This document shows, piece after piece, positions 1-64,000 of a stretch of 64,000 nt of DNA. Below the pieces are notes generated by a model that did not search any database, was not told the origin of the DNA, and saw only the letters and a list, made by a program, of their open reading frames with translations. The translations under genes and the position numbers were made by a program. This stretch comes from a virus (Duplodnaviria > Heunggongvirae > Uroviricota > Caudoviricetes), in IMG/VR virus record IMGVR_UViG_2778261161_000002. One strand, given 5' to 3'. The first letter of the stretch is position 1. Each line of letters opens with the position of its first letter.

Positions 1-60
1 GCGCGCACTCCATGTGTTAGCCGTACTCAACAGGGGGATCTTTTCACCGCTGGTACCGAG

Positions 61-86
61 TTCTCTTAAACCAAGGTTTAGGATTG
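61..86. other. cix/hix-like crossover site for the invertase (imperfect palindrome around AAACC-AA-GGTTT)
   Basis: TTCTCTTAAACCAAGGTTTAGGATTG resembles Hin/Gin/Cin recombination sites; overlaps the 3-prime end of cin. Confidence 0.45.
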
Positions 87-638
87 AAATGATGACGCCG
101 GAAACTTCTTATAAAGCGTGGAAACAGCCACATCATAGATGATTGCAACCTGCTTACGGGGGATGCCCTTCTCGAGCAATCGCCGCATTTGCTGCCATGT
201 TTCTTCTTGGTATTTAGGCCGACGCCCACCTATACGACCTTCTGCGCGAGCTGCATCAAGTCCAGCGCGTGTACGTTCAACGATAAGCTCACGTTCCATT
301 TCTGCCAGCGCCCCCATTACGTGAAAGAAAAAGCGCCCCATTGGTGTACTGGTGTCGATGGAGTCAGTGAGACTCCGGAAGTTAATGCCTCTGTCACGCA
401 GCTCTTCCACCAGCACAACTAAGTGACGCATGCTGCGCCCAAGACGATCTAACTTCCATACGACTAGGGTGTCACCTCTGGAAAGCATACGGAGAACCTT
501 TTTTAACCCTGGGCGTTCAGCCTTTTTGCCGCTCGCCTTATCCTCAAAAATTAGCTCACATCCTGCGCTTTCAAGGGCGTTTCGTTGTAAAGCGGTGTTT
601 TGGTCATTAGTTGATACGCGAATGTATCCAATAAGCAT
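78..638 (-). CDS. cin: serine DNA invertase, Cin/Gin/Hin/Pin family
   Basis: 186 aa; N-terminal GYIRVSTNDQ catalytic-serine motif and C-terminal HTH; near full-length match to P1 Cin as recalled. Confidence 0.9.
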   Translation of the reverse strand: MLIGYIRVSTNDQNTALQRNALESAGCELIFEDKASGKKAERPGLKKVLRMLSRGDTLVVWKLDRLGRSMRHLVVLVEELRDRGINFRSLTDSIDTSTPMGRFFFHVMGALAEMERELIVERTRAGLDAARAEGRIGGRRPKYQEETWQQMRRLLEKGIPRKQVAIIYDVAVSTLYKKFPASSFQS

Positions 639-642
639 ATGT

Positions 643-665
643 CCCCCCTTGTATGTTAAGGGGGG
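643..665. promoter_or_regulatory. GC hairpin in the cin leader that contains the cin Shine-Dalgarno
   Basis: CCCCCCTT-GTATGTT-AAGGGGGG; on the minus strand the 3-prime arm AAGGGGGG lies 5 nt before the cin ATG. Confidence 0.25.
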
Positions 666-743
666 AGATTTTAGAAGATGTCCTGTAAGGAAATAACAAA
701 CTGACTAAGTTAGTGGCGCATTAGATGTTATTTCTGGAGGGGT

Positions 744-1070
744 ATGTTTGCAGATTATGAAAATCTGGCTGTAGTAGTCATAACATCCCTACTAAGTGGA
801 ACCGGCGTATTCCTTCTCGGAGTTAGAGACGGGCGCATTTCTGCGTCCCTGCTCAATCTTGCGAGTGAATTGTTTACTGCGGTAACAGCCGGGCTTGCGG
901 GGTATGGGGTGGCGGTTAGCCAAGAATGGCCTGAAGGTATCATTTTCTGCGTTGTTCTGATTGCCAGTAACAACGGTAGTGAAATTTTACAGGGCTTGAA
1001 GTCCAGAGCTAGTAACGTCTTGAATCTCTTAAGCGTAATAGCGAATGGGGGAAAAGGTGGAGAGAAATAA
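744..1070 (+). CDS. holin-like small membrane protein (LydA-like)
   Basis: 108 aa, three hydrophobic segments; position beside cin as for P1 lydA; stop overlaps next start. Confidence 0.5.
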   Translation: MFADYENLAVVVITSLLSGTGVFLLGVRDGRISASLLNLASELFTAVTAGLAGYGVAVSQEWPEGIIFCVVLIASNNGSEILQGLKSRASNVLNLLSVIANGGKGGEK

Positions 1071-1516
1071 TGGGTAACTTTGGAAATTATTTCATTTTTA
1101 TCATGGCATTTGTTGCCATCATTGACCGTTTCATTTTTCGTCGCAAGAGTGTTGAGATTTTGAGTATTGGTGACGCTGTAGTGAAAGAATCCGCTATAGC
1201 ATTTCCTGTTTCGCTACGTGTTAAGCGAAGCTGGGTCAGCAATGCTCAAATCGAATATTGGTTGCAAGACCTGAAAAATCCATCTGTGGTTATTTCAGGG
1301 AAAACGCGACCAGTTGACGCCTCAAAACGCGGTGAGAGAGAAGAGTATTTGCTCATCGATACGAAATATCTTGAGCCAACGAAGTGGGATCTGAAAGTCA
1401 CATTGACTAACGGTAACTGCCGACTGAATCCGCTTTATCGCATTTTCCCTATCAATGACTGCATAGAGCGCCAGTTTACGATCGAAAAGCGTGAAGGAGA
1501 CTGGGATGTCAAATAA
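1070..1516 (+). CDS. LydB-like protein (possible antiholin)
   Basis: 148 aa, translationally coupled to the holin-like gene; call is positional. Confidence 0.4.
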   Translation: MGNFGNYFIFIMAFVAIIDRFIFRRKSVEILSIGDAVVKESAIAFPVSLRVKRSWVSNAQIEYWLQDLKNPSVVISGKTRPVDASKRGEREEYLLIDTKYLEPTKWDLKVTLTNGNCRLNPLYRIFPINDCIERQFTIEKREGDWDVK

Positions 1517-2126
1517 GAATAATTATGTTCTTCTTAATTATGCTGAATTAAACGAAAAGGGGCTGGCAAAACTCGTCAAAGAAATCAGCAAAGGTGGTTA
1601 CAAGATAGCGAGGGTGATCCCTGCAAGTAATGGCAGGAAGAAAGATGGGATCATGACGCGCACGTTTACCCTTATTGGTATTGATGAACAGACAATGGAA
1701 GTTCAGGTTAACGATACCGGCGATATATCTGGGATCAAACTGAATGGTAAAACAGTACCGTTCAAGCCAGTAAAAACAATGTCGGCTTTGGGGCAATCTC
1801 TTGCGGCTTTATTTAATCGCGGAGCAACTTCTTTCCAGAAGTCATTAGCTCGAAAACTTGCTCGTGCAGCAAAAAATATTGATGACGGAAATAAGAAGCG
1901 GCAGGGAGTTAAATCTAACGCTCAGAAATTAGCTGAAGCGAAAGAATCACGTGATGCACTCCGTGAAGATATCGCTAATGCTAACGACAAACTGTCTAAA
2001 CTCCAGAGCAAGTCAGACAAAGTAATGCAAGATACGGGTAACGTTAAAGCTGCCTTGTCTCAGGAAGTAGCTAAGACACGTGCTCTTAAAGAAGAAATCG
2101 CGCGTCTGGAGGATGAGCATGATTAA
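1506..2126 (+). CDS. hypothetical coiled-coil protein, dar-like operon
   Basis: ORF with GGAG 5 nt upstream of ATG at 1506; charged helical C-terminus. Confidence 0.5.
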   Translation: MSNKNNYVLLNYAELNEKGLAKLVKEISKGGYKIARVIPASNGRKKDGIMTRTFTLIGIDEQTMEVQVNDTGDISGIKLNGKTVPFKPVKTMSALGQSLAALFNRGATSFQKSLARKLARAAKNIDDGNKKRQGVKSNAQKLAEAKESRDALREDIANANDKLSKLQSKSDKVMQDTGNVKAALSQEVAKTRALKEEIARLEDEHD

Positions 2127-4062
2127 CAATCCTTTACGAATTAATATTCAGTCTACTTTTGCTGATACGATCCCCGGCTATATGCCAAGTCGCTGGTCTT
2201 CAGAAGAATTAAGCGAAGATGACCTGATTTTTGAGGCGGCGACCTTAGAAGATATTGAGCTTGCCTATATGGGCAATGAAATTCTGGTTGTGTCTGACGA
2301 AGCTATGTTTGAGTCCATAACTACAACCAGAATTCGGTTAGCTCAAACAATGCGAGCTTTCGTCCGTGCGCTGAATCGTGGCCTGAATGGTACGAATATT
2401 ATGGCAGGGACTGATGAAGCTGGGACCGATGAAAATGGACGTAATTGTATTGGTGGTGCGATTATCGGTCGTGTACGTCGGGTAGCTAATATCCCTGTTT
2501 TGACCGCGCAGATACCGCTTACTGACGGGCAGAGTACAAGCATAATTTTCCACTCTCCAACAGCTGACGGGGCAAAAATAAAGAGTAACGACGAGCTTGT
2601 TGCATTTCAGTTTTTACTTAATAAGCGTAACGTAACTCACGTTGTCGCCCCGATTGGTGGGAGAGATGTTTCTTTAAGCCAGGTATGCCAGGCGCTATCT
2701 AATTTGATTGAGCGTAACAGCGAAAAATTTAAGAAAGCAAAAGAGCGCCAGGACAAAATGAAGGCAGATATTGAGAGTTATCTCAATGAAGCAGATAAAC
2801 TGGCAGAAGAACGGTCAATAATGATTGATCAGGTGGACGTTGCGCAACGTGGGCTGACTGAAAAGCGTGCTGCTCTTACGGAGATGCAAAAAAAACTTGA
2901 TGCCCAGAAAGCTATCAATGAGGAATTACAAGCAAAACGCGATAAATTGTTGTCTGCTAAAGGTGAAAAAACGAAAGAACGAGCGTTTAGTGACCAGCTG
3001 CGACATGTAAAACATAATCTTGCCATTGACGGAAAAACAGTGCTTGATAATGGCGCTGAAGTTAATTATGTCACGTCCGGCAGTGACAATTTCGTTACGA
3101 TAGTAGCACCTGAAGGTAAATTCAGTATTGATGCCAGTGCTGTCAAAGGAGGCAGTTTGGCAGATGCTGCAACCAAATTACTTAAAGCCTACCGAGAGCA
3201 TAACGCAGATAAATATAAAGTTGATGTGTTACCAGGCCAGTTGGAAGACTCCGAACCACCACAGACAGACCCCGAAACGAACCCAGTATTACAACCAGAG
3301 AGCCAAGATGTAGGTGAATACCACTATGCACTTCAATCTCGCCCGGCTGGTGTTGGTGCTGTTCCGGATGGAAATAAAGCCGTGCTTGATCGTCCTGACC
3401 AGGCTGATCAGTATTACGAATATGCTCGTCACGGTATCATTACGTATGACCGTAAACTGACAGATGAAGAAGTCAGCCAGTACGAGTTGCTTTATCTTCC
3501 TGATGAAGATGAGCTGAAAGATTTTGCAGGCCAATTGGTTGCGTCCAGCATGTCGAAACATATTGATGGCTATGTGGACCTGTTTGGCAGTGACCTGAAA
3601 ACATTCAAGGCGCAAGTGAAAATTCTTTTCCGCAAAGCGTTTCCAAACGTGGCGTATCCACTTAGTGATGGGGAGAACCTTTTCATTATGGACGTGTATA
3701 ACGCCCTTCAAAATCATTCAAGCGAAGTAAAAACAGAGCATGTGGTTGAGCCAGAATCACAACCACAACCACAACCACAACCACAACCAGCACCAGAACA
3801 GGAGTCGGAGCCAGAAGAAGCGGGTGAATCAGCAAGTGAAGCTGATCAGGAAGCAGATAAAGCGCTGGAGTACCTGAAATCCGTGCCGGAGCAGTTTACA
3901 TCCCGCGATCTGACGGTCATCAGTGCTGAACTTGATCATGTGCAGGAAGCAGCAAACGCTCTAATCAGTGCAGGTCGATACGACGAGAACGAAGCCACTG
4001 TGGGTGCAGCAGTTGACTACCTGATCAATATTCTGGCTGAAATTCAGCAGGGAGGTGTTTAA
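2119..4062 (+). CDS. large virion-associated protein (DarA-like by position), with PQ repeat linker
   Basis: about 647 aa ORF, GGAGGA before ATG 2119; coiled-coil centre, (PQ)5 linker, acidic tail; no motif proves DarA identity. Confidence 0.45.
   Translation: MINNPLRINIQSTFADTIPGYMPSRWSSEELSEDDLIFEAATLEDIELAYMGNEILVVSDEAMFESITTTRIRLAQTMRAFVRALNRGLNGTNIMAGTDEAGTDENGRNCIGGAIIGRVRRVANIPVLTAQIPLTDGQSTSIIFHSPTADGAKIKSNDELVAFQFLLNKRNVTHVVAPIGGRDVSLSQVCQALSNLIERNSEKFKKAKERQDKMKADIESYLNEADKLAEERSIMIDQVDVAQRGLTEKRAALTEMQKKLDAQKAINEELQAKRDKLLSAKGEKTKERAFSDQLRHVKHNLAIDGKTVLDNGAEVNYVTSGSDNFVTIVAPEGKFSIDASAVKGGSLADAATKLLKAYREHNADKYKVDVLPGQLEDSEPPQTDPETNPVLQPESQDVGEYHYALQSRPAGVGAVPDGNKAVLDRPDQADQYYEYARHGIITYDRKLTDEEVSQYELLYLPDEDELKDFAGQLVASSMSKHIDGYVDLFGSDLKTFKAQVKILFRKAFPNVAYPLSDGENLFIMDVYNALQNHSSEVKTEHVVEPESQPQPQPQPQPAPEQESEPEEAGESASEADQEADKALEYLKSVPEQFTSRDLTVISAELDHVQEAANALISAGRYDENEATVGAAVDYLINILAEIQQGGV
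3758..3788 (+). repeat. (CACAAC)x5 tandem hexanucleotide repeat encoding PQPQPQPQPQ
   Basis: perfect tandem repeat read directly in the sequence inside the 2119..4062 CDS. Confidence 0.85.
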
Positions 4063-4430
4063 TGACCATCTCTGTTTTAGACCGCCTGAAATTAGGTAAA
4101 GAGCTATCAGATCTAATGCAGGCGCAGAAAACTGCGCCAGTATTGCAACGCGTCACCATTGGTAAGCAGATTGTTGATGTGATGCTGAAATTGGGCCTGG
4201 GGACTGCCGCGCAACCGGCAGCGGAACCGCAACAACAGGCTGATCCTGTTGTAGATGAAGTCCCTAAGATAGTGACTGACTTCCTGGGCGGTGTGTTCAC
4301 AAAGTCCACACAAATGGAATTTATTGATGCGCTGCGTGGGATCTCAAACTATGTTGGCGAGTTCCTTACGTTGGAGCAGGCTAAAGAGCAGACCATAAGC
4401 TGGGTGAAAGCTAACGGTTATGCCGGGTAA
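4062..4430 (+). CDS. hypothetical protein
   Basis: 122 aa ORF, TAATG overlap with upstream gene. Confidence 0.5.
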   Translation: MTISVLDRLKLGKELSDLMQAQKTAPVLQRVTIGKQIVDVMLKLGLGTAAQPAAEPQQQADPVVDEVPKIVTDFLGGVFTKSTQMEFIDALRGISNYVGEFLTLEQAKEQTISWVKANGYAG

Positions 4431-4432
4431 TC

Positions 4433-4456
4433 AAAAGGGGCTGAAATGCCCCTTTC
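4433..4456 (+). terminator. intrinsic terminator-like hairpin
   Basis: AAAAGGGGC-TGAAAT-GCCCCTTT followed by T-rich tract. Confidence 0.55.
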
Positions 4457-4512
4457 ACTTATCTGTTCTCACATAAATCACACACTTTTTACACTCACAG
4501 CTTTCTCTATAG

Positions 4513-5910
4513 TTGGAGTGTATTTTGAACAAATCAGTTACTTCTGCGCTTTCCGAGGCCGCAGATATTAACAGCGTCATTGCTCTGGTTTCTTCATTAG
4601 AGAGGAAAGAAACACACCTGGGGCGAAGTAGCTACGTAGTCACCAGCAAAGGTGCAGAGGTAAAGACGGCTTTTAAGGTCGTTGATGCCAGCAGTCTGAT
4701 CATTTCGAACAACCTTGACGGTACGATTAACCCGGCCTTCCCGGAAGAACTCCAACCACGAGATCGTACCCGGCTATCCAGCAAACTCCAGGTTAACCGT
4801 ATTGCCTCCAATTTACGCCCGGCACAATTAACGGATTCCGGTATGAGCAGCCACGGAGCGCCTATAGTTGGTCCGGACAACGTTGTTGAATCCGGCAACG
4901 GAAGGAGTATGGGTATCTGGCGTGCCTATGAGCAAGGACAGGCGGATGAGTATCGCCAGTACCTGATCGACCATGCGAAAGAGTTTGGTCTGAATCCTGA
5001 CGAAATTTCGCAAATGTCTATGCCCGTACTGGTGCGAGAAAGACTCACAGATGTAGACCGCGCTCAATTTGCCCGCGATTCAAACATTAGCGATCTGCAA
5101 GAGATGGCAGCAAGTGAAAAAGCGTATGCGGATGCGCAATTTCTCACTGAGAGCGTCATGGCGCTATTTAATCCTTCAGATGATGGAAATCTGCTGGCGC
5201 GGTCCAATGATGCGTTTATTCGTGCGTTTTTGCGCGAAATTGGCGATACAGCGACGGCAGGCTTGCTTACTGCCGATGGGCGTCCCACGAAACAGCTTAT
5301 CGATCGCATCCAGAATGCAATTTTTGCCAAAGCGTACAAGGATGAAAGGCTTGTTCGGCTGGTGTCGGAAGAGCCAGATCCGGAAATGCGTAATATCCTG
5401 ACCGCATTAAATACGGCAGCCAGCGATTTTGCGCAAATGCAGTCGCTGTCTGGCGACGCTCACCATGACGCAGTAACAGGCTTAGTGGACGGTATAGAGC
5501 AGGTTAATGGCCTGGATACACAGGCGATAGCAGCACTCCAGGAAGCAATTAATCTTGTACGTGAAGCCAAAGACAACGGTCAGGCCGTTGAAGAAGTGAT
5601 CGCCCAAAGGGGGTTATTCGGCGACAGTACACCGGAAGCTGAGGCATTGGCGCTATTCATCGTAGCAAATAATCGCAGTGCGAAGCGTATGGGGGCAGCA
5701 TTCAAAAAAATGGCGCAAAAAATCAACGACGAGCTGACTCATAAACAACAGGCATTGGGCGATATGTTCGGCGGTGGCGATGTTGATCTGCGTCGTATTT
5801 TGTCTGCTGTATCTGATGAAATTGAGGGTGAATTTGGCGAAGGGAAAGGTCTGAACTTTGCTATGTTTGAAAATTCTACGGATCTAAATAATTGCCGTAC
5901 GGAAAACTAA
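4513..5910 (+). CDS. hypothetical protein (possible virion internal protein)
   Basis: 465 aa ORF with uncertain TTG start; no recognisable catalytic motif. Confidence 0.45.
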   Translation: MECILNKSVTSALSEAADINSVIALVSSLERKETHLGRSSYVVTSKGAEVKTAFKVVDASSLIISNNLDGTINPAFPEELQPRDRTRLSSKLQVNRIASNLRPAQLTDSGMSSHGAPIVGPDNVVESGNGRSMGIWRAYEQGQADEYRQYLIDHAKEFGLNPDEISQMSMPVLVRERLTDVDRAQFARDSNISDLQEMAASEKAYADAQFLTESVMALFNPSDDGNLLARSNDAFIRAFLREIGDTATAGLLTADGRPTKQLIDRIQNAIFAKAYKDERLVRLVSEEPDPEMRNILTALNTAASDFAQMQSLSGDAHHDAVTGLVDGIEQVNGLDTQAIAALQEAINLVREAKDNGQAVEEVIAQRGLFGDSTPEAEALALFIVANNRSAKRMGAAFKKMAQKINDELTHKQQALGDMFGGGDVDLRRILSAVSDEIEGEFGEGKGLNFAMFENSTDLNNCRTEN

Positions 5911-5974
5911 ACCAACCGCTGAAATCACATACTGATTATGCTGCCGCAAAACTGGAAACGATTTGCGGTGATTC

Positions 5975-7657
5975 ATGGCAACGAAAGACAAAAACAAAGG
6001 CTTTCTGTCAGCATTGAAGAAAGCCTTCAACGGTGGTGATGTTACGCCCGCCGATCCGGTCGTTTTTACGAGCGGACATAGTGTCGTTGCTCGTTCCGGC
6101 CTGTCTGCTTTACGTCCAGGCATCCTGGGGAGCAATAGCGATGGCATGACGAGTGAGGCAGATTCAATTTCTTTATCCGCTGAACTGCCCGGCGAGCGCC
6201 TGCAAAAGTACAACATCCTGGAAACGATGGCTAAAAGCCCGACTATCTCGACGGCTTTAAACATTCACATTGCACATGCGCTTGCGCCTTCAAAAAAAAC
6301 CGGACAGGCATTCATCCTTTCGCCAAAGGATGGTTCCGATGCCGAGGCAGTAAGTAGATGTGAAGAGTTAACCGCTGATTTGGGGGCGATGATTAATGAC
6401 GGACTTCCTTCATGGGCCATGATCATGGCGATCTTTGGGGTGTCTTATGTCCGACCTTATGCTGAACAGGGCAGGGGGATAACAGGCATTGAGTCCAGTT
6501 ATTACACTCTGCCACATTTCGTCCAGGAATTTTATCGCGGTAGCCAGCTGGTTGGATTCAGTGGTGATTACATCCTGGATACGCATAGTTTGCGCAGAGT
6601 AATAACCGAACCGTGGAATCTGGTTTCCATGAAAAATCCCTATTGGACGCCACAGCATAAAGTTATTCCGGTTAGCTACGGCACAAAAGGGTACTCACTG
6701 TTAAGTGAGCAGGCTGATAAGCCGTTAATGGAGACGCAGAATTACGGAACTTCATTCCTGGAATACAGCTATGAACCTTACCTTAATTTATGTGCTTCGC
6801 TCGCCGCGCTGAAATCAACGCGAAATAATGCAGCCAAAATTGACCGCCTGATTGCTCTTACGACGAACACACTGGACCCGGTTAATGCGGCGAACTATAC
6901 GCGTGGCGTCAGCCAGGCATTGAAGCGTCATAGTGACCTGGTGGCGCAAAGGTCGATTAATGCCAACGCTATTCCGACTGTGCTTAACCATCTGATACCT
7001 GTTATGGGAGACGGGAAGAACGGCATCACCATTGATACGCAATCCATACCCGCAGATATCAGTGGTATCGAAGACGTTATGTTTCACCTCCGGCAGCTTG
7101 CTGCAAGCCTCGGCATTGACGCAACAATGCTTGGCTGGGCTGATCAGATGAGCGGAGGGCTTGGAGAAGGCGGCTGGCAGCAAACTGCTATCCAGGCTGC
7201 ATTGCGTGCGAACTGGATCAGACAGGCCGCCCAGCGAACTATTTATCGGCTTCTGGACATTCACCTCGCTTATAAATACGGCAAGGTTTACACCGAAACA
7301 AACCGCCCTTATGACGTGCAATTCAACTCAATGAACACTGCTATCCAGGAAGAGGAAAACCGGGAACTGGATGCACGCGCCAACTTTGTTGCTGTCATCT
7401 CCCAAATTATGGACCAGATCCAGAACAACCCGAAACTGGCTGGTAGTGACGCGTTTATGCGTTATCTGTTCACTGAGCAGTTGCACATCGACGATGACAC
7501 TCTCAACACCATGATCAAAGAGTTTAAGGCGAATGAATCAGAGCAAAACAACGAGCATGGTATGTACGAATCCGCGCCGTTGTCGTCCGGTGACGATCCG
7601 GAAAACTGGACGCCAGAACAGTTAATAAACTTTGCAAAATTTGTGATGAGCAATTAA
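5975..7657 (+). CDS. putative portal protein (Prt-like)
   Basis: 560 aa; size and position directly upstream of a protease/scaffold-like gene; positional inference only. Confidence 0.35.
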   Translation: MATKDKNKGFLSALKKAFNGGDVTPADPVVFTSGHSVVARSGLSALRPGILGSNSDGMTSEADSISLSAELPGERLQKYNILETMAKSPTISTALNIHIAHALAPSKKTGQAFILSPKDGSDAEAVSRCEELTADLGAMINDGLPSWAMIMAIFGVSYVRPYAEQGRGITGIESSYYTLPHFVQEFYRGSQLVGFSGDYILDTHSLRRVITEPWNLVSMKNPYWTPQHKVIPVSYGTKGYSLLSEQADKPLMETQNYGTSFLEYSYEPYLNLCASLAALKSTRNNAAKIDRLIALTTNTLDPVNAANYTRGVSQALKRHSDLVAQRSINANAIPTVLNHLIPVMGDGKNGITIDTQSIPADISGIEDVMFHLRQLAASLGIDATMLGWADQMSGGLGEGGWQQTAIQAALRANWIRQAAQRTIYRLLDIHLAYKYGKVYTETNRPYDVQFNSMNTAIQEEENRELDARANFVAVISQIMDQIQNNPKLAGSDAFMRYLFTEQLHIDDDTLNTMIKEFKANESEQNNEHGMYESAPLSSGDDPENWTPEQLINFAKFVMSN

Positions 7658-7670
7658 CCGGAGGGAAATA

Positions 7671-8669
7671 ATGCAATCACTGAATACTGTTACGGATCGC
7701 TTCTCCCTGGTAGAGAAAATCCGCAAACACACACCGCAGAACAACCGAAATTATGTCATTCAGTCGGTACGAGACACATTCAACTCGCCAGAAACAAAAG
7801 AGCGTATCGCGCTGGGTGAGATGTATGGTTATTACGGTCATGGTCGCCGGGCGATGCACTATAACAAAACGAAAAGCCTGAACTTGCCGGAAGTCTCTGT
7901 TGTGATGGTAGATGGGAAGCCTGTTGTATTGGAGAACGTGCCGTCAAACAGGACTATCGACATTTCGATTGACGACAACGGCATTGTTACGCATACGCAG
8001 GAAATACTGGATACAGACACCGGGCGTATTGTTCAGGGCATGATTAATTCTGGTGCTGGTGGTTGGTCGTGGGCTACATCTGGTCCAGATTCATCGGTAT
8101 CCCTGGTAAAGTCTTTCCACGGCTTTGATTACGTAACTGTGCCTAACTATATCAGCCTCGACAAGAAAAGCCTGATGCTTGAATCAGCAGAAGAGCGCGA
8201 TGCGGCTATTCATGCAGCACTTATCGAACAAGGTTTTACCGATAACGCTGCTACGGATCTGGTTCACCACTTTTCAGCAATGAAAAATCAGCAAGCCATG
8301 CTCGAATCTGCACATCGTGAAGCCCTGGAATCAGAATTGATGCTCCTTGAAGTGGAAAACATACAGCTTCGAGATAAGCTGCGCGCTCAAACAGCGATGA
8401 TGGAAAGCCAGGGGGAAAATGCAAAGCAATGCCGCCGGATTTTGCGTGACGCTATCCAGGAAATGCCTGTTTTTATCAGCGCAGAACAGCGCCGGGCGCT
8501 CTGCCGTATGCAGTCTGAAGATGATGCCCGCATAGTGGCTGCGATGCTTGAATCTCTTGGGGCAAATGCTACTTATGGCTTACCGGTATCAGGCAAGAAA
8601 GAACCAGAGTTATCACCGAAGGAGAACAAAAACACCACCCCGTTACTCTTCGTTTCTAGAAGGGGGTAA
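7671..8669 (+). CDS. putative head maturation protease / scaffold (Pro-like)
   Basis: 332 aa with C-terminal coiled coil; follows the portal-like gene. Confidence 0.3.
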   Translation: MQSLNTVTDRFSLVEKIRKHTPQNNRNYVIQSVRDTFNSPETKERIALGEMYGYYGHGRRAMHYNKTKSLNLPEVSVVMVDGKPVVLENVPSNRTIDISIDDNGIVTHTQEILDTDTGRIVQGMINSGAGGWSWATSGPDSSVSLVKSFHGFDYVTVPNYISLDKKSLMLESAEERDAAIHAALIEQGFTDNAATDLVHHFSAMKNQQAMLESAHREALESELMLLEVENIQLRDKLRAQTAMMESQGENAKQCRRILRDAIQEMPVFISAEQRRALCRMQSEDDARIVAAMLESLGANATYGLPVSGKKEPELSPKENKNTTPLLFVSRRG

Positions 8670-8675
8670 TCGCCT

Positions 8676-8697
8676 TGTTAAGTTAAATTTCTAACAT
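8676..8697. promoter_or_regulatory. TGTTAAG...TTTCTAACA motif (operator-like site A)
   Basis: member of the dispersed TTTCTAACA/TGTTAGAAA family; upstream of the RepL-like gene. Confidence 0.4.
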
Positions 8698-8782
8698 AGT
8701 GTATTTATATACACTGTTGATCCTGGTGGATGGGATCGAGTAGGATCGCGGTCACTGCTCCGGTAGCGACTGCCAAAAAAGC

Positions 8783-8808
8783 AAAAGCCGCTGAGAAGCG
8801 GCTTTTTG
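8783..8808 (+). terminator. rho-independent terminator
   Basis: GCCGCT-GAGA-AGCGGC followed by TTTTT. Confidence 0.65.
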
Positions 8809-8869
8809 GGTGTATAAATCCACTGCCATAGATTTATACGGTAGATAGATTTTTTCACGGAACTATCTG

Positions 8870-9832
8870 GTGAGTATTTTAAATTCAGTTTCAGTAACTT
8901 TCAACACTTCTGAGTATAAAAACAACACTGAATACCACAAAAAAATCAAAGGTCATCAGTTGAGTTTTTTTGCTCGTCATAGCGGTCTTCTTTCCCCTTC
9001 ACATAGCGCCATTATTGCCGAGTTCGCCAACCTGGCAGGGTCTACCGATGAATACATGATCCGTCGCTCATATGCTGATATGTCCGAGATTACAGGACGC
9101 AGCATTTCTACTGTGCGCCGGGCATTTGCTGAAGCGACGAAGTGCGGAATGCTTGTTAAGCAACATCAGGTAGCGAATAACAATGCCCAGGTGTGTAACG
9201 TATATCGGTTTACGACACAATTTCTCCACTTCATTCATGTAGCAATGGAGATAGGGGGTAAGCAGGGCATCAAATTTGCCAACGCCACAAAGCTGGTTAA
9301 GCAATTGATTTCAAAGGTACGTTATTTTTTTGAAACTGGGAACCCCCTGTTCAAATTGAACAAGTCCCCCCATGTTCAAAATGAACAGCCAATAGAAAAT
9401 AAGAGTCACTCTATAGCCAAAAGAAGAGAAAGATCATGCGCGGTTCAGCCAAAGGCTTCACCAGCAGATAGTACTCAAGCGGATAATGGGGGACTGGATA
9501 AAAAAACAGTAATCAGGGAAGAACATACCAACCACTGCCTGGCGGCGGCAAAAGCGAGAGCTGCAAAGCGTCGTTCAGACGAGGGGCACGCAAAACGGCA
9601 GGCTCTGTATCGTACCGCTGAAAAGCTGGCAAAAAAATTTGCATGGATACGTAGTGCCGCTACCGCAGTGAATAAGCCTAAACAATCCAGTGCCCTGGAT
9701 TTCTCAATGGATTATTCTGGCTCCCAGGGGTGTGTAACCATTGGTGAAGCCTTTGACCTGATGAAACAACGTGGCTATCGGTCTGAATTTGACCGGGAGG
9801 ATTGGTCAATCCCTGCGGGATTTAGGGGATGA
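8870..9832 (+). CDS. putative replication / DNA-binding protein with winged-helix region (RepL-like)
   Basis: 320 aa; HTH-like segment ITGRSISTVRRAFAEATKCGMLVK; preceded by operator-like motif and a GATC cluster. Confidence 0.35.
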   Translation: MSILNSVSVTFNTSEYKNNTEYHKKIKGHQLSFFARHSGLLSPSHSAIIAEFANLAGSTDEYMIRRSYADMSEITGRSISTVRRAFAEATKCGMLVKQHQVANNNAQVCNVYRFTTQFLHFIHVAMEIGGKQGIKFANATKLVKQLISKVRYFFETGNPLFKLNKSPHVQNEQPIENKSHSIAKRRERSCAVQPKASPADSTQADNGGLDKKTVIREEHTNHCLAAAKARAAKRRSDEGHAKRQALYRTAEKLAKKFAWIRSAATAVNKPKQSSALDFSMDYSGSQGCVTIGEAFDLMKQRGYRSEFDREDWSIPAGFRG

Positions 9833-9886
9833 CCTGTGTGTCTACAAAGCATCCCAATGATCGGAAAATGCTCGCTCGATGATTTG

Positions 9887-9916
9887 TGTTAGAAAATTAA
9901 TTTGCTGTTTCTAAAT
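9887..9916. promoter_or_regulatory. paired TGTTAGAAAA / TTTCTAAAT motif (operator-like site B)
   Basis: motif family member ahead of the c4/icd/ant module. Confidence 0.4.
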
Positions 9917-10094
9917 CGGAATGTATGATCTGCATCATCGACTGAAGTCATCCATTGCTGAAATTTTTAGTTGATCTTCCATGTTTTCAGGCTTATATTC
10001 ATGCCGTCGTAGCAAATTCTGCGACCAGGTTTGACAGCCTGAATGTTAGTGCGGACAACCGCAGATTTCCGATATTGCGGTATTTTTGTGTCCG

Positions 10095-10215
10095 TAAACC
10101 GCGTTACGCCCGAATTATGGTGGGGCGTGATGGGGAGGCTTCGGCCTGCTGGTCTCACTAACGCCAGTCTGTCAACCCTGTCACGTCCTGCCACCTGTTT
10201 GACAGCGGGTAGCAG
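10095..10215 (+). ncRNA. c4-like antisense RNA region of an immI-type module
   Basis: GGTCTCACTAACGCC (10151-10165) is complementary to the direct repeats CCTGAATGTTAGTGCGG (10037-) and CCTGTTAGTGAGGCC (10224-); the latter overlaps the icd RBS; exact RNA ends unknown. Confidence 0.4.
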
Positions 10216-10245
10216 GTTGTTAAACCTGTTAGTGAGGCCGTAACT

Positions 10246-10470
10246 ATGGTTAATGCCAATCCTTGCTCACGTCCAGAATTCATCTGGCGTTTCCACTCCC
10301 TGCAAAAACACTGCGATCACTTCGCAATTGCCGCAACCGAAAAAGAAGCCCGTTCTCTGATCCCTGATCAGCATGGTGTTCTTACTGGTCGTTTCTCTAC
10401 TTCCCCACAACCAAACACTAATCCCTGGTATCGCAATATTACCAATCCCGGCATTGCGGAGGCACACTGA
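10246..10470 (+). CDS. icd: Icd-like small protein
   Basis: 74 aa ORF overlapping (ATGA) the antirepressor start; paralogue at 50240..50455. Confidence 0.45.
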   Translation: MVNANPCSRPEFIWRFHSLQKHCDHFAIAATEKEARSLIPDQHGVLTGRFSTSPQPNTNPWYRNITNPGIAEAH

Positions 10471-11177
10471 TGGATATCTGCATTCTTGAAAAGCCATCAA
10501 TGACCAGCATTGAGATCGCGGAGCTGGTGGGAAAACGTCATGACAATGTGAAGCGTACCATTGAAACATTAGCCGAATCCGGCGTTATTGTTCGTCCTCA
10601 AATTGAGGATGAACCAAAAATAGATGTAATGGGGCGTTCTCGATTAATTCAGGTGTTCCGATTTAGCGACGAGCAAGGCAAACGAGACAGTATCATTGTA
10701 GTCGCACAGCTTTGTCCTGAGTTTACTGCCCGGCTGGTGGACCGCTGGCGCGAACTGGAAGAACAAGTACGCCAGCCGTTGACCGAAATAGAGATGATCG
10801 CCGCAATGGCTGCAAATGCAGTTCAGCAGCAAAAGCGGCTTCATGCTGTTGAGTCAAAGGTTAGCCAGGTCGCTGAAACCGTCGAGCAAATCAAGAAGGG
10901 CAATATGCCAGATGGTTACATTGGCTACCGCCAGCTGGCGGCGAAATGCGGCCTGACTGAAGCCAAATGTCGCAACCTTGTCAACGCTTACCGGATTCCC
11001 ACCGATACACATGAGTTTTTAACTCCAGAGGGGGTATTGTCGCGTCGTTCCATCGTGGCCTTATCTCCCTTCATGAATGCTTTTAACCGGATGATGTCGG
11101 AGGCTGAACACCGAGGAAAACGCTGGTATCACCCCAAAATGGGGCAATTCCAGGTGATCGGTTGGGGAGGTGAGTGA
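10470..11177 (+). CDS. ant: Rha-family antirepressor-like regulator
   Basis: 235 aa; N-terminal SIEIAELVGKRHDNVKRTIETL matches the Rha domain signature as recalled; paralogue at 50455..51396. Confidence 0.55.
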   Translation: MDICILEKPSMTSIEIAELVGKRHDNVKRTIETLAESGVIVRPQIEDEPKIDVMGRSRLIQVFRFSDEQGKRDSIIVVAQLCPEFTARLVDRWRELEEQVRQPLTEIEMIAAMAANAVQQQKRLHAVESKVSQVAETVEQIKKGNMPDGYIGYRQLAAKCGLTEAKCRNLVNAYRIPTDTHEFLTPEGVLSRRSIVALSPFMNAFNRMMSEAEHRGKRWYHPKMGQFQVIGWGGE

Positions 11178-11382
11178 TGGACATCATGCAGGCGGTAAAA
11201 AAAATCAGGGAAGGACAGGCTGAAGTGTGCCGCCGTAAAGCATGGAGTGTTGGTGTATGGGCCTGGCCTGATAATTACTCTACTACCGGATGGTTTTGTA
11301 TTAATGGACTCCAGATCCGGGAAGTTGATTTATCGACGGCTGATATAGTCGGTAATGATTGGATCGTGACTTGAAGCGTGAT

Positions 11383-11407
11383 GCCCCGGCCTGGCCGGGG
11401 CTTTTTT
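11383..11407. terminator. bidirectional intrinsic terminator
   Basis: GCCCCGGCC-T-GGCCGGGGC followed by TTTTTT. Confidence 0.7.
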
Positions 11408-11892
11408 CATGCCTCATTAGTTGAGGTTGCTGCGTCTCCGACTGGTAACAGAGCGGTATTGTGTGGTTCGCCAGCAGGCCAGCGATAGCCAGACACTCTT
11501 GATGTTGGGAATGCGCGAATATTAACCGCATCCCCCTGGTTCCCACCCAAGACAAGCAGATCGCCATTGGCGCGGCGTCCGACAACGAAGCCTACGTGCC
11601 CACCGCCTACGCGGGTAAATACAACGATACATCCGTATGCCGGTGTATCTAATTTCTCGCCCCAATCCAGATAGGATTTTGCCGACTCAAATCTTGTTGA
11701 GCGGATGCCTACACGTTCCAGCATTGCACCGACAAATGCTGCGCACCACGGCGTTTCATCGTCTTTAATTCCGCCGCGCTTGATGTCGCGCCAGAACTGA
11801 ACGATTTCAGGGTTGTGTTTAGCGCCTTTTATTTCAGTCAGGCCAATGTGCTTACGGGCTTCAATTAGCCAGCGAGGTTCAATGTTTGCCAT
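11407..11892 (-). CDS. NlpC/P60-CHAP-like cysteine peptidase (phage-associated)
   Basis: 161 aa; Cys in PWCAAFVG and His in GGHVGFVVG spaced as in CHAP-type peptidases. Confidence 0.45.
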   Translation of the reverse strand: MANIEPRWLIEARKHIGLTEIKGAKHNPEIVQFWRDIKRGGIKDDETPWCAAFVGAMLERVGIRSTRFESAKSYLDWGEKLDTPAYGCIVVFTRVGGGHVGFVVGRRANGDLLVLGGNQGDAVNIRAFPTSRVSGYRWPAGEPHNTALLPVGDAATSTNEA

Positions 11893-12043
11893 ATTTTTCT
11901 CCCGGTCATGGGTTAATAAGTAGGCAAACTATGGGGAGTATGTGATTTTGACGGTAGTATCGTCCCCCTGAAAATAACATTCTCCATACCCTCTCAACCG
12001 TACCGCATAGCGGAATTTTTTACGGTTTAGAGGGGGAAATCCT

Positions 12044-15000
12044 TTGGACAAACTACTTCATTCAATCAGTGAAGCCTCCAGCTTAGGCGAACTGATTGAA
12101 ATTGTTAGTCGGTTGCATAAATTACGTGCTGTTGCGACCTTTGGCGTCAGGAAAGCCGATGGCGTCAGTATTCAGAAAACACGCCGGGCAGCAAACAATG
12201 CCGCAGTAAATCTTCTTAATTCCCTTCCGCCCGGCTTCGATGGGGCGAAATTAACTGACGAACAACGTCAGATTCTTGCTGGGTATACCGGTGAAGGCGG
12301 CCTGACAGATGGTGAGGGCAGCCAATACGAATACTACACGCCACAGTTTATGGCTGAAGGTATATGGGATCTGTTTGCTGACTACGGTATTGATGGCGGG
12401 CACGTACTGGAACCATCAGCGGGCACAGGTATTTTCCAGGAGACAAAACGGCAGGGCATGATAATGACCAGCGCCGAACTGTCTCCGATTTCTGGTCGAA
12501 TAAACCAGCTTTTGCACCCGGAAGACGATGTGAATATCGGGGCGTTTGAGGCGCTGGCGGCGAAAGATGCAATGTATGACCACGCTGTTGGTAACGTACC
12601 GTTTGGTGAAGGGCGTTCCGGCGTTGCCGGGCTTGATCCGGCATATGCAAACGAGAAGAACGTTGGCAATTACTTTGTGCTGCGCACGATCGACAAGGTT
12701 AAGCCTGGTGGGCTTATCGTATTGGTGGTGCCAAATGGCATGACCGATGGTACGAAATATAAAAAATTGCGCGATAAAGTCAGCCGTAAAGCGGAATTTT
12801 TGGGCGCGCATCGTATGCCTTCCGGTACGTTCAGTGAATCAGGTACAGATACCGTGGTGGACGTATGGGTATTGCGTAAACACCCGGAAGCCTTCCTGGA
12901 GATGATCCCCGATACGGATGATTCGACGCTCAAATCGGCAAACGTCCTTTGGGATACCTTCCTCAAAGGAAAATGGTTTACAACCGAAGGGAAGCGATTT
13001 GTTTACGGCGACATGGAACGTACCAGCTTCCGCAATACCCTGGTGGTGAAAAAAGACGGTCGTGTATCCAATGAGTCGATGAAAACCGCGCTATCTCGTC
13101 GCTTTGATAGTCGCATCAATTGGGATTTGCTCGGCGTAACTACTCAGGCATGGCAGGGCGCGAAAGTGGGCGATAAACGCCTTGTAGGCGGTATCTGGCA
13201 TGAGTTTGATGGTCTGAAATGGGTTAAGGACACGACAACCAAATCCTCCGCGCTTGATGTAAGTCGATATGGTGTTTCGACGTTTGGCGATCTGCAGATC
13301 GCGTTCCAGTCAACAAACGGGATTCTGGCTTTGTCATGGGACCAGATATCGGCGATCGCGTCCGACTATCCATCGGTTGTCAGTGATGAAGTGGCAGCAA
13401 TGATTCGCTTTGCTGGCAAGCAGCGAGAAAAAGACAGGGAGCGCGTTATGCGCGGTGCACTGATAGGTCAGTTGATCAACAAGGCACTTGATTTGCGTAA
13501 CCTGGGGGTGAACGTTGATGACAAACTGGCAGATGCATCCCGCCTGGCGGCAGCAGAAGTTGCGAAGTATGGACCACCGCACGCGATTAAGCTGAATGGG
13601 CTTGCTGAAGCTGGCGCTAAAAACTGGATGACGTTCACTGGCAATGTGAAACAGGATGGTTCCACTTCTGACCTTCTGGCAGGGCGACTTGATGTAACGG
13701 ATGGTGCTGCCGGTATTGACTTTACGCGTCCTGAACAAGTGATAGCACATCTTTTTAGTGATGTAGCCCTTAATCCTATAACGCTGGGCGACTTTCGTGA
13801 GGCGTTTGCTGGTGAACTGCCAGAGGACGACGACGCGGCCCTTGAATACCTGGCGAAATTTGATGATATCGCTATTGATGGGTATGGCTGTCTGCTGCCG
13901 ATGGACCGCGCCACCAGCGGCGATGTTGCAACCAAAACAGCACTGCTGGTGGGTTGGCGTGATGCGTCAACAGGTGAGCAGAAAGCGAACTTTGAGCGTC
14001 AGTTGGCGAAAATCGAAGAGAAACGCATTTTCACGCCACTAAATAAAGTCACCGTTAATCTGAACGCCCGCTGGCTGGATCGCCGCTTGATAAAAGAGTT
14101 CCTGGCAGAGCAGGGCTATGACGAGTTTAAGTACACTGAACCTGATCTGAAGGTCGTCGATGGCATTCTGGTATCTCCGGACGATTACGAAGGTAAGGAC
14201 GGGGTATTTACCGGCTATCAGCTACGAACCGTAAACGGCAAAAACGGGAATGAGTTCAAGAAGGCCAACAATAAAGACGGCTTCCTGAACCAGTTAGAAA
14301 ACTACCTGAACGGTGTTAAACCGCGTGGGCAGAACGCTAACGAGTACCTGGATAAAATTGCTCAACTGGAAGTTAGCTTTAACGACTGGTTACGCACTCA
14401 CCCGCAGGCTGATCAGATAGCCCGCGAGTATAACGACGCATTCAATGGTTTCATTCCGTTCACGCATTCTGACGCACCGCTTGGCCTGGAAGGGATTAGT
14501 GGAAAGCGCATTCCTCTGACTTATCAGAATGAAGAAGTTCGGCGCTTGTCAGAAGATGGGCGCGGCATCATGGGATTTGGTACCGGGCTGGGTAAAACCA
14601 CGACCGCGCTTGCGCTTGAGGCGTATAACTTCGAAACAGGTCGCACTAAACGCACGTGTATTGTTGTTCCGAAGGCGGTTTATCAGAACTGGTATCACGA
14701 GGCACAGAGTTTCTACAGTGCTGATGCCTTCGCCAATATGATGTTTATCGGTTTGGATGAAGTTCGTGATGACAGCGGAAATATTCTGACCGCGCCGGTG
14801 CTTGATGAAAATGGCGAACCACGCCTCGACAGTAACGGGCAGCCTCTTACCAGAAATGTTGTGAAAGAGTCCGCCAGCGCCGTTATCGTTCAGCGCATGA
14901 ACATGATCCCGTCGTCAAATTGGCGAACGGTCATCATGACAAAAGAACAATTCGCGTCTATCCCGCTACGAGAAAAAACCATCGAGGAGAACTCACAGCA

Positions 15001-18000
15001 AGCTGTCTTTAATGCTGTGGAAATGGGGCGTCTTGACCTGGCGTCTGGCAAACACCGTGATGCACAGAAGAAGAACAAGATTAAGGATCAGGCCGCGAAT
15101 ACCGGTACAACGAAGAAGCAGAATATCCCGTACTTTGAGGATATGAACTTCGATAGCGTGATTGCCGACGAGGGGCATAACTACCGCAACTCCTTTAATG
15201 CCGGGCGTGAAGCGGGACAACTGGCATATTTGCCTAACCCGGCAGTATCCAAGATGGCCCGCGACATGGCTGTAAAAGCTGCGTACATGATGAAACGCAA
15301 CAACGGACGTGGTGTAGTCATGCTGACGGCAACTCCGCTGGTGAACAGTCCGATTGATGCCTTCAACATGCTGTCTACTGTCATTCCGCAGGAAGAGTGG
15401 ATGCGCATGGGCATCATTACGCCTGATGATTTCGTTCGTGTGTTTGGCAAAACAGCCACAGTTCAGGTCCAGAAAATTTCCGGGGAAGTGGAAGAGAAGC
15501 AGGGGCTGGTGGGCTTCCAGAACCTTGATGGCCTGCGTGGTATTTTCCATCGTTGGACCACTCTGAAGACTGCCGCAGATGTCGGAGCGACGGTTAAAAT
15601 TCCCGACATCATCGAGAACACCTTGCAGATCCCGATGACAGGGGAGCAGGAGTCTGCTTATGAAGAACTTCGTAAGCGTGCTCAGGAGTTAAGTCGCAAT
15701 GATGAGCTGACAGTCGATGAAAACGGGCATATCACTAACGACAAACCGGATGATTTCATCTTCTCCATCATCCGTGACATGGACAAGGTTGCTATAGACC
15801 CGGATCTGTATGCCAGTGCGATTACATTCCAGTTCCCCGTTGAGCTTGCAGACCAGGTAAAAGCTATTGCTGATGCCTTGCCAAAAGTAGCTGGTGGTAA
15901 AGTGGCAGATGATGTTGATGAGGCCGAGGAAGACGGCGCTGGCGGGCTGGTCAGTACGCGTACCAGCAAGGTAGTGAAGACCGCTTTTAGTGAACATCCG
16001 ACGCATGTTGAAATACGTGCCAGCATTGAACTGGAAGCTGAAATACTGAAGGCCATTGCGGCTGCCGGTATTGATATGCAGCAGGTATCGCACCCCATCC
16101 CGCCGAAGTATGCCGCGCTGATCGAAAATCTTCGTGAAGGTCTGAAGAACGGTAAGCAGATCGTCTTTATTGATGAAAAAGCCCAGCACCAGAAGCTGCG
16201 CCGTATTATCGCCAGTGCACTGCAAATGCCGGAGCAGGAGATTGGCATTATCAATGCGACGACAGTTAGCCAGGCTGGCGGCATCAAGCTGAAGAAGGTG
16301 AATAAGCCGACCGAACCTACTCCAAACAAAAACGGTGAATACAAAGAAGGGGCATGGGAAACCTACTACAGCAAACTTGCCCAATATGAGGATTATCTCT
16401 CAGCTAAAAATGATGCTGGCCTTGAGGGCATGGAAGGTATTGCCGCCGACTATAACGAAGGTCGCACGCGCATCATAATCTGTAACAAGAAGGCTGAAGT
16501 AGGTATTAACCTGCACATCGGGACAACCGATATCCACCACCTGACACTACCCTGGACACCAGCCAGTATCGACCAACGAAATGGGCGCGGTGCGCGCATA
16601 GGTTCACCGCAAGAGAAGGTCAATGTTCACTACTATTGTGGCAAAGGCACATTCGACGACTTCCGTCTGGATACGCTGAAACGTAAGAAAGACTGGATCA
16701 AGATGGTGATGACCTCCGACATGTCAGAGATCGCCAATGGTGATGTGGATGATGCTGATGAACGCGCCATTATGCTGGCGGCAAACCCGGAAGAACGCCG
16801 CGCAATCATGGCTCGCCAGGCGCAAGAGCGTGAAGAACGTCTGAAACTGAAAGCACAGCGCGAGGCCAACAATGCTCTCGATATCTACCTGAAAGCGGCA
16901 AACGCCGCCGGAAAAGATATCGGCATGATGGAGACAGAACTGAAAAGCGCGATGGAACAGATAGAGTATTACCAGCGCAATCTTGACGACCTGATAAAAG
17001 CGGGTACGAACAGGAATGGGCAAAAATACGCGCTTGAGCAGTTGAGTAGCTACAGAAAACGTGCGCGGGTGCTGCGGTTTGCGATCACCAGGGCAAAAGA
17101 CGCGGATACCATAATGAAACGCTCTCGTGGTGATGTGGAGCGCGCTATTAAGTCTGGTGTGCTGGATATCAGTATCGATGTTATTCAGAACCCACAGGAA
17201 TATATGCGCACTGACAAGAATATCCTGTTGCATAAAGGTAGTTATTACCGTGCAGTCATTGATGATCGCGAAACAACAGCGATTGTCCGGGTGGAAAAAA
17301 TTGACGGTGAAAAAGCACAATACATCTGTCGTATCGCCTGGCTGGATAGAGCAAGTCGTTACGCTCGATCACCGGGGTCAATCGTTACATTGCCGTTTGA
17401 CTCTGTGATTGAAGCGGTAACTTTTGAAGAGGGGGTTGCTGAATCGCGCGCAACGGCTGCGCGTGGTGTTCAGTGCCACCAGCTATCAACAATACTTACT
17501 CGCGATCAGTTCTATGATGCTATTCGCAATGGGGTAATGAATGTTATTGCTGGTAAACCTGGTAATGCATGGGGCGGTGGATCAGCTATTAAATACTGGG
17601 CATATCGCACAGAAGATGGTCAGATCGCGCTGTCATCGGCCTATGATGGCGTGATAGGCCAAAAAATCGGGCGAGCATCGGATATAGCACCTGAACGATG
17701 GATATATCCTGATGGCAACGACGAGGCGCTGAAGCGTGAAGTGGCAAAAATACAAGCCAGTGATAACCCGCTGAATATCGTGGACGGAGAGGGATTCCTC
17801 CAGGCATTGTATGGGTATGATTACATCCAGGGAATGCAGGCATGGGGCGCACAGGCAACGATGGATGATGTTGCCAAGGAGTTCGAAAACTGGATGGCTG
17901 GGCGTGGTCTGTCAGGTCGTTCGCTTAATAAAGTCACTTCTGAAGATATTCTTAGCTTGTTCCGTAAACCGTCCGGAGAAGGTCTGGAATCATTCTGGAG

Positions 18001-18880
18001 GACCGTGCTGGCATACCGTTTATTCCAGGGCAGGATGAAAGCCTTTAGCAATATCGATGATATTGAACGGATGTTTAATCAGGTCAAGATCGCGAAAATT
18101 AAGGCGAAGATCGAAAAAACACGTTCTGCGCTGGTGGCCTGGCGCGATGCATTGTTTGAGCAATATAAATCACTCAGTGATGCAGATGGATGGGCGGCGC
18201 TGGAACAGTTGGCGAATAATGGGGTAGATGGGGCGAAACTCGCCATTGTCCAGGCTGATAACCCCCTGGAATCACCGGCAGCACAGTGGATTAAGGTGGG
18301 GGCTGTCATCAATGCATTTGATGAAAAACACATTAGTAAGGACGATTTTGCTGATGCTGTTTCTGTTAATCGCCTGGTAGAAATGGCTACCCGCCGCGCC
18401 CGTGAGTTGAAAGATGGCGACTATGTGAATGAGTTGCCGGATACGCTCAAATCGGCAACGTGGCAGGACTATGTATCGCTGAAAAACGGCGGGGCCACTG
18501 AATCAGAGATCGCGGAAAGGCTTGAGCAGGCTGAAAGCAAAAGAGAAGAGCAGGCGGCAGTGGCTGAAGCCAGAGCTGATGAAGCGGCAAATGATGACTA
18601 TATCATTGTGGTTAATGATAAGCCTATTCGCGCTAAGGCGCGTGTTCGCGGGCGCTGGTGGAGCGTCAGCGAGGACGTTGGCGCGGTTTATCTCATTGCC
18701 GACCAACCAGGTTCCTCGACAATACGGAACGCCAAAGACGCGATTAAGAAGATTGGCGGGCGTTTCTGGAATTTTGAAGTGAATCCGGTCGCGGATGTGG
18801 ACTTTGACCGTCCGGCGTGGATGGTATCTACGCGTTACTCGGTAGATGAACTGCGTAAAATAATCGCCGATGCGGCTTAA
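12044..18880 (+). CDS. darB: DarB-like methyltransferase-helicase giant protein
   Basis: 2278 aa; N6-adenine MTase motifs (LEPSAGTGIF, NVPFGEG) then SF2 helicase motifs (GTGLGKTTTALA, DEGHNYRN, TATPLVNSP, QRNGRGARIG). Confidence 0.8.
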   Translation: MDKLLHSISEASSLGELIEIVSRLHKLRAVATFGVRKADGVSIQKTRRAANNAAVNLLNSLPPGFDGAKLTDEQRQILAGYTGEGGLTDGEGSQYEYYTPQFMAEGIWDLFADYGIDGGHVLEPSAGTGIFQETKRQGMIMTSAELSPISGRINQLLHPEDDVNIGAFEALAAKDAMYDHAVGNVPFGEGRSGVAGLDPAYANEKNVGNYFVLRTIDKVKPGGLIVLVVPNGMTDGTKYKKLRDKVSRKAEFLGAHRMPSGTFSESGTDTVVDVWVLRKHPEAFLEMIPDTDDSTLKSANVLWDTFLKGKWFTTEGKRFVYGDMERTSFRNTLVVKKDGRVSNESMKTALSRRFDSRINWDLLGVTTQAWQGAKVGDKRLVGGIWHEFDGLKWVKDTTTKSSALDVSRYGVSTFGDLQIAFQSTNGILALSWDQISAIASDYPSVVSDEVAAMIRFAGKQREKDRERVMRGALIGQLINKALDLRNLGVNVDDKLADASRLAAAEVAKYGPPHAIKLNGLAEAGAKNWMTFTGNVKQDGSTSDLLAGRLDVTDGAAGIDFTRPEQVIAHLFSDVALNPITLGDFREAFAGELPEDDDAALEYLAKFDDIAIDGYGCLLPMDRATSGDVATKTALLVGWRDASTGEQKANFERQLAKIEEKRIFTPLNKVTVNLNARWLDRRLIKEFLAEQGYDEFKYTEPDLKVVDGILVSPDDYEGKDGVFTGYQLRTVNGKNGNEFKKANNKDGFLNQLENYLNGVKPRGQNANEYLDKIAQLEVSFNDWLRTHPQADQIAREYNDAFNGFIPFTHSDAPLGLEGISGKRIPLTYQNEEVRRLSEDGRGIMGFGTGLGKTTTALALEAYNFETGRTKRTCIVVPKAVYQNWYHEAQSFYSADAFANMMFIGLDEVRDDSGNILTAPVLDENGEPRLDSNGQPLTRNVVKESASAVIVQRMNMIPSSNWRTVIMTKEQFASIPLREKTIEENSQQAVFNAVEMGRLDLASGKHRDAQKKNKIKDQAANTGTTKKQNIPYFEDMNFDSVIADEGHNYRNSFNAGREAGQLAYLPNPAVSKMARDMAVKAAYMMKRNNGRGVVMLTATPLVNSPIDAFNMLSTVIPQEEWMRMGIITPDDFVRVFGKTATVQVQKISGEVEEKQGLVGFQNLDGLRGIFHRWTTLKTAADVGATVKIPDIIENTLQIPMTGEQESAYEELRKRAQELSRNDELTVDENGHITNDKPDDFIFSIIRDMDKVAIDPDLYASAITFQFPVELADQVKAIADALPKVAGGKVADDVDEAEEDGAGGLVSTRTSKVVKTAFSEHPTHVEIRASIELEAEILKAIAAAGIDMQQVSHPIPPKYAALIENLREGLKNGKQIVFIDEKAQHQKLRRIIASALQMPEQEIGIINATTVSQAGGIKLKKVNKPTEPTPNKNGEYKEGAWETYYSKLAQYEDYLSAKNDAGLEGMEGIAADYNEGRTRIIICNKKAEVGINLHIGTTDIHHLTLPWTPASIDQRNGRGARIGSPQEKVNVHYYCGKGTFDDFRLDTLKRKKDWIKMVMTSDMSEIANGDVDDADERAIMLAANPEERRAIMARQAQEREERLKLKAQREANNALDIYLKAANAAGKDIGMMETELKSAMEQIEYYQRNLDDLIKAGTNRNGQKYALEQLSSYRKRARVLRFAITRAKDADTIMKRSRGDVERAIKSGVLDISIDVIQNPQEYMRTDKNILLHKGSYYRAVIDDRETTAIVRVEKIDGEKAQYICRIAWLDRASRYARSPGSIVTLPFDSVIEAVTFEEGVAESRATAARGVQCHQLSTILTRDQFYDAIRNGVMNVIAGKPGNAWGGGSAIKYWAYRTEDGQIALSSAYDGVIGQKIGRASDIAPERWIYPDGNDEALKREVAKIQASDNPLNIVDGEGFLQALYGYDYIQGMQAWGAQATMDDVAKEFENWMAGRGLSGRSLNKVTSEDILSLFRKPSGEGLESFWRTVLAYRLFQGRMKAFSNIDDIERMFNQVKIAKIKAKIEKTRSALVAWRDALFEQYKSLSDADGWAALEQLANNGVDGAKLAIVQADNPLESPAAQWIKVGAVINAFDEKHISKDDFADAVSVNRLVEMATRRARELKDGDYVNELPDTLKSATWQDYVSLKNGGATESEIAERLEQAESKREEQAAVAEARADEAANDDYIIVVNDKPIRAKARVRGRWWSVSEDVGAVYLIADQPGSSTIRNAKDAIKKIGGRFWNFEVNPVADVDFDRPAWMVSTRYSVDELRKIIADAA

Positions 18881-18916
18881 CAGATAAGGAGCGGCCCCAA
18901 CCGGGGCCGAATTTGA

Positions 18917-19351
18917 ATGACGACACTAATTGACACTGTAAAACCGACGGAATCCTACCTTGAGGACATTTTGCCGCAGGCGCTCAATGGCAGGAGTGAA
19001 GAGGCGTTTCTGGATGCATATCTGAATGGCATGGTGGAAAGGCTGAAACGAGATCCACAGCTTTATCACCTTTATGGGCCGTGGTGGCCTGCGCTTAAAA
19101 CGTTATTGCTGGAGCGCGGCGACATATCATTTGGACAAGTTGTAGATAGTGATGTGGCAGAGATCTACAAAATGAGTCGCCCGGCGCTTACGGTTTTGGC
19201 TGGGCATCTGTATTCGAGCGATCGCCTGGAAAATGACGCGGTATACAATCCTGTTCATGCTCTGGAAGTCGCACCTTATGCCGATGATACAGAGCCATAC
19301 GTGTACACAAGTTACGACGAGTCTATAGAGAAATATCGAATCATGGGGTAG
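18917..19351 (+). CDS. hypothetical protein
   Basis: 144 aa ORF directly after darB. Confidence 0.45.
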   Translation: MTTLIDTVKPTESYLEDILPQALNGRSEEAFLDAYLNGMVERLKRDPQLYHLYGPWWPALKTLLLERGDISFGQVVDSDVAEIYKMSRPALTVLAGHLYSSDRLENDAVYNPVHALEVAPYADDTEPYVYTSYDESIEKYRIMG

Positions 19352-19353
19352 CC

Positions 19354-19614
19354 ATGCGAAAGAATCGTAGGTTTACGGTCGAAGACCTAAAGGAATATTC
19401 CATATCGAAGGGGTATGTCCTTGAGTTCCACCGATACAAGAAGGTTTTTACGCTGCGAAAAGCAGAAAACCCCGCGAACTGGAGCTGGGTATACTTTCCT
19501 CACACCGATGATAAGTTGGTAGAACTTGTTGATGATTTAACCTATGAAGGTTGGTTGATCGCAATCGACAAGACAATCAAAGAATTATCCGAACAGGATA
19601 AAATAACCCTTTAA
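19354..19614 (+). CDS. hypothetical protein
   Basis: 86 aa ORF, tightly spaced. Confidence 0.4.
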   Translation: MRKNRRFTVEDLKEYSISKGYVLEFHRYKKVFTLRKAENPANWSWVYFPHTDDKLVELVDDLTYEGWLIAIDKTIKELSEQDKITL

Positions 19615-19750
19615 AAATAACAGGTTGGGTAAATGCCATGCGATTTACCCTCCTTGTTGATTAAGGTCACTCTTTACTCTAAAAGCAAATCCGACCTGTT
19701 GCATATAGACCATCCTTGAGTAGTATCTCTCTTGTTTTATAAATCTAACG

Positions 19751-20245
19751 TTGTTGTTATTATTTCGCATATTTACTATCAATAGGTGTGTTAGAAAAAT
19801 AGCGCGAAAGAGAAGGCGTCGCAGTGAATATTCTGAAACATCCCCACATGCCGCAGCTCTTAGAGAACTGGAGAAAAACCCAGATCTAATCAAAAGGAAC
19901 CATGAGCATTACGAGCAGGTTCGCGTCCTGGACTGGTTGTATCGCAATATGCGTTATGTGTATGAGCATACTCACGCCACTCCAAACGGTGGCCTGCGAG
20001 GCATAAGGACGGCAATAAAAATGGTGGCAGAGGGCCAAAAGAAGGGATATCCCGATCTTTCTATAGACCTTGCTTGTGGGGGATACCACGGAATGCGCAT
20101 TGAGATGAAACATGGGAGAAATCGCCTGACTCCCGAACAACTCGTCTGGATGACCCGCCTCACTGAAGCCGGTTACTACTGCTTTGAGGCGCGCAGTGCC
20201 GCTGAAGCCATAAAAGCTATCACGGAGTATGTTTGTCTTGATTAA
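19751..20245 (+). CDS. VRR-NUC domain nuclease (start uncertain, probably near 19937-19949)
   Basis: C-terminal 100 aa carry the VRR-NUC pattern TPNGG...GYPDLSIDL...RIEMKHG...LTPEQLVWM; track start is TTG and an operator-like motif lies inside the 5-prime part. Confidence 0.5.
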   Translation: MLLLFRIFTINRCVRKIARKRRRRSEYSETSPHAAALRELEKNPDLIKRNHEHYEQVRVLDWLYRNMRYVYEHTHATPNGGLRGIRTAIKMVAEGQKKGYPDLSIDLACGGYHGMRIEMKHGRNRLTPEQLVWMTRLTEAGYYCFEARSAAEAIKAITEYVCLD

Positions 20246-20259
20246 ACGGAGAAATCGTT

Positions 20260-20460
20260 TTGCGTTTACTTAACGTGGCAGAACTTATCCCTGCAGGAAC
20301 TAATGCTATCGCTCGTCGTCGCTCATGGCAGCAGGCTCTATGTATTGAGATCTCGAAACGTATCAATGGAAGTTTTGAAGCTCGCAATATTGTTACTGGC
20401 GATAAGGTTCACATAACCCCGGAAAGTGCAAGCGCTGATGATTGGGAGTTTGTGCATTGA
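20260..20460 (+). CDS. small DUF2829-like protein (Tad2-like fold candidate)
   Basis: 66 aa; ARRRSW ... ADDWEFV fits the DUF2829 signature as recalled. Confidence 0.4.
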   Translation: MRLLNVAELIPAGTNAIARRRSWQQALCIEISKRINGSFEARNIVTGDKVHITPESASADDWEFVH

Positions 20461-20756
20461 GCAAAAAATATCATGTGAGTCTGGCGTTCGCTGACGATGC
20501 GGGGAGGACGCGGAGTATCACGTTGAGCACGCCGGTTAAGGCTGTGACAGCGCCGTTAATCCGTGAAGCTCTCAGAGAGCTGGAATTGGGGGAAAACTCG
20601 GCACTGTTGTCGGTTAGTTGGTTAGGGAAAATGTCAGAGAAACAATACGTGGATGGAGTTACCCCAATAACAGTAATGAGGCTACTTTCATTGCTGCAAT
20701 GGGCCATCGTACCTGTATTTATCGCGTATCTTATTTATCAGGCTGCAACACAGTAA
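20442..20756 (+). CDS. small C-terminally membrane-anchored protein
   Basis: about 100 aa, C-terminal hydrophobic helix LSLLQWAIVPVFIAYLIY; overlaps upstream gene; start uncertain. Confidence 0.35.
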   Translation: MGVCALSKKYHVSLAFADDAGRTRSITLSTPVKAVTAPLIREALRELELGENSALLSVSWLGKMSEKQYVDGVTPITVMRLLSLLQWAIVPVFIAYLIYQAATQ

Positions 20757-20763
20757 TTGCATA

Positions 20764-20790
20764 AAAACCCGCCAATTAGCGGGTTTTTTG
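20764..20790 (+). terminator. rho-independent terminator
   Basis: AAAACCCGC-CAATTA-GCGGGTTTTTTG. Confidence 0.75.
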
Positions 20791-20831
20791 TTTATTGCAT
20801 CTTCCGATACCGTCATCAAACTAATAAAATA

Positions 20832-20852
20832 TGTTAGAAAACTAATTTAACA
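20832..20852. promoter_or_regulatory. TGTTAGAAAACTAATTTAACA palindromic motif (operator-like site D)
   Basis: motif family member 18 nt before the ATG at 20870. Confidence 0.4.
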
Positions 20853-20869
20853 AAGTGACGGGAACAGCA

Positions 20870-21982
20870 ATGAGTCAACACACTGATACTTCTAATCTGG
20901 AAATTATCTCGACAGCAATTGAAACGCTGCGCACACAAATCGCTCTTATACAGAAACGGAATCCGGGTGATGACCTGTCAAAGCGACTGCACGAGAGTGT
21001 CATTGCCACTACAGATAACCTGGTGGCGGAAATCAACAAGCTGCTTGATGATGGGGCAGTTGATTACAATAAGCTGGTGGATCAGTTTGAGGAATACCAA
21101 CAAGCTGTTAATGATGGCTTGATCCGTTTTTCACAAGTCACAGGCGTATCAGCGACAGTTGAAAGCCTGGGTGATGCAGTTAATCAATTTGCCGCGAATA
21201 TGCGTAATGAGATCGGCAATCTGGAAGCGCGTCTTGAACAGGCAAATACACTGCGTAAATCTGCCGAAGCCGATTTGAACCGTTACAAAAAAGACTATCC
21301 GCCCAGCCTGACAAAGCGGCTGGATGTTGCGGAGAAGGATAACCGCGCGCTGAAAAGAGAGCGCCGGGAACTAAAAGAGCGTTTAACCAAGCTCAATCAG
21401 CAATGCATTGATTATCAAGGCGAAGGCGTCACACTGCGTAAAAAGTTAGCTACAGCGCAGAGCATTATCGAAACATTAAAGCGAGAGTGCTCACAGCTTG
21501 GTCACGATCTGAACCGTGCTTGTGGCATGGGACAAAGACCAGAGACATTTCCACTCATGTATGATGGGCGGGATGCCATTGCCTACATCCATGAGTATCC
21601 GCACGGCCTGGTTGCGGAAACTGGGCAGCGTGGCGAAGCACTGCTGACGGCTAATTACCATCAACAAATCAGAACCAATCGCCTGTTAACGATGGATGTG
21701 ATCCCATCGGTATGGGGAACGCCGCTTTACTATCGCCTGCCGGGCTTCGAAAAGGACTGGAATACCGACATAGACGAATGTCTCGCAGATAAAATTATGG
21801 CGTACCTGGAGACGGATTTTCCGCGCTTATATCGCCGGATTATGGACTCTAAGGATGCGCCAATCGATGAATTAAAAATGCGTCCGGAGACGCTGGAGGC
21901 AATCAAGCAGACGGAGTTTGATACTGTATTCAGTGTGGCCTGCATTCCAAGCTGTTTCCATGAAAGCATCCCGTTCATGTAA
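20870..21982 (+). CDS. hypothetical coiled-coil protein
   Basis: 370 aa; long N-terminal coiled coil, Cys/His-containing C-terminus. Confidence 0.5.
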   Translation: MSQHTDTSNLEIISTAIETLRTQIALIQKRNPGDDLSKRLHESVIATTDNLVAEINKLLDDGAVDYNKLVDQFEEYQQAVNDGLIRFSQVTGVSATVESLGDAVNQFAANMRNEIGNLEARLEQANTLRKSAEADLNRYKKDYPPSLTKRLDVAEKDNRALKRERRELKERLTKLNQQCIDYQGEGVTLRKKLATAQSIIETLKRECSQLGHDLNRACGMGQRPETFPLMYDGRDAIAYIHEYPHGLVAETGQRGEALLTANYHQQIRTNRLLTMDVIPSVWGTPLYYRLPGFEKDWNTDIDECLADKIMAYLETDFPRLYRRIMDSKDAPIDELKMRPETLEAIKQTEFDTVFSVACIPSCFHESIPFM

Positions 21983-22078
21983 GGAGATCGTCGTCAGGAA
22001 ATCATTGACGCTTGCCGGGTATGGGCGAACGAATGGGATAAGAAGAATGGGGGGGTAGAAGATCTTTATGGGAAATAA

Positions 22079-22250
22079 TGTGTTAGAAATCTAAAATCAC
22101 AATTCGAATGTATTGATTGTGAAGATAACTTAACATAGAATTTTCCTTGCTGGTGGGCGGTACCCACGTTTCGCTTGCTGGGCTTGATAGTCACTTATTG
22201 GTTATTGTTCTCCCACCAGCATTTAACAAATTAAAGTGTTAGAAAAATAT
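22079..22250. promoter_or_regulatory. cluster of TGTTAGAAA-type motifs (sites E/F)
   Basis: TGTTAGAAATCTAAAATCACA at 22081 and TGTTAGAAAAA at 22238, plus TTAACATAGAA half-site. Confidence 0.35.
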
Positions 22251-23312
22251 GGTAATACAAGAGCACGCTTTGGCACCGTGCAGGCCAAAGTTCAGCAGGT
22301 TTAGTGCGGAAAGTGGTTTCAGAGAGAGCACTTTGCGGAGTAAACGACAATACATGTTGAGCCACGGAAGGTCTTTTTAAGGTGTTCATTGATGATGGTC
22401 CGGCAGAGAGTAACGGTACATGCTGTATCTAATCATCAATGCACATCTTCAACATTAAGGAGGCATAGGGATTTTTGTGGCGGTTACCTTTTGCCCTGAG
22501 TCTCCTTAATGTTGCGGTAATGCACCTATGCGGATGTGGCCTTGCATTGTGTCTTGAAAGAATGGGGTAAGGCCGGGGATATCCCCAGGGGGAGGCACCC
22601 CCGCTGCAACGAACAGCCACAGACGGCAGTCGAGTGATGGAAACGTGTAAAGACTTTAAACCTCGTTACGGCTGGCGTGGCAAACGCGACAACCGAGACA
22701 GAGCGGTGACGGGCGGAGAGAGTGCCGCATCAAGAAAGAAGCCGACTTGTGATCCCTTTCTGCGGGCATTTGAAAGTGAATCCAGCTCAGGCAGTCGGCT
22801 TCTTTCTTGTGTGAGATGTAGCGTATTTGCCCATCTTCGGGTGGGCTTTTTTAGGGTTTTCGTCATGGTTAGCGACTTTGCGGCGGTTTAGAAACCGACC
22901 ATTAAAGTAAATGCAAACGATGATCTGATGATGGTAGCGGCCTAAGAAGCCTGACGCCACGGGGTATGAGTCGTCCCCCGTCAAAAAATCGACCGCAGAG
23001 TGTCCCCGTCTGTGTATTAGGGAACGGGGAGGCATAACAGGCAAGGGCGCTGGTGTGATTAACCAGATGAATGAGAAGGGTCAGGTCTTTCTGGTCAGCG
23101 CCCTTACCTGTTACGTCCCTCCAGCGTAACAGCCATTGCTTGATGGCACCCTGGGAGAATTTCTTGTAACGGGTAAATCCCGTCATGCTGAAGGCGCTAA
23201 TCACGCTGGAAGCCAGGGTTATGCATCCCCTGTTACCGAATTGCAGCCAGGGCGCGATGCGCCGAAAAGCATACGGAGGTGGAAGCCCTCGCCGGAGACG
23301 TACCCGGCAAGT

Positions 23313-23389
23313 GATGGTGTAGCTCAGTAGGATAGAGCAGCAGCCTTCTAAGCTGTCGGTCGGTGGTTCGAATCCATCCACCATCGCCA
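23313..23389 (+). tRNA. tRNA-Arg (anticodon UCU)
   Basis: hand-folded cloverleaf: 7-bp acceptor GATGGTG/CACCATC, anticodon loop CTTCTAA, T-loop TTCGAAT, encoded CCA; resembles E. coli argU. Confidence 0.85.
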
Positions 23390-23391
23390 AT

Positions 23392-23464
23392 GCCGGTTTA
23401 GCTCAGTTGGTAGAGCGCCTGCCTTGTAAGCAGGATGTCAGCGGTTCGAGTCCGTTAACCGGCA
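23392..23464 (+). tRNA. tRNA-Thr (anticodon UGU)
   Basis: acceptor GCCGGTT/AACCGGC, anticodon loop CTTGTAA, T-loop TTCGAGT. Confidence 0.85.
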
Positions 23465-23476
23465 CCGACACAACAG

Positions 23477-23550
23477 GTAAGGGTATTTTGCGACGTCGGA
23501 GATCGCCGTGCTTGGCAGAGGGTTCGAATCCCTACGAAGTACCCTTACCG
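23477..23550 (+). other. tRNA-like remnant (non-canonical)
   Basis: GGTTCGAATCC T-loop motif inside a 10-bp stem GGTAAGGGTA/TACCCTTACC; no canonical cloverleaf. Confidence 0.3.
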
Positions 23551-23921
23551 TTGTGATGAAGTGCAGCTCTTTGAAGCAACCAGAAGATAAGCATCTGGCT
23601 TCACAACATAAACCGCATGAACGACCAATAAACGGTAGTCCGTATGGAGAACACCCCGTTGAGGAAGAGGCCTGGCCGGAACCGTAACCGGCACTACAAC
23701 GTTGAGAACACTGGCGTAACGGGGTCATATCCCAATCTATGAATAAATGTTGCGTTGCAGCGTGACAACCAGTGTTCTCAACATTGTGGTGAATGCGCAG
23801 GCTGATGCGCGAAAGACATTGCAGCTATTGCGGAAAAGAGCTGTTCGGCGGGGCAATTAAACGCCCGTGAGAGTCTGAAATAACCGCAAGCCGGAGATCA
23901 GCACCGGTCGCCACAATCAGC

Positions 23922-24008
23922 GGAGAGTAGGGGGCATGGTGCTCAAGCGGTCTTGAAAACCGTCCCATTGCGCAAGCGATGATGGTTCGATTCCATTACT
24001 CTCCGCCA
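23922..24008 (+). tRNA. tRNA-Ser (anticodon UGA), type II with long variable arm
   Basis: acceptor GGAGAGT/ACTCTCC, anticodon arm GGTCTTGAAAACC as in E. coli serT, T-loop TTCGATT, CCA encoded; D-arm atypical. Confidence 0.55.
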
Positions 24009-24168
24009 TCGCAACGTTAAGAGTATTTGGCTAATTAAGCGAATGCCGGAAGCAGAACCGGATCATCAAATGCGTACAGGCGTCATCGCCGCCCAGCCAG
24101 CCAAGTGCTCTTACCATTGCGGTGAATGCGGCTAAGCGCACGCGGAACAGTTAAAACAATCCTCCTTA

Positions 24169-24492
24169 GTGGTTAAGTCAAACATCCCGGCGTTAATTGT
24201 TAACTGGTTAACGTCACCTGGAGGCACCAGGCACCGCAATCTAATAAAGTTTCAAGCAATGGGGTTTTTGTTGTCAGACTTCAGATATAGATGGTTGTGG
24301 AAGGAGAGCCTGTACATAGTGCAGTTATTTCTTCCGCTATTTGTCTGCTTTGTCATGCTTCCTGAGCTGAAATACGCAATTTCAGACACTTTAAGCACTA
24401 TCGTTACTTTTGTGTTTTATCTTTACTTTGATTACTTATTGAGCACTAAAATCAATGAATTATCCGAGGAAATGCAAGGTGGCTGTAAGTGA
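24169..24492 (+). CDS. small hydrophobic protein in tRNA island (start uncertain, possibly 24259)
   Basis: AT-rich ORF with two hydrophobic helices. Confidence 0.3.
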   Translation: MVKSNIPALIVNWLTSPGGTRHRNLIKFQAMGFLLSDFRYRWLWKESLYIVQLFLPLFVCFVMLPELKYAISDTLSTIVTFVFYLYFDYLLSTKINELSEEMQGGCK

Positions 24493-24620
24493 TGGATTTT
24501 TGGGCGTTTGCCGATAAGAACCCTGGTTGGACATTTTTATTTTTGCTGGTGGTTGCATATGGGGTCGAGCAAGCGGCTAAAGCCTTACGCGGTTCTGGCA
24601 AAAAGCGTAAGCGGAATTAA
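24492..24620 (+). CDS. 42-aa membrane peptide with basic tail
   Basis: MDFWAFADKNPGWTFLFLLVVAYGVEQAAKALRGSGKKRKRN; TGATG overlap with upstream ORF; ends 10 nt before tRNA-Ile. Confidence 0.3.
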   Translation: MDFWAFADKNPGWTFLFLLVVAYGVEQAAKALRGSGKKRKRN

Positions 24621-24629
24621 CAGTAATCT

Positions 24630-24705
24630 GGCCCTTTAGCTCAGTGGTTAGAGCAGGCGACTCATAATCGCACGGTCACCGGTTCAAATCCGGTAGGGGC
24701 CACCA
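24630..24705 (+). tRNA. tRNA-Ile2 (anticodon CAU, ileX-like)
   Basis: near-identical to E. coli ileX over the D and anticodon arms; encoded CCA. Confidence 0.8.
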
Positions 24706-24759
24706 TATTTGGTTGTAACACGGCGTATGGCACATGCGTCGTTAGCGGTCTGGTGTAGC

Positions 24760-24779
24760 TGTTAGGTACCTTACTAACA
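24760..24779. promoter_or_regulatory. TGTTAGG...CTAACA palindromic motif (operator-like site G)
   Basis: TGTTAGGTACCTTACTAACA upstream of 25160 gene. Confidence 0.35.
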
Positions 24780-25159
24780 CTGCATGGGCACATCAGGTAG
24801 CCGGAATGTGCAAGTCACCGCTGGAGGGATAGCGGACTCAGGGACTCACCATCCTGGCGATTCGGTGTGACAGCCGGAATAGCACGGCGCACAACAGGAA
24901 AAGGCGTTTAATTAACGCGAGCGCCGTTTCCGTTGTGGTAATTGCGGCTATGCGCTCGTGACGAAGCCATTTTCATTCACTACGTTCTGATAAGTGACGT
25001 CGCCGGGAGTGGCTAACCTGGCAGGTGGAGGCACCACCGCCACAACTCCTCTCAATTCATCATATAGCCGCTCAGGCTGTACCTCTTAATTAATACGAAG
25101 TTACGACATCACTACCGGTACTTCCGGGGGATAGTCGCGCGTGTAAAAAAGGAGACGTT

Positions 25160-25735
25160 ATGTTAATGGCGAACGATAACGCATATGCAGAAGAAGATCT
25201 CATTTTGAGTGACTTCATAGGGAAGCGGGAACGCTGGACCCAAAAGCGAGAGGAACTTTACGCCTCATTAGTTCGCAAAGGCGTCAATATCGAAACCGCA
25301 CAGAGCGGCGATATGACAGTGGTAAGCGTTGGATTGCACGGTGTAAGCGTGTCAGCAATCAATCATGAGCCATACGTTGCGTTATCCGAGTCAATGGTAA
25401 GGTTAGTTAAGTTCCTGAAGTACACAGAAGCGAATAATGTAATCATTGGCAAAAAGAATATCCCTTTTTCCTCGGCTTTTTACTGGATGATGAAAGGGCT
25501 TGATGCCCGGCGGACATCATGGCCTAAAGGGAGCTATATATCGATGTTCCGTGGCAGCATTGGCAGCAAAGAAAAGCTCTTCGAATTCTTGCCGGAAGAG
25601 GCATTCGATATTGTGGAAGGGTGCGATGTGATGGTGATGCCTCGCCTGGTAATGATGAATGGGGATTTACAGGCGCAGACAGACTGGTTTGCAACTGGTG
25701 TGGATATTATCGCGACTGACTGGGAGGCTTTCTGA
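25160..25735 (+). CDS. protein with C-terminal DUF2829 (Tad2-like) domain
   Basis: 191 aa; C-terminus FSSAFYWMMKGLDARRTSWPKGSYISMF ... DIIATDWEAF parallels the 33382..34083 C-terminus. Confidence 0.5.
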   Translation: MLMANDNAYAEEDLILSDFIGKRERWTQKREELYASLVRKGVNIETAQSGDMTVVSVGLHGVSVSAINHEPYVALSESMVRLVKFLKYTEANNVIIGKKNIPFSSAFYWMMKGLDARRTSWPKGSYISMFRGSIGSKEKLFEFLPEEAFDIVEGCDVMVMPRLVMMNGDLQAQTDWFATGVDIIATDWEAF

Positions 25736-26127
25736 TGTACGGGACTACCAAATTAAGCACTCAACAGGCCACCAATATGGAGTGGTCTATCGCTAACTGT
25801 AAGATCGTGTCATGCAATGTCACGCGTACTGATGTGGGCCATAAAAGCACTATAACAGGCTATCTAGTAATGACCACCAGGGGGATGAGGGTTAGATTTC
25901 GCTGGAAAGCAGAGCAAGTAACGCCATTCAGAGAGCCATCAATGCCGCTGCAGGTTGAGCAGGATTATCTATGTTTACCAGAAATAGATGGAGGAATGCT
26001 GGTGGAGTCTGATGGTAGTAAGGCTGATTTTGAAGCCAATTTGAAGCTGGCACAGGCCGTAATCAATAGTTATCGCGGAAAGTGGATCGCAAAAGTGAAA
26101 CATGTTGTTCGTTTGTCTCGCTGGTAG
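25735..26127 (+). CDS. hypothetical protein
   Basis: 130 aa, ATGA overlap with upstream gene. Confidence 0.45.
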   Translation: MYGTTKLSTQQATNMEWSIANCKIVSCNVTRTDVGHKSTITGYLVMTTRGMRVRFRWKAEQVTPFREPSMPLQVEQDYLCLPEIDGGMLVESDGSKADFEANLKLAQAVINSYRGKWIAKVKHVVRLSRW

Positions 26128-26128
26128 C

Positions 26129-26162
26129 GTTAGATATTTAATATTAATTTTCTAATATAATC
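26129..26162. promoter_or_regulatory. GTTAGATA ... TTTTCTAATATAAT motif (operator-like site H)
   Basis: motif family member about 75 nt upstream of the lpa-like gene. Confidence 0.4.
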
Positions 26163-26235
26163 ATCTTTTTACCAGTCTATACAGTTTTAACATTCTCATT
26201 ATCATCCCCTCGGTCATTTCCTGCCCGGGGGATTA

Positions 26236-26628
26236 ATGGAACAAATCAGCAGCGCAGAAATTGCGGATATCATGATCAGGGCTGACTGCTATCTGACAGT
26301 CACTGAAATTACCACTCTCGCCAAAGAAAAATACCCTCATCTCCATGTTTCACGAGTAAGTGTAACTAACATCATTCGTCATTTTGTTCGTTCAAGCAGG
26401 GCAATCTGTGAGCTGGATGATCGTGTGTATCCACGAAAATACTGGCTACATGGTCTGAACGGATATCAGTTCAAGGTGCGCGGGCGCACGCCTGAATACG
26501 GTAGCTTACTGGTTAAAAACTGTAGCAGGAAATCAGTCGAACAGGCGCGAAAAGAGCAACGAGAGCTGGTGGACATGGCGAATAAGCTGTGGAATGCCGC
26601 CGTTAAAAAGCGTGGTGTTGCTTTATGA
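26236..26628 (+). CDS. lpa: Lpa-like late promoter activator (positional)
   Basis: 130 aa basic protein overlapping the start of pacA, as gene 10/lpa does in P1. Confidence 0.45.
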   Translation: MEQISSAEIADIMIRADCYLTVTEITTLAKEKYPHLHVSRVSVTNIIRHFVRSSRAICELDDRVYPRKYWLHGLNGYQFKVRGRTPEYGSLLVKNCSRKSVEQARKEQRELVDMANKLWNAAVKKRGVAL

Positions 26629-27989
26629 GTCTGGTTAATTGGGAGGAGCACCGCGCCCGCTTTATAGCGTTGCGTGAAGAAAAAGGGATCACTGTAAAGG
26701 AATACTGTGAGGAGCATGGCCTTAGCTTCAATACAGCCAGAAAGCATCTCAATATGAAAAAAAATGAGGTGCGGTCGCAGGTAAAGACAACAAAAAAAAG
26801 CACCAAATCACCTGAAAAAAAACGGGCGGGAAGAGCAACAAAAAAGCTGGAAGAGGGCGCAGAAAAAACAAAATTTACAGAAATTGACAATTCGCAGGGT
26901 GCAGGTTCTTTCCGAAGTATGCCAAGAAAGAAAACTCCGGATCATGAAAGTAATACCAATAATAACAATGAGATAAAAGAATCTGTCAGGAGATCATTGC
27001 GCGAAAAAATGGCGAAAATGATCCCCGAAGAAGATAAAAGCGCCCCAAAAATTGAGGGATCTTCAGCAATGATCCCTGGCGGTGCTGTGCAACGTGCCAC
27101 ATTGCCCACTACGAATGTGGCTCGCGACATGATGAAGAACGGCGCAGAAGAACACCTGCGGTTAGCAATTCAAATGGCGCAAGAGCGCGCACTTCAGTAT
27201 CAAAGCATTGTTGATCAGGAGGCCGAACGTCTACAGGCGGAAATAGACGCCTTGGGCGATAAAGAGCCAGAAGGAATGCACCCTGGGCAGCGCCTTCTCG
27301 GTCTAATCAGTGACGCGGCCTACTACATGAATGATTTTATCAGTAGGTTGGCAGCTATATATCAGTCCGAACAAAAGCTGCGACAGGGGGATGAAAAGCT
27401 TCGTCAGAGCGCTCGCCAGCAAGCATTCAAAGAGGCTGAGGCCAGAGAAAAACTCGAATTAGCACGCCTACAGGCCGAACAGCGTGGCAAAGAGATTGAA
27501 TATCGCATTGGCGCTGACGCACGCGCAGCCAGAGTTATCGCCGCCGCTATACGTATGCGTGAGCGCGAGGAACTGGATGATATCGGTGTTGCTGAATACA
27601 TCGAGCGCCAGGGGGTCAGCGTCCCGGCTATCCTCGCGGCGCGCGCGGCGAAAGCTATCACTCTTCTCGAACCACCTGTTTCTGACGTCAATGATGTTGA
27701 TGATGAACAGCTGGACAAAGAGGCAAGGGAGTTTGCGACGCTTCAGGCTAACCATCCGCAATGGCTGGCAGAGCGCCGGGCGGATGTGGCAACCATTGTT
27801 GAAGAATTGGGGTGCGGAGATTACGACCGCAATGGCGAGCGTAAAGCTGGAGAATTCGAGGCCAACGACGAAGAGCTGGATATTGACCCTTCGGCAACGG
27901 CTGAAATTTACGGTGATTATGATGCATCTGATGCAGGGTATGACGCCGGAGATGATGATATCGCGATAGAACCGCCGGAGGATGATTAA
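26625..27989 (+). CDS. pacA: terminase small subunit-like (PacA-like)
   Basis: 454 aa, N-terminal HTH-like region, charged centre, acidic tail; immediately precedes the large terminase. Confidence 0.55.
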   Translation: MSLVNWEEHRARFIALREEKGITVKEYCEEHGLSFNTARKHLNMKKNEVRSQVKTTKKSTKSPEKKRAGRATKKLEEGAEKTKFTEIDNSQGAGSFRSMPRKKTPDHESNTNNNNEIKESVRRSLREKMAKMIPEEDKSAPKIEGSSAMIPGGAVQRATLPTTNVARDMMKNGAEEHLRLAIQMAQERALQYQSIVDQEAERLQAEIDALGDKEPEGMHPGQRLLGLISDAAYYMNDFISRLAAIYQSEQKLRQGDEKLRQSARQQAFKEAEAREKLELARLQAEQRGKEIEYRIGADARAARVIAAAIRMREREELDDIGVAEYIERQGVSVPAILAARAAKAITLLEPPVSDVNDVDDEQLDKEAREFATLQANHPQWLAERRADVATIVEELGCGDYDRNGERKAGEFEANDEELDIDPSATAEIYGDYDASDAGYDAGDDDIAIEPPEDD

Positions 27990-29497
27990 TGGCTGGAGGG
28001 CGCAAGATTAAATGCGTCACCAGCGATCCACGCTGGCGCGATATGGTAATCAAATACCGCTACAACTTTACCCAGGCTGTTGTCGATATTTTTGGGATGT
28101 TCCCCTCCCACCAGCAGCAGCAGATCATTCAGTCCGTGCAGGAAACGGGGAGTAGGACGACCGTCACGTCCGGACACGGAACGGGGAAGTCGTCCCTTAC
28201 CGCGATGTTGCTGTTGATTTTCATGATCCTGTTCCCCGATGCCCGTGTCATCATTGTTGCTAACAAGATAGGCCAGGTAAAAACAGGCGTATTCAAATAC
28301 GTTAAACAGTATTGGGCGAATGCAGTTAAGCGTCATGGGTGGTTGCAGACCTATTTTGTCCTCTCTGACACCATGTTTTATGAGCGCTCCCGTAAGGGGA
28401 TTTGGGAAGTTCTCTGCAAAGGTTATCGACTCGGCAACGAAGAAGCGCTGGCGGGGGAACACGCGGCACATTTGCTTCTAATTCTGGATGAAGCATCTGG
28501 TATATCTGATAAGGCGATCGGCGTAATGACCGGTGCTCTTACTGAAGAAGATAACCGGATGTTGATGCTATCCCAGCCAACAAGGCCAAGTGGTTATTTT
28601 TACGATTCGCACCATTCTCAAGCAAAAACCCCAGACAACCCGAAAGGGATCTGGACAGCAATTGTTCTTAACTCGGAAGAATCACCGTTCGTCACACCAC
28701 AATTCATCAAGCAGAAGCTTCTGGAATATGGGGGGCGCGATTCTATTGAGTACATGGTCAAGGTGCTTGGTCAGTTCCCACGAGAAATTAACGGCTATTT
28801 GCTTGGTCGTGATGAATGCGATCGCGCTGCTCGCCGCAAGGTGCTGTTGGAGAAAAACTGGGGATGGGTGGCAACGGCTGACGTTGGTAATGGGCGAGAT
28901 AAGTCGGTCCTCAACATCTGCAAGGTATCTGGTCACAGGGATAAGCGGCGCGTTGTTAACTTTAAGGTAATGGAGATGCCTGGCACTATGGACCCATTGG
29001 CCTTTGCTGACTTCATATATAACGAATGTACGCCGGAAAAATACCCGAATATAACAATCGCGGTTGATGCTGATGGTTTTGGTTCTGATACGTGTGCGCA
29101 GTTGGTGCGTCGTGGTGCGAACCCGGTACGTATTCGGTGGGGAAAACCCATGTTTGCGAACAAAGACAGGGAGCGATTTGTTAATCAGCGTGCCTACGCA
29201 AATATTATGGCGCGAGATGCCATAAAGTCAGGGCGTATGCGGATAGACAGTGACCCTAAAACGGCAGAGCAAGCGTCAAAAATCCCCTTTTTACTGAATG
29301 AAGAAGGGAAAATGGCGATGATGCGCAAAGAGCACATGCGGCAAAAGCTAAACATCAAATCGCCTGACCGATGGGATACCTACTGCTTCACTATGCTGGT
29401 GGACTATGTGCCTGCTAATGAAGATATTGGTGCCGAAATGGCAACTTTCCGAGATCAGGTTCTGGCGGATATCGAAATGCCGGATCTGGATATATAA
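27989..29497 (+). CDS. pacB: terminase large subunit (PacB-like)
   Basis: 502 aa; Walker A SGHGTGKS, Walker B LLLILDEASG, C-terminal nuclease-like region with VDADGFG. Confidence 0.8.
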   Translation: MAGGRKIKCVTSDPRWRDMVIKYRYNFTQAVVDIFGMFPSHQQQQIIQSVQETGSRTTVTSGHGTGKSSLTAMLLLIFMILFPDARVIIVANKIGQVKTGVFKYVKQYWANAVKRHGWLQTYFVLSDTMFYERSRKGIWEVLCKGYRLGNEEALAGEHAAHLLLILDEASGISDKAIGVMTGALTEEDNRMLMLSQPTRPSGYFYDSHHSQAKTPDNPKGIWTAIVLNSEESPFVTPQFIKQKLLEYGGRDSIEYMVKVLGQFPREINGYLLGRDECDRAARRKVLLEKNWGWVATADVGNGRDKSVLNICKVSGHRDKRRVVNFKVMEMPGTMDPLAFADFIYNECTPEKYPNITIAVDADGFGSDTCAQLVRRGANPVRIRWGKPMFANKDRERFVNQRAYANIMARDAIKSGRMRIDSDPKTAEQASKIPFLLNEEGKMAMMRKEHMRQKLNIKSPDRWDTYCFTMLVDYVPANEDIGAEMATFRDQVLADIEMPDLDI

Positions 29498-29524
29498 AGC
29501 CCCGCGATGCGGGGCCGGTTGTGA

Positions 29525-30562
29525 TTACCAGAGCTTCGCGGCGTACTGCGTTTGGGGGAATGTGTATCCGTAACGTTCTTCGATTGCTTTGCCGTATTTT
29601 TTACGAGCTTCATTCAGTTTAATGCCGGTCAGGTCGTCTCCAGAGGCCATCATTACGTCTAACAATTCCAGATCCATTTTATCCAGCCTTGCCATTGCTT
29701 CACGTGATGTACGTATCTTACGTTCAATGATATGGCGAATAGCCGGATCGGCATCCTCCAGCATCTTAGCGGATTTCTGCTTAAGGCTTTCATTGCGAAT
29801 ATCGATGTTCCTTAAGATGTACGACTTCGCAACGTAGCTTGGCTGGTGTTTTTCCAGGTCACGAACACGATATAAGTTAAAATCGCCGAGAAGGCTGCAA
29901 GGTACCGATTCGACGCCAGAATAAATTGTAATGCTCCGGCGTTCACCAACATTATTGACAACGGGGATCGTTGTCTTCGGTAGTCTTGCGAAAACCAATG
30001 CGCCATGTGCGCCAACTCTAAAGCGAGAAAGGGCATTGCTGCCTTCGATGTTTGTTGTCAGCACAACATCTGTATATGCCTCTTTACGCGCCCGGTAGAT
30101 CTCGCCTTCAGGCTCAGCTTCAAAGAAGCGCTGTTCTTCTTCAAGAGCACCTACGATTTGAGAAAAAACCCTATTTTTCAGGCTTTTCTTTATGATTTTG
30201 TCGTATTTTTTTAGCAATTGTTCACGTGTAAATGTACGTGTTGTTGTAGCGCTTTGCACAACGACATGCGTGCTTTGATTGGTGTCCTCAATGATGAATG
30301 GGATCGGAGAATATACAGACTCAACAATGTTCGACGCTTTGCCGTCGGCATCGCGGCACATGTCAACGAAGGCTTTCCATTCAGCAAGACATTTTTCAGC
30401 TTCTTCTAATATGTTTTGGTCATGCGTTAATGCAACATGGCGGAATTCCTCGCCAGCATAACTGGTATCATGGAAAACAGAGTTTGCGACCACCAGCTCT
30501 TTCCACCGTTCAGCGGTTTGCAGGAACCGTTTGTACTCTTTCTCGATCGACTTCTTACTCAT
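29525..30562 (-). CDS. hypothetical protein at immunity-region position
   Basis: 345 aa, transcribed from the rox side toward pacB; operator-like motif at its 5-prime end; no recognisable domain. Confidence 0.45.
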   Translation of the reverse strand: MSKKSIEKEYKRFLQTAERWKELVVANSVFHDTSYAGEEFRHVALTHDQNILEEAEKCLAEWKAFVDMCRDADGKASNIVESVYSPIPFIIEDTNQSTHVVVQSATTTRTFTREQLLKKYDKIIKKSLKNRVFSQIVGALEEEQRFFEAEPEGEIYRARKEAYTDVVLTTNIEGSNALSRFRVGAHGALVFARLPKTTIPVVNNVGERRSITIYSGVESVPCSLLGDFNLYRVRDLEKHQPSYVAKSYILRNIDIRNESLKQKSAKMLEDADPAIRHIIERKIRTSREAMARLDKMDLELLDVMMASGDDLTGIKLNEARKKYGKAIEERYGYTFPQTQYAAKLW

Positions 30563-30577
30563 TATTCCTACTCGATT

Positions 30578-30598
30578 TAGTTTTCTAACATAAAATTA
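30578..30598. promoter_or_regulatory. TTTTCTAACATAAAAT motif (operator-like site I)
   Basis: reads TGTTAGAAAACTAA on the minus strand about 20 nt before the 29525..30562 start; TTTTAGAAAA at 30664. Confidence 0.4.
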
Positions 30599-30771
30599 CT
30601 ATGACAAATTTATGTCGAATAACAGAGTGAGTAAAGGATCGAACTGTGATTTTTTGTCATCAATTTTAGAAAACCAACCGTAGAAACCACACTTCGCAAA
30701 TTAAAGACCATGAAGGCAACGTGTTACTGGTCATCATCAATCTATGATGGATTTAAAAAAATCGGCATTTT

Positions 30772-30805
30772 ATAACTTTAAATAATTGGCATTATTTAAA
30801 GTTAG
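30772..30805. other. rox-type recombination target site
   Basis: TAACTTTAAATAAT-TGGC-ATTATTTAAAGTTA; arms and (reverse-complemented) spacer match the rox site of phage D6 as recalled. Confidence 0.8.
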
Positions 30806-30956
30806 GCTATAATCATGTGTAGATGAACAGTGTTGACATCACTGAAAATACGTGCCTCGAATCAAAGGCTTGTATTTTGAAAATTAACTTATAGCTACCC
30901 TGTCATTTTTATATTTTTCGCGTAGCGTCATCTGTATATAGAGGTGTAATAGTTTC

Positions 30957-31985
30957 ATGAGTGAATTAATTATCTCTGGCAGTTCCGGTGGTTTTCTGCG
31001 CAACATTGGCAAAGAGTACCAGGAAGCCGCAGAAAACTTTATGCGGTTCATGAATGACCAGGGGGCTTATGCGCCGAATACTCTGCGCGACCTCCGGTTG
31101 GTGTTTCATTCCTGGGCGCGCTGGTGTCACGCTCGCCAGCTTGCCTGGTTTCCGATCTCACCAGAAATGGCCCGCGAGTATTTTCTTCAGCTGCATGATG
31201 CCGATCTGGCTTCGACCACCATTGATAAGCACTACGCCATGCTGAACATGCTGCTTTCGCATTGTGGCCTTCCGCCACTTTCGGATGATAAAAGTGTTTC
31301 TCTGGCTATGCGGCGCATCCGGCGCGAAGCGGCAACTGAAAAAGGCGAACGAACAGGCCAGGCTATACCGCTTCGGTGGGACGATCTGAAACTGCTCGAC
31401 GTCCTGTTGTCCAGGTCAGAACGGCTGGTGGACCTGCGCAACCTGGCTTTTCTCTTTGTTGCATACAATACGCTGATGCGTATGTCGGAAATATCGCGTA
31501 TTCGTGTAGGTGATCTGGACCAAACAGGTGACACTGTCACGCTACATATTTCACACACGAAGACAATAACGACCGCCGCCGGGCTTGATAAGGTGCTTTC
31601 CCGTCGCACTACCGCTGTGCTGAATGACTGGCTGGATGTTTCCGGGCTTCGCGAGCATCCTGACGCTGTGCTGTTCCCGCCGATACACCGTAGCAATAAG
31701 GCCAGGATCACGATAACGCCCCTTACTGCACCTGCAATGGAGAAAATATTCAGCGACGCCTGGGTGTTGCTGAATAAAAGAGATGCTACGCCAAACAAAG
31801 GAAGATACCGGACGTGGACCGGGCATAGTGCACGCGTCGGGGCCGCTATTGATATGGCTGAAAAGCAGGTGTCTATGGTGGAGATCATGCAGGAAGGAAC
31901 CTGGAAGAAACCGGAAACACTTATGCGGTATCTTCGCCGTGGCGGCGTGTCTGTGGGGGCTAATAGCCGCCTGATGGATTTGTAA
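30957..31985 (+). CDS. dre: Cre-family tyrosine recombinase (Dre-like)
   Basis: 342 aa; colinear with P1 Cre (WFP..PE, NLAFL..AYNTL.R..EI.RIRV.D, HSARVGAA.DMA); rox site 150 bp upstream. Confidence 0.9.
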   Translation: MSELIISGSSGGFLRNIGKEYQEAAENFMRFMNDQGAYAPNTLRDLRLVFHSWARWCHARQLAWFPISPEMAREYFLQLHDADLASTTIDKHYAMLNMLLSHCGLPPLSDDKSVSLAMRRIRREAATEKGERTGQAIPLRWDDLKLLDVLLSRSERLVDLRNLAFLFVAYNTLMRMSEISRIRVGDLDQTGDTVTLHISHTKTITTAAGLDKVLSRRTTAVLNDWLDVSGLREHPDAVLFPPIHRSNKARITITPLTAPAMEKIFSDAWVLLNKRDATPNKGRYRTWTGHSARVGAAIDMAEKQVSMVEIMQEGTWKKPETLMRYLRRGGVSVGANSRLMDL

Positions 31986-31989
31986 ATTA

Positions 31990-32020
31990 AATTTCTAACA
32001 CATCTTTTTAGATTAACATC
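31990..32020. promoter_or_regulatory. TTTCTAACA ... TTAACAT motif (operator-like site J)
   Basis: motif family member before the 32059..35983 operon. Confidence 0.4.
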
Positions 32021-32058
32021 TTTGCTGTAAAGTACCCTCGCCTATTTAGGAGGGTGCT

Positions 32059-32403
32059 TTGCAGAGTCAAATCACGGAATCAAGACGCTTCAAGGTGGAT
32101 GGTTACACCGTAACCTTCGCCGCTGGTGTTAAGAACAGTCATGCTGTCGTTGTGTTCGGCATCATGACCGGGCTTGAGGCCGTCCCTGTGTTTACCCTCG
32201 AAAAAAACTGGCGAAATCTGGAGGAAGCAGAAAGCTACGTCCGGAAAGTAACCATCATTGCCGCCGAAAAACTCCTGGCCCACTATCAGGAAAATTATCG
32301 CACTATGGTCGAGAAGATTAATCTCGCTTTCACTCGCCCCACTACCGGCTTTATTGCACCGGATACTAATGCAGGTCGATATCCTGCAAGGGGGCGTCGG
32401 TGA
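32059..32403 (+). CDS. hypothetical protein
   Basis: 114 aa ORF, first gene of operon. Confidence 0.45.
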   Translation: MQSQITESRRFKVDGYTVTFAAGVKNSHAVVVFGIMTGLEAVPVFTLEKNWRNLEEAESYVRKVTIIAAEKLLAHYQENYRTMVEKINLAFTRPTTGFIAPDTNAGRYPARGRR

Positions 32404-32876
32404 AAACTTATTACCCATCTCTGAATTGTTACCCGTCTTCCTATCCAGAATTATCCGGGAAGCTGTTAGCTCTATTAGCTAAAGCACCTACGGAATGGTT
32501 TAAGCCAGTCGTTATCAATCCACACTTCCTGGATTACGGAACTGTTCGCACTCGTAACGAACTCAAAAACCTACTGGCGCATGGATTCATTCGACACCGT
32601 GCCGGGAAAGGCTATCAGTTAGCGATTGCGCCAGAAGAGGCCGTGCGGCTATTCGCATATCGTGACAGCCAGACAAAAGCTCGGGTAATAGCTCAAATAC
32701 TTCATAACGGCAGCACCTATGCCCGCCAGTTTGGCGGCGACACGTCGCAGTTCTTGCGGGCGGTGCGATCGCTGGAGGAGCAAGGAGTTATTGAAAGTTC
32801 CTGTCTTCCTGTTCCTACCGTTCCACATATCAAACGTCGGGTTTACACCTTCACGCAGAGAGCTAAAAAACAATGA
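32400..32876 (+). CDS. hypothetical protein, possible winged-helix
   Basis: 158 aa; overlapping start/stop. Confidence 0.4.
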   Translation: MKTYYPSLNCYPSSYPELSGKLLALLAKAPTEWFKPVVINPHFLDYGTVRTRNELKNLLAHGFIRHRAGKGYQLAIAPEEAVRLFAYRDSQTKARVIAQILHNGSTYARQFGGDTSQFLRAVRSLEEQGVIESSCLPVPTVPHIKRRVYTFTQRAKKQ

Positions 32877-33367
32877 TTTACGTAAAAGTGAAACGCCTAC
32901 ATCCGGCAGCAAAACTTCCAGCTTATGCCACCTCCGGATCGGCGGCGATGGATTTTGAGGCTGTTGAAATAAAACCATGCGTCGATAGCAATGGTGCAAT
33001 TTCCTCAAGCTGGTGGGTGTACACCGGACTGGCTATGGAGATCCCGCCCGGCTGGTGTCTGAAACTCTATCCGCGCTCCGGATTGGGCTGCAAAAAACAT
33101 ACTCGCCTGGCTAACTGCGTAGGAATTATCGACTCCGATTATCGCGGTGAAATCATGGCAAAACTGATTACTGATCCCGGCGGGGAAGGCGTTTGTCTCA
33201 AGCCTGGAATGGCTGTCATGCAAGGCATTTTTGAGCGTGTTGAACAAGTCTCACTAGTCGAGGTTGAGGAACTCAACGAAACGGAACGTGGTGCTGGTGG
33301 CTTTGGTAGCACATCGGAAGACCACTTTGAAATCAAGCGCACACCGCTTCAGTACGCAAAGTTTTAA
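32873..33367 (+). CDS. dut: dUTPase
   Basis: 164 aa; GIIDSDYRGE and other dUTPase motifs. Confidence 0.8.
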   Translation: MIYVKVKRLHPAAKLPAYATSGSAAMDFEAVEIKPCVDSNGAISSSWWVYTGLAMEIPPGWCLKLYPRSGLGCKKHTRLANCVGIIDSDYRGEIMAKLITDPGGEGVCLKPGMAVMQGIFERVEQVSLVEVEELNETERGAGGFGSTSEDHFEIKRTPLQYAKF

Positions 33368-33381
33368 GCAGAGGAAAGGCT

Positions 33382-34083
33382 ATGAATTACATGACAACGA
33401 AAGAGCTTTTTAAGTTCCTTCCCAAATACAAAGCTCACAAAAACGTTAGTGCATCGAAAATCAAAAATGTTGTTATTTTCGGAGTAACTGCTTCCCCACT
33501 TTGGGGCTGCATCGAACTCGTTGAACCAAAAGGGGCAACAGTTTGTGTTGACGCAATTTTTTTACAAAAACACCGACCAAAAACTGGCGGGTATCTGATC
33601 GTTTATGAAAACGGTTATCTGTTCTATGCCCCGGAGAAACCATTTGAGCAATGCTATGGCCTGGTTAACGACGCCTCCGAAAATGGGGTATCGCTCAGCA
33701 TTGAAGGTCACAATGGGGTGACATTCATTACAGCCAGGGACGTAACTATTTCTGCTGGCGGTATCGCTACTCTACAAGAAGAAATCGACCTTGAAGCAGC
33801 CGACTTTTCTGACGCGCTGATGTGGCTGAAGGATGGCAAGAAAGTTGCTCGACGCGGGTGGAACGGCGAAAACCAATTCTGCTGGCTGGTTCCTGACAAA
33901 CAGGGTGCTTCAAGACTAACCCCTATAAAACATGCCGCAAACGGAGAGCTTGAAATCAATTTCGACTCTCCTCTTGCTCCTTATGGTGCGCATTTCGTTT
34001 TGAAAAATGCACAAGGTGTAGTTGTTCCATGGATGCCTTCTGTAGGTGACCTGCTGGCATGTGACTGGTTTGTAGTGGAGTGA
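33382..34083 (+). CDS. protein with C-terminal DUF2829 (Tad2-like) domain
   Basis: 233 aa; FSDALMWLKDGKKVARRGWNG ... VVPWMPSVGDLLACDWFVVE fits DUF2829 as recalled. Confidence 0.55.
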   Translation: MNYMTTKELFKFLPKYKAHKNVSASKIKNVVIFGVTASPLWGCIELVEPKGATVCVDAIFLQKHRPKTGGYLIVYENGYLFYAPEKPFEQCYGLVNDASENGVSLSIEGHNGVTFITARDVTISAGGIATLQEEIDLEAADFSDALMWLKDGKKVARRGWNGENQFCWLVPDKQGASRLTPIKHAANGELEINFDSPLAPYGAHFVLKNAQGVVVPWMPSVGDLLACDWFVVE

Positions 34084-34089
34084 TTTAAC

Positions 34090-34896
34090 GTGGAAAATAC
34101 TAAAGCAATTCAATACCGCTTGCGTAATGGCCTGCTGGTGGCTGTTAACGCCGACATGTCACTGCCGTTTGACACGATTGAACGCACCATAATGACGTAT
34201 CTCGGCTTTAATGAAGAACTGAATGAAGAGCATGGCGTAGCTATATGGAGTGATGCAGACAGCGGCGTTCGTCGTTACATCACCGCCAGGGGCAAAGACT
34301 ACTCTCTGGAAGAACTGTTTGCCCTTGCGCAGTCTTTCGAATGTGTAGCATTAGACCTGTTTAATGATCCTGCTATAGCGCAACGACTTATACGCGAGCT
34401 TGGGCTATCCGTTACACCAATTATCTTTAAAAATGGCAGCCTGACTGGCACATGGCGCGTAGAACGCATATCAAACTACCTTCCATATAACCGACAGTTA
34501 AATGGAGTAATCTCCGGCGTTAATCAGCCCGTAGCATGTGAAAATGTAAACCTGGTTGTCGCTGTTTTGGCAACCGCATGTCGTGTTATCGGTTTGGCTA
34601 AACAGGCATTTATTCATTTCCCAAATGGTGCAGAAGGTAGCGCAGAGATTATCGCGTGTGATTTCGAATTTACCTGGATGCTACGCGAATATCTGGACCA
34701 AACAGTATTCCGTGCCGAAGAACTGGATATGTATATCACGTCAACGATTCCAGACGATGTGCGAGCTGAAGCAATCGCTACAGCCAGGGCGAAATGCCGT
34801 GCGGCGATTGCAGAACAGGCCAAAGAAGAACAGTCCGATGAAGTCGCGGCAGATGTGGAGGCAGAGGTAGCGGAGGATGCTGATGCTGACGCCTAA
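34090..34896 (+). CDS. hypothetical protein with acidic C-terminal tail
   Basis: 268 aa; C-terminus EEQSDEVAADVEAEVAEDADADA; overlaps downstream terminase-like gene. Confidence 0.45.
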   Translation: MENTKAIQYRLRNGLLVAVNADMSLPFDTIERTIMTYLGFNEELNEEHGVAIWSDADSGVRRYITARGKDYSLEELFALAQSFECVALDLFNDPAIAQRLIRELGLSVTPIIFKNGSLTGTWRVERISNYLPYNRQLNGVISGVNQPVACENVNLVVAVLATACRVIGLAKQAFIHFPNGAEGSAEIIACDFEFTWMLREYLDQTVFRAEELDMYITSTIPDDVRAEAIATARAKCRAAIAEQAKEEQSDEVAADVEAEVAEDADADA

Positions 34897-35983
34897 AAAC
34901 ATCACCGAATTACCAGAGTGGAGAGAGCTGGTAAGCAAATATAGCCATGACTGGGCATTAGCAGCAGAAGAGTTGATGGGTGTTAAGTTAACCCACCAGC
35001 AAAAGCTAATTGTTGAGGCGATTCAACAAAAAGGTTCAGCAGTCAGCGTCACCACTCCTGAAGGGATAGGCCAAAAGACGGTTATCGCTATAATTAGTAT
35101 TCTTTATACAATCCTGATGCCTGAGTCTAAAACGGTTATTGTTTCCCCAAAGTTCTATAATTGTCGCAGGCAAGTTATCCAATACATAAGTACGTATTGG
35201 GATAGAGTCAGTAACAGAATCCCATTGCTGGGAGAATATTTTAAAGTCGATGGAAACGGCATCAATCATCGTTACCGGGAATATTGGGGCTGCGAAATTA
35301 AGCCATATCACCGAAATTATGAGGAAGGTTTCGGTGGATATTATGCTGAACATCTTTTAATCATTGTTACGGAGGCGGCTCTTGCTGGCGATCGGCTATT
35401 CAGCATGTTAAGAGCATCGTTAGTAAGTGACGATTCACGTATACTTTTAATGTCCGCTCCTTCAGAGGAGGAGCATGGACACTTTTACGATTCCCATCAT
35501 GGTCGTGCTAAATCAGAAGAAAATCCATGTGGTATTTATACAGCCATCAAGCTGAACGCAGAAGATACCCCCATTATTTCTCAAGGTTATCTTGATAACA
35601 TTGCAGAAATATATGGTGGTAAAAACAGCGATTACTACCGTCGTATGATTCTTGGTGAGTTTCCTGGTATTAGGGAGGCTGTTCTTGAATCAGATATGCC
35701 GAAGACAATGCGCTTTTCGATGCCTGATGGTAGTGAATGGATAATGCCATTACGAGTGATAGCCCGGCATCATGCACAGCACCACGCCAAAAAACATGGC
35801 GTTACAACATTGGAGTGGTTGAAATCGCACACCATTCCACTCTTCACTGCAGATCACAATGCTATCGTTGAGTGGGCAAAAACAATTCCGTGGGAGAATG
35901 TTGCTGAATACGCCCACATGCTAAAACCGCCGAAAGACAGGCAAGAAATTAGCTGGCTGACAGCAGAAAAAATCATTGAGTGA
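34877..35983 (+). CDS. terminase large-subunit ATPase-domain paralogue lacking the nuclease domain
   Basis: 368 aa; aligns with PacB ATPase region (GIGQKT vs GTGKSS; shared FYDSHH); Walker B reads LLIIVTEA (D to T); C-terminal 100 aa unrelated to PacB nuclease. Confidence 0.6.
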   Translation: MLMLTPKNITELPEWRELVSKYSHDWALAAEELMGVKLTHQQKLIVEAIQQKGSAVSVTTPEGIGQKTVIAIISILYTILMPESKTVIVSPKFYNCRRQVIQYISTYWDRVSNRIPLLGEYFKVDGNGINHRYREYWGCEIKPYHRNYEEGFGGYYAEHLLIIVTEAALAGDRLFSMLRASLVSDDSRILLMSAPSEEEHGHFYDSHHGRAKSEENPCGIYTAIKLNAEDTPIISQGYLDNIAEIYGGKNSDYYRRMILGEFPGIREAVLESDMPKTMRFSMPDGSEWIMPLRVIARHHAQHHAKKHGVTTLEWLKSHTIPLFTADHNAIVEWAKTIPWENVAEYAHMLKPPKDRQEISWLTAEKIIE

Positions 35984-36018
35984 TAGTAGGAAGCCCGCCT
36001 GGTTGAGCGGGCTTCTTT

Positions 36019-36399
36019 TCAAATATTGGAACCATATAGTTCACGTAGTTTTTCCGCTACTGAAGATACGGGGATTTCACCAGTTGCAGCCCCCACCGCA
36101 AGTTCCACCAGCACGGGAGAATCATATACCTGTATACCGTTACGGCGTAGAAATAGCAGCGCACTGTTTAGCGCGGTACGCTTATTGGCATCATTGAATA
36201 TATGCCCTCTCGCAGTAGCCACCAGGTAGGTTGCGGAGACTTCGAAAAGGTCGGTGATCTCTTCGTAGGCAACTCTGGCCTGAACTCTCCCGATAATGGC
36301 CTCTGCCCTACCCGGATCTGACATTCCCGGCAGGCCGCCGTAGCGGCTTATATTCGCATCATGAAGCGCAATAAGTTCTTCCGGTGATATATGCCTCAT
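36019..36399 (-). CDS. doc: Doc toxin (Fic-fold kinase)
   Basis: 126 aa nearly identical to P1 Doc as recalled. Confidence 0.9.
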
Positions 36400-36620
36400 T
36401 ATCGGTTAACCAGTTCCTTGTTGGTGGAGTCCAGGGTGTCAAACAGGGATGCAAATTCAGCATCCAGCGCCGCCTTTTTGTAGGCTTCGAAAGTAGCCTT
36501 GCTGACAATTACTGCTGGTTCACGGCCTCTGCGGGTGATTTCAACCTCTTCCCCGGCTTCAACATTGTTGAGCAATTCAGAAAGGTTGCCGCGCGCGGTA
36601 CGGAAGTTAATGGACTGCAT
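36399..36620 (-). CDS. phd: Phd antitoxin
   Basis: [15 protein letters not shown]... matches P1 Phd; overlaps doc. Confidence 0.9.
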
Positions 36621-36628
36621 AAACACCT

Positions 36629-36650
36629 CGTGTACTCGTTATGTGTACAC
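36629..36650. promoter_or_regulatory. phd-doc operator-like palindromes
   Basis: GTGTAC-N7-GTGTACAC directly upstream of phd. Confidence 0.45.
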
Positions 36651-36692
36651 AATCATAAACTTCACAGGCATAAAGCACCAGCACTTTGCAGC

Positions 36693-37082
36693 TTAAATGA
36701 CCGGACAATCATCAAACTCCCCACTTCGGGCATCATTGATGACATGAGTGATCACACCAAAAACAGCATTACTACCCGTGTAACCATCGTCATCTACTGG
36801 TAACGCCTCTTTCTTCCCGGTGCTTAAATCCTCCAGGTGCTGGCGCGGATACTTTCGGTATCTCTTTATGCGATATTCACCCTCCATAGCGCACACAAGC
36901 AGCGAACCATCAACTGGAGTAAGCGAAGAATCAACCACCAGCAAAGCACCCTGCAATATTCCCTCACGGTGATGGCTGTCTGCCGCCCGCATGAAGTATG
37001 TCGCTGATGGATGCCTGATTAGTTGCTGATCAAGAGAAATTCTGCTTTCAACATAGTCCGCCGCAGGAGAAGGGAAGCCCAT
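36693..37082 (-). CDS. humD: UmuD-like S24 peptidase (HumD)
   Basis: 129 aa LexA/UmuD-type fold; LexA box upstream. Confidence 0.75.
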   Translation of the reverse strand: MGFPSPAADYVESRISLDQQLIRHPSATYFMRAADSHHREGILQGALLVVDSSLTPVDGSLLVCAMEGEYRIKRYRKYPRQHLEDLSTGKKEALPVDDDGYTGSNAVFGVITHVINDARSGEFDDCPVI

Positions 37083-37102
37083 AGCGTTTTCACCTCAATA
37101 AT

Positions 37103-37122
37103 ACTGTTCATTTATACAGTAT
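37103..37122. promoter_or_regulatory. LexA (SOS) box
   Basis: TACTGTTCATTTATACAGTA = CTGT-N8-ACAG consensus. Confidence 0.75.
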
Positions 37123-37169
37123 ACATTAAAGAGACACCTTTGGTGCAAACGCGTTATCGCCGGTCATCA

Positions 37170-37454
37170 TTAACTCCTACATTCAGGGCAAGAGTTCCCT
37201 TCCGCAAAATAGGGGAAACTGCTATCAAGCTCATCACACCATCTGCGATGGTCGTAGCACCAAAACGCCTCCCACGGTGCACGGAAATACTTCATCCACC
37301 AGGACACTCGATCAGGTATATCTGCTGGTGGCAGCTCTTCTGGCAATAATTTGCCTGATAATTCCCTTTCCGCCCGCGCCAGCATTCCTTTTAGACTCGC
37401 ATTCTCTTTTTCAAGAATCTCTATGCGCGCCTGTAACTCAGCTTTCGTTGGCAT
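37170..37454 (-). CDS. hypothetical protein with coiled coil and Cys-rich C-terminus
   Basis: start set to internal Met to avoid long overlap with upstream gene. Confidence 0.35.
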   Translation of the reverse strand: MPTKAELQARIEILEKENASLKGMLARAERELSGKLLPEELPPADIPDRVSWWMKYFRAPWEAFWCYDHRRWCDELDSSFPYFAEGNSCPECRS

Positions 37455-38205
37455 GGTCCGCCTCATGTTTATCAGCCACCAGCGGCAATAAAGCCTTCGC
37501 CATTTCATGAACCAACATGGCATCAATGACGCCTAGCGTATGGCCCGGCTTAATCTTTAATGCGGCCTCAAGATAGCCTCTTTCCAGAGTGGTTTTTACG
37601 CTTTTCCTGGGCGCTTGTTGGGAACTATCCGGAAAATCCGGATGGTTCCCAGCCTCATAAGCTACCCGCAACCAGTGCATGAATGTTTCCGCAGACACAC
37701 AACCGCAGTCCACATCGATTTTCCCGCGTTGCTGTTCCAGCCATTGCTCAAAATCTAACTTGTAAGCCTTACTTTCAGACTTAACTTTCTGAGACGCTAT
37801 GCGAGCTGCTTCATACTGTTCACGAGTGACAACCGATGTAAACGCACTGCGATCAAGGTCACTGATATCGCAAATAATGCCATCAATGGAATAATTCTTT
37901 GATGATTGGTAATTTTTATGGCGCGTACCAAAAAGAACCGTAGCGCGACTACTACCTGGCATCGTAATGGATAGATGGCAAAAATCTTTTCCATCAGGCC
38001 ATCCACGCCCCTTAGATAATTCCTTCACTAACAAGTCAATCAGTGTCATAGCTTTACCATCCTTGCAAGGCGCTAAAGCTATTTTGGCAAGCTCCAATAC
38101 TTCATCTGCTGTGTATCCAGCACCGTGACCATACATTTCGATACGGGAAATAATATCTGAAATACGCTCTTTAGTGATTCTTGTCATAGTTTTATTTCCT
38201 TGCAT
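37438..38205 (-). CDS. hypothetical protein
   Basis: 255 aa; N-terminal about 40 aa paralogous to the N-terminus of 39254..40174. Confidence 0.45.
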   Translation of the reverse strand: MQGNKTMTRITKERISDIISRIEMYGHGAGYTADEVLELAKIALAPCKDGKAMTLIDLLVKELSKGRGWPDGKDFCHLSITMPGSSRATVLFGTRHKNYQSSKNYSIDGIICDISDLDRSAFTSVVTREQYEAARIASQKVKSESKAYKLDFEQWLEQQRGKIDVDCGCVSAETFMHWLRVAYEAGNHPDFPDSSQQAPRKSVKTTLERGYLEAALKIKPGHTLGVIDAMLVHEMAKALLPLVADKHEADHANES

Positions 38206-38393
38206 GGTTCGCCTTTACGGCAAACAGCTACACGGTCATTTCTTACATTAACCACAGTCACCGTTCCGTCATCGCATTGAATAACGATGAAAGGGTGTTC
38301 ATTCTCTTTTGTGCAATGTTGCTGTTCCCCTGCTGTAACAGTGAGGGGAATTAATAAAATAATAATTACTGCGAATTTACTAAATGTTGCCAT
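38184..38393 (-). CDS. small secreted protein
   Basis: 69 aa; signal-peptide-like N-terminus, four Cys. Confidence 0.35.
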   Translation of the reverse strand: MATFSKFAVIIILLIPLTVTAGEQQHCTKENEHPFIVIQCDDGTVTVVNVRNDRVAVCRKGEPCKEIKL

Positions 38394-38417
38394 AGCAATC
38401 TTTCTTTCTGTTTTTCA

Positions 38418-38711
38418 TTATGGTTGAATCCAGTTATCTTCAATAGCAATGCTCAATCTTTGTAACCATTCTGCTAATTTCAGCATTGCTTCTCTTTCGC
38501 TTAAACCACGAGGAAAATCATCAAGCGATATTGTTGGCTTGAAGTTTCCCAAATTATCCATTTCAACGGTCAGATTTTGCTCCAGCACGGTATTCCTTAC
38601 GCGGCTATTGTGCCGAAGCAAATATACTGAACGTGATTTATTGGTTTTGTGGTCGAACGTATATTCGGTAAGTATCATCTGGCTTCCGCCATGATTATTA
38701 CCGCGCCACAT
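38418..38711 (-). CDS. hypothetical protein
   Basis: 97 aa ORF. Confidence 0.35.
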   Translation of the reverse strand: MWRGNNHGGSQMILTEYTFDHKTNKSRSVYLLRHNSRVRNTVLEQNLTVEMDNLGNFKPTISLDDFPRGLSEREAMLKLAEWLQRLSIAIEDNWIQP

Positions 38712-38997
38712 AATTACTCCGTGTTAATTTTACCTTTATCGCGAACACCTTTACCGGTTTATCGCCGAAGTGCGGGTGTGTGATTATCTTGATTTCATAG
38801 CCGTCATACGGAACATCAATTCTGCGGCTGGAATCGTCGCGCTTCGGATATCCCTTTGTGATAATCAGGCGGTCATACTTACGGTTAACGAGGCGCTTAT
38901 TCCAGTAGTCATTACACAGGCGATACTCTTCCGTTTTCTCCCCGCGAATCATGGCATCGAAGTATTCACCTTTAACGGCAAGTTGCAGGTTAGCCAT
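38698..38997 (-). CDS. ASCH-like (DUF3850-type) small protein
   Basis: LQLAVKGEYFDAMIRGEKTEEYR resembles ASCH-domain N-terminus. Confidence 0.4.
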   Translation of the reverse strand: MANLQLAVKGEYFDAMIRGEKTEEYRLCNDYWNKRLVNRKYDRLIITKGYPKRDDSSRRIDVPYDGYEIKIITHPHFGDKPVKVFAIKVKLTRSNYVAR

Positions 38998-39257
38998 TAC
39001 CTCACCTCCAGTCTCCATACCGCCTGACCAATCCGGCTGGCATGGGTATCTTTGGATACTGTTCCGTCTTTAGCCAGCTCCATAAGAATTTTGCGCAAAT
39101 CTGCCGAACGCCATTCTTCATCAGGAAATTCCTTCTCCATTGCCAACCGCAGATTCCAGGTTGCCATCCTGAATGGATATTCCCCGCCGAGAGCTTTATC
39201 TTGCAGGGCAGCCCGGGAACGCATCACCTGCAAAACCTTCTCTTTTACATCCATCAT
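38997..39257 (-). CDS. hypothetical protein
   Basis: 86 aa ORF in operon. Confidence 0.35.
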   Translation of the reverse strand: MMDVKEKVLQVMRSRAALQDKALGGEYPFRMATWNLRLAMEKEFPDEEWRSADLRKILMELAKDGTVSKDTHASRIGQAVWRLEVR

Positions 39258-40174
39258 TCCGCCTCCTGCGGCGGTTCTGGTAGCGGCATCCAGTGAGTTA
39301 CTTTCGATGCCGGTTCTTCCCCATCGTCAGTAACTGCCCACCATTTGTTTCTCGACCAATCGTAATACCCTTCGAAGGTATTGCACTCAGTCCAGCCGTA
39401 AGACTTACCCCAACACCAAACATACTGTTTATCGTTCGGCATTCGCTCACTACAGCTTATCCAACTATCCGGAGTTCCCGGAGAGTTGCCATTTACATCG
39501 AAGTTTGGCTCTGCGTCCTGAACCAGGAGGATGTAACCATTCTTGGCCGTATCAAGTTCTAACGCCTCGGTGACGGTGCCGAAATAGCGATTACCTAAAT
39601 CAGCATCACAAGTGCTTACATCAATGGAAACTTCCATGCCTTCGATTAATTCTGGCAAGTTGTAAGTTTGGCTTACAGGTTGGCTACCCTGAAGCATGGC
39701 AGCGTGGCAGGCTTCATCAACCATAGCTTCTACGTTTTCGAGAAGTACGTAACTGTACTGCTGCCCACTAACCCATTCTTTTCTGCGAGGTAATGCGCGT
39801 GGGTCCGCTACAATGGTTCGCAAACGTTCCAGAACAGCAGGCACTACCGGCTCTACTGCCAACTGACTGGCATATTTGTTAATGGTAACGATAAGCTCTT
39901 GCTCGGCCTCATCCAGACAATCACCGATACCTCGCCTGTCACCGTCAAAATCATCGAAATCGGCACGAATCCTGGCAACCTCCCGGATTGCGGACAACAC
40001 TTCACCAGGAATAAGCGGAGAGTTGCCCGATAGTACATTCTGCTCCAGTGATGCCAGAGCAATTCGTGCCAGTTCTTCCGCTTCTTCTGCTGGCAGTACA
40101 ACGTTGCTACCAGGTCCGTATGTTTCGCGCCACTGCTTGATTGTCAGCAGTCGCTCTTTGGTAATAGTGGTCAT
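39254..40174 (-). CDS. DUF551-like C-terminal domain protein
   Basis: 306 aa; C-terminal WISC...W.W...HWMPLPEPP pattern. Confidence 0.45.
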   Translation of the reverse strand: MTTITKERLLTIKQWRETYGPGSNVVLPAEEAEELARIALASLEQNVLSGNSPLIPGEVLSAIREVARIRADFDDFDGDRRGIGDCLDEAEQELIVTINKYASQLAVEPVVPAVLERLRTIVADPRALPRRKEWVSGQQYSYVLLENVEAMVDEACHAAMLQGSQPVSQTYNLPELIEGMEVSIDVSTCDADLGNRYFGTVTEALELDTAKNGYILLVQDAEPNFDVNGNSPGTPDSWISCSERMPNDKQYVWCWGKSYGWTECNTFEGYYDWSRNKWWAVTDDGEEPASKVTHWMPLPEPPQEAE

Positions 40175-40180
40175 AGTTAG

Positions 40181-40561
40181 TTACTCTCCATAGTCTAATT
40201 TAACAAGTCGGCATTTGAGATATCCAAAATTCTCTGGCTTGGCATCTCTTAAATAAAATTCTTCAGGGAGTTTCCCCCTTATTTTTAATCTGCATAATTC
40301 TGTAAAAAACAACCCCCTATGATTTACAGGCTCACAACGCGGCATTATCACAAACAACCCAATCCTGCTACCTGATATCACAGGACATAACGCGGCATCG
40401 TTAATTGTCGACATTTGGCGCTCCTGCAAGTTAGCCAGCAAACCATGTAAAAATAGTTTCCATGATTTAAATGTTGGAATTTTTATCACGTAATGTCGCA
40501 AAACTATTACTACACGCGTTGCACCACGCCGGTTAATATAAGCTCGCCTGAAGTTTGTCAC
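40181..40561 (-). CDS. hypothetical protein
   Basis: 126 aa ORF; start uncertain. Confidence 0.3.
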   Translation of the reverse strand: MTNFRRAYINRRGATRVVIVLRHYVIKIPTFKSWKLFLHGLLANLQERQMSTINDAALCPVISGSRIGLFVIMPRCEPVNHRGLFFTELCRLKIRGKLPEEFYLRDAKPENFGYLKCRLVKLDYGE

Positions 40562-40615
40562 GGTCTAATCTCCACCCTCTGAATCTGACAGAGTTCGCGG
40601 TGTGTTAACGCCATA

Positions 40616-41113
40616 TCACTCTCCTTTGATGCGAATGCCAGTGGTACTCATTCTCCTGATTTCCCAGAGCACACGAGGAACACCACCGTTTCCGACCGGA
40701 TCGCGTTTACTCCGCAGGGCGACGCTTGATTCCGCCCAGCTTTTTCTTGGAGGAAGCTCTTTCACACGAACAAAACCAGCTGCGCGAAGAGATGCTCCTG
40801 ATTCATCTGCCTGGGTGTACGTAATACAACGTTGATAACCCATAGCTTTTGCTGCCCGCCAGATAGCACCATAAAGCGCGCTGTTAGCGTTGCGTTCTCC
40901 TGTGGTACATGTGCGATTTACTTCAAGCGTTAATCCATCGTCCAAATGTCGTGCAACAGGTCTACCGGCTGTCGCCACACCTATCAATTCTCCGGCATCA
41001 TTTCTCAGACCAATGCTGAATTTATGCCCCACCGGGGGTTTATTGTGTCGGTGATGTCTGGATATAAACGCCTTCGCAACACGAAGAGTAACCGGTGAAA
41101 TCTGCACTCTCAC
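40616..41113 (-). CDS. GNAT-fold-like phage protein
   Basis: 165 aa, GTG start overlapping upstream stop; C-terminus GIRIKGE shared with upstream gene. Confidence 0.35.
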   Translation of the reverse strand: MRVQISPVTLRVAKAFISRHHRHNKPPVGHKFSIGLRNDAGELIGVATAGRPVARHLDDGLTLEVNRTCTTGERNANSALYGAIWRAAKAMGYQRCITYTQADESGASLRAAGFVRVKELPPRKSWAESSVALRSKRDPVGNGGVPRVLWEIRRMSTTGIRIKGE

Positions 41114-41586
41114 TCTCCTTTGATGCGAATGCCAGCGGCGCGTGGCACATTAACTTCCACGATGCGCACTGTTGGTTTGTACATCTCAATTGCTGTCAGC
41201 CAGTCAGTTCCTGTCATGCGCTTTTCTGCATCGCCATTAGTCCACTGAACTGGTACACCAATAGCCTTCATCGCGATTTCTATTTCCCCGGCAATGGCGC
41301 TTTTTCCGCAACCAGTAAAACCAGATACAACGACAAGAACTTCGCCTTTTGCTGGTTTTATTTCCCGCGCCTCCACCTCTGCAATTCGGCACATAGCATC
41401 GATATTTGTGTCTTCCTGGCGTTTAACTTCATCCAATAATGCCAACGCGATATCTGGCGAAAAGTGCTTCATAAAATCGTTAAGCGCATTAATTCGCTGA
41501 TCGAAAGGCATTACAGGCGCTTCACCAGCAATTTTTGTTTTTTCAGCAATTTCACGAAGCTTTTGATAGTCAATTTTGTTTGTCAT
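41110..41586 (-). CDS. P-loop containing small phage protein
   Basis: 158 aa; Walker-A-like SGFTGCGKS; C-terminus GIRIKGE. Confidence 0.35.
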   Translation of the reverse strand: MTNKIDYQKLREIAEKTKIAGEAPVMPFDQRINALNDFMKHFSPDIALALLDEVKRQEDTNIDAMCRIAEVEAREIKPAKGEVLVVVSGFTGCGKSAIAGEIEIAMKAIGVPVQWTNGDAEKRMTGTDWLTAIEMYKPTVRIVEVNVPRAAGIRIKGE

Positions 41587-42461
41587 GCCACTACCTCTTC
41601 GAATTTCAACTCCAATTGGTCACCCCAGATTTCACATGATTCGGAACACGAACCAGTATCAAACCGCTTGGCCTGCACCATCGCCTGATACAAATTTCTG
41701 TAGTCGCTGTCGGCATACATTCTGGCAATCCCGTCAAGCGTCAGGTGACCACGGTACATAACGTCTTTACCTGTTCTGCGATGACCATCCCTGACGTGTT
41801 TGCCTGTAACCAGTTCATTAAAAACCCGCATCAGACCTGGTTCGTCTTTACATGCAAGCCCCAGCTTTTGCGTTGACTTTTTGATGCAAAAAACACAGTT
41901 CCCGAGGTGCTCCGGGATTTGCAAATCAAAAGGTTGTTTTCGCCACCACCGGATAACATCCGACTTATCAAAATCTGACAGCTCGGCAAGATACCGGACG
42001 CCCGGTTTCGGTTTCAGCCTACGGGGTTCGTCCGCACGAATACCCAGCCATGTGATGTAATTCCCTCGCCCAAAATGGTCATCGCAATATTTCGTGAAAG
42101 GGGTGAGTTTTAGCCTGTCAGTACAGAACGCGCCGCCGATGTATGGCGTACCGTACTTTTTAACCATGTCCATAAACGGTTTAAGCACCGGCATTCGCGT
42201 CTGAATATCCTTTGGTTCCCATTCCGTATAACCATTTGGCTGCCCAAGTTCTGGATTTATATCGACCTGCAACACCGTTAGCGGTACATTCCAGAACTTC
42301 ACAACCTCACGAATAAAGCGATACGTCAGAGGATGTTCACAGCCGGTATCCATAAAAATGAAATGGACGCTAGCGCCAGCTTTTCGCTGTGCTTCCATCA
42401 GATGAACGAGATAAGCCGATGTTCGTCCACCTGAAAAGCTGACGACTTGATGCATACTCAC
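41583..42461 (-). CDS. PAPS reductase-family ATP pyrophosphatase-like protein
   Basis: 292 aa; SFSGGRTS PP-loop motif. Confidence 0.65.
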   Translation of the reverse strand: MSMHQVVSFSGGRTSAYLVHLMEAQRKAGASVHFIFMDTGCEHPLTYRFIREVVKFWNVPLTVLQVDINPELGQPNGYTEWEPKDIQTRMPVLKPFMDMVKKYGTPYIGGAFCTDRLKLTPFTKYCDDHFGRGNYITWLGIRADEPRRLKPKPGVRYLAELSDFDKSDVIRWWRKQPFDLQIPEHLGNCVFCIKKSTQKLGLACKDEPGLMRVFNELVTGKHVRDGHRRTGKDVMYRGHLTLDGIARMYADSDYRNLYQAMVQAKRFDTGSCSESCEIWGDQLELKFEEVVA

Positions 42462-42464
42462 GGT

Positions 42465-43157
42465 TTATTCCTGAACGCGCTTAAACTCGATTACCCATAC
42501 CCACGGGTTAGATAGCCAGTTATCCTGCCCGTAAATACTGCGCCAGATATCACCAAAACCAACGCGATAAACAGCTTCCGGCGGCGTAATTTTGTACATC
42601 GCCGGAGATGCGCCTTCTGCTTTAGCATCTGCCTCGCTCATATCACGCAGCCGTTCCACACGCACGTCGGTAATTTCCAGCAAAATGCGCGATGCCCAGC
42701 GCGGCATGTGAATTGATGGACGCCACCCGCCATCAAATTTTTCATTCACAGTGTGAGGTTTCCAGTCGGCATCATCGGGTATCGACCACAAGCCGTAATC
42801 ACCCGGCTTTTGCTCACAACTGGCCCGATAAATCCTTGCTGCGTTCTTCTCATCGCCACGACAAAGGTTGTCGTTCCAGTCCACACTGCAACCATCCTCA
42901 TTGCCTAATATCGCCCACGCCTCACGGACCCATATGCGATCACCAACGTTACCGAACGGGCATAAACCATGTTCAGGTGCATCCATAACGTGGGTATAGA
43001 CACCATTGCGTTTCTTGGTCGGTTTACGGATAACCAGGCAGTTATCGGCCCTGACATTTTTTACAGGTCGGCGAGTCTGCGTCTTCCTTCCTTCGAGGAT
43101 GGCCCTGACCATCTCATCGTTAAAAATCATCCCGCGTTCTTTCATTTTTTGATCCAC
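42465..43157 (-). CDS. ASCH/PUA-like domain protein
   Basis: 230 aa; FNDEMVRAILEGRKTQTRRP N-terminus. Confidence 0.4.
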   Translation of the reverse strand: MDQKMKERGMIFNDEMVRAILEGRKTQTRRPVKNVRADNCLVIRKPTKKRNGVYTHVMDAPEHGLCPFGNVGDRIWVREAWAILGNEDGCSVDWNDNLCRGDEKNAARIYRASCEQKPGDYGLWSIPDDADWKPHTVNEKFDGGWRPSIHMPRWASRILLEITDVRVERLRDMSEADAKAEGASPAMYKITPPEAVYRVGFGDIWRSIYGQDNWLSNPWVWVIEFKRVQE

Positions 43158-43161
43158 CTCA

Positions 43162-44157
43162 TCAGTTATTGAACGTGATCACTCCGCGCTCGATGGCGAA
43201 GTCGAAAAGCTGGTTAGCTGCTACGTAAAGGCGTATGCCATGTGCTTTTTCCCATGCCCGGACATCGTTTTCTGCGCTTCTGGCGCAGTCATCGCAAAGA
43301 GGAACAGCCCAGCGGTCGTGTTCGTTTAACGAGCGGGCGCGGTACATGAATGGGTGATTAACCTTGCCGCCGCAGCCTACACACGGGCGAGACACCACAA
43401 ACCGGAGATAAGCCGGGCTTTTTCCGAGTAAGGTTTTTGGACGGCGCATATATAGGAGGCCAGAATCTTCATCGACGGACAGATTGACGATCTGCTCTGC
43501 GGAAATATCCACCAGCTCGCGGGTACTATGCTCCCAGGTAATATCCGACTCTTTCAGAGTGCCGGTAGGGATTTCAGTTTTTGGCTGACAAAATGCAATG
43601 CGACCAGCTTCATCAGGCAGTTCGTCTTTAAGATTCCGGCGAATGGCCCAAAAGGTGAGTTCAACCATGCTCAGATCGCGATCTGGCGGAAGTTTTAACT
43701 CGCTGGCAGCCCAGTTCATAATCCAGTTGGCGCGATTCAGTGACAGTTGGTCTTCCAGCTTGCCGTATCCCTTCATCATGTATTCCGCATCATGCTTCCA
43801 GCACAGGCGAACGGCAGAACCGTTATAGAAATGGGTGGTTAACTGGTGGCTGCAATCGCGCTTATCATGCGCCTGGCAATCGTGAATGTTGGTGCTAACC
43901 CAGTGAACGAGAGAATCCTCACCACCTAACGCGTTAAATACGCGCTCACTTTGAAAAAAGGGTGCCAGTGACTGGTTGGTAACCAGTGAATAATTCAGGT
44001 CAACGACACCATCAGGGGTGTTTTCAGCCTGTTCACGCGGCAATGGGGATATAAGAAAACGACGTCCTGCGCCGATGTAATTGCTGGTGGGCTTATCTAC
44101 AGGAAAGACAGCCACACCAGTTTCATTTACGACATATGGGGTGATTATTGCACTCAT
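43162..44157 (-). CDS. DUF968-like protein with C-terminal Cys-rich motif
   Basis: 331 aa; CVGCGG...H...CDDC cluster. Confidence 0.35.
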   Translation of the reverse strand: MSAIITPYVVNETGVAVFPVDKPTSNYIGAGRRFLISPLPREQAENTPDGVVDLNYSLVTNQSLAPFFQSERVFNALGGEDSLVHWVSTNIHDCQAHDKRDCSHQLTTHFYNGSAVRLCWKHDAEYMMKGYGKLEDQLSLNRANWIMNWAASELKLPPDRDLSMVELTFWAIRRNLKDELPDEAGRIAFCQPKTEIPTGTLKESDITWEHSTRELVDISAEQIVNLSVDEDSGLLYMRRPKTLLGKSPAYLRFVVSRPCVGCGGKVNHPFMYRARSLNEHDRWAVPLCDDCARSAENDVRAWEKAHGIRLYVAANQLFDFAIERGVITFNN

Positions 44158-44199
44158 AATGCATACCGACTCTGTTTTGTTCCGAGCGGTAAAATAATA

Positions 44200-44229
44200 T
44201 GTTAGAAAACTAAAATCAATGTTCTAACG
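44200..44229. promoter_or_regulatory. TGTTAGAAAAC ... TGTTCTAACG motif pair (operator-like site K)
   Basis: motif family member inside the leftward operon. Confidence 0.4.
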
Positions 44230-44255
44230 CATTTTTGAGTGCGTAAGTGATTTGA

Positions 44256-44948
44256 TCAGACTTTAAGCTGCCCTCCCTTCACCTGCATTAGCGTCAGATT
44301 TCCGCAAAAAACCGCGCCCGTGTCTATGTAGTGCTGATTCCAGTATGCTTTTGGTCTTCGTACCGGTGTGTGCCCAAAGATAAAGCGATCTGCGCCTGTA
44401 ATTTCTCCACCAATGCCATCTATCGAATCACCGACGCGACTGCGCGACCAGACAACATCAAAAAGCGACACATCCTTACCGAACTGGTACTCTCCACCTG
44501 GATAGTCGGCATGGGCTATAACGATAGTTTCATGCCCGGTGTTCAACTCAATGATATATGGCAGACGCTTTACCAGCTCCACCAGCGCCCTGGCTAATAT
44601 TTCCTGATCAGCGTCCAGCATGAAGAACCATTGTCCGCCATTCATTAGCCAGTTATTCACGTTGCCATCAGGACTTAACGCATCGATCATTAATCGCTCG
44701 TGGTTTCCCATAACCGACCGAAACCAGGGCATCTGCAATAGCTCCAGGCATTCAACATTTTCGGTGCCGCGATCGATAAGGTCGCCAACCGATATCAGTA
44801 AATCCTGCGCCGGGTCAAAATCCACACGATGGAGTTCGGACATCAGTCTGGTGTAGCAACCATGCAGATCACCAACAACCCATATGTTTCTGTAGCCAGA
44901 ACCATCAATACGGCTATATAAATTCACTTCATGCATAGCCTGTGTCAT
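44256..44948 (-). CDS. Ser/Thr protein phosphatase (lambda PPase-like)
   Basis: 230 aa; GDLHG, GDLIDRG, GNHE metallophosphatase motifs. Confidence 0.8.
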
Positions 44949-45256
44949 GCGGCAACCTTCTCACGCAGCCAGATACAAACCGGACCATCTTCAGTGTCAT
45001 GAATAGAGCCAACAAACCAGCCTTCACCCTCTGGTCGCTCCGGTTCCCAGGCGGCAATATCGGGACCAGCTGCGTCCAGATCAAAATCATCTTCATCCAT
45101 ACTGCGAATAGTCCACTGAAGATTATTTCCCTTCATCCAGGCGTCAAATTCCTCAGTGGAAATATATTCACGGCCTGCGCAAAACTTTTCATACTCCGGA
45201 TGTGTCCAGCAGCCATATTCATCACGTTCTACCGGCATTTCTTTAATTGTGCTCAC
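44945..45256 (-). CDS. hypothetical acidic protein
   Basis: 103 aa ORF. Confidence 0.35.
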
Positions 45257-45477
45257 TCTTCATCCTCCAAATCGGCAACGGCCTCCATCACATCAGAACC
45301 GCGAATAAACTCAAAAGCACGGCAAGCCATTTCAAACACCTGTTGTTCTTGCGGATGCGGTGACTCCCAATACTTAAAACCAGGTCGATGCTCGTAACCC
45401 ATCATGGAATAAAAATCGCCAGCAAGTTCAATCGCGGCATCAACAAGTTCGCGATTTGTCATCGTCTGTTCTGTCAT
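45253..45477 (-). CDS. hypothetical protein
   Basis: 74 aa ORF. Confidence 0.35.
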   Translation of the reverse strand: MTEQTMTNRELVDAAIELAGDFYSMMGYEHRPGFKYWESPHPQEQQVFEMACRAFEFIRGSDVMEAVADLEDEE

Positions 45478-45749
45478 TTTGTTTTCTCCTGTCTGAACAT
45501 CACTATCATCAGGTCGCCTTTTGTCGCTATCCTGGCTGTTGTGCCTGGTTCTATGCGGCTAAGTTCAAATGCGTCATAGAACGCTTCTAATGCCTTCTGG
45601 CGTAGTTCCTGTTTGCGCCGTTTTTTCCACTGTTTTAGGAAAATGGAACCCAGCCATCGCCATGTACTGGACATGATGTAAAGCCAACCGAGAAGTGCCA
45701 GTCCGGTATTTAGGGCCGTATCGATCGTTATCGTGGTGTCGATATTCAC
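45474..45749 (-). CDS. small membrane protein
   Basis: 91 aa, one TM helix, basic C-terminus. Confidence 0.35.
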   Translation of the reverse strand: MNIDTTITIDTALNTGLALLGWLYIMSSTWRWLGSIFLKQWKKRRKQELRQKALEAFYDAFELSRIEPGTTARIATKGDLMIVMFRQEKTK

Positions 45750-45994
45750 TGTGGAGGCTCCTGCTTTTCTGCCTTCAATACCATGCGAGAACCATCATCC
45801 AGCTCCCAATTAATTTCACCGCCTTCAGCCATGACTAGATGCCAAACGAGTTGTGCGGCCTCGTTGGTTACATCGCGACCGCGATCATTGCCGACACGAC
45901 GTTTTGTTCCATCCCCTAAGTCACGCATTTTTGCCAACACGATTGTTTTTGATAGCGGTGAAAAACCAAGCTGTAGTCGTGCTGAATTGCTCAC
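45746..45994 (-). CDS. hypothetical protein
   Basis: 82 aa ORF. Confidence 0.35.
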   Translation of the reverse strand: MSNSARLQLGFSPLSKTIVLAKMRDLGDGTKRRVGNDRGRDVTNEAAQLVWHLVMAEGGEINWELDDGSRMVLKAEKQEPPQ

Positions 45995-46755
45995 TGTTTG
46001 CCTCCTTTTCCAAGCTGGGCGGCGATATCTTCGAGAACGCCATCAGAGAATGAGCGGTCAAAATCACCTTCCGGCGCATTAGCCATAAACTCAGTAGAGG
46101 TAAGAATCATCCGGGCAATATCCGCGGCGTTCTTCGCAGTATCATCAATAAAACCAGCTTCCCAGGCAGCCAGCATTCTGTTCGCCACAAAGTAAGCGCC
46201 CTCCTTGCGTGCTTCAGTCTTCACTTCAGCCAGAAAAGCATCGGTGGCTGGTGTTTGCGGCATCCCTCCATCTGTTGCGCAGATATACGCATCAGATATT
46301 TCATCCTGCTCGCCATCAAACACGTAGCAACTCTGTGCGATAAATTTATTCAGCCCTGCATTCTCCGCCGCCAGCGCCGCGCGATTACCCTCCAGCTCTG
46401 CAATGCGCTGTTTTGCGGCATCAAGTTCAATCGATAATTTTTCCAACTGCTCTTTATGCTTCTTGTATTCCTGATATGCGTGCCAGGACTGACCTTTGCG
46501 CACACTATCAGTAATATCAGTAATCTGTTCTGGTGTTAGCGTGGTCAGTGGCTGTGCTGGGAAAATCAGCACTTTCCCGGAATCCCAATCAAAACCAGCG
46601 TGAATTGACTGAACCTCAACTGAGGGTGTTGAACCAATGCTGCCAGGCGAATGAACAACGATCGTTACATCCATATCGCGACGATGGCTGTGGTTATTGG
46701 ACAAAATACGATTCACCAACTCAGAAAATTTGGAGAATTTCATGCGGAGCCTCAA
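45991..46755 (-). CDS. early-operon coiled-coil protein (paralogue of 47159..47662)
   Basis: 254 aa; shares C-terminal domain TDAFLAE...A.R.LAA...GFI. Confidence 0.4.
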   Translation of the reverse strand: MRLRMKFSKFSELVNRILSNNHSHRRDMDVTIVVHSPGSIGSTPSVEVQSIHAGFDWDSGKVLIFPAQPLTTLTPEQITDITDSVRKGQSWHAYQEYKKHKEQLEKLSIELDAAKQRIAELEGNRAALAAENAGLNKFIAQSCYVFDGEQDEISDAYICATDGGMPQTPATDAFLAEVKTEARKEGAYFVANRMLAAWEAGFIDDTAKNAADIARMILTSTEFMANAPEGDFDRSFSDGVLEDIAAQLGKGGKQ

Positions 46756-47162
46756 TATGCAAAATAGACAGTTGCCACACCGTTATAGTGATCAAACGAT
46801 ACGGCGTTTACTTCATAGCTGGCAGGAAGCTTCGAGCCGAGAACGTATCCGGGCCACGTTTTCCATGGAATTTCTCTACTCTCACTATCCCCATATACCG
46901 TACATCCAAGTGAACCTACAGCCTCGTCATAACGTTTGCCGCATGTTATGAAACCTATATTTTTCTTGCCGGTCTTAATGGCGATTGGGTGAACACTAGC
47001 TGATGCATTGGCAGCACGCTGTGACTGTTGGTTTGCGATATTCGCAGAGTTCGCAGCAGCTACAGCAGCCGTGGTCGCGGCGGTAGATGCCACAATAACT
47101 GCTGAAGCCTGCGCCTGTTGGGTAATGGTCAGCAATGCCGCCACAAAAATCATCCTCTTCAC
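46752..47162 (-). CDS. secreted protein with Ala/Thr-rich N-terminal region
   Basis: 136 aa; signal-peptide-like N-terminus. Confidence 0.4.
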   Translation of the reverse strand: MKRMIFVAALLTITQQAQASAVIVASTAATTAAVAAANSANIANQQSQRAANASASVHPIAIKTGKKNIGFITCGKRYDEAVGSLGCTVYGDSESREIPWKTWPGYVLGSKLPASYEVNAVSFDHYNGVATVYFAY

Positions 47163-47662
47163 TTGTCAGCTCCTTTGCGAATCTGTTCCGCCCATTCTTC
47201 AAGGGATTTCTCCGCATATTCACCGGACAGGCCATCAATCGGGTGCGGTTCATTAGCCAACTCTTCTTTCGCTGACAGAATCATGCGCGTAACGTCGAAA
47301 ACTTCACGTAAAGACTTATTGATAAATCCGTGGTTGAAAGCAGCAGCAAGACGGCTTGCGGTATAGTTAATCCCCTCGTTGCGAGCCTCCGCACGAATTT
47401 CAGCCAGGAAAGCATCGGTGACTGGCATATTTCCTGTTGCCTTCATGGCCTCCAAAATAACCAGAACGCCATCTCTCCCTGCCACCTCGCAGATAACCTC
47501 GGTGTTGTCGCCAACAACATCGCAGAATGCCTGAACTGCTTTACGAGCAAGTGCATTCTCCGCCGCCAGCGCAGCACACGCTTTCTCAAGTCGGGAAATT
47601 TCCGTTACATACTCAGCGTTACGCTCTGCCAGTTGTGCGGGCGTTAAACCTTCAGACTTCAT
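47159..47662 (-). CDS. early-operon coiled-coil protein (paralogue of 45991..46755)
   Basis: 167 aa; shared C-terminal domain. Confidence 0.4.
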   Translation of the reverse strand: MKSEGLTPAQLAERNAEYVTEISRLEKACAALAAENALARKAVQAFCDVVGDNTEVICEVAGRDGVLVILEAMKATGNMPVTDAFLAEIRAEARNEGINYTASRLAAAFNHGFINKSLREVFDVTRMILSAKEELANEPHPIDGLSGEYAEKSLEEWAEQIRKGADK

Positions 47663-47969
47663 ACACTCTCCTTTCGAAATAAACGTACTGATTAATCATG
47701 CCCAGGGGCATTTCGAGTTTTTCCGCGATCTCACGGCGGGGAACACCACACTGATGAAGCTGCCGTGCCAGTTCTATATCGCTCTGCCGGTATTTGGCTG
47801 ACGGATGAAAGTCTCCTTTCAGAATCATGCTGATCCCCAACTCCCGCGCTTTAGTCCTGACGGCATCACCGGTACGACCGATCAGCTTCCCAATACTCTC
47901 GACCGTCATAGTTCCGGCGCACTGGCGGAGTATCATGATTTCTGCCCTTCCCCATCCCCGCCAGCTCAC
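47652..47969 (-). CDS. hypothetical protein, possible HTH
   Basis: 105 aa ORF. Confidence 0.35.
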   Translation of the reverse strand: MSWRGWGRAEIMILRQCAGTMTVESIGKLIGRTGDAVRTKARELGISMILKGDFHPSAKYRQSDIELARQLHQCGVPRREIAEKLEMPLGMINQYVYFERRVYEV

Positions 47970-48577
47970 GCAGAACTCCTTCTAACCAAAAGAACGCCAT
48001 CTTCAGAAACAACGTTGCAGGACTTCAGGTAATTCATTGCCTCTTTCGGTAATGGATTCTTTGGATCGGCGTTTGCCAGGGATTTCGATAACCTCATGAT
48101 AAATTTGATCATTACCTTCTGGCGGAGCTTGTGCTCATGAGATAAAGAAAGGTAATAGGAAATGGTATGGGCTAAACGCTCACGAAGCTGTTCTGTGCCG
48201 TGATATACAGCAGCGATATCACGCAGTGCATTGACCAGTTCCCGGTAAATATGCGGAGCAACCTGGCATTCAATGTTGGTTGGTGACTCATAAATTACAG
48301 TCAGCCCCAGCTTTTCAGCCAGCGCGTGCTCTGCACGAGCACCAACCGATTCTTCCCATCGATTGAGCAAATAAATCGCATCAGCAGAACGCACCATTGC
48401 CAGGCAAATATCCATGTATTCACTCTGGCAAAGGCCACCAGGTAACACCGCTGGATTCAGAACGATATGCCCTTCAGCCATCAGCTCGCTCGCTTTCGCA
48501 TTAAACGCCGCACGGTTGTAATCTGGATAACCAGTCATCGGCCCCGCGATGTAAATTTTCAAAACACGTTTCACCAT
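47966..48577 (-). CDS. DUF4406-like (nucleoside 2-deoxyribosyltransferase-like) protein
   Basis: IYIAGPMTG...NRAAF motif near N-terminus; start set to Met after the coupled small ORF. Confidence 0.5.
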   Translation of the reverse strand: MVKRVLKIYIAGPMTGYPDYNRAAFNAKASELMAEGHIVLNPAVLPGGLCQSEYMDICLAMVRSADAIYLLNRWEESVGARAEHALAEKLGLTVIYESPTNIECQVAPHIYRELVNALRDIAAVYHGTEQLRERLAHTISYYLSLSHEHKLRQKVMIKFIMRLSKSLANADPKNPLPKEAMNYLKSCNVVSEDGVLLVRRSSA

Positions 48578-48731
48578 CAAAATTTCCCCAAAATCGTGAC
48601 GCAAAACATAAGCACTGCGAAAAGCTCAATACCAAGTTCAAGTAGCGCCAACGCCCCGAAAAACAACACATAGAACAGGCCAATCTCATTCACAGATGGC
48701 TGGTGGATCGCACTTAAAGCTATAAGCATCA
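48576..48731 (-). CDS. 51-aa hydrophobic peptide, first gene of the leftward operon
   Basis: GGAGGA 4 nt before ATGATG; two hydrophobic helices; stop overlaps next start; below ORF-track size cut-off. Confidence 0.35.
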
Positions 48732-48770
48732 TGTCCTCCAAACAGTTATCAGGAATGATATTAATGTTTT

Positions 48771-48800
48771 GTGTTAGAAAATCAATTTTGAATATCTAAC
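48771..48800. promoter_or_regulatory. TGTTAGAAAA ... ATATCTAACT motif pair (operator-like site L)
   Basis: in divergent region between ref and the leftward operon. Confidence 0.45.
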
Positions 48801-48849
48801 TGTTTTGATCAATCATAGAAAAATAGCTGAAAAGTAAGAGGCAGCCATC

Positions 48850-49428
48850 ATGCAGAAACAGAGCTATTGGGAGAAACAGAGACAAAAAGCCATGCAAAAA
48901 TTGGCTGACCCAGCCTGGCGAGAGGAACAAAGGGCAAAGCGCCTTCAACAAGCTCAACGCCAGCAGCAGCGAGCGAGAGAAAAAGCCGCATCGCCTGAAT
49001 ATCGGCAAAAGAAAATTGAAAAAGCAAAGCAATATGAACAGCGGAGAAAAGATAAAGCTGTATCCGCTCCGCCCAAAAAAACACGCACGTCACGCGGCCT
49101 GAAGGGCAGATCACTCACAGCCGATGAACGCCGGATACAGACCGCTATCGGTACTCTCCCCTGCATTGCCTGCCATATTCACGGGCAACATAGCCCAGTG
49201 GTATCCCTGCACCATATCTTCGGGAGAACGGCAGAGAACGCACATAAATATGTCCTCCCTTTGTGTAAATGGCACCACCAGTACGCAGCGCCAGCCGAGG
49301 TCCGAGAACAATATCCCTGGCTGGTCCCTGTTCATGCTGATGGAAAAATAGGCGGAAAAGCAGATTTCATACGGCACAATGCCGATGAAATGGCGTTGTA
49401 TCAGATGGCGATTGAATTAATAAATTAG
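48850..49428 (+). CDS. ref: Ref-like HNH endonuclease (recombination enhancement function)
   Basis: 192 aa; basic N-terminus and C-terminal GLKGR...LPCIACHIHG...SLHHI...WHHQ.AAPAEVRE.YPWLVPVHADG matching P1 Ref as recalled. Confidence 0.8.
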   Translation: MQKQSYWEKQRQKAMQKLADPAWREEQRAKRLQQAQRQQQRAREKAASPEYRQKKIEKAKQYEQRRKDKAVSAPPKKTRTSRGLKGRSLTADERRIQTAIGTLPCIACHIHGQHSPVVSLHHIFGRTAENAHKYVLPLCKWHHQYAAPAEVREQYPWLVPVHADGKIGGKADFIRHNADEMALYQMAIELIN

Positions 49429-49446
49429 TTTTCTAACATTTTAAGT
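49427..49446. promoter_or_regulatory. TTTTCTAACATTTTAAG motif (operator-like site M)
   Basis: motif family member just after ref. Confidence 0.35.
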
Positions 49447-49759
49447 TGAATTGTAAATTTCTCCGATGTACATTCACTACCGATTGGCACACCGGTCAAC
49501 TTTTTGAGACAAACTGTTTAGTTTTTCGTATTATTGCCCCCGCCATACCTATGGCGGTGCAATATAGGTGGCTGAAAAGCCCCCGTTGACTCACGGTGTT
49601 CCAGCCTTTATTGCGCCGCCACCAGACCGTGGAACAGTCGATGGCGGCTCCGAAAGCAAGGAGTCACTACACTATGAACAACTACAGTCTTTTCCCATCA
49701 CTCGTCGTCCACCACTCACGCGATAATCTGCATTCTTTATTCGCGCTGGGGGAGTCAAA

Positions 49760-49927
49760 ATGACTGTTCGCTACCTCAACTTTCAAATCAAGAACATTAC
49801 TGGCGGTTGCTATGACTGGTTTGTCACTCTCGGAAAAGAAGTGATTACCGGGAAGCTGGATGAAGTGAAAGCTAAAGCAATGGCCTACGCCTGCAAGCAA
49901 GCCCGGAAGAAATCCGCCAAAGCATAA
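49760..49927 (+). CDS. 55-aa basic small protein
   Basis: GGGGGAG RBS then ATG; below ORF-track size cut-off. Confidence 0.3.
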   Translation: MTVRYLNFQIKNITGGCYDWFVTLGKEVITGKLDEVKAKAMAYACKQARKKSAKA

Positions 49928-50094
49928 AATACTGACTGTTGCGCCCTGGCATTATCGTGGGGTATATTTCTACGGCACCTTAGAAAAACGGGTGCCGGGA
50001 TTGGAACCCCGGATAATGCAAAAGGCGACACAGACGCCGAAAGCGTCTTTTCTTGTGTCATGCCATCGCACAGCCATACGTAGCGTTTAGCTCA

Positions 50095-50215
50095 GAGATC
50101 AATGGTAGTGCTGGCTGGGCTGCCGAAAGGCAGGCCGGTTCCCTTTTGCGCCGGTAGTTCCAACCCAGTCAGTGCTACCGCCATTGAGATTGGAACCTCA
50201 CGCGGTAGCTCCTTA
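50095..50215 (+). ncRNA. second c4-like antisense RNA region (distinct specificity)
   Basis: GGTAGTTCCAACC (50152-) complementary to repeated GATTGGAACC elements at 50000 and 50189; same layout as 10030-10240 with different sequence. Confidence 0.35.
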
Positions 50216-50239
50216 AATTAGCAAAAGGAGGCTGCCAAT

Positions 50240-50455
50240 ATGGCTACTATCCCTACCCCAACTCATTCTGAATTTATCTGGCGTTTCTATTCCTGCCAAA
50301 AACACCTGTATATCTGCGTCATGGCTGCAACCGAAGCAGAAGCTCGTTCATACCTTCCTGAAGAACCCTGCATTTTTGCCGCACGCTTCACTCTTGATGC
50401 GATGGAGATCCTCAATTACTGGAATCTGCCAATGAACTGCGTGGAGGTGCACTGA
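50240..50455 (+). CDS. icd: Icd-like small protein (copy 2)
   Basis: 71 aa; paralogue of 10246..10470. Confidence 0.45.
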   Translation: MATIPTPTHSEFIWRFYSCQKHLYICVMAATEAEARSYLPEEPCIFAARFTLDAMEILNYWNLPMNCVEVH

Positions 50456-51396
50456 TGAATCTGTCCATCTCTCAAAAAGCGACAATGACCAGCATTGAGA
50501 TCGCGGAACTGGTAGGAAGTCGCCAAGATAGTGTGAAGAGAACTATCGAAACACTGGCTAAAAAGAGTGTGATCCAATTTCCACAATCTGTGGAAATTGA
50601 AAATAAACAATCAGTTGGCCCTCGTCGATTTTCCAAGGCTTACATCTTTGAAGGCGAACAAGGCAAGCGCGATAGTATCATTGTCGTCGCACAGCTCTCT
50701 CCGGAATTCACCGCCCGGCTGGTGGACCGCTGGCGCGAACTGGAGAATGCCAGGGGACCGTTAAAATCAAAAGCCGAAATCCTGGCTGAAATGGCGCAAA
50801 TGCATCTTGAGCATGAACGCCGGATCAACGCCGTAAATGCCCAGGTAGCCGAGGTATCAGCACAAGTATCGATGGTCGCTGAAACACTCGAGCAAATAAA
50901 GAAAGGCAATATGCCGGAAGGCTACATTGGCTACCGCCAGCTGGCGGCGAAATGCGGCCTGACTGAAGCCAAATGTCGCAACCTGGTTAACGCTTACCGG
51001 ATACCCACTGATACGCATGAGTTTTTGACTCCCGACGGTTTGCTTGCGCGACGCTCAATTGTGGCCCTGGCCCCCTTCCGGAAAGCCTTTAAGCAGGTTA
51101 TGTCGGAGGCAGAACCACGCAACAAACGCTGGTATCATCCAAAGATGGGGATGTTTCAGGCAATCCACCATCCTGTGCCTGAAAGTCCAAAGGCAAACCT
51201 GTCGTTGCATACCGCCAGAGAGAGGATTAAAACAGGGTATGCAATCGTATGCCGTCGAGCATCTTGGCCTGAAGGTGTATGGGTATGGCCCGAAGGTGGA
51301 TCACGAAAGCACTGGCGCACTATCCGGGATGGGAAAATCCATGCGATTGATTTAGCTCCAGAGGATGTTGTTGCTACGGACTGGATTGTTAGTTAA
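50455..51396 (+). CDS. ant: Rha-family antirepressor-like regulator (copy 2)
   Basis: 313 aa; N-terminal and central regions nearly identical to 10470..11177, different C-terminus. Confidence 0.55.
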   Translation: MNLSISQKATMTSIEIAELVGSRQDSVKRTIETLAKKSVIQFPQSVEIENKQSVGPRRFSKAYIFEGEQGKRDSIIVVAQLSPEFTARLVDRWRELENARGPLKSKAEILAEMAQMHLEHERRINAVNAQVAEVSAQVSMVAETLEQIKKGNMPEGYIGYRQLAAKCGLTEAKCRNLVNAYRIPTDTHEFLTPDGLLARRSIVALAPFRKAFKQVMSEAEPRNKRWYHPKMGMFQAIHHPVPESPKANLSLHTARERIKTGYAIVCRRASWPEGVWVWPEGGSRKHWRTIRDGKIHAIDLAPEDVVATDWIVS

Positions 51397-51404
51397 TTAC
51401 TGTT

Positions 51405-51426
51405 GCCCCGGCCTGTCCGGGGCTTT
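51405..51426 (+). terminator. intrinsic terminator-like hairpin
   Basis: GCCCCGG-CCTGT-CCGGGGC then TTT; same design as 11383-11407. Confidence 0.5.
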
Positions 51427-51455
51427 AACTACTAAATAACCGGATTCTCCGCACG

Positions 51456-51740
51456 ATGAAGAAAATAGATTTCACTTACTCTGCTGCCACAATCCAGCGA
51501 CGTTTCAGTCTCATAAGGGAAGTGGAACTATCAAAAAACTGGTATCAAATTCTACTGGATGAAGAGTTTTCACTGATGGTTATAGCAGAAAAATTGGCTA
51601 TGCCGAATGACCGGCACAAGGTCATAGCCAGCCTGGATCTGGTGACAAACAGATACTGGGAATCCGAGGAACTACTTGAAGTTGGCTTGATACGCGAGAT
51701 GATAGAACAGGCTGTTCCCCTCCACTTACAGCAACCATAA
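51456..51740 (+). CDS. hypothetical protein
   Basis: 94 aa ORF. Confidence 0.4.
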   Translation: MKKIDFTYSAATIQRRFSLIREVELSKNWYQILLDEEFSLMVIAEKLAMPNDRHKVIASLDLVTNRYWESEELLEVGLIREMIEQAVPLHLQQP

Positions 51741-51876
51741 TTGAAAGGTCTTAACGATAGTCTGCCACGAATAGTTACTTTCACTGCCTAAAGTTATTTA
51801 ATTGCATTACAAAGTGTAAATTAGTAACATTAGAATCTCACACAGCACTATAACTATATGTTTTTTATGTAAAAGG

Positions 51877-52236
51877 ATGATAATCGTGGCTACTAAAATT
51901 AAACTTGAAAACCCTCAAACTGGCGAATCAATCACCGGTTTTTATGGTTTTTCCTGGACTACATTCTTGTTTGGTGCTTTTCCAGCTTTGTTCAGGAAAG
52001 ACTTTATAACTTTTATTGGGGTATTCGTAGTGATGCTGATACTGGCATTCCTCACAGCCGGAATTGGCCCGTGGATTGCCTCATTTATCTGGGCGTTCAT
52101 GTATAATAAATATTTCACCGTAAATAAGATAAAACAAGGCTTCATTTTTGCTGGTTCTCACACAGAAAATGAGTTGGCTGCTAGCAAGCTAGGATTGTCA
52201 TTAAATCAAAACAACTGCAAAACTATTACCGAGTAA
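51877..52236 (+). CDS. two-TM inner membrane protein (DUF2628-like)
   Basis: GFYGFSWTTFLFGAFPALFRKDF motif and two hydrophobic helices; AT-rich; start may be GTG 51886. Confidence 0.45.
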   Translation: MIIVATKIKLENPQTGESITGFYGFSWTTFLFGAFPALFRKDFITFIGVFVVMLILAFLTAGIGPWIASFIWAFMYNKYFTVNKIKQGFIFAGSHTENELAASKLGLSLNQNNCKTITE

Positions 52237-52276
52237 TAGCCAAAAAGCAGGCTTAATAGTAAGCCTGCTATGTCAA

Positions 52277-53098
52277 TCACGAATCTCTCTGACAATTCAG
52301 AAACATAAACGCCCGCTTGTCTGTTAAATCCGTAACATAATACTCTCTCATGCCTGTAGGTTTTATTCTACGAGCATATACAAACTTATGAACTGGTTGT
52401 TTTTCCCCATAACTTACATCAGTCCTAAATTCATCAACCACGCTACCATCTTTTTCGACTTCCTTCCTCACCAGCTTATTTTCTAATGCTGGCTTTAATT
52501 CGTCCATGCCACTAAAAGCATCCTGGCCTGTACTATTGCCTCGATTTCCGCGCGGCAAATCCCAGGAGAAATAAGTGCCATAGTCAGTAATCACACGATC
52601 CCAGACTCCGGTATCCCCCATATAGTTAGAGCGCTTTCCATTGTAGGTTACAGCCACTTTACAGGAGTACGTTTCTTCATTCCCTCCAGCCTTACTCGCT
52701 GTGGTTGCAGGGATATTTTGGATAGATGCGCTTACGTCATCTTGCGTTAATTCCTCAACTGGAGCAAATTCATATATGGGTGTGCCGAGGCTATTTAAAT
52801 ATAACTTATATCTAACCCTAAGCGCACTTCCATCTGAGAATTCATACGTTCCCAGGCATTGGAGCTTATTTTTTTCTCTTATCTCATTGATCTGATTATA
52901 AGCATCAATTACAGAGATTGCTTCCTGATCGTCCTTCAGCAGTTCATTATAATCATCAATTAACATCTGTCTGGTTTTAGGGGCATTGCAGTCAATTTTG
53001 CTAAAATCATAAGCAAAGGCAAATGTGGGAACAGAGAGAGCAACAACAGTAGCAAGTATTGTTGAGGAACATCTTTTTCCATTTTTTATAAAAAACAT
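52277..53098 (-). CDS. secreted protein of unknown function
   Basis: 273 aa from Met with GGAG RBS; signal peptide ending AFA; AT-rich. Confidence 0.45.
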   Translation of the reverse strand: MFFIKNGKRCSSTILATVVALSVPTFAFAYDFSKIDCNAPKTRQMLIDDYNELLKDDQEAISVIDAYNQINEIREKNKLQCLGTYEFSDGSALRVRYKLYLNSLGTPIYEFAPVEELTQDDVSASIQNIPATTASKAGGNEETYSCKVAVTYNGKRSNYMGDTGVWDRVITDYGTYFSWDLPRGNRGNSTGQDAFSGMDELKPALENKLVRKEVEKDGSVVDEFRTDVSYGEKQPVHKFVYARRIKPTGMREYYVTDLTDKRAFMFLNCQRDS

Positions 53099-53393
53099 TT
53101 CATTAACTCCATACTTTACCATCTTAGCCGCGAGCGCGGTCCCTAAAACCATTAACTTCACTGCACCGTTCCTTCATGCAATCAAAATGACTTTTATGTT
53201 ATAAAAATAATCAGCCAAATCAACATGATTTAGGCCAAATTTCTGTCAAAAAATAAAATCCACAAAAAGTGGTTGACACTATTTTGGAAATCACAAACTG
53301 CACATAATCCATCGCGCTAACGGCTCCCGTTGAAGGTTCTTTTGACGATTAACTTTCAGCCGAAGCGCGGTAGGGAGTCATAACGCCAAAGCA

Positions 53394-53417
53394 GGCCGCC
53401 ATGTGCGGCCTTTTTTT
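53394..53417 (+). terminator. plus-strand intrinsic terminator
   Basis: GGCCGC-CATGT-GCGGCC followed by TTTTTTT, 28 nt before the 53445 start. Confidence 0.65.
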
Positions 53418-53444
53418 GTATCCGTCATCCGTGGAGGAAGGACA

Positions 53445-54098
53445 ATGGAAAAGATCGCAATATTCAGCCTGACCACCAGCAAGCCTCAAATGCTCACTGC
53501 AATACTGAAAGACGGTGCTCTCATTATTAACGAAGTAAAACCCCTTCCCGCGTCAGCATTGGAGCAAAAGCAAAAAATTCCTCCAGCTATAGCAGCCCTG
53601 CGGAAAAGCAAATTTAAGGTACTGGTAGACGAAATTACGCCAACGATCTCCGCTGGCACCGGAGCAAGCCAGGTGACTCTCAAGACCCGTCATGCCGATG
53701 GCAGAGCAGCAATCATCGTCGGGATGGAGAGATACAGAGAGTTAAAACTCCAGAAGCTATTATCCCTGCCGCAAAATAACAAAGGTGCTTTCGAAATCCC
53801 CGACTCCATCGTTGACACCGAATACAACGGTAACGGAGAAGAAGTCTACCGGGTGAACTGGCAGGATATCAGGCCGGAACATATTCTGATGATCCTGTGT
53901 TGCTACGCGACCGTATACCACAACGTTGCCAGTGCAGATTACGTAGAGCAGATGACCGGTACAGTCGAGAAAGAGCAAAAAACAGGCATACTCGCTTCGT
54001 TCCTTTCCATTATTGGGCATGAAAAAGTTAAAGCAGGCACCTCCCAGCCAAAGTCACTGGCCGGGAAAGAAGTTGATGAAGATACCGTGATACTTTGA
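53445..54098 (+). CDS. hypothetical protein (tail-cluster position)
   Basis: 217 aa from Met with GGAGGAAGG RBS. Confidence 0.45.
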   Translation: MEKIAIFSLTTSKPQMLTAILKDGALIINEVKPLPASALEQKQKIPPAIAALRKSKFKVLVDEITPTISAGTGASQVTLKTRHADGRAAIIVGMERYRELKLQKLLSLPQNNKGAFEIPDSIVDTEYNGNGEEVYRVNWQDIRPEHILMILCCYATVYHNVASADYVEQMTGTVEKEQKTGILASFLSIIGHEKVKAGTSQPKSLAGKEVDEDTVIL

Positions 54099-54233
54099 TC
54101 ACATTAGTAGCTTTGTTAACTCCCTCAATACCAGGTAGAAGAGTAACAAAAATATTGACGCAAGTATTTGCGTGGTCAATGAGGCGTTCATAAACAGATC
54201 AATAAGCTTTAACAATTCTAGAATAACATCCAT
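54099..54233 (-). CDS. 44-aa hydrophobic peptide
   Basis: MDVILELLKLIDLFMNASLTTQILASIFLLLFYLVLRELTKLLM; GGAG 8 nt upstream; below ORF-track size cut-off. Confidence 0.3.
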   Translation of the reverse strand: MDVILELLKLIDLFMNASLTTQILASIFLLLFYLVLRELTKLLM

Positions 54234-54411
54234 GTCATTCACTCCGTTTAATTTTTAATCTAATGCCAGCAAATGAAGCTGGCCCCCGCATAAAGATTAA
54301 TGAAAGTCACTTGTCACCAGTGAGGGGATCCCTGAACTGGTGGCCTGTCTGTTTCTCGCATTTCACACCCTGCATACAGTTTCCCCCAGGTTATGACTGA
54401 GAGGCTTTGTT

Positions 54412-54741
54412 ATGGGCTATAGCAGACTCGACGATAGGTACATTGAAGACGATATTTTTCGTGCGCTGTTTCACCAGGAAATGATTAAGCGGGTATCGGA
54501 GTATCACTCTGATAATTTCCAGTACACGATAAAGATTGATGAAGTATATCGTTCAGACCTTGCAGCCTACAGGGCGTATGGCAATGCAGATTTGCGCTGG
54601 GTATTCCGGGTGCTGGTGGGCCATGAGTCAGAAATGGAAGAAATGCCCGCAGGGACCACGTTAACTCTTCCTGATGTGGCATGGCTGAGGAACAAGATCC
54701 GTGATTACGCAAGCGCGGAACCGGAGATAGAAAATGCCTGA
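54412..54741 (+). CDS. tail protein X-like (LysM-like) protein
   Basis: 109 aa; YRAYGNADLRWVFRVLVGHESEMEEMPAGTTLTLPDV resembles P2 gpX. Confidence 0.35.
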   Translation: MGYSRLDDRYIEDDIFRALFHQEMIKRVSEYHSDNFQYTIKIDEVYRSDLAAYRAYGNADLRWVFRVLVGHESEMEEMPAGTTLTLPDVAWLRNKIRDYASAEPEIENA

Positions 54742-55927
54742 TTTCCTGAAAAACCAGGACGGGCGCTATATCACTGACGGCCTGTCCTCTAAGGACTTCA
54801 CGCGTTTATTCGACCTTATCAGGAAAGAACAAACCCGTAAGCGCCGACAAGCTCACCGGACGCTGACGCCAGGTAGACTGAGGAACAAATCCGCCGAAGA
54901 TATTCTCAAGTTAGGGAAGAAAAAAGGCGGCACGTTCTTCACGCGAGACGACCTGAAAGGTTTCGAAAAGCTACGGAGTAAAACGCGCGAAAAATATGAC
55001 AGCAAGACGGCTGGCATCACATACGCCCAGCTGGTGGCATCCAGCCAGGCAATCGATATTAAGCGTGCAAATAACGCCGTGGATGACGGATCTGGTATCA
55101 AAAGAGCTACACCCGTATCTCTTCGCCACAATGTGATTAATATCCGCGTAGAAGCATCGGATATATCCGTCCACCAGCACCATATCGTCCGGATACGCTT
55201 TGAAGAATGGGAGCAGATGGTTGATGACATCGCAGAAGACGATAAATCAGCTCTCAAAATCACTAAATCACTGTGCGCCGGGCGAGTGTCTTTCGATTGT
55301 GACTGTGGTCGTCATCAATACTGGTATCGTTACATCGCCACTGCGGGTAACTTTGCCCTGGCACCGCCAAAAGAATACGCCTATCCAAAAGTTCGCAACC
55401 CGAAGCTGCAAGGCGTCGCCTGTAAACACGTGATCCACTCAATGACGCGGTTACAGTCCGCCAGTTGGCAAATGAGTATTGCTCGTGCGCTACAAAAGGC
55501 TGCAACGCAAATTGCATTTGGTGACGATCGCCGCCGTACAACCAAACACTTCTCAAAAGAAGACGAGAAGGAGTTTAATCGCAATCGTAGCAGTAAAACG
55601 AACGTTGAAGCCGCCAAACGCGAATGGAGGCTCTATCAGAAGCGCCAGGCAGCTTTAAGTACAAAACTGGCAAAGGACAACGGCAAGATCGACAAACTAC
55701 GTGACCAATTGACCAAGGCCAGAAAGTTGTCAGATGCACAGAAAAAACGGGCGGCAGCAAAAGAAGCGGCCTTGCAACGTGAGAAACAGAAAAACAAGGA
55801 GCTTCAGCAACGCCTTGCCGATCAGTTCGCACTGAAGAAGCAGGCGTTCATTGATGCGCTTGTCATGGCTGGAACACCACCAGCACAAGCTGAAAAAATG
55901 TTCATGGAGTATGTAAAAAAAGCATAA
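54734..55927 (+). CDS. SWIM zinc-finger protein with C-terminal coiled coil
   Basis: 397 aa; CxC...CxH arrangement (FDCDCGRHQ ... GVACKHVIH). Confidence 0.45.
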   Translation: MPDFLKNQDGRYITDGLSSKDFTRLFDLIRKEQTRKRRQAHRTLTPGRLRNKSAEDILKLGKKKGGTFFTRDDLKGFEKLRSKTREKYDSKTAGITYAQLVASSQAIDIKRANNAVDDGSGIKRATPVSLRHNVINIRVEASDISVHQHHIVRIRFEEWEQMVDDIAEDDKSALKITKSLCAGRVSFDCDCGRHQYWYRYIATAGNFALAPPKEYAYPKVRNPKLQGVACKHVIHSMTRLQSASWQMSIARALQKAATQIAFGDDRRRTTKHFSKEDEKEFNRNRSSKTNVEAAKREWRLYQKRQAALSTKLAKDNGKIDKLRDQLTKARKLSDAQKKRAAAKEAALQREKQKNKELQQRLADQFALKKQAFIDALVMAGTPPAQAEKMFMEYVKKA

Positions 55928-55960
55928 ACCACACATAGCCTAGCTGCCTAGGCTAGGCTT

Positions 55961-56689
55961 TCATCTTTTTGAAAAATCAATTTCCGTTTTATCAAATAAA
56001 TTTGAAATATCAGCAACCAATTTATTAAAATCATGATCGCCATTATAAAGCGAAGTCTTCTTTATTGCCATTACAAAATCATATAACTTTTCTGGGGAGT
56101 CAATACCAACCCCTCTACTTTTAAAAAGCTCAATGATAACTCCAACATCATCATATAATAACTTTATTGCCGCCATAATCTCTTTTTGCTGCCTAAGCAA
56201 TCTCTCAAGTTCATTTTTATTTTCATCCATAATTCTTTTGTTGAATTGTGTATCATTAATACTTTTTATTATTTCAGTCTCTTTTATTTGCAACGCCTTT
56301 CTTTTATTTTGATCCATGTCGGCATCCAAATACCTTATCTCTGTATATATTTTACTTGTTAGCTTTGATACGCAAAGAGTGACAATCGGAGCTGCAATTG
56401 ATGCAATAATTCCAAAAATAAATGGCAAGCAAAAATGATAAAGCCAAGGAGACAAAACGCCTTCATAAACTAGAGGAATCTTACCTCCAACAAATGTTAC
56501 AGATAAAGTATATAGGATATCATCCTTTGACTTCATCAATATTAGTATATCTTTCCAATTAATAATTAGAAAAGAAATTAATATATATGCAAACACTTTA
56601 TTAAAAAGCTTGTCTTTTATGGCATCTCCAAAAGATACTTTTATTAGATCATTTTCAGTCAATTTTTCTGTTGATGAATCTGTATTCAT
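55961..56689 (-). CDS. AT-rich two-TM membrane protein with long helical C-terminal domain
   Basis: 242 aa; TM helices about residues 33-53 and 80-105; very low GC; no family recognised. Confidence 0.6.
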   Translation of the reverse strand: MNTDSSTEKLTENDLIKVSFGDAIKDKLFNKVFAYILISFLIINWKDILILMKSKDDILYTLSVTFVGGKIPLVYEGVLSPWLYHFCLPFIFGIIASIAAPIVTLCVSKLTSKIYTEIRYLDADMDQNKRKALQIKETEIIKSINDTQFNKRIMDENKNELERLLRQQKEIMAAIKLLYDDVGVIIELFKSRGVGIDSPEKLYDFVMAIKKTSLYNGDHDFNKLVADISNLFDKTEIDFSKR

Positions 56690-56751
56690 ATAAACTACCG
56701 TGATTTCTAATATCTATTTTATGAAAATAGCGGTCATCCAGACCGCCAAAC

Positions 56752-57111
56752 TCAAATACCAACCAAGCTTTCAAGAGGAATGCCAAACTGGGAATGTAAA
56801 CGGCGAATCATAGGTAACGTCAAATTTCGTGTCCCATTTAGCACTTCGTAAACACGATTTGACTTACCAATCGCCGGTTCCAGATCCTTCACGGTCAGCC
56901 CTTGCTGTTCCATACGGAATTTAATGGCCTCAATAGGTGATGGTGGCTCAATTGGGTAATGTTTTTTCTCGTACTCCTCAATGAGAAGACTCATAACCTC
57001 AAAGAAATCACCTTCCGGAGTATTCATTTCCGGTTCGTTATCGAACATCGGTTCGACCGCACGCAGTGCGGCCTCATAATCTTGTTCTGTACGGATAGGT
57101 TTAATGTTCAT
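56752..57111 (-). CDS. HigA-family (COG5499-type) HTH antitoxin-like regulator
   Basis: 119 aa; C-terminal GLTVKDLEPAIGKSNRVYEVLNGTRNLTLPMIRRLHSQFGIPLESL parallels E. coli HigA. Confidence 0.6.
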   Translation of the reverse strand: MNIKPIRTEQDYEAALRAVEPMFDNEPEMNTPEGDFFEVMSLLIEEYEKKHYPIEPPSPIEAIKFRMEQQGLTVKDLEPAIGKSNRVYEVLNGTRNLTLPMIRRLHSQFGIPLESLVGI

Positions 57112-57123
57112 TAATTACAAAGG

Positions 57124-57150
57124 AAAGCCCACTTGCTAAGTGGGCTTTTT
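57124..57150. terminator. intrinsic terminator hairpin (bidirectional)
   Basis: AAGCCCACTT-GCTA-AAGTGGGCTT with flanking T/A runs. Confidence 0.6.
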
Positions 57151-57167
57151 GTATGTGTTTTACTATA

Positions 57168-57506
57168 TCAGGCTGCTTTTTTATTCAGGTTCCGCTGAGA
57201 AATAAATTTTTCAGCAGTATTGATACGACTTAACTCTTCCTGAACGCGCATATCATTTTCGACTTCCCACAGATCTACTGCGGTCTGAAGATTAATCCAA
57301 AAATCTACAGAAGTATCGAATGCTTTTGCCAGGCGATATGCCATATCCATCGTTAGCTTACGATTATTATTAACAAGAGCACTTACGGTGTTACGATGAA
57401 CATGAAGTATTTCTGCTAACTCGTTGATCTTCAGCTCTAACGGCTCCAGGTATTCGTACAGCAGGATATCACCTACGGTCGTCGGTTTTCTGGTTGCCTG
57501 TTTCAT
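57168..57506 (-). CDS. higA: HigA antitoxin (XRE-family HTH)
   Basis: 112 aa; canonical HigA HTH pattern. Confidence 0.8.
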   Translation of the reverse strand: MKQATRKPTTVGDILLYEYLEPLELKINELAEILHVHRNTVSALVNNNRKLTMDMAYRLAKAFDTSVDFWINLQTAVDLWEVENDMRVQEELSRINTAEKFISQRNLNKKAA

Positions 57507-57576
57507 TTTTTGCCCTTACTAGCGTGCGTATTAAGTGGACTCTGGTCAGAACCCGGTCCGTAACCGGGTATCTGTT

Positions 57577-57879
57577 TTAGTATTTGTGAGGGTCGAGATA
57601 CAAGTCCTCGGCCTTTCCGTTAACCCACTTAAAAATTAACCTATATTGCTTATTCACCCTTACTGATGAATAGCCATTTAGCTTCCCTGACAGTTCCTCA
57701 TACCGATTACCTGGTGGTGATCTTAAATCCTTACAGGTAGTTGCGGCATTGATAATGTCCAACTTCCGTGACAATGTCATATGAATATCAGGAGGTATCT
57801 TTCTATGTGGTGTTGAAAATTCAAAAAAATCATCAAGCCACGCATCCCTGAAATCCTTTATGTTAATTTTTTTGGTCAT
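57577..57879 (-). CDS. higB: HigB toxin (RelE/ParE superfamily killer protein)
   Basis: 100 aa; F.D.WL..FFE ... GNRYEELSGKL ... QYRLIF killer-protein signature. Confidence 0.8.
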   Translation of the reverse strand: MTKKINIKDFRDAWLDDFFEFSTPHRKIPPDIHMTLSRKLDIINAATTCKDLRSPPGNRYEELSGKLNGYSSVRVNKQYRLIFKWVNGKAEDLYLDPHKY

Positions 57880-58041
57880 TAGTCATTTGATCCTCCGTGA
57901 TGATTACCGAATGCCATAACTATAGCGCACCGTTGCACTGTGCGCAAGTGCATTTTATGAATTCCCCCTCCTTCATCCAAAATCACAATCTCCCGAAAAT
58001 CTTCCTTTCGATACCTGACAGATCGACCTTTGAGGATGCTT

Positions 58042-58833
58042 ATGGGCCGTTTTGACGAATGGTTTGCTGACGATGTAAACCTGGCAAGTAAGGAGTCAGA
58101 ACATGACTGCACGCAGAGAGAAACGCCAGCGCCGATTGAAGCGAATGCAGGAGGCGCGCCGGAACATGGCAATACCAGTTCGGATTCATTCAGCATTCTG
58201 GAAGAGCAACCCGCCGCCAAAGCTGATAGCCATGATAATTTTGCTGATAGCAACGGTGGCCTTACTCCGGACGCTGGCGAATCAAATATAGCCACACTTC
58301 CACCTTCCCTGGCTGGCAGAGAACCGACTCCACAGCTAAAAGCACGCTATAACGGGCATAAAGCCTTTAACGACCAAATCCGCGCAGACTGGATGCTGAT
58401 TATTGAATCCAGCCCAGACGCGTTTCAGGCTCTCTTATATCGACCAGATGTTGGCACATATGGGGTAGTCAGCGACGAAACAGGAGAAGAGTCATTCACT
58501 GAACTGGATAACAACCAGCGCGAACTGACTTACCAGGAACCTGAAATCGTTTATGTGCTGGATAACCCGGACGGGCGTGACTCTCTCCATGCGATTGACG
58601 CAGACGGTGAGCAGGATGGCTTAACCGATGATGTTCTGATTCTGCGTATTGCAGCAAATAACGTCCCCGTCGGATCAATTCTTGAATGGAATGAAGAGAT
58701 GGTAAACGGCGTAGCCCGCCGCTGGTGGTACGTGCACCGTATTTTTAGCTACGGCACACAGCATGTTGGTTCGCTTTACTACTGCATACCGGCCAGGAAT
58801 TTTGATACGACTCAAAACGGAGTGATCGAATGA
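58042..58833 (+). CDS. putative tail/baseplate protein
   Basis: 263 aa from Met with GAGGA RBS; in cluster ending with spike gene. Confidence 0.4.
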   Translation: MGRFDEWFADDVNLASKESEHDCTQRETPAPIEANAGGAPEHGNTSSDSFSILEEQPAAKADSHDNFADSNGGLTPDAGESNIATLPPSLAGREPTPQLKARYNGHKAFNDQIRADWMLIIESSPDAFQALLYRPDVGTYGVVSDETGEESFTELDNNQRELTYQEPEIVYVLDNPDGRDSLHAIDADGEQDGLTDDVLILRIAANNVPVGSILEWNEEMVNGVARRWWYVHRIFSYGTQHVGSLYYCIPARNFDTTQNGVIE

Positions 58834-59597
58834 CTTCAAATAAAACCCTCCTGGCGCGAACAGGTGAATGGCAAACCTCACGCACAGGAAAATTCCAGAC
58901 CACGGGCTTTGAAAGCGTGGATAACGCGTTTGCTACGCTAATCAGCAATATCTTTTCTGATATCTTACTGGTGGCCCCCGCGCCGGAAGAAAAACGCTTT
59001 GCGTCATTCCTGAATCGTCCACCAGCAGAGCGTGTCTATGTGGCCCGTTTCGACAATGCGATCGAGTTTCTTAAAGCAGTTCGTCGCGCAAATGCCGGGC
59101 AAGGGAGAAAACCTGAAAACCAGAACATTAACCGGGATGCTCTCCCCCTGGTCAATATCTCACGCACTATGGATATCAATTATATCAACGATGATCAGCA
59201 GATTGACCGCAAAAAAGTAGCCAGTTTTTGCGAACCGGATACCGGAATGCCTTTAGCAGAACTGGAATACACCCAGGCCATTCTGACGTATGACGTTACG
59301 TTAATGGCAACTGATAAAGCGACCATGAGTCTGATGTGTAATTCGCTGGGCGCACGGCTTCGCCTGATGACAGGTACACAATTTGAAGCAACCACTCACC
59401 TTGTTCGTGTCCCGGTCCCGCTGATTTGCTCGATACAGGATGCCAAAGAAGTCGGATTTACGGATGTTTCGGCACCAATTGGAGAAGAGCGTATTTATGC
59501 CACACAAGCGCCGATAAGTGTGATTGCAGACGTGATCACAGCATGGGAGTTGGACGCAAAACGTATTATTACCGAAACCTCGATATCTATGGGGTGA
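58830..59597 (+). CDS. putative tail/baseplate protein
   Basis: 255 aa; overlapping start/stop. Confidence 0.4.
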   Translation: MTSNKTLLARTGEWQTSRTGKFQTTGFESVDNAFATLISNIFSDILLVAPAPEEKRFASFLNRPPAERVYVARFDNAIEFLKAVRRANAGQGRKPENQNINRDALPLVNISRTMDINYINDDQQIDRKKVASFCEPDTGMPLAELEYTQAILTYDVTLMATDKATMSLMCNSLGARLRLMTGTQFEATTHLVRVPVPLICSIQDAKEVGFTDVSAPIGEERIYATQAPISVIADVITAWELDAKRIITETSISMG

Positions 59598-59600
59598 TAA

Positions 59601-60581
59601 GTGGCCCAGGAGTTACAACAATATTTTCTACAGTCAGTGCTCATTAACGATAACAAAGTGCCACGAGACTGGATTTTTACCGCAGTATATGTAGAAAAAA
59701 CCAGCCTCAAAGCCCCTTTGCTAAAACTGGAAATTCATGACGCTACCGGCACCGTAATTGATGACTGGAAAGCCAAATACGGTGCATCGCTGGTGGCTGA
59801 AATGGGCGATCCAAACGGTAATGTAGGCACTTTTAAAACAGATTTCTTTGTTACGTCTGCAATGCTGGCTGGTGATGTTGTTACCGTTATTGCTGTCAGT
59901 GAAGACGTGCGCAGGTTTAAGATCCCCTCCCCGCGCACAAATTTACATACCAACAAAACACCAGACGCTATATTCAAGGCATATTCCGGCAAGCTTAAAA
60001 TTACCAGCAGCGTGCTAAAACGCGCAGTTACATATCATCTGAATGCTGGTGACAAACCGTCAAAAATGCTTTCGGAGATAGCGCGAGACAAAGGTGCATT
60101 GTGTTGGGTATGTCGGGGGGAATTTAACTTTTACACCCTGGCTGATCTGATGAAGCAAACGCCATCATTTACCTACGAGGGGAATAACCCTAAAGCAGAA
60201 TACACTTTGTCAAAAATGCGCCTACTCCAACAGGAACATGCGTCAACAGCAAAGAATCAATATCGTTTTGTTGGGTATTCCATGACCGATGGCTACGTCG
60301 AATATGGCGATAGCTCACTCCCAGTGCGTTATATATCCGACTCTGATATGGAAACTCTTCGCAATATGCAGCTGTCTCTCGTCCCCAAAATGGATATAGA
60401 AGTCGCAGGCAATCCTGATATAAAACCGGGGATGGTAATAGAGATTATCGTATACCGCTATGACCAGGAAAACCGCATTGATGAATCAATGCCCCGTAAG
60501 CTGATAGTAAAAAATGTTGCGCACTTTGAGGACCGCGTAGGCTACACAACACGAATGATATTGGGAGTGCCGAACAAATGA
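59601..60581 (+). CDS. putative baseplate hub protein
   Basis: 326 aa directly upstream of, and overlapping, the spike gene. Confidence 0.35.
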   Translation: MAQELQQYFLQSVLINDNKVPRDWIFTAVYVEKTSLKAPLLKLEIHDATGTVIDDWKAKYGASLVAEMGDPNGNVGTFKTDFFVTSAMLAGDVVTVIAVSEDVRRFKIPSPRTNLHTNKTPDAIFKAYSGKLKITSSVLKRAVTYHLNAGDKPSKMLSEIARDKGALCWVCRGEFNFYTLADLMKQTPSFTYEGNNPKAEYTLSKMRLLQQEHASTAKNQYRFVGYSMTDGYVEYGDSSLPVRYISDSDMETLRNMQLSLVPKMDIEVAGNPDIKPGMVIEIIVYRYDQENRIDESMPRKLIVKNVAHFEDRVGYTTRMILGVPNK

Positions 60582-61231
60582 AGCGTAGAGCGCAAATTGT
60601 TGGAACTGTGCACCCGGCAGGGCTTATGCGTGCTCAAGTCCGTGTTTTACCTGACTGGAATGGCGTTCCTGATGACGATCTACCCTGGGCGGAATACCAG
60701 TTACCCATCGGGAACGCTTTTGTACCTACAGTCAAAGGTGACCTGGTCTGGGTAGAGTTTCCTTATTTAGATGTTAACGGTCGAATAGACACCAGACGCC
60801 CAATGATAGTTGGTGCCGCTCAGGATGCACCGGGAGGAATTCCAAACGTTGCACCAGAAGCATCTGGCAAAGGCAACGGCTGGACGCCGCCGGAAGTAGA
60901 TGGAGCACCTCCCCGCCCCCAAATCTCAGCAACGAAAGACTTCGTTATTCACCGCAACAATATTCTTGAAGTACGAACTGCTGGTGGCGGCTATGAAATT
61001 GCCAATACGGCAGCTGGCTCAAGGATTGGCATGAATGAGTCCGGGCAGATATATATCATTGGTCCGGCTGATGTAATCGTGAATGCAGGAGGGAGTGTTA
61101 ACGTCAAATCAGCCAACAACATCAATGTTAATGGGGAAAATATAGCTGTCACCGCTAACGGGGACATAGCTTTCAAGGCAGGAGGAACCTTTCAGGCCAC
61201 TGCTGGCAACTTCGATTTCAAGAAAGGATAG
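60578..61231 (+). CDS. baseplate spike protein (gpV-like)
   Basis: 217 aa; N-terminal OB-fold pattern (GDLVWVEF) and Gly-rich beta-helical C-terminus. Confidence 0.55.
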   Translation: MKRRAQIVGTVHPAGLMRAQVRVLPDWNGVPDDDLPWAEYQLPIGNAFVPTVKGDLVWVEFPYLDVNGRIDTRRPMIVGAAQDAPGGIPNVAPEASGKGNGWTPPEVDGAPPRPQISATKDFVIHRNNILEVRTAGGGYEIANTAAGSRIGMNESGQIYIIGPADVIVNAGGSVNVKSANNINVNGENIAVTANGDIAFKAGGTFQATAGNFDFKKG

Positions 61232-61247
61232 AAAATGCACCCATTTA

Positions 61248-61282
61248 TGTTAGATAATTAACATGCATTTTCTAACATAAAT
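61248..61282. promoter_or_regulatory. TGTTAGATAATTAACA palindrome plus TTTTCTAACATAAAT (operator-like site N)
   Basis: motif family member immediately upstream of the rdgC homologue. Confidence 0.45.
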
Positions 61283-61290
61283 GGTGAGAC

Positions 61291-62196
61291 ATGAGATCAG
61301 TCGCTTTCAAAAATATCTTCATCTATCGTCTTTCACGCGAAGTTAACTGGGATACCGCAGAAGTAAATGCTGCCCTTAGCAAGTTTGTGTTTACCCCATG
61401 CGGTTCTCAGGATATTGCTAAAGCTGGTTGGACCCCCGTCCTTGGCGACAACCTCACCCATGAATACAAGGGTTTTCTTCTGATACAGCATAAACGAGAG
61501 GAAAAAATCCTACCTTCTCAAGTGCTCAAAGAAGAGCTACAGAAAAAAATCCTGAAACTTGAAGAAGAACAAGACAGAAAGCTGAAGAAGACCGAAAAAG
61601 ATTCGCTGAAGGATGAAGTGCTTCACTCTCTTCTTCCTCGTGCTTTCACGAGAAAATCAGTCGCTAAAATCCTGATAGACCGAAGCAATCATCTGGTTTT
61701 TGTCGAGGCGAGCAGTGCTAAAAAAGCAGAGGATCAGCTGGCTTTGTTACGGAAATCTCTTGGCAGCTTGCCCGTTGTCCCCTTCTCTCCGAAAGACCCA
61801 TTAGAACTGACCATCACTGGCTGGATTAAAAATGGCTTCCCGAACGGTTTCCGTGCCGGTGAGGAAGCGACCTTAAAAGCATTGCTTGATGATGGCGGCG
61901 CGGTCCGCTGCAAAAAAGTGGACCTGCTATCCGACGAGATCATGAGTCATATAGAAGCTGGTAAGGTTGCAACCACAGTTGCGGTTAACTGGCAAGACCG
62001 TGCATTTTTCAGACTGAATGACGATATGAGTATCAAGGCTTTGTCGTTCAGCGACGAATTGTACGACCAGAACGACGATATTGATCGAGGGGATGTTGCT
62101 CAACGATTTGACGCTGACTTTATCCTGTTTACTGCTGAATTATCAGCGATGTTCACTTCGCTGGTGGAGGCCGTTGGTGGTGAAGCAGAACGTTAA
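61291..62196 (+). CDS. hrdC: RdgC homologue (recombination-associated protein)
   Basis: 301 aa colinear with E. coli RdgC ([50 protein letters not shown]). Confidence 0.85.
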
Positions 62197-62209
62197 CAAT
62201 AGACCTCTT

Positions 62210-62860
62210 ATGGTGAGTCTTTGTGATTTCACGGGGAAAATGGTCGCCCCCTGGCTGGAGCATGGTATAGATGCTGTTATCGTCGATCCACAACACGCAA
62301 AGACCACAGATGAGCTGATGCAATCAGGCGCAGTTCTGACACGTATCAGTGCGATTATCGATAGTGATGAAGTTTATGCTTTTCTCCGAAATAATTTACA
62401 ACGTATTGTGTTTTTAGCTGGTTTTCCGCCGTGCACGGACCTTGCTGTTTCCGGTGCGCGCTGGTTTGCACATAAGGCTGACAAAGATCCGGTTTTCCAG
62501 TTCAAAGCGATGCAAGTCGTCTGGCAGTGTTACGACATTGCAAAGATGATTGGTTTCCCGTACATGATTGAAAACCCGGTCAGCCAAATATCGACATTCT
62601 GGCGTAAACCTGATCACATCTTCCATCCTTACCACTTCACTGCATATTGCAAGGAAGACAATTACACCAAAAAAACATGCCTCTGGAGCGGGCAGGGCTT
62701 TGTCATGCCTGATGCCCTAATGGACGAATCATTAGGCAAGCCAGATAACAGAATCCATACCGCGCCACCTGGGCCTGAAAGGGCTAATTTTCGAAGTGCT
62801 ACTCCGAATGGATTCGCAAAAGCAGTTTTCGAAGCAAATAAGGGGGTGCTCTATGAGTAA
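62210..62860 (+). CDS. compact C5-cytosine methyltransferase-like protein
   Basis: 216 aa; FPPC (motif IV-like) and IENP (motif VI-like); no separate target-recognition domain. Confidence 0.5.
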   Translation: MVSLCDFTGKMVAPWLEHGIDAVIVDPQHAKTTDELMQSGAVLTRISAIIDSDEVYAFLRNNLQRIVFLAGFPPCTDLAVSGARWFAHKADKDPVFQFKAMQVVWQCYDIAKMIGFPYMIENPVSQISTFWRKPDHIFHPYHFTAYCKEDNYTKKTCLWSGQGFVMPDALMDESLGKPDNRIHTAPPGPERANFRSATPNGFAKAVFEANKGVLYE

Positions 62861-63758
62861 ATCTCTAGTAAGCACAGCCATAGAAAGACATGATTCGATG
62901 GCGGAAATTAGCTATATGCGCACCATTCGGACTCCGGATGAATACGAGCGTCCGATCTTCAAATGGGTAGGCGGTAAATTTTCAGAGTTGCCTATAGTGC
63001 TTGAGCATCTACCACACGGTAAGCGGTTAATAGAACCATTCGTTGGTGGCGGTTCCGTATTTACGAATGCAGGATTTCGCCACAACCTGCTTAATGATAT
63101 TAACGGTGACTTGATTAACTTCTATCAGACATTGCAGCGAGAAAGACATTCTCTAGTCACGCTGTCATATAGTTTTTTCCAAAATTACAACAACGCTGAC
63201 GCTTACCTCGAAGTGCGTGAGGCATTTAACAGAGGAAAGTATGACCAACTACATCATGCTGCTGCCTTTTTGTACCTTAATCGGCACTGTTTTAATGGCG
63301 TAACACGGTACAACCAAAATGGCGAGTTCAACGTAGGGTATGGTAAATACAAAGCGCCCTACTTCCCACATGCAGAGATGGAGGCATTTTTGGCTGATGA
63401 CGTACTCAAAAACACTTCCTTTGTATCAGGTGACTTTGCTGGCGTCATCGAGGCGGCTGGTGAAGGCGATGTGATTTTTTGCGATCCGCCGTATGAACCG
63501 CTGCCGGATACAGAAGGGTTTACCAGTTATTCAGGAAATAGCTTCCGTTTCGACGAACAGAAACGGCTGGTATCTCTATTGGTGGAAGCCCACCAGCGCG
63601 GCGCTAAGGTAGTGATTACAAATAGTGGTGCGCCAAACATCCGTGAACTATATGAAGGAAACGGGTTTAAAGTACATCATATGGCAGCCAGACGGTCGGT
63701 TTCCTGCAAGGCGTCAACACGTGTAGTTGCTAACGATATAATTGCAATAATGAAGTAA
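62853..63758 (+). CDS. Dam-like N6-adenine DNA methyltransferase
   Basis: 301 aa; FKWVGGK, EPFVGGGS, DPPY motifs; start overlaps upstream stop (ATGAGTAA). Confidence 0.8.
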   Translation: MSKSLVSTAIERHDSMAEISYMRTIRTPDEYERPIFKWVGGKFSELPIVLEHLPHGKRLIEPFVGGGSVFTNAGFRHNLLNDINGDLINFYQTLQRERHSLVTLSYSFFQNYNNADAYLEVREAFNRGKYDQLHHAAAFLYLNRHCFNGVTRYNQNGEFNVGYGKYKAPYFPHAEMEAFLADDVLKNTSFVSGDFAGVIEAAGEGDVIFCDPPYEPLPDTEGFTSYSGNSFRFDEQKRLVSLLVEAHQRGAKVVITNSGAPNIRELYEGNGFKVHHMAARRSVSCKASTRVVANDIIAIMK

Positions 63759-63761
63759 AAA

Positions 63762-63787
63762 ACGCCGCAGTAGCGGCGTTTACTTTT
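63762..63787. terminator. bidirectional intrinsic terminator between convergent genes
   Basis: ACGCCGC-AGTA-GCGGCGT with A-run before and T-run after. Confidence 0.7.
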
Positions 63788-63806
63788 TCATGTGGCGAAA
63801 TACCTA

Positions 63807-64000
63807 TTAACCTAACTTCGCCCAGGTATCACGCAGCCCAACGGTGCGGTTAAATACCGGTTTTTCCGCCGTAGAATGGCGGCTGTCGAGGCAGAAATAA
63901 CCTTCACGCTCAAACTGGAATGCTTTACCCGCTACCGCTTCTTTCAGCGACGGTTCAGCAAAGCCTTGTTTGATCACCAGCGATTCCGGGTTAATCACCG
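63807..64000 (-). CDS. glnS: glutaminyl-tRNA synthetase, 3-prime end (partial, continues beyond window)
   Basis: minus-strand translation [18 protein letters not shown]...[35 protein letters not shown] matches E. coli GlnRS C-terminus as recalled. Confidence 0.8.

Follow-up and report, generated by a model that had tools for sequence, protein, structure and literature searches.

Within the coding sequence of a DarA-like gene, a viral DNA stretch of 64,000 nucleotides (IMGVR_UViG_2778261161_000002; its full length is referred to as the window) carries a short tandem repeat. This locus raises the question whether the repeat changes in length among related elements, and what such changes would mean for the encoded protein. 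A preliminary description had reported five CACAAC units, encoding a proline- and glutamine-rich linker ahead of an acidic tail, and had suggested that linker length may vary among isolates. DarA, an internal head protein, belongs to the defence-against-restriction (Dar) system. In phage P1, DarA and Hdf together bind to the inner surface of the capsid, and DarA exits the head along with the DNA.

The identity of the gene was assessed from its own sequence and from its neighbours. The following genes surround the repeat (coordinates in the window):

78–638, minus strand: cin (ORF list, D6 annotation)
744–1070: lydA (ORF list, D6 annotation)
1070–1516: lydB (ORF list, D6 annotation)
1491–2126: hdf, upstream of darA (DarA_N domain, as in Hdf)
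2119–4062, plus strand: darA coding sequence, 647 aa (ORF list, Pfam, D6 synteny, tblastn, PDB match)
4062–4430: ddrA, downstream of darA (D6 annotation)
4513–5910: ddrB-like gene (ddrB-ParB domain)

The darA start at 2119 is the codon that matches the annotation of phage D6; alternative starts are present at 2080 (GTG) and 2113 (ATG). By hmmscan, DarA_N (PF18788) was found at residues 64–203 over the complete profile (1–122 of 122; E = 5.2e-40, 136.5 bits against a cut-off of 27) and DarA_C (PF18789) at residues 402–464 (E = 2.1e-18, 67 bits against a cut-off of 27). Pfam matches to Trypan_PARP and YflT remained under the curated cut-offs and were taken as low-complexity or chance similarity. 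In tblastn searches, the protein was 94% identical to DarA of phage D6, 37.8% identical to DarA of P1 (94% of the query, E = 9e-109) and about 38% identical to DarA of P7 and relatives. The cryo-EM chain of P1 DarA (PDB 9ukm_I) was matched by phmmer (E = 2.8e-120) and by Foldseek (E = 1.7e-16). In the Foldseek search against the PDB, P1 DarA (9ukm_I, 9vz0_I) was the only protein retrieved, and the C-terminal region was without significant analogue. Thus, the earlier assignment as a DarA-like gene was borne out by both Pfam domains, by the identities to DarA of D6 (94%) and P1 (38%), and by the match to chain I of 9ukm.

The gene order lydA-lydB-hdf-darA-ddrA-ddrB is that of P1 and D6. At the DNA level, the homologous region is 95.9% identical to Escherichia phage D6, and over its first 25 kb the window shares 99.3% identity with E. 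coli plasmids about 93 kb in size. Judged by sequence, the window is a D6-like phage-plasmid. The exact DarA protein of the window is recorded on 119 contigs.

The repeat itself was the most prominent of the tandem repeats in the window and occupies this position:

3758–3789, plus strand: hexanucleotide array (CACAAC)5.3 (TRF, exact match, translation)

Tandem Repeats Finder (TRF) described the array, CACAACCACAACCACAACCACAACCACAACCA, with a period of 6, 5.3 copies, 100% matches and the consensus CACAAC. Its score of 64 was the highest in the 64-kb window, where the other nine rows scored 30–38. The exact 30-mer (CACAAC)5 lies at 3758–3787, and no second run of this hexamer was present in the window. 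In dinucleotide-preserving shuffles of the window, (CACAAC)5 was found in 0 of 100, even with three mismatches permitted. The array consists of perfect, short head-to-tail units beyond what chance yields; the repeat first reported is real and had been placed correctly to within one base.

Translation of the frame that ends at 4062 confirmed that a Gln/Pro dipeptide repeat is encoded, as had been proposed. In this register, the array reads (CAA-CCA)5 at 3760–3789 and yields (Gln-Pro)5, i.e., DarA residues 548–557. It is preceded by a TCA codon, giving the peptide context S-(QP)5-APEQESEPEE, with VVEPES before the QP array and APEQESEPEEAGESASEADQEADK after it. In all five units of the array, Gln is encoded by CAA and Pro by CCA, compared with 32% CAA among the Gln codons and 50% CCA among the Pro codons in the rest of darA. 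Under the codon usage of darA itself, the chance that all array codons are identical in this way is about 1e-4. The uniform CAA/CCA codons point to an origin of the array by recent DNA duplication, rather than by protein-level selection alone.

Where the array lies in the protein was addressed with an AlphaFold2 model built on 52 homologues; the region comprises these features:

3733–3834, plus strand: linker 2, Pro/Gln/Glu-rich, residues 539–572 (34 residues; AlphaFold2, composition)
3802–3813, plus strand: second in-frame indel site, (GAGYCR)2 = Glu-Ser-Glu-Pro (allele table)
3838–4050, plus strand: conserved C-terminal three-helix domain, residues 574–644 (AlphaFold2, conservation)

Linker 2 holds the QP array and an acidic stretch, APEQESEPEEAGESAS. 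The alternating-proline run QPQPQPQPQPAP (residues 548–559) is located between a helix at residues 517–540 and a helix at residues 574–592; no DSSP element was assigned between these two helices, and the pLDDT was below 50 at residues 539–556 and 558–572. Downstream, the C-terminal helices at residues 574–592, 598–617 and 621–644 were modelled with block-mean pLDDT values of 79–87. Invariant or near-invariant columns among the 52 homologues include E574, A575, D576, Y585, L586, L615, A618, G619, E623, N624 and E625. The array is thus predicted to occupy a central position in this linker, through which the conserved C-terminal three-helix domain is attached to the remainder of DarA. The acidic tail of the preliminary description was upheld in its charge, since the 30 residues following the array carry a net charge of -9; it is not a tail, since the conserved domain of about 70 residues follows. 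The second in-frame indel site lies 12 nt downstream of the array, where relatives carry one or two units; its alleles are GAGTCGGAGCCA, GAGCCGGAGCCA or GAGCCA alone.

Two other stretches of the model had low confidence, namely residues 1–65 and residues 374–396, the latter being a second linker. Residues 1–65 are predicted to be disordered and correspond to the approximately 69 residues that are absent from mature P1 DarA (PMC12810830), in line with N-terminal processing as in P1-type DarA, a head-packaged protein that protects DNA from type I restriction. In the P1 cryo-EM structure, DarA residues 70–382 were resolved, and residues 383–639 were unresolved, which was attributed to flexibility (PMC12810830). 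The DarA C-terminal three-helix domain on its tether, the length of which is evidently free to vary, belongs to the part unseen by recent cryo-EM. Paralogues of this domain were sought with an HMM derived from the 52 homologues among 557 six-frame ORFs of the window, and DarA alone was found (E = 1e-34; next best E = 1.1). This profile search gave no indication of further copies of the domain in Hdf, DdrA or DdrB.

The preliminary description treated the repeat on its own; the repeat stood, and it can now be read as the local version of a linker found throughout the family. Searching 5.8 billion proteins yielded 153 DarA relatives, with lengths of 386–927 aa among the 120 listed. Most full-length relatives carry alternating-proline stretches, (XP)n, of 8–36 residues at two positions: one just past the capsid-binding part, at about residues 378–410, and the other directly before the conserved C-terminal helical domain, which is the site of the QP array. 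Trypan_PARP matches in Pfam are frequent among DarA relatives because of these alternating-proline stretches. A five-way alignment shows what stands in place of the QP array elsewhere, namely QPEPAPAQPDET in P1 and APAPAPAPAPEPTPEPE in Cronobacter phage JK004. At the DNA level, the JK004 stretch corresponds to a perfect (GCACCA)3.8 repeat, and the first linker of JK004 holds an 18-nt repeat; no tandem repeat was detected in P1 darA. The (XP)n tether is therefore part of the conserved design of DarA, and a hexanucleotide repeat at the DNA level has arisen in it at least two times, independently in JK004.

In order to determine copy number among relatives, loci were gathered from IMG/VR (20), from PLSDB and RefSeq E. 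coli plasmids (15, picked to span the range of match lengths), from phage D6, and from metagenome contigs with the right junction of the array (11). In a genome collection holding one genome per species, this right junction had 0 exact matches. Units were counted between conserved flanks, and 38 array-bearing sequences were scored as follows:

1 unit: 3 sequences
2 units: 15 sequences (the commonest allele)
3 units: 1 sequence
4 units: 6 sequences
5 units: 4 sequences
6 units: 3 sequences
7 units: 2 sequences
8 units: 2 sequences
9 units: 1 sequence
12 units: 1 sequence

Copy number, for which a comparison across related genomes had been suggested as a check, was not invariant. The longest array belongs to plasmid pYU39_89, for which TRF gave 13.5 copies because the codon preceding the array is CCA in that lineage. 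Among 60 listed PLSDB plasmids, match lengths ranged from 639 to 705 nt, and 58 differed from the 663 nt of the query by a multiple of 6.

Ten loci were without a scorable array. Eight of these, including phage D6, have the diverged non-repetitive allele SHPQTAPEQQPTPED, whose DNA (CACCCACAAACA) differs from a two-unit array by two substitutions. Locus L016 has one CAACCT unit and then GCACCA in duplicate, and locus L034 has 1-nt indels within and after the array; both arrays were left unscored. One-nucleotide frameshifts of darA are present in some deposited assemblies (L028, L029, L032, L034); the frameshifts in these few records are 1-nt indels and not changes in repeat units. Since assembly quality varies, a minority of the unit counts could be wrong. 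For strain WCHEC035148, two independent assemblies gave the same match length.

The pace of these changes was judged against point substitutions in the flanking DNA. Among pairs with two or fewer substitutions in about 3.7 kb, 13 of 14 differed in unit number, each by one gap that was a multiple of 6 nt (6, 12, 18 or 24 nt). The linker length, which had been suspected to vary among isolates, thus does so, with 1–12 units in 38 relatives and with differences in 13 of 14 near-identical pairs. Examples of such pairs are the following:

L002 and L040: 0 mismatches in 4660 nt, 4 and 5 units
L002 and L022: 1 mismatch, 4 and 6 units
L031 and L035: 2 mismatches, 2 and 6 units
L025 and L030: 2 mismatches, 7 and 5 units

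Four Salmonella plasmids with 0 mismatches over about 3.7 kb had 12 (pYU39_89), 8 (pSL26_91), 9 (pN17S0016-2) and 7 (pFSIS11922707-2) units, and each pair of them differed by a single gap of 6–24 nt inside the array. On these comparisons, no other site found in this region of D6-like phage-plasmids changes as fast as the array.

The internal structure of the arrays was informative as well. Some arrays are broken by the variant unit CAACTA (Gln-Leu), denoted b where the regular unit is a, and form the series aaaba, aaaaaba and aaaaaaba; the variant itself is duplicated in aabba. Such an interrupted series is the pattern that would be expected from slippage with stepwise gain of units. The right-flank haplotype GAGCCGGAGCCA occurred with only one or two units across well-diverged backbones among the collected samples, and arrays of at least three units showed eight different lengths among 20 sequences. 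This relation between haplotype and length fits a length-dependent instability of the array, in a small sample and with phylogeny ignored.

From these population data, we consider it highly probable that the array is a coding variable-number tandem repeat (VNTR) that changes by slippage within a length-tolerant and probably near-neutral spacer of DarA. CAA-CCA units would be gained or lost whole by slipped-strand mispairing during replication of the phage-plasmid, and such changes would accumulate faster than point substitutions. Because the unit comprises 6 nt, each change of the array keeps the reading frame. Gains and losses would only lengthen or shorten the Gln-Pro spacer, which lies in a proline-rich and acidic linker, predicted to be flexible, between the DarA_C-containing region and the C-terminal three-helix domain. 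Near-neutrality of the linker length is assumed here; since the DarA family tolerates very different (XP)n lengths, length changes are probably near-neutral. Array lengths could also be transferred from one backbone to another by homologous recombination between alleles. All array differences are multiples of 6 nt, so darA would never be switched off by them. On/off phase variation was excluded, as the 6-nt unit is contained in the ORF and none of the array alleles disrupts the frame.

If the spacer were not neutral, its length could be functionally tuned and the variation adaptive, with the QP rod setting the reach of the C-terminal domain from capsid-bound DarA. Recruitment of the Dar cargo (DarB, Ulx, DdrA, DdrB), head-size determination or release upon injection would then be altered, and the hypermutable array would let the phage-plasmid explore lengths in a contingency-like manner. 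Conservation of the C-terminal domain is strong, in contrast to the variable tether ahead of it, and the occurrence of (XP)n linkers at the same two positions throughout the family suggests selection for a spacer. Independently, JK004 acquired an AP-encoding hexanucleotide repeat at the site that corresponds to the QP array. Moreover, DarA and Hdf of P1 govern head size and the incorporation of the Dar system (summary table, PMC9024508). Nevertheless, copy number showed no association with host or source in this small sample, and the exact five-unit allele of the window occurs in E. coli and Salmonella alike. The commonest allele is the short, stable one of two units, and the D6-type alleles and P1 do without any DNA repeat. 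Adaptive tuning of linker length was therefore regarded as unlikely. The rise of a polyproline II helix is about 3 Å per residue, and an increase from 1 to 12 units is estimated to add roughly 6–7 nm if the spacer is extended. It appears quite improbable that the QP array acts as a tunable molecular ruler, in which 1 to 12 or more units would shift the reach of the C-terminal domain by several nanometres and thereby change the type or amount of cargo or the ratio of small to large heads.

Two further readings concern the DNA rather than the linker. The length differences might stem mainly from homologous recombination among co-resident or co-infecting D6-like elements, by which existing alleles are shuffled. 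The darA region is indeed mosaic, with the diverged non-repetitive D6-type linker allele present within otherwise similar genes, and L031 is separated from L035 by four units at once, against just 2 substitutions. However, the four Salmonella plasmids are identical over about 3.7 kb that includes both flanks and differ only inside the array. Recombination would need breaks inside a repeat of 40–80 nt, which amounts to unequal exchange within the array and is itself repeat-mediated, and the interrupted-array series resembles stepwise growth. As the main source of length differences, the shuffling of alleles is thus very improbable. Regularly spaced identical hexamers also resemble arrays of binding sites, and the RNA is CA-rich, so that the array could be a cis-acting DNA or RNA element (protein-binding hexamers, or a CA-rich translational or RNA-binding element) that lies in darA by happenstance. 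Yet it is missing in D6, P1 and many close relatives with the same operon organisation, its copy number shows no constraint over the range of 1 to 12, and no other site in the window has the hexamer run. Scanning 3500–4200 for promoters and terminators gave nothing at the array, and the surrounding 700 nt were without a promoter-like site. The RNA fold of 3720–3830 was no better than that of shuffles (z = -0.27), and Rfam, searched with the whole window, had no match at the array. With the scan, the fold and Rfam all empty at the array, this cis-element reading was rejected as extremely improbable.

Slippage in a tolerant coding spacer has parallels among known repeat systems. Hexanucleotide VNTRs used in multilocus VNTR analysis (MLVA) of enterobacteria, such as STTR5, STTR6 and STTR10pl of S. 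Typhimurium, likewise consist of short, perfect head-to-tail units on a mobile element and vary in copy number among close isolates; the array described here differs in being located in darA of D6-like phage-plasmids. The units of STTR5, STTR6 and STTR10pl are 6 bp long, and STTR10pl is plasmid-borne. STTR6 is located on the prophage Gifsy-1 (PMC3901673).

With contingency loci, the array shares repeat-driven hypermutation in a gene that is engaged in conflict with another organism. The contingency loci of Haemophilus and Neisseria switch expression on or off by frameshift or promoter spacing, whereas the DarA array would modulate length only, in whole 6-nt units and with no frame shift.

DarA of P1 shows the same domain order and the same lydA-lydB-hdf-darA-ddrA-ddrB neighbourhood, with 38% identity over 94% of the length, and has the short Pro-rich stretch QPEPAPAQPDET at the homologous position ahead of the same C-terminal helical domain. 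In contrast, P1 darA is without a DNA tandem repeat, and the gene of the window belongs to the D6 lineage and not to the P1 genus. Since P1 darA lacks the repeat, the P1 linker is not expected to vary in length by slippage.

At the protein level, a spacer of the TonB type is similar in having proline at alternate positions, in comprising at least four dipeptides and in lying between domains. There is no homology between the two, the partner residue in DarA is Gln (Glu, Ala or Thr in relatives), and the DarA spacer is much shorter. In domain II of TonB, a type II polyproline helix that gives reach is built from Glu-Pro and Lys-Pro repeats (PMC10666116). By analogy, the DarA spacer may adopt a polyproline II conformation; AlphaFold2 gave low confidence and no secondary structure for it.

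DarA and coding hexanucleotide VNTRs on mobile elements are already known. A literature search on DarA, tandem repeats and phage-plasmids found no published account of the darA repeat or of its use in typing, and a population paper on D6-like plasmids of Salmonella ST213 (around pYU39_89) made no mention of darA, repeats or indels. The darA array is best viewed as an ordinary in-frame, slippage-prone repeat that is useful mainly as a typing marker. Because nothing else differed over about 3.7 kb among the four Salmonella plasmids, typing of the array could offer an inexpensive, high-resolution means of tracking D6-like elements, e.g., those of Salmonella Typhimurium ST213 or of Shiga-toxin-producing E. 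coli.

The natural alleles of 1 to 12 units also provide a simple handle on the role of the C-terminal domain. If linker length matters for loading of the Dar cargo or for head size, the array would represent repeat-driven tuning of a phage counter-defence protein. Under the improbable reading as a molecular ruler, the fact that repeats arose at the linker more than once (QP here, AP in JK004) could mean selection for evolvability in such a protein. For database users, the array serves as a warning that differences in DarA protein length would mostly reflect noise in repeat number. The 90%-identity protein cluster that contains the DarA of the window has 1162 distinct members; those listed are full-length proteins of 639, 641, 645, 647 or 649 aa and one partial protein of 542 aa.

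Length variation in this part of darA was not confined to the QP array, the run of Gln-Pro codons in the second linker of DarA. Located 12 nt downstream of it was a second in-frame indel site, encoding Glu-Ser/Pro-Glu-Pro:

3802-3813, + strand: 6-nt indel polymorphism (GAGYCR)1-2, seen in the alleles of relatives

The alleles among the relatives were GAGTCGGAGCCA, GAGCCGGAGCCA or a single GAGCCA. Repeats were also present in the darA linkers of Cronobacter phage JK004 (locus L038), at the following locus coordinates:

1873-1895: perfect (GCACCA)x3.8 repeat, encoding Ala-Pro
1393-1430: 18-nt repeat (x2.1) in the first DarA linker

The Ala-Pro repeat was independent of the QP array and lay at the corresponding homologous site in the linker. 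In P1 darA (L037), no tandem repeat was found.

In several deposited plasmids, 1-nt indels caused darA to be annotated as two or three fragments (NZ_CP027382.1, NZ_CP122828.1, NZ_CP031917.1 and CP123702.1; loci L028, L029, L032 and L034, respectively), with one such indel in CP123702.1 lying inside the QP array. These split genes represent either assembly errors or real pseudogenes.

DarA homologues also differed in overall length. The short homologues from Yersinia and Xenorhabdus (P0120-P0134; 386-395 aa) were limited to DarA_N and the coiled-coil, capsid-binding part, and ended approximately where long-form DarA begins its first (XP)n linker. Other homologues reached 927 aa. Judged from these homologues, the region beyond linker 1 looks like an optional module.

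Two genes in the neighbourhood of darA were as follows:

1491-2126, + strand: Hdf homologue (DarA_N match, E 2.8e-17)
4513-5910, + strand: ddrB-like gene (product of only 465 aa, with residues 46-177 forming the ddrB-ParB domain)

The hdf stop (2126) overlaps the darA start region (ATG at 2119), an arrangement that suggests translational coupling of the two capsid-binding partners. Since P1 DdrB is given as 108.7 kDa in PMC9024508, the 465-aa D6-lineage product lacks most of the P1 protein.

Elsewhere in the window, RNA features were found:

23313-24705, + strand: tRNA gene cluster with four members according to ARAGORN (Arg-TCT, Thr-TGT, Ser-TGA, Met-CAT)
10113-10198, + strand: first C4 antisense RNA family match
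50098-50185, + strand: second, separate C4 match
9993-10045 and 49975-50053: elements partnering the C4 matches

Rfam at gathering score recovered three of the four tRNAs, missing Ser. In P1 and P7, C4 antisense RNA serves as the immunity RNA. With two separate C4 matches, one paired with a c4-a1b1 target element and the other with an isrK-type RNA, the element may carry two C4-type immunity modules.

Follow-up and report, generated by a model that had tools for sequence, protein, structure and literature searches.

A short motif, TTTCTAACA, is dispersed ahead of early-type genes in the 64,000-nucleotide stretch of viral DNA analyzed here (the window), which raises the question of which protein reads it. 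With Escherichia phage D6, a distant relative of P1, the window shares about 98% identity, and the element is of the P1-like plasmid prophage or D6-like phage-plasmid type. The P1 repressor C1 is reported to bind 22 dispersed asymmetric 17-bp operators and thereby to control repL and lpa, among others (PMC8546580). In the full-text literature we found nothing relevant on the motif or on D6 C1 operators, within a coverage that lacks the D6 genome paper. We conclude that the TTTCTAACA copies very probably serve as operators for the C1-family repressor that the element itself encodes; this protein would bind these sites and repress the adjacent genes. Four independent lines of sequence evidence point to this reading. 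The sites lie at orthologues of genes that bear operators in P1, their geometry is asymmetric and partly paired, a separate motif marks the late promoters, and across nine elements the motif word changes with the C1 clade. An earlier note on this DNA had proposed dispersed, asymmetric, P1 C1-like operators of a different sequence, and this proposal gains support from the matched P1 slots, the asymmetric 19-bp site and the covariation with the repressor clade.

An Asymmetric 19-bp Site Is Enriched in Intergenic DNA

The exact 9-mer TTTCTAACA/TGTTAGAAA is present 12 times in the window (8688+, 9887-, 19789-, 20832-, 22081-, 22237-, 30582+, 31992+, 44200-, 48772-, 49430+, and 61269+), whereas 100 dinucleotide-preserving shuffles average 0.62 copies and never exceed 3. 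With one mismatch allowed, 25 matches were found versus 16.8 expected, and chance therefore accounts for most of them. Two one-mismatch copies, at 26149 and 61248, have conserved flanks and reached the scores of true sites in the PWM scan. The 9-mer forms the invariant core of a 19-bp site, A-a-a-T-T-A-r-T-TTTCTAACA-y-A, and the conserved block around it is asymmetric, extending from -8 to +10.

The PWM scan revealed 14 strong sites at 13 loci of the window, and 15 in complete D6. The earlier note had listed at least 14 loci; 13 of its 14 were recovered, with starts off by 0-12 bp, while the copy at 24760 (TGTTAGGTACCTTACTAACA) does not belong to the family, having a PWM score below 8, the wrong flanks and half-sites only 2 bp apart. 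The repeats of TTGCCCTCA are the RepA iterons of D6 and lie outside the window. Twelve of the 13 loci are intergenic, although intergenic DNA makes up only 11.4% of the window (binomial P = 5.6e-11). An equal frequency in coding DNA, which the note had named as evidence against a regulon, was thus not observed. In complete D6, no 8-mer is more intergenic-specific than TGTTAGAA (11 intergenic copies, 1 coding), and no site is present in a block of about 31 kb, at D6 22.5-54 kb, that holds mostly virion and lysis genes.

Inverted partner cores accompany the main core at five loci (9887, 26149, 44200, 48772, and 61269), matching it at seven or more of nine bases (background probability 0.0016 per position). 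Such pairs had been noticed before, but their spacing is not variable as was then thought: in all five cases exactly 12 bp separate the partner from the main core (21 bp start to start). The paired layout is TGTTAGAAA-N12-TTTCTAACA, with the two 19-bp sites overlapping by 4 bp. Site orientations are mixed, and the next annotated start codon is 6-342 bp away for all sites except the two ahead of the tRNA region, where it is about 3 kb away.

Predicted Operators Occupy the Slots of P1 C1 Operators

The contexts originally described, ahead of the RepL-like gene, both immI modules, lpa, ref, the dut operon, hrdC/dmt and the 345-aa gene, all carry sites (Table 1). Window sites are positionally equivalent to the annotated P1 operators OrepL, Oc4, Olpa, Oref, Omat, Odmt, Oban, O26, and OpmgR.

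Table 1. Predicted operators of the window and the presumed repressor gene, with the P1 operators to which they correspond.
Feature	Position	Strand	PWM score	Context	P1 operator
Predicted operator, repL	8680..8698	+	27.1	171 bp before start codon	Counterpart of OrepL (Op53)
Predicted operator, first c4-icd-ant (immI) module	9885..9903	-	30.0	Upstream of module	Counterpart of Oc4 (Op51)
Degenerate inverted partner of 9885-9903	9900..9918	+		Core TTTCTAAAT, 7/9, at fixed -21 offset	
Predicted operator, pmgM 5' region	19787..19805	-	21.5		O26 (Op82), upstream of pmgL-pmgM
Predicted operator, between pmgR and pmgS	20830..20848	-	30.0	6 bp before annotated pmgS start	Compare OpmgRa/b (Op86)
Predicted operator, head of tRNA-rich region	22079..22097	-	26.0	Directly past pmgS stop	Oban (see text)
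Second predicted operator ahead of tRNA region	22235..22253	-	20.4	Core kept in relatives	
Predicted bivalent operator, upstream of lpa	26126..26159	strong 26141-26159(+), weak 26126-26144(-)	22.5, 13.6		Counterpart of Olpa (Op94)
c1, prophage repressor, 345 aa	29525..30562	-		Presumed binder of the sites	
Predicted autoregulatory operator, c1	30574..30592	+	27.0	11 bp upstream of c1 start codon	
Predicted operator, end of dre	31984..32002	+	28.5	56 bp upstream of orf117-orf116-dut-isaA operon	
Predicted bivalent operator, between ppp and pdcB	44198..44231	strong 44198-44216(-), weak 44213-44231(+)	27.4, 13.5	40 bp upstream of pdcB	
Predicted operator, ref/orf88 divergent control region	48770..48803	strong 48770-48788(-), partner 48785-48803(+)	27.1	Degenerate partner core TATCTAACT, 7/9	Counterpart of Oref
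Predicted operator, head of second c4-icd-ant module	49422..49440	+	27.9	Overlaps ref stop codon	Position of Omat
Predicted bivalent operator, between gp5 and hrdC	61246..61279	61246-61264(-), 61261-61279(+)	21.3, 22.9	11 bp before hrdC start; partner core 8/9	Counterpart of Odmt (Op68)

In D6 itself the repL site is a one-base variant, TTGCTAACA. Downstream of the site at the first immI module lie the C4 antisense RNA (10113-10198) and its a1b1 target (9993-10045), and a candidate promoter, TTGCTG-16-TATGAT (9902-9929), overlaps the end of the site, just as P1 Oc4 overlaps the -35 of P2c4. The inverted partner is weak here, since it falls below the PWM threshold. The site of the second module takes the position of P1 Omat, which likewise overlaps the end of ref; it is followed by a C4 RNA (50098-50185) and an isrK-like RNA and would function like Oc4. 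At the divergent ref/orf88 region the candidate -35 hexamers of both genes are within or abutting the site.

The strong half of the lpa site has the core TTTCTAATA, and lpa, whose product matches PF25716, starts at 26236. A candidate promoter, TTGATT-17-TATTTT, lies over the site ahead of pdcB. The only non-intergenic locus is that of pmgM, where the site falls within codons 1-18 of an annotation that begins with TTG. This annotation is probably too long; the GTG start found downstream of the site is conserved and has a Shine-Dalgarno sequence. At the tRNA-rich region the site next to pmgS shares 4 bp with a late-promoter-type box (22094-22101), and the tRNAs follow on the + strand at 23313-24705. 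P1 has a bivalent Oban ahead of its tRNA/ban operon.

The 345-aa Protein Is the C1 Repressor

The 345-aa protein is 100% identical to D6 C1 and 21% identical to P1 C1 over 268 aa; it is 62 aa longer than P1 C1 (283 aa). The gene is found at the syntenic immC position, adjoining pacB and the rox/lox site. Homologues with 44-99% identity carry PF27008, Phage_P7_repressor_C1, in precomputed Pfam assignments, while a Pfam profile search of the window C1 itself gave no match. Its structural model has no recognisable DNA-binding fold. Since this gene is c1 itself, the site ahead of it implies autoregulation.

The Motif Word Follows the Repressor Clade

In relatives with C1 proteins 90, 80 and 70% identical to that of the window, the 9-mer is kept at every aligned orthologous slot, while only 49% of the surrounding alignment columns are invariant. 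It is also kept in relatives with C1 51 and 44% identical. The site upstream of c1 keeps its position in all relatives whose C1 is 44-100% identical, the pmgR/pmgS and dre sites are kept as well, and at pmgM the core is retained although both flanks have diverged. The bivalent pairs are perfect in two relatives, L006 and L007: both have perfect halves at ref/orf88, and L007 also at pdcB; at lpa it is the relative with a 70%-identical C1 that has two perfect halves.

On the contrary, elements whose C1 is about 28% identical have only 0-1 copies of TTTCTAACA. Their slots carry other words, ATTCTAAGG in Citrobacter, TTCTAAG in Leclercia and TTCTAAA in Pantoea, and these replacements were seen after dre, upstream of c1, upstream of lpa, around pmgS/pmgM, between gp5 and hrdC, at ref and after pro. 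The motif word thus follows the C1 clade across nine related elements, but such covariation does not point to C1 specifically, as divergence in the distant elements is greater for every protein. Another Leclercia candidate, AGTGATCAC, was rejected as operator; it sits within coding sequence and close to stbA, and is probably part of partition or Dam-site clusters. Specificity appears unusually robust, as the same core persists at repressor identities from 100 to 44% and is replaced at lower identity. The pentamer TCTAA is contained in the words of all clades examined (P1 GCTCTAAT, D6 TTTCTAACA, Citrobacter ATTCTAAGG, Leclercia TTCTAAG, Pantoea TTCTAAA).

A Probable P1-Type Scheme with a Different Operator Word

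We compared the window sites with the P1/P7 C1 operators Op2, Op21, Op51, Op53, Op68, Op72, Op82, Op83, Op86, Op88, Op94, and Op99. As in P1/P7, there are many dispersed asymmetric sites of 17-19 bp (17 bp in P1, 19 bp in the window), located beside repL, c4-icd-ant, lpa, ref, dmt/hrdC, a tRNA/ban-type region, the pmg genes and c1. Both systems combine monovalent with bivalent operators, the latter being two overlapping inverted copies, and share a homologous repressor at a syntenic position as well as the TCTAA pentamer. The word itself differs, TTAgTTTTCTAACAyA in the window compared to the P1/P7 consensus ATTGCTCTAATAAATTT. The earlier note had suggested this comparison, and indeed no match to ATTGCTCTAATAAATTT within 3 mismatches exists in the window, nor any copy of TTTCTAACA in P1, which is of similar composition. 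Consequently, the sites form a separate specificity class and not the P1 immC; the window operators would belong to a system already known and add a specificity class to it, the P1 scheme written with another word. Two alignments fit the register of the P1 and D6 operators: with both in the same orientation they match on TCTAA, and with one reversed they match on the AT-rich ...AATTT tail. Further differences are the overlap of paired sites (4 bp in the window, 6 bp at P1 Oban) and gene content, the window element being without kilA, ssb and ban and having two immI modules. Repeated operators that silence lytic functions are also known from other prophage repressors (N15 CB; lambda-type CI with OL/OR). 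Lambda-type operators, however, have dyad symmetry and cluster at one or two control regions, unlike the asymmetric sites described here, which are spread in P1 style over 13 or more loci of the genome.

A Separate Motif Marks the Late Promoters

The earlier note had considered a late-promoter (Lpa box) role as the alternative, in which the late activator Lpa reads the motif. The element does encode an Lpa homologue (PF25716), two sites adjoin the morphogenesis-related genes pmgM and pmgS, and one overlaps a late-type box (22079/22094). However, another motif does this job. A P1-type late-promoter regex gave one good match in the window, a AAGTGACTT box at 54294-54312, and a subsequent unbiased k-mer search found AAATCACA, followed by N7 and a -10-like hexamer (TACACT, TATGCT, CATAGT, CATAAT or GAAAAT). 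This element has fixed spacing and is without exception oriented toward the gene. In the window it precedes prt, ddrB, the lysis hydrolase, mat and gp7, and in D6 it precedes R-S-U, pmgB-sit and gene 23. It is comparable to the Lpa-activated P1 late promoters, which consist of the -22 box AAGTGACTT, N4 and a -10. The TTTCTAACA sites bear no likeness to this -22 box and have neither a fixed spacing to a -10 nor gene-directed orientation nor a late-operon location; they vary in orientation and in distance to start codons, precede lpa, c1, repL, ant, ref and early functions, and are missing from the 31-kb block of D6. We therefore consider a late-promoter role very improbable.

Less improbable, but still unlikely, is that the sites are regulatory and bound by a different phage regulator or by a host nucleoid or transcription factor. 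Covariation does not discriminate among phage proteins, and the C1 model offers no recognisable DNA-binding fold. Against this stands the one-to-one map, in every clade examined, onto experimentally defined P1 C1 operator loci, including the position directly upstream of the repressor gene. Elements of related enterobacterial hosts differ in their word, as would not be expected if a conserved host factor read it, and to our knowledge the motif is unlike the DnaA or IHF consensus sequences. That the copies are functionless, either remnants of dispersed short repeats or an artefact of chance and composition, has next to no probability. The motif is AT-rich, as is intergenic DNA, yet none of the 100 shuffles reached 12 copies, P1 has none at similar composition, the core is invariant at orthologous positions with diverged flanks, and no repeat flanks extend beyond the 19 bp of the window sites.

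Predicted Silencing of the Regulon by C1

With C1 as the reader of these sites, the repressor would occupy them in the lysogen and silence lytic replication (repL), both antirepressor modules (c4-icd-ant) and the late-gene activator lpa, hence all late operons. Other targets of silencing would be ref, pdcB, pmgM, pmgS, the dut operon, hrdC together with the methylases, and the tRNA region; C1 would also curb its own synthesis via the site ahead of c1. Upon loss of C1 activity, all these functions would be released together, and Lpa would then activate the AAATCACA-type late promoters.

Repression might act by promoter occlusion or by blocked elongation. In a strict consensus scan, no strong sigma-70 promoter overlapped any site, and relaxed matches (8-9/12) overlap about five (c4-1, pdcB, orf88/ref, lpa and hrdC). 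Only 6-11 bp separate the pmgS, c1 and hrdC sites from the start codon that follows, and the pmgR/pmgS and ppp/pdcB sites lie inside operons; for such positions a roadblock fits better than classical occlusion. The pmgR/pmgS, ppp/pdcB and 22079 sites may be intra-operon roadblocks or dual C1/Lpa switches rather than classical promoter operators. A tentative extension, which we regard as possible but doubtful, is that C1-family repressors read a modular operator, with TCTAA in common and clade-specific flanks, and that some sites are roadblocks or dual switches. The clade-specific bases flanking TCTAA may then set immunity specificity.

The proposed C1 regulon would reveal no new kind of regulation, being the P1 scheme in another sequence and expected for this kind of phage. 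The 19-bp word would mark the genes kept silent during lysogeny if the C1 operator reading is true; it would then define a lysogeny-repressed regulon and predict mutual immunity among elements. The relatives, with the same word from 100 to 44% identity and others at about 28%, provide a clean natural series for specificity change in an unusual, structurally uncharacterised repressor family. Should the modular reading hold, immunity groups of widespread plasmid prophages, some of which bear resistance genes, could become readable directly from DNA. E. coli, Salmonella and Shigella commonly harbour D6-like plasmid prophages, and a C1 homologue is present in 149 plasmid records.

The motif family in a D6-like plasmid prophage

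Over most of its length the window matches Escherichia phage D6 (MF356679) at 96-99% identity, in the reverse orientation of that record. D6 is a plasmid prophage of 91 kb and a distant relative of P1. In two mosaic replacements (34853-43160 and 45755-47553) nucleotide similarity to D6 is low or absent, which indicates that the window derives from another, D6-like plasmid prophage and not from D6 itself. Annotation moved from D6 onto the window by tblastn identified the "345-aa gene" of the earlier note as c1, the prophage repressor gene.

The 9-mer TTTCTAACA or its complement is present in 12 copies in the 64-kb window, compared to a mean of 0.62 and a maximum of 3 in dinucleotide-preserving shuffles of the window, and the motif family noticed earlier is thus real. 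One-mismatch matches amount to 25 where 16.8 are expected, so that the extra ones are mostly chance. When the 12 sites were aligned in register, the conserved block covered positions -8 to +10 relative to the core and gave an asymmetric 19-bp consensus, A-a-a-T-T-A-r-T-TTTCTAACA-y-A (19-mer site, AAATTAGTTTTCTAACATA). A weight-matrix scan of the window yielded 14 strong copies at 13 loci, with scores of 20-30 for true sites, and shuffled sequence never exceeded 19.2. Two of the strong sites (26141-26159, before lpa, and 61246-61264) combine a one-mismatch core with the right flanks. Inverted pairs exist at five loci; in each of them exactly 12 bp separate the two cores, and the partner matches in 7 or more of its 9 bases (background P = 0.0016 for such a match). 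Because this distance is fixed, the paired 19-mers overlap by 4 bp and make up a bivalent 34-mer; the pairs described earlier are genuine, but their spacing is not variable. Likewise, 13 of the 14 loci in the earlier note hold. The remaining one, TGTTAGGTACCTTACTAACA at 24760-24779, resembles the motif but has both the wrong flanks and the wrong pair geometry. It is a short, imperfect, unrelated palindrome with a KpnI site just past tRNA-Met and may be a hairpin or terminator.

Twelve of the 13 loci are intergenic, in a window with an intergenic share of only 11.4% (P = 5.6e-11); occurrence equally inside coding regions, named beforehand as evidence against a regulon, is not what we see. The thirteenth locus lies within the first 18 codons of pmgM as annotated from a TTG at 19751. 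This start is probably wrong, because relatives show no conservation of the stretch between it and the site, and just downstream of the site (near 19823) there is a conserved GTG that has a Shine-Dalgarno sequence. PGAP starts of pmgM in relatives are located even further downstream. When intergenic and coding DNA were compared k-mer by k-mer without a preset motif, TGTTAGAA emerged as the most intergenic-specific 8-mer of the complete D6 genome (11 intergenic, 1 coding). Scanning the whole D6 genome added one site, between gene 23 and orf52 in a part that the window does not cover, and found none in the 31 kb from 22.5 to 54 kb, where virion and lysis genes predominate.

Operator-type sites, late-promoter-type boxes and neighboring features (window positions unless marked D6; D6 boxes from L001/L004, L001 being the D6 record)
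Feature	Position	Strand	Context
Operator-type site	8680		upstream of repL
Operator-type site	9885		upstream of first c4-icd-ant module; Rfam C4 antisense RNA
Operator-type site	19787		at pmgM
Operator-type site	20830		between pmgR and pmgS
Operator-type site	22079		ahead of tRNA-rich region
Operator-type site	22235		ahead of tRNA-rich region
Operator-type site	26126-26159		upstream of lpa
Operator-type site	30574		11 bp before c1
Operator-type site	31984		past dre, ahead of dut operon
Operator-type site	44198-44231		between ppp and pdcB; conserved island between the two mosaic segments
Operator-type site	48770-48803		divergent ref/orf88 region
Operator-type site	49422		upstream of second c4-icd-ant module; Rfam C4 antisense RNA
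Operator-type site	61246-61279		between gp5 and hrdC
AAATCACA box	4475-4482	+	candidate late promoter
AAATCACA box	5922-5929	+	candidate late promoter
AAATCACA box	11941-11948	-	candidate late promoter
AAATCACA box	22094-22101	+	candidate late promoter
AAATCACA box	53288-53295	+	candidate late promoter
AAATCACA box	57980-57987	+	candidate late promoter
AAATCACA box	D6 38128		candidate late promoter
AAATCACA box	D6 45504		candidate late promoter
AAATCACA box	D6 54137		candidate late promoter
AAATCACA box	D6 54192		candidate late promoter
AAATCACA box	30645-30652	-	upstream of c1; no convincing -10
Degenerate core TTTCTAAAA	30664-30672	-	about 100 bp before c1 start
Sigma-70 match TTGGCA-16-TATAAT	30786-30813		strong; facing dre
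P1-style late promoter gacAAGTGACTTTCATTAATCT	54294-54312	-	between orf76/77 and gp26
immI-type module, first	9993-10198	+	C4 antisense RNA (RF01695), then icd and antirepressor; c4-a1b1 target element
immI-type module, second	49975-50185	+	C4 antisense RNA (RF01695), then icd and antirepressor; isrK-like RNA
Four tRNAs	23313-24705	+	Arg-tct, Thr-tgt, Ser-tga, Met-cat (ARAGORN, Rfam)
TTGCCCTCA-containing repeats, six	D6 45709-45816 and 46652		flanking repA, outside window; plasmid-origin iterons

Both immI-type modules of the window are complete, whereas P1 has a single one. The 3-kb stretch at 22.1-25.1 kb is almost without long ORFs. The window plus strand, which carries the tRNAs, corresponds to the D6 minus strand (D6 record 7145-7850). 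GenBank MF356679 lists three tRNAs on the D6 plus strand, one of them named Asn, and this looks like a slip in both strand and identity.

Comparison with P1 operators and late promoters

P1 C1 is reported to bind 22 asymmetric 17-bp operators at scattered positions, with RepL and Lpa among the functions under its control (PMC8546580). P1 operators and late promoters were extracted from the annotated genome AF234172, where they fit ATTGCTCTAATAAATTT and ACAAGTGACTT-N4-TAnnAT, respectively. D6-type sites lie beside the genes orthologous to those at OrepL, Oc4, Olpa, Oref, Omat, Odmt (uhr-hrdC-dmt), Oban (ahead of tRNAs), O26 (pmgL-pmgM) and OpmgR (pmgR-pmgS). P1 Omat overlaps the end of ref, as does the window site at 49422, and P1 likewise has bivalent operators of overlapping inverted copies (Oban-ab). 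On the other hand, TTTCTAACA is absent from P1, and a P1-type operator was not found in the window within 3 mismatches. The idea of scattered asymmetric C1-like operators with a sequence other than that of P1 is well supported. Since the window shares the dispersed, asymmetric and partly bivalent site layout of the P1 C1 regulon but not its operator sequence, its sites appear to form a separate specificity (immunity) class and not P1 immC.

The earlier note had offered a late-promoter element (Lpa box) as the alternative identity of the motif, which we reject. TTTCTAACA sites point in either direction, and the next annotated start codon is 6-342 bp off (about 3 kb in the case of the pair of loci ahead of the tRNA region); lpa and c1 themselves are among the genes that they precede. 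Late-promoter geometry instead belongs to a separate family, AAATCACA, the second to emerge from the k-mer comparison (12 intergenic, 5 coding in D6). In the window this box precedes prt, ddrB, the lysis hydrolase, mat and gp7; D6 has it ahead of R-S-U, pmgB-sit and gene 23 as well. The box is always directed at the gene, in each case a late operon, and a -10-like hexamer follows exactly 7 nt on (TACACT, TATGCT, CATAGT, CATAAT or GAAAAT). AAATCACA-N7-(-10) is thus a candidate D6-type late promoter with the geometry expected of an Lpa-dependent promoter. The box differs from the P1 -22 box AAGTGACTT, and the window Lpa shares only 31% identity with that of P1. The single P1-style late-promoter match in the window contains a P1-like AAGTGACTT box and occupies the position of the shared LP26/LPpmgL box of P1. 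A third k-mer family, TTGCCCTCA, marks the RepA iterons of D6.

The motif word follows the repressor clade

Homologues of C1, spanning a wide range of identity, were found in 149 plasmid records. In three relatives with C1 90%, 80% and 70% identical (L005-L007), the exact 9-mer is kept at every aligned orthologous slot, while only 49% of the surrounding alignment columns are invariant, conserved coding ends included. Partner halves that are weak in the window form perfect 9/9 pairs in the latter two (L006 and L007). Metagenomic contigs with C1 51% and 44% identical still carry TTTCTAACA upstream of c1, past dre, upstream of lpa and around pmgS. Elements with C1 about 27-29% identical have 0-1 copies and show other words in the same slots. 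The Citrobacter plasmid has six copies of ATTCTAAGG, all intergenic (past pro, gp5|hrdC, upstream of ref, past dre, upstream of lpa and just after pmgS). The Leclercia plasmid uses TTCTAAG, with one copy 48 bp before c1, and the Pantoea plasmid has seven intergenic copies of TTCTAAA and none in coding DNA. The lpa homologues of these three were confirmed by tblastn, and TCTAA is common to all clades, P1 included. Different words at the same slots in these elements indicate that the slots are constant and that the word changes with the repressor clade.

A D6-like fragment with dre, c1 (68% identity), the dut operon and a truncated terminase was found inside a conjugative IncFIB resistance plasmid, Salmonella Typhi pK91 (L008, NZ_CP029871); it keeps both operator-type sites flanking dre. 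Chi sites (GCTGGTGG) are strikingly abundant in the distant D6/P1-like elements of the Leclercia, Citrobacter and Pantoea plasmids (L009, L010, L011), with 12-17 copies of Chi-containing 9-mers in 30-40 kb.

C1 as the putative repressor

The 345-aa protein is in syntenic position and 21% identical to P1 C1 over 268 aa, and its close homologues carry PF27008, Phage_P7_repressor_C1 (precomputed Pfam). A local Pfam copy, PHROG annotation and a PDB sequence search returned nothing informative for it. An AlphaFold model from nine sequences (pLDDT 79, pTM 0.46) matched generic helical bundles only.

The sites are conserved, asymmetric and dispersed, lie at control regions of early or lysogeny-controlled genes, and are specific to the C1 clade. 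Their P1-like locations, the separate late-promoter family and the tracking of the word with the clade make it very likely that TTTCTAACA sites are operators of C1. Specialists would expect such a scheme in a P1 relative, and it is of modest interest; the most useful by-product is the set of operator words compared across elements.

By analogy with P1, one C1 molecule would bind each 19-mer and two would bind paired sites. C1 would repress repL, both antirepressor operons, lpa, ref, hrdC-methylases, dut, pdcB, pmgM/pmgS and the tRNA region. Repression of lpa would keep all late genes silent, and the site before c1 would serve autoregulation. Strict consensus scans of the window revealed no sigma-70 promoter over the sites. 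Relaxed matches overlap several of them, including TTGCTG-16-TATGAT at the first c4 module, with the same geometry as P1 Oc4 and P2c4; the sites at orf88 and pdcB contain a TTGATT -35. Some sites lie only 6-11 bp from the start codon that follows, or separate two genes of an operon, which suggests that they block transcription at initiation or later. Site 22079-22097 shares 4 bp with a late-type box, a hint of dual C1/Lpa control such as P1 annotation shows at mat (Omat with LPmat). The AAATCACA box and the degenerate core upstream of c1 may be extra weak control elements of the c1-rox region.

What the first reader, a model, noticed from the sequence alone, without database searches (positions are those of the whole stretch)
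8700..8869. GATC cluster and inverted repeats upstream of the RepL-like gene
Three GATC sites lie within 35 bp (TGATCC, GGATCG, GGATCG), flanked by TGTATTTATATACA, TATAAATC/GATTTATA and AGATAG/CTATCT inverted repeats, directly downstream of an operator-like motif. Dam-site clusters with AT-rich repeats are typical of replication origins and SeqA-controlled promoters; this may be the control region of a lytic replicon.
Basis: inference. Interest (0 to 1): 0.35.

Follow-up and report, generated by a model that had tools for sequence, protein, structure and literature searches.

The report
Control region of a phage lytic replicon
The GATC cluster and inverted repeats are most likely the on/off switch for the lytic replication gene repL of a D6-like (P1-related) phage-plasmid, not a replication origin; it is a rearranged version of the well-studied phage P1 switch, so it is useful but fairly ordinary.

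Summary
The window is a D6-like phage-plasmid, and 8670-8869 is the gap between the head protease gene pro and a full-length P1 RepL homologue.

Across four lineages (RepL down to 32% identical) only a few islands are conserved:
- A recurring motif that I read as the C1 repressor operator, at 8678-8700.
- A candidate sigma-70 promoter, TTGATC-18-TAGGAT(C) at 8717-8746. Its hexamers are invariant and its 18-nt spacer is variable. GATC sites overlap both hexamers, and the one in the -10 is present in 34 of 34 loci.
- A two-way terminator at 8783-8806 that is T-richer leftward.
- A leftward promoter inside the first codons of repL (8904-8876), the best sigma-70 match in the whole window. It should give a ~92-nt antisense RNA covering the repL ribosome site.

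Two of the listed inverted repeats are hairpins of that RNA. The GATC triple is not significant by count alone (P about 0.5 for 64 kb).

P1 has the same parts at its kilA-repL replicon, but here there is no kilA, the terminator lies between promoter and gene, and the operator sits upstream of the -35. There are no DnaA boxes or iterons. The likely origin is a pair of palindromes inside repL (9343-9387).

All functions are inferred; nothing was measured. Verdict: partly supported, a new variant of a known kind, with modest interest.

The parts
8678..8700 (+). C1-repressor-type operator (core TTTCTAACA at 8688-8696). By position it is the counterpart of P1 Op53/OrepL, but it lies about 55-75 bp upstream of the predicted transcription start.
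   Evidence: It belongs to a family of about 14 sites in the window. A matrix trained without this site scores it 23.8 bits, against 20.8-31.9 for the other top-scoring sites and 17.7 or less for background. Other copies sit where P1 has C1 operators: upstream of the c4 RNA, the ref homologue, and the c1-like/cre-like pair. TTCTAA is invariant in four lineages.
8698..8715 (.). Palindrome AGTGTAT-N4-ATACACT, AT-rich, directly upstream of the -35. It may be an UP-like element or the site of an unknown dimeric regulator.
   Evidence: unique in the window. It is a 9+9 palindrome in the E. fergusonii clade. Only the right arm, CACTG, is kept in the distant lineages L091/L092/L094.
8717..8746 (+). 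Predicted sense promoter of the lytic replicon: -35 TTGATC (8717-8722), an 18-nt spacer, and -10 TAGGAT (8741-8746). The predicted start is about 8753-8754. GATC sites at 8719, 8734 and 8744 overlap the -35, the spacer and the -10.
   Evidence: In the nine-sequence alignment of four lineages, the -35 is invariant at 5 of 6 positions and the -10 at 6 of 6, but the spacer at only 3 of 18. Spacer length is 18 in the eight lineage representatives checked, and all 34 loci match the core pattern, which allows 17-19 nt. It ranks among the top 27 of 639,720 candidate sites in the window with a simple sigma-70 matrix. It is the only conserved rightward promoter upstream of repL in the distant lineages.
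8747..8782 (+). Short, poorly conserved leader between the sense promoter and the terminator.
   Evidence: Only 5 of 31 columns are invariant. It has no complementarity elsewhere in the window beyond chance.
8775..8811 (.). Two-way intrinsic terminator: stem 8783-8792 with 8797-8806, an A-run on the left and a T-run on the right. It looks efficient leftward and leaky rightward.
   Evidence: The stem is conserved in all lineages, with a compensatory C-G to T-A change in L092/L094. Of the 12 nt after the stem, 9-11 are T on the minus strand and 4-8 on the plus strand. P1's equivalent terminator shows the same asymmetry, 11 against 4.
8806..8834 (+). Possible second sense promoter downstream of the terminator: TTGGGT-17-TAGATT.
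   Evidence: It ranks among the top 64 sites in the window. It is kept as TTGAGG-18-TAGATT in the E. fergusonii clade, but the distant lineages have no equivalent.
8812..8839 (-). Hairpin B of the antisense RNA and of the complementary repL leader: GTATAAATC / GATTTATAC, reaching 12 bp with G-U pairs on the minus strand.
   Evidence: Two base pairs changed on both sides between the D6 and E. fergusonii clades, and 97% of cells are paired. The loop is hypervariable within the D6 clade.
8843..8868 (-). Hairpin A (AGATAG / CTATCT, 14-nt loop). It covers the ribosome-binding region of repL.
   Evidence: It is specific to the D6 clade; the E. fergusonii clade has a 43-nt insertion with other hairpins at this place.
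8876..8904 (-). Antisense promoter: TTGAAA (8904-8899), 17 nt, TAAAAT (8881-8876), inside codons 3-12 of repL. It is the counterpart of P1 P53as/PaskilA.
   Evidence: It matches 10 of 12 consensus positions and is the best sigma-70 score in the whole window on both strands. It is identical in the E. fergusonii clade. The distant lineages carry a different strong leftward promoter, TTGCGC (TTGCGT in L091)-16-TGgTATAAT. The same matrix ranks the experimentally known P1 P53as first in P1.
8775..8869 (-). Predicted antisense RNA of about 92 nt: hairpin A, hairpin B and the terminator. It is complementary to the repL 5' untranslated region, including the ribosome site, and reaches the start codon.
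   Evidence: The fold gives -31 kcal/mol with z = -5.5. Analogous predicted RNAs in E. fergusonii and L092, and the known P1 P53as RNA, fold with z from -4.7 to -5.7.
8870..9832 (+). repL, the lytic replication initiator. The start codon is GTG here and ATG at the same position in several relatives.
   Evidence: The D6 record annotates it as 'lytic replication protein'.
9343..9387 (.). Tandem palindromes CCCCCTGTTCAAATTGAACA / CCCCATGTTCAAAATGAACA inside repL. They are candidate RepL binding sites and the core of the lytic origin.
   Evidence: The same position holds lineage-specific tandem palindromes in the E. fergusonii plasmid, L091 and L092. P1 oriL lies inside repL (PMC9948254; P1 annotation).

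Best explanation
The 200-bp gap between pro and repL is the transcriptional and antisense control region of the lytic replicon of a D6-like phage-plasmid.

Shown by sequence and comparison:
- The gene downstream is a RepL homologue.
- The gap contains a member of the phage's recurrent operator motif.
- It contains a conserved promoter-like pair of hexamers, TTGATC-18-TAGGAT(C), with GATC sites in both.
- It contains a conserved two-way terminator.
- A very strong leftward promoter lies in the first codons of repL.

Inferred mechanism:
1. In the lysogen, the C1 repressor bound at 8678-8700 keeps the sense promoter down. The few transcripts that start mostly stop at the terminator.
2. A constitutive antisense RNA of about 92 nt (8869 to about 8775) pairs with the repL leader and ribosome site. 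Convergent transcription from its promoter also interferes with sense transcription. RepL is therefore not made.
3. After C1 is inactivated, the sense promoter fires and reads through the rightward-leaky terminator. It runs across the antisense promoter, RepL is made, and RepL acts on an origin inside its own gene.
4. Dam methylation of the GATC sites in the -35 and -10 hexamers probably modulates promoter strength, for example by differing between fully methylated and newly replicated hemimethylated DNA. The direction of that effect is unknown.
For: - Identity: 96% identical to phage D6 and present on 118 plasmids. RepL is homologous to P1 RepL over its full length.
- Operator: with copies at places homologous to P1 operators.
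- Sense promoter: islands of invariance separated by a variable 18-nt spacer, in four lineages with RepL down to 32-36% identity. It is the only conserved rightward promoter upstream of repL in the distant lineages.
- Terminator: conserved with a compensatory change, and T-richer leftward in every lineage and in P1.
- Antisense promoter: top score of the whole window, conserved or functionally replaced in all lineages. The scoring method recovers the known P1 P53as promoter.
- Antisense RNA: strongly structured, with double changes in hairpin B.
- P1 precedent, from the P1 GenBank annotation: three Dam sites at the -35 of P53, C1 operator Op53, and the antisense promoter P53as with a mapped start 20 nt into kilA. 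Heinrich et al. [quoted passage not shown] Its findings are quoted from my own knowledge, because the paper could not be opened.
Against: - Nothing is measured: no transcript ends, no C1 binding and no Dam dependence.
- The operator lies upstream of the -35 rather than over the promoter as in P1, so how C1 would repress from there is unclear.
- A terminator between promoter and gene means the model needs read-through, which is only inferred from the short T-tract.
- The sense promoter is a modest match (4 of 6 plus 4 of 6, with an 18-nt spacer).
- Covariation in hairpin B rests on a single evolutionary event.
- GATC number is not conserved; the S. dysenteriae lineage keeps only one.
- A second candidate promoter downstream of the terminator exists in two clades.
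Confidence: 0.6

Rival explanations
1. The region is itself a replication origin, or a SeqA-sequestered origin flank. The GATC cluster and AT-rich inverted repeats would be the sites where replication starts.
For: There are three GATC sites in 29 bp, and an AT-rich stretch at 8800-8950 with GC of 0.29-0.36. P1's plasmid origin oriR is Dam-dependent (my own knowledge).
Against: - The window's only exact DnaA box (21127-21135) lies far outside the region, and the region has no iterons.
- The conserved pieces have the anatomy of promoters and a terminator.
- Only one GATC is positionally conserved.
- P1 oriL lies inside repL (PMC9948254).
- All lineages carry tandem palindromes inside repL instead.
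Confidence: 0.05
2. The rightward promoter and the terminator define a short, stand-alone, C1-controlled RNA of about 55-60 nt. repL would be transcribed only from the second promoter downstream of the terminator (TTGGGT-17-TAGATT, 8806-8834), held in check by the antisense RNA.
For: The terminator follows the -10 by only 40-61 nt in every lineage. The plus-strand segment folds well, z = -5.6. The second promoter is conserved in the D6 and E. fergusonii clades.
Against: - The RNA body is not conserved, with 5 of 31 columns invariant.
- It has no complementary target in the window beyond chance.
- Much of the good fold comes from sequence upstream of the predicted start.
- The distant lineages have no second promoter, so repL there has no other conserved source of transcription.
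- The plus-strand T-tract is short.
Confidence: 0.15
3. This is an ordinary operon boundary. The terminator simply ends the late prt-pro transcript, the GATC triple is chance, and the other repeats have no role beyond a plain repL promoter.
For: The terminator lies 114 nt after the pro stop codon. The GATC triple is not significant in a 64-kb scan.
Against: - The pro 3' flank itself is not conserved (1 of 14 columns), whereas the operator core, both hexamers and the terminator are.
- The leftward promoter is the best in the window, and the terminator is built mainly for the leftward direction.
- The same layout exists in P1, where it is experimentally characterised.
Confidence: 0.15

Closest known systems
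Phage P1 lytic replicon control region (Op53-P53 / P53as, kilA-repL)
   Same: - Homologous RepL initiator.
- A C1-type operator at the replicon's promoter.
- A cluster of three GATC (Dam) sites at the promoter.
- A weak sense promoter opposed by a strong antisense promoter in the first codons of the first gene.
- An antisense RNA that ends at a two-way terminator which is T-richer leftward.
- An origin expected inside repL (PMC9948254).
   Different: - There is no kilA gene, so the antisense promoter sits in repL itself.
- The terminator lies between the sense promoter and repL rather than upstream of the promoter. The antisense RNA (about 92 nt against 180 nt in P1) therefore does not cross the sense promoter.
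- The operator lies upstream of the -35 instead of over the -10.
- GATC sites sit in both hexamers rather than at and upstream of the -35.
- The operator sequence differs (TTTTCTAACA against TGCTCTAATA).
- The replicon follows pro instead of the immI region.
- There is no detectable nucleotide homology between the two control regions.
Escherichia phage D6 (MF356679) and D6-like plasmid prophages
   Same: The region is 96% identical over 8500-9900, with the same gene order ddrB, prt, pro, repL, c4/icd/ant, lyz, darB.
   Different: Within the 9.4-kb stretch examined, the D6 record annotates only coding genes, and RefSeq E. coli plasmids annotate nothing under the 200 bp. The D6 genome paper (Gilcrease and Casjens 2018) could not be read, so I cannot say whether it discusses these elements.
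Countertranscript control of plasmid rep genes (for example R1 CopA/CopT)
   Same: A short, constitutive, stem-loop-rich antisense RNA is complementary to the leader and ribosome site of a replication initiator gene. Its stems are conserved and one loop is variable. The comparison with R1 rests on my own knowledge.
   Different: Here the system gates a phage lytic replicon that is normally silent, rather than setting steady-state copy number. No leader peptide or kissing-loop motif was identified. No homology is claimed.
Dam-sensitive promoters with GATC in a hexamer (P1 cre promoter, IS10 transposase promoter)
   Same: GATC overlaps the -35 and the -10. The P1 record annotates Dam sites in the cre and kilA promoters. 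The IS10 precedent is from my own knowledge.
   Different: The effect of methylation here is untested. The -35 GATC is lost in several relatives (TTGATT) without loss of the promoter.

Membership tests
P1-type lytic replicon control region | A RepL-family initiator gene lies immediately downstream. | tested here: met
   28% identity and E 5e-30 over the full length, including the C-terminal IPAGFRG. Relatives carry PF26868 Phage_P1_RepL.
P1-type lytic replicon control region | A C1 repressor operator is associated with the promoter. | tested here: inconclusive
   A family member of the recurrent motif is present, and a C1 homologue is encoded at 29525-30562. However, the site lies upstream of the -35 rather than over the -10, and binding cannot be tested here.
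P1-type lytic replicon control region | A sigma-70 promoter is directed towards repL. | tested here: met
   This is met at the sequence level only. TTGATC-18-TAGGAT has conserved hexamers and a spacer of fixed length but variable sequence in four lineages.
P1-type lytic replicon control region | Dam (GATC) sites lie in the promoter. | tested here: met
   GATC sites at 8719 (-35), 8734 (spacer) and 8744 (-10). The -10 site is present in 34 of 34 loci. P1 has three at its -35.
P1-type lytic replicon control region | An antisense promoter lies in the 5' end of the first gene, with an antisense RNA ending at a two-way terminator. | tested here: met
   This is met at the sequence level only.
P1-type lytic replicon control region | A kilA gene lies between the promoter and repL. 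| tested here: not met
   repL starts 124 nt after the -10, and no open reading frame lies between them.
P1-type lytic replicon control region | The antisense transcript crosses the sense promoter, with the terminator upstream of that promoter. | tested here: not met
   The terminator at 8783-8806 lies downstream of the sense promoter at 8717-8746.
Replication origin of the Dam/SeqA-controlled type (oriC or P1 oriR-like) | DnaA boxes. | tested here: not met
   The whole window has only one exact TTWTNCACA, at 21127.
Replication origin of the Dam/SeqA-controlled type (oriC or P1 oriR-like) | Iterated initiator-binding repeats (iterons). | tested here: not met
   Region 8600-8950 contains only two-copy short repeats. 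Tandem palindromes lie inside repL instead.
Replication origin of the Dam/SeqA-controlled type (oriC or P1 oriR-like) | A GATC cluster significantly above background. | tested here: inconclusive
   P is about 0.53 for the 64-kb scan. In a 90-bp frame fixed on the promoter, P is 0.004, and the enrichment recurs in most lineages but not all.
Replication origin of the Dam/SeqA-controlled type (oriC or P1 oriR-like) | The fragment supports RepL-dependent replication. | not testable with these tools
   This needs cloning and a replication assay.
Known RNA families (Rfam 15) | A match of either strand of 8670-8869 to a curated RNA family. | tested here: not met
   A permissive scan of 8300-10600 found only the C4 RNA, its a1/b1 targets, an isrK-like match and a weak chance-level match to 5.8S rRNA (E 0.36), all at 9906-10198.

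The most novel reading that the evidence does not exclude
D6-like phage-plasmids may gate lytic replication with a three-layer lock that differs in layout from P1:
- a repressor- and Dam-sensitive promoter whose two hexamers each contain a methylation site;
- an intrinsic terminator placed between promoter and gene, acting as a leaky attenuator;
- a short antisense RNA.

The hypervariable loop of that RNA and the hypervariable promoter spacer would then be specificity determinants. They would let co-resident D6-like elements control their lytic replicons independently, as a form of incompatibility or superinfection specificity for a lytic replicon.
Probability: 0.2. Interest if true: 0.5.

Novelty: new variant of a known kind. 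Interest (0 to 1): 0.3.

Why it matters
D6-like phage-plasmids occur on plasmids of about 2% of complete E. coli genomes (97 of 5,426), and also in Salmonella and Shigella. Their switch from plasmid maintenance to lytic replication decides whether they stay as plasmids or kill the host. A mapped promoter, operator, terminator and antisense layout gives concrete targets: the TAGGATC -10, the TAAAAT antisense -10 and the terminator. These can be used to test how leak-proof silencing of a lethal replication initiator is achieved. They also allow a test of whether Dam methylation couples that silencing to replication. RepL cassettes are used as copy-number amplifiers in synthetic biology (PMC9948254), so a compact native control module from a second RepL lineage could be practically useful. 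Conceptually it adds a rearranged example to a known P1 theme rather than a new principle.

Tried and rejected
- P1 C1 operator consensus ATTGCTCTAATAAATTT: no match in the window with up to 3 mismatches. The phage uses a related but distinct motif.
- P1-type late promoter (palindrome AAGTGACTT at -22 plus a -10): P1's six annotated late promoters were aligned with this region, and no equivalent box lies at the right distance from any -10.
- Rfam: no family matches either strand of 8670-8869.
- Hairpin formed by the GATC sites themselves (8719-8747): it arises from the self-complementary GATC plus neighbouring bases, it lies upstream of the predicted start, and it is lost in distant lineages. 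It is not treated as a functional RNA element.
- Protein coding: the 55-aa minus-strand ORF 8691-8858 spans the terminator and is broken by a 43-nt insertion in the E. fergusonii clade.
- Trans target for the short plus-strand leader: only chance-level complementarity in the window.
- Complementarity between the two hypervariable patches (promoter spacer and hairpin-B loop): inspected by eye on the variants, and not consistent.
- Searches for relatives: the genome-contig scan with a RepL alignment returned only two P1-like loci. Intermediate relatives came from the protein search and contig look-ups instead.
- Papers: the P1 genome paper, the D6 genome paper and Heinrich et al. 1995 could not be opened. 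P1 facts are therefore taken from the annotated GenBank record and from PMC9948254.
- LexA: the palindrome matches the LexA-box consensus (quoted from my own knowledge) at 13 of 16 positions by eye, but has G/C instead of C/G at the outer critical positions. It was not scored formally, and the judgement rests on my own knowledge.
Full report
**What the window is**

Positions 8500-9900 are 96% identical to Escherichia phage D6 and 90-100% identical to about 110 plasmids of E. coli, Salmonella and Shigella. The D6 record gives the local gene order as ddrB-like, portal (prt), head protease (pro, 7671-8669 here), 'lytic replication protein, similar to P1 repL' (8870-9832), icd, anti-repressor, a peptidoglycan hydrolase on the other strand, and darB. 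The 320-aa product aligns end to end with P1 RepL at 28% identity and E 5e-30, including the C-terminal IPAGFRG. Rfam finds the C4 antisense RNA and its a1/b1 targets just to the right, at 9993-10198. The finding therefore lies in the 200-bp gap between pro and repL of a D6-like phage-plasmid. The 200 bp occur on plasmids of 97 of 5,426 complete E. coli genomes, never on a chromosome, and carry no annotation.

**Checking the observation**

All listed elements are present at the stated places:
- GATC sites at 8719, 8734 and 8744.
- The palindrome around TGTATTTATATACA.
- The pair TATAAATC/GATTTATA.
- The pair AGATAG/CTATCT.

The GATC triple is the tightest in the window. Even so, with 225 sites in 64 kb, a triple within 29 bp somewhere is expected about half the time (P about 0.53). 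Counting alone does not make it special. One is an intrinsic terminator with a 10-bp stem at 8783-8806, flanked by an A-run and a T-run. The other is a leftward sigma-70 promoter, TTGAAA-17-TAAAAT, at 8904-8876.

**Comparative anatomy**

I collected 34 loci that share this region:
- D6 itself, plasmids from E. coli, E. marmotae, E. fergusonii and S. dysenteriae, and viral contigs.
- Three distant groups whose RepL is only 32-36% identical: a JGI metagenome contig, Enterobacter hormaechei contigs, and ENA/Logan contigs.

The examined loci, including all the distant ones, keep the order prt, pro, gap, repL, hydrolase, darB. Aligning the gap across the four lineages shows sharp islands of invariance in otherwise diverged sequence.

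| Segment | Window coordinates | Invariant columns |
|---|---|---|
| Flank after the pro stop | 8672-8685 | 1 of 14 |
| Operator core TTTCTAACA | 8688-8696 | 5 of 9 |
| ATACACTG | 8709-8716 | 7 of 8 |
| -35 TTGATC | 8717-8722 | 5 of 6 |
| Spacer | 8723-8740 | 3 of 18 |
| -10 TAGGAT | 8741-8746 | 6 of 6 |
| C that completes the GATC | 8747 | 1 of 1 |
| Leader | 8748-8778 | 5 of 31 |
| Terminator stem, each arm | 8783-8792, 8797-8806 | 8 of 10 |
| Terminator loop | 8793-8796 | 0 of 4 |

The spacer is 18 nt in all eight lineage representatives checked, and all 34 loci match the core pattern, which allows 17-19 nt. The terminator stem carries a compensatory C-G to T-A change in one lineage. Two invariant hexamers at a fixed distance across a free-running spacer are the signature of a promoter. 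With a simple sigma-70 matrix (my own approximate frequencies), TTGATC-18-TAGGAT ranks among the top 27 of about 640,000 candidate positions in the window.

**The operator**

The motif just upstream, AAATTTCTAACATAG, belongs to a family of about 14 sites in the window with consensus AAATTAGTTTTCTAACAYA. A matrix trained without this copy scores it 23.8 bits. That is inside the 20.8-31.9 range of the other top-scoring sites and above the background maximum of 17.7. Other copies lie where P1 has C1 operators:
- upstream of c4 (9883-9905);
- upstream of a Ref-family nuclease gene (48850);
- between a cre-like integrase gene (30957) and a 345-aa gene (29525-30562, minus strand) whose product is a distant C1 homologue (E 2e-8).

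The core resembles the P1 operator (TTTTCTAACA against TGCTCTAATA), although the P1 consensus itself is absent from the window. I therefore read 8678-8700 as the C1 operator of this replicon. Actual binding is an inference.

**The GATC sites**

They fall in the -35 (8719), the spacer (8734) and the -10 (8744, TAGGATC). The -10 site is present in all 34 loci. The -35 site is present in most, but reads TTGATT in the S. dysenteriae, L021 and Enterobacter groups. The spacer site is specific to the D6 clade. The other lineages have their own extra GATC sites at different positions. This gives 3-4 sites within a 90-bp frame in three of the four lineages (Poisson P 0.003-0.02 each), while E. fergusonii has two and S. 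dysenteriae one. The annotated P1 genome marks three 'Dam methylation sites within the regulatory region of kilA' at and just upstream of the -35 of P53, the promoter of the kilA-repL replicon. So a GATC-rich promoter is a recurrent, though not strict, property of RepL replicons. What methylation does to this promoter is unknown.

**The right half: an antisense RNA**

The leftward promoter at 8904-8876 is the single best sigma-70 match in the whole window on either strand. It is identical in the E. fergusonii clade even though the spacer and the encoded amino acids differ. In the three distant groups it is replaced by another strong leftward promoter with an extended -10, TTGCGC (TTGCGT in L091)-16-TGgTATAAT. 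That promoter lies about 60-90 nt upstream of the repL start codon in the Enterobacter and ENA/Logan contigs and overlaps the annotated start in the JGI contig.

As a control, the same matrix was applied to P1. It ranks the experimentally mapped antisense promoter P53as first and the known sense promoter P53 low.

From a start at about 8868-8871, the RNA would run to the terminator, giving about 92 nt. It folds into two stem-loops plus the terminator, at -31 kcal/mol and z = -5.5. The equivalent predicted RNAs of E. fergusonii (142 nt) and Enterobacter (193 nt), and the known 180-nt P1 RNA, fold comparably, with z from -4.7 to -5.7.

Hairpin B keeps 97% of its pairs across nine distinct sequences, with two pairs changed on both sides between clades. 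That amounts to one evolutionary event, so the covariation evidence is weak. Within the D6 clade its loop is the most variable spot of the RNA.

The terminator is built mainly for this direction. Of the 12 nt after the stem, 9-11 are T on the minus strand against 4-8 on the plus strand in every lineage, as in P1 (11 against 4).

**How repL is probably transcribed**

In the D6 and E. fergusonii clades a second rightward candidate promoter lies just after the terminator: TTGGGT-17-TAGATT at 8806-8834. The distant lineages have no conserved rightward promoter between the terminator and repL. The operator-linked promoter upstream of the terminator is therefore the only conserved source of repL transcription. 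This implies read-through of a terminator whose rightward T-tract is short. That step is an inference.

**Proposed mechanism, with steps marked**

- Shown: the gene is a RepL homologue. The sequence elements exist and are conserved as described.
- Inferred from the P1 precedent and from the anatomy:
  1. In the lysogen, C1 at 8678-8700 limits the sense promoter.
  2. Residual transcripts mostly stop at the terminator.
  3. A constitutive antisense RNA covers the ribosome site and start of repL, and its strong promoter opposes incoming polymerases.
  4. On de-repression, sense transcription reads through, crosses the antisense promoter, and RepL is made.
  5. Dam methylation of the hexamer GATC sites modulates the sense promoter.

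For P1, my own knowledge of Heinrich et al. 1995 (listed in PMC9948254; the paper itself could not be opened) is as follows. P53as makes a constitutive 180-base antisense RNA, P53 and P53as inhibit each other, and a P53as-down mutation increases repL transcription and replication.

**Why it is not an origin**

The window's only exact DnaA box (21127-21135) lies far from the region, and the region has no iterons. Its conserved parts are accounted for as operator, promoter, terminator and antisense promoter. In P1 the lytic origin lies inside repL, and an AT-rich segment in the second half of the gene is needed for RepL-driven replication (PMC9948254; P1 annotation). Here, and at the same relative position in every lineage, repL contains a tandem pair of palindromes. 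In the window they lie at 9343-9362 and 9368-9387. Their sequence is lineage-specific, and in the two distant groups examined (the JGI and Enterobacter contigs) they are rich in TGATCA. That is the better origin candidate.

**Comparison with what is known**

The closest system is the P1 Op53-P53/P53as control region.

Shared features:
- a RepL initiator;
- a C1-type operator;
- GATC sites at the promoter;
- a weak sense promoter against a strong antisense promoter in the first codons of the first gene;
- a leftward-biased two-way terminator;
- an origin expected inside repL.

Differences:
- There is no kilA.
- The terminator lies between the sense promoter and the gene, so the antisense RNA does not cross the sense promoter.
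- The operator lies upstream of the -35 instead of over the -10.
- GATC sites sit in both hexamers.
- The operator sequence is different.
- The genomic neighbourhood is different.

Two P1-defining features were tested and not met. I therefore file this as a new variant of a known kind rather than a plain member. Whether the D6 genome paper already describes any of this could not be checked. The database records do not annotate it.

**Unexplained**

- The palindrome at 8698-8715 is conserved as a 9+9 repeat in two clades but not in the distant ones. It sits where an UP element or an activator site would be, and it resembles a LexA box with symmetric changes at the critical outer bases. Its binder is unknown.
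- It is unclear how an operator 55-75 bp upstream of the start would repress.
- It is unclear why the promoter spacer and the hairpin-B loop are the two hypervariable patches of an otherwise about 98% identical clade.

**Verdict**

The biology is a rearranged version of a classic P1 circuit, so interest is modest.

Noticed in passing
window 9343-9387 (also L002 3383-3430, L091 3005-3057, L092 2932-2976): Tandem palindromes lie inside repL, at the same relative position in every lineage but with lineage-specific sequence. They read TGTTCAAAWTGAACA in the window and are TGATCA-rich, with four GATC sites, in the distant lineages. They are candidate RepL binding sites and the core of the lytic origin.
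   Followed up: partly
window 9883-9999: The immunity (c4) region to the right of repL also has GATC sites in promoter hexamers. TTGCTG-16-TATGAT(C) at 9902-9929 is overlapped by an operator copy at 9883-9905 (minus strand), and TTGATC-17-TATATT lies at 9971-9999.
   Followed up: partly
window 8698-8715: By eye, the palindrome GTGTATTTATATACAC matches the LexA-box pattern (CTGT-N8-ACAG, consensus from my own knowledge) at 13 of 16 positions. It has symmetric C-to-G and G-to-C changes at the outer critical bases. It is conserved only in the D6 and E. fergusonii clades, and its binding protein is unknown.
   Followed up: partly
window 8723-8733 and 8821-8828: These are the two hypervariable patches within the otherwise roughly 98% identical D6 clade: the spacer of the sense promoter and the loop of antisense hairpin B. 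No consistent complementarity between them was seen.
   Followed up: partly
window 29525-30562 (minus strand), 30572-30594, 30664-30672: A 345-aa protein with no Pfam match is a distant homologue of the P1 C1 repressor (21% identity, E 2e-8). It lies next to a cre-like integrase gene (30957-31985), with operator-motif copies between them, as in the P1 c1/lox-cre arrangement.
   Followed up: partly
window 10006-10087: A sub-threshold Rfam match to isrK (43.5 bits against a cut-off of 50) overlaps the C4 target region a1/b1. It probably reflects the known relatedness of immI-type regions rather than a separate RNA.
   Followed up: no
L002 and L003 (E. fergusonii and S. dysenteriae plasmids), L091-L095: In these relatives repL is followed directly by the hydrolase gene. 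The c4-icd-ant immunity module found next to repL in D6 and in the window is not at this position. In S. dysenteriae, repL is annotated as two fragments, so it is probably disrupted.
   Followed up: no
window 8691-8858 (minus strand): A 55-aa ORF spans the whole control region, including the terminator. A 43-nt insertion breaks its frame in the E. fergusonii clade, so it is very unlikely to be a gene.
   Followed up: yes
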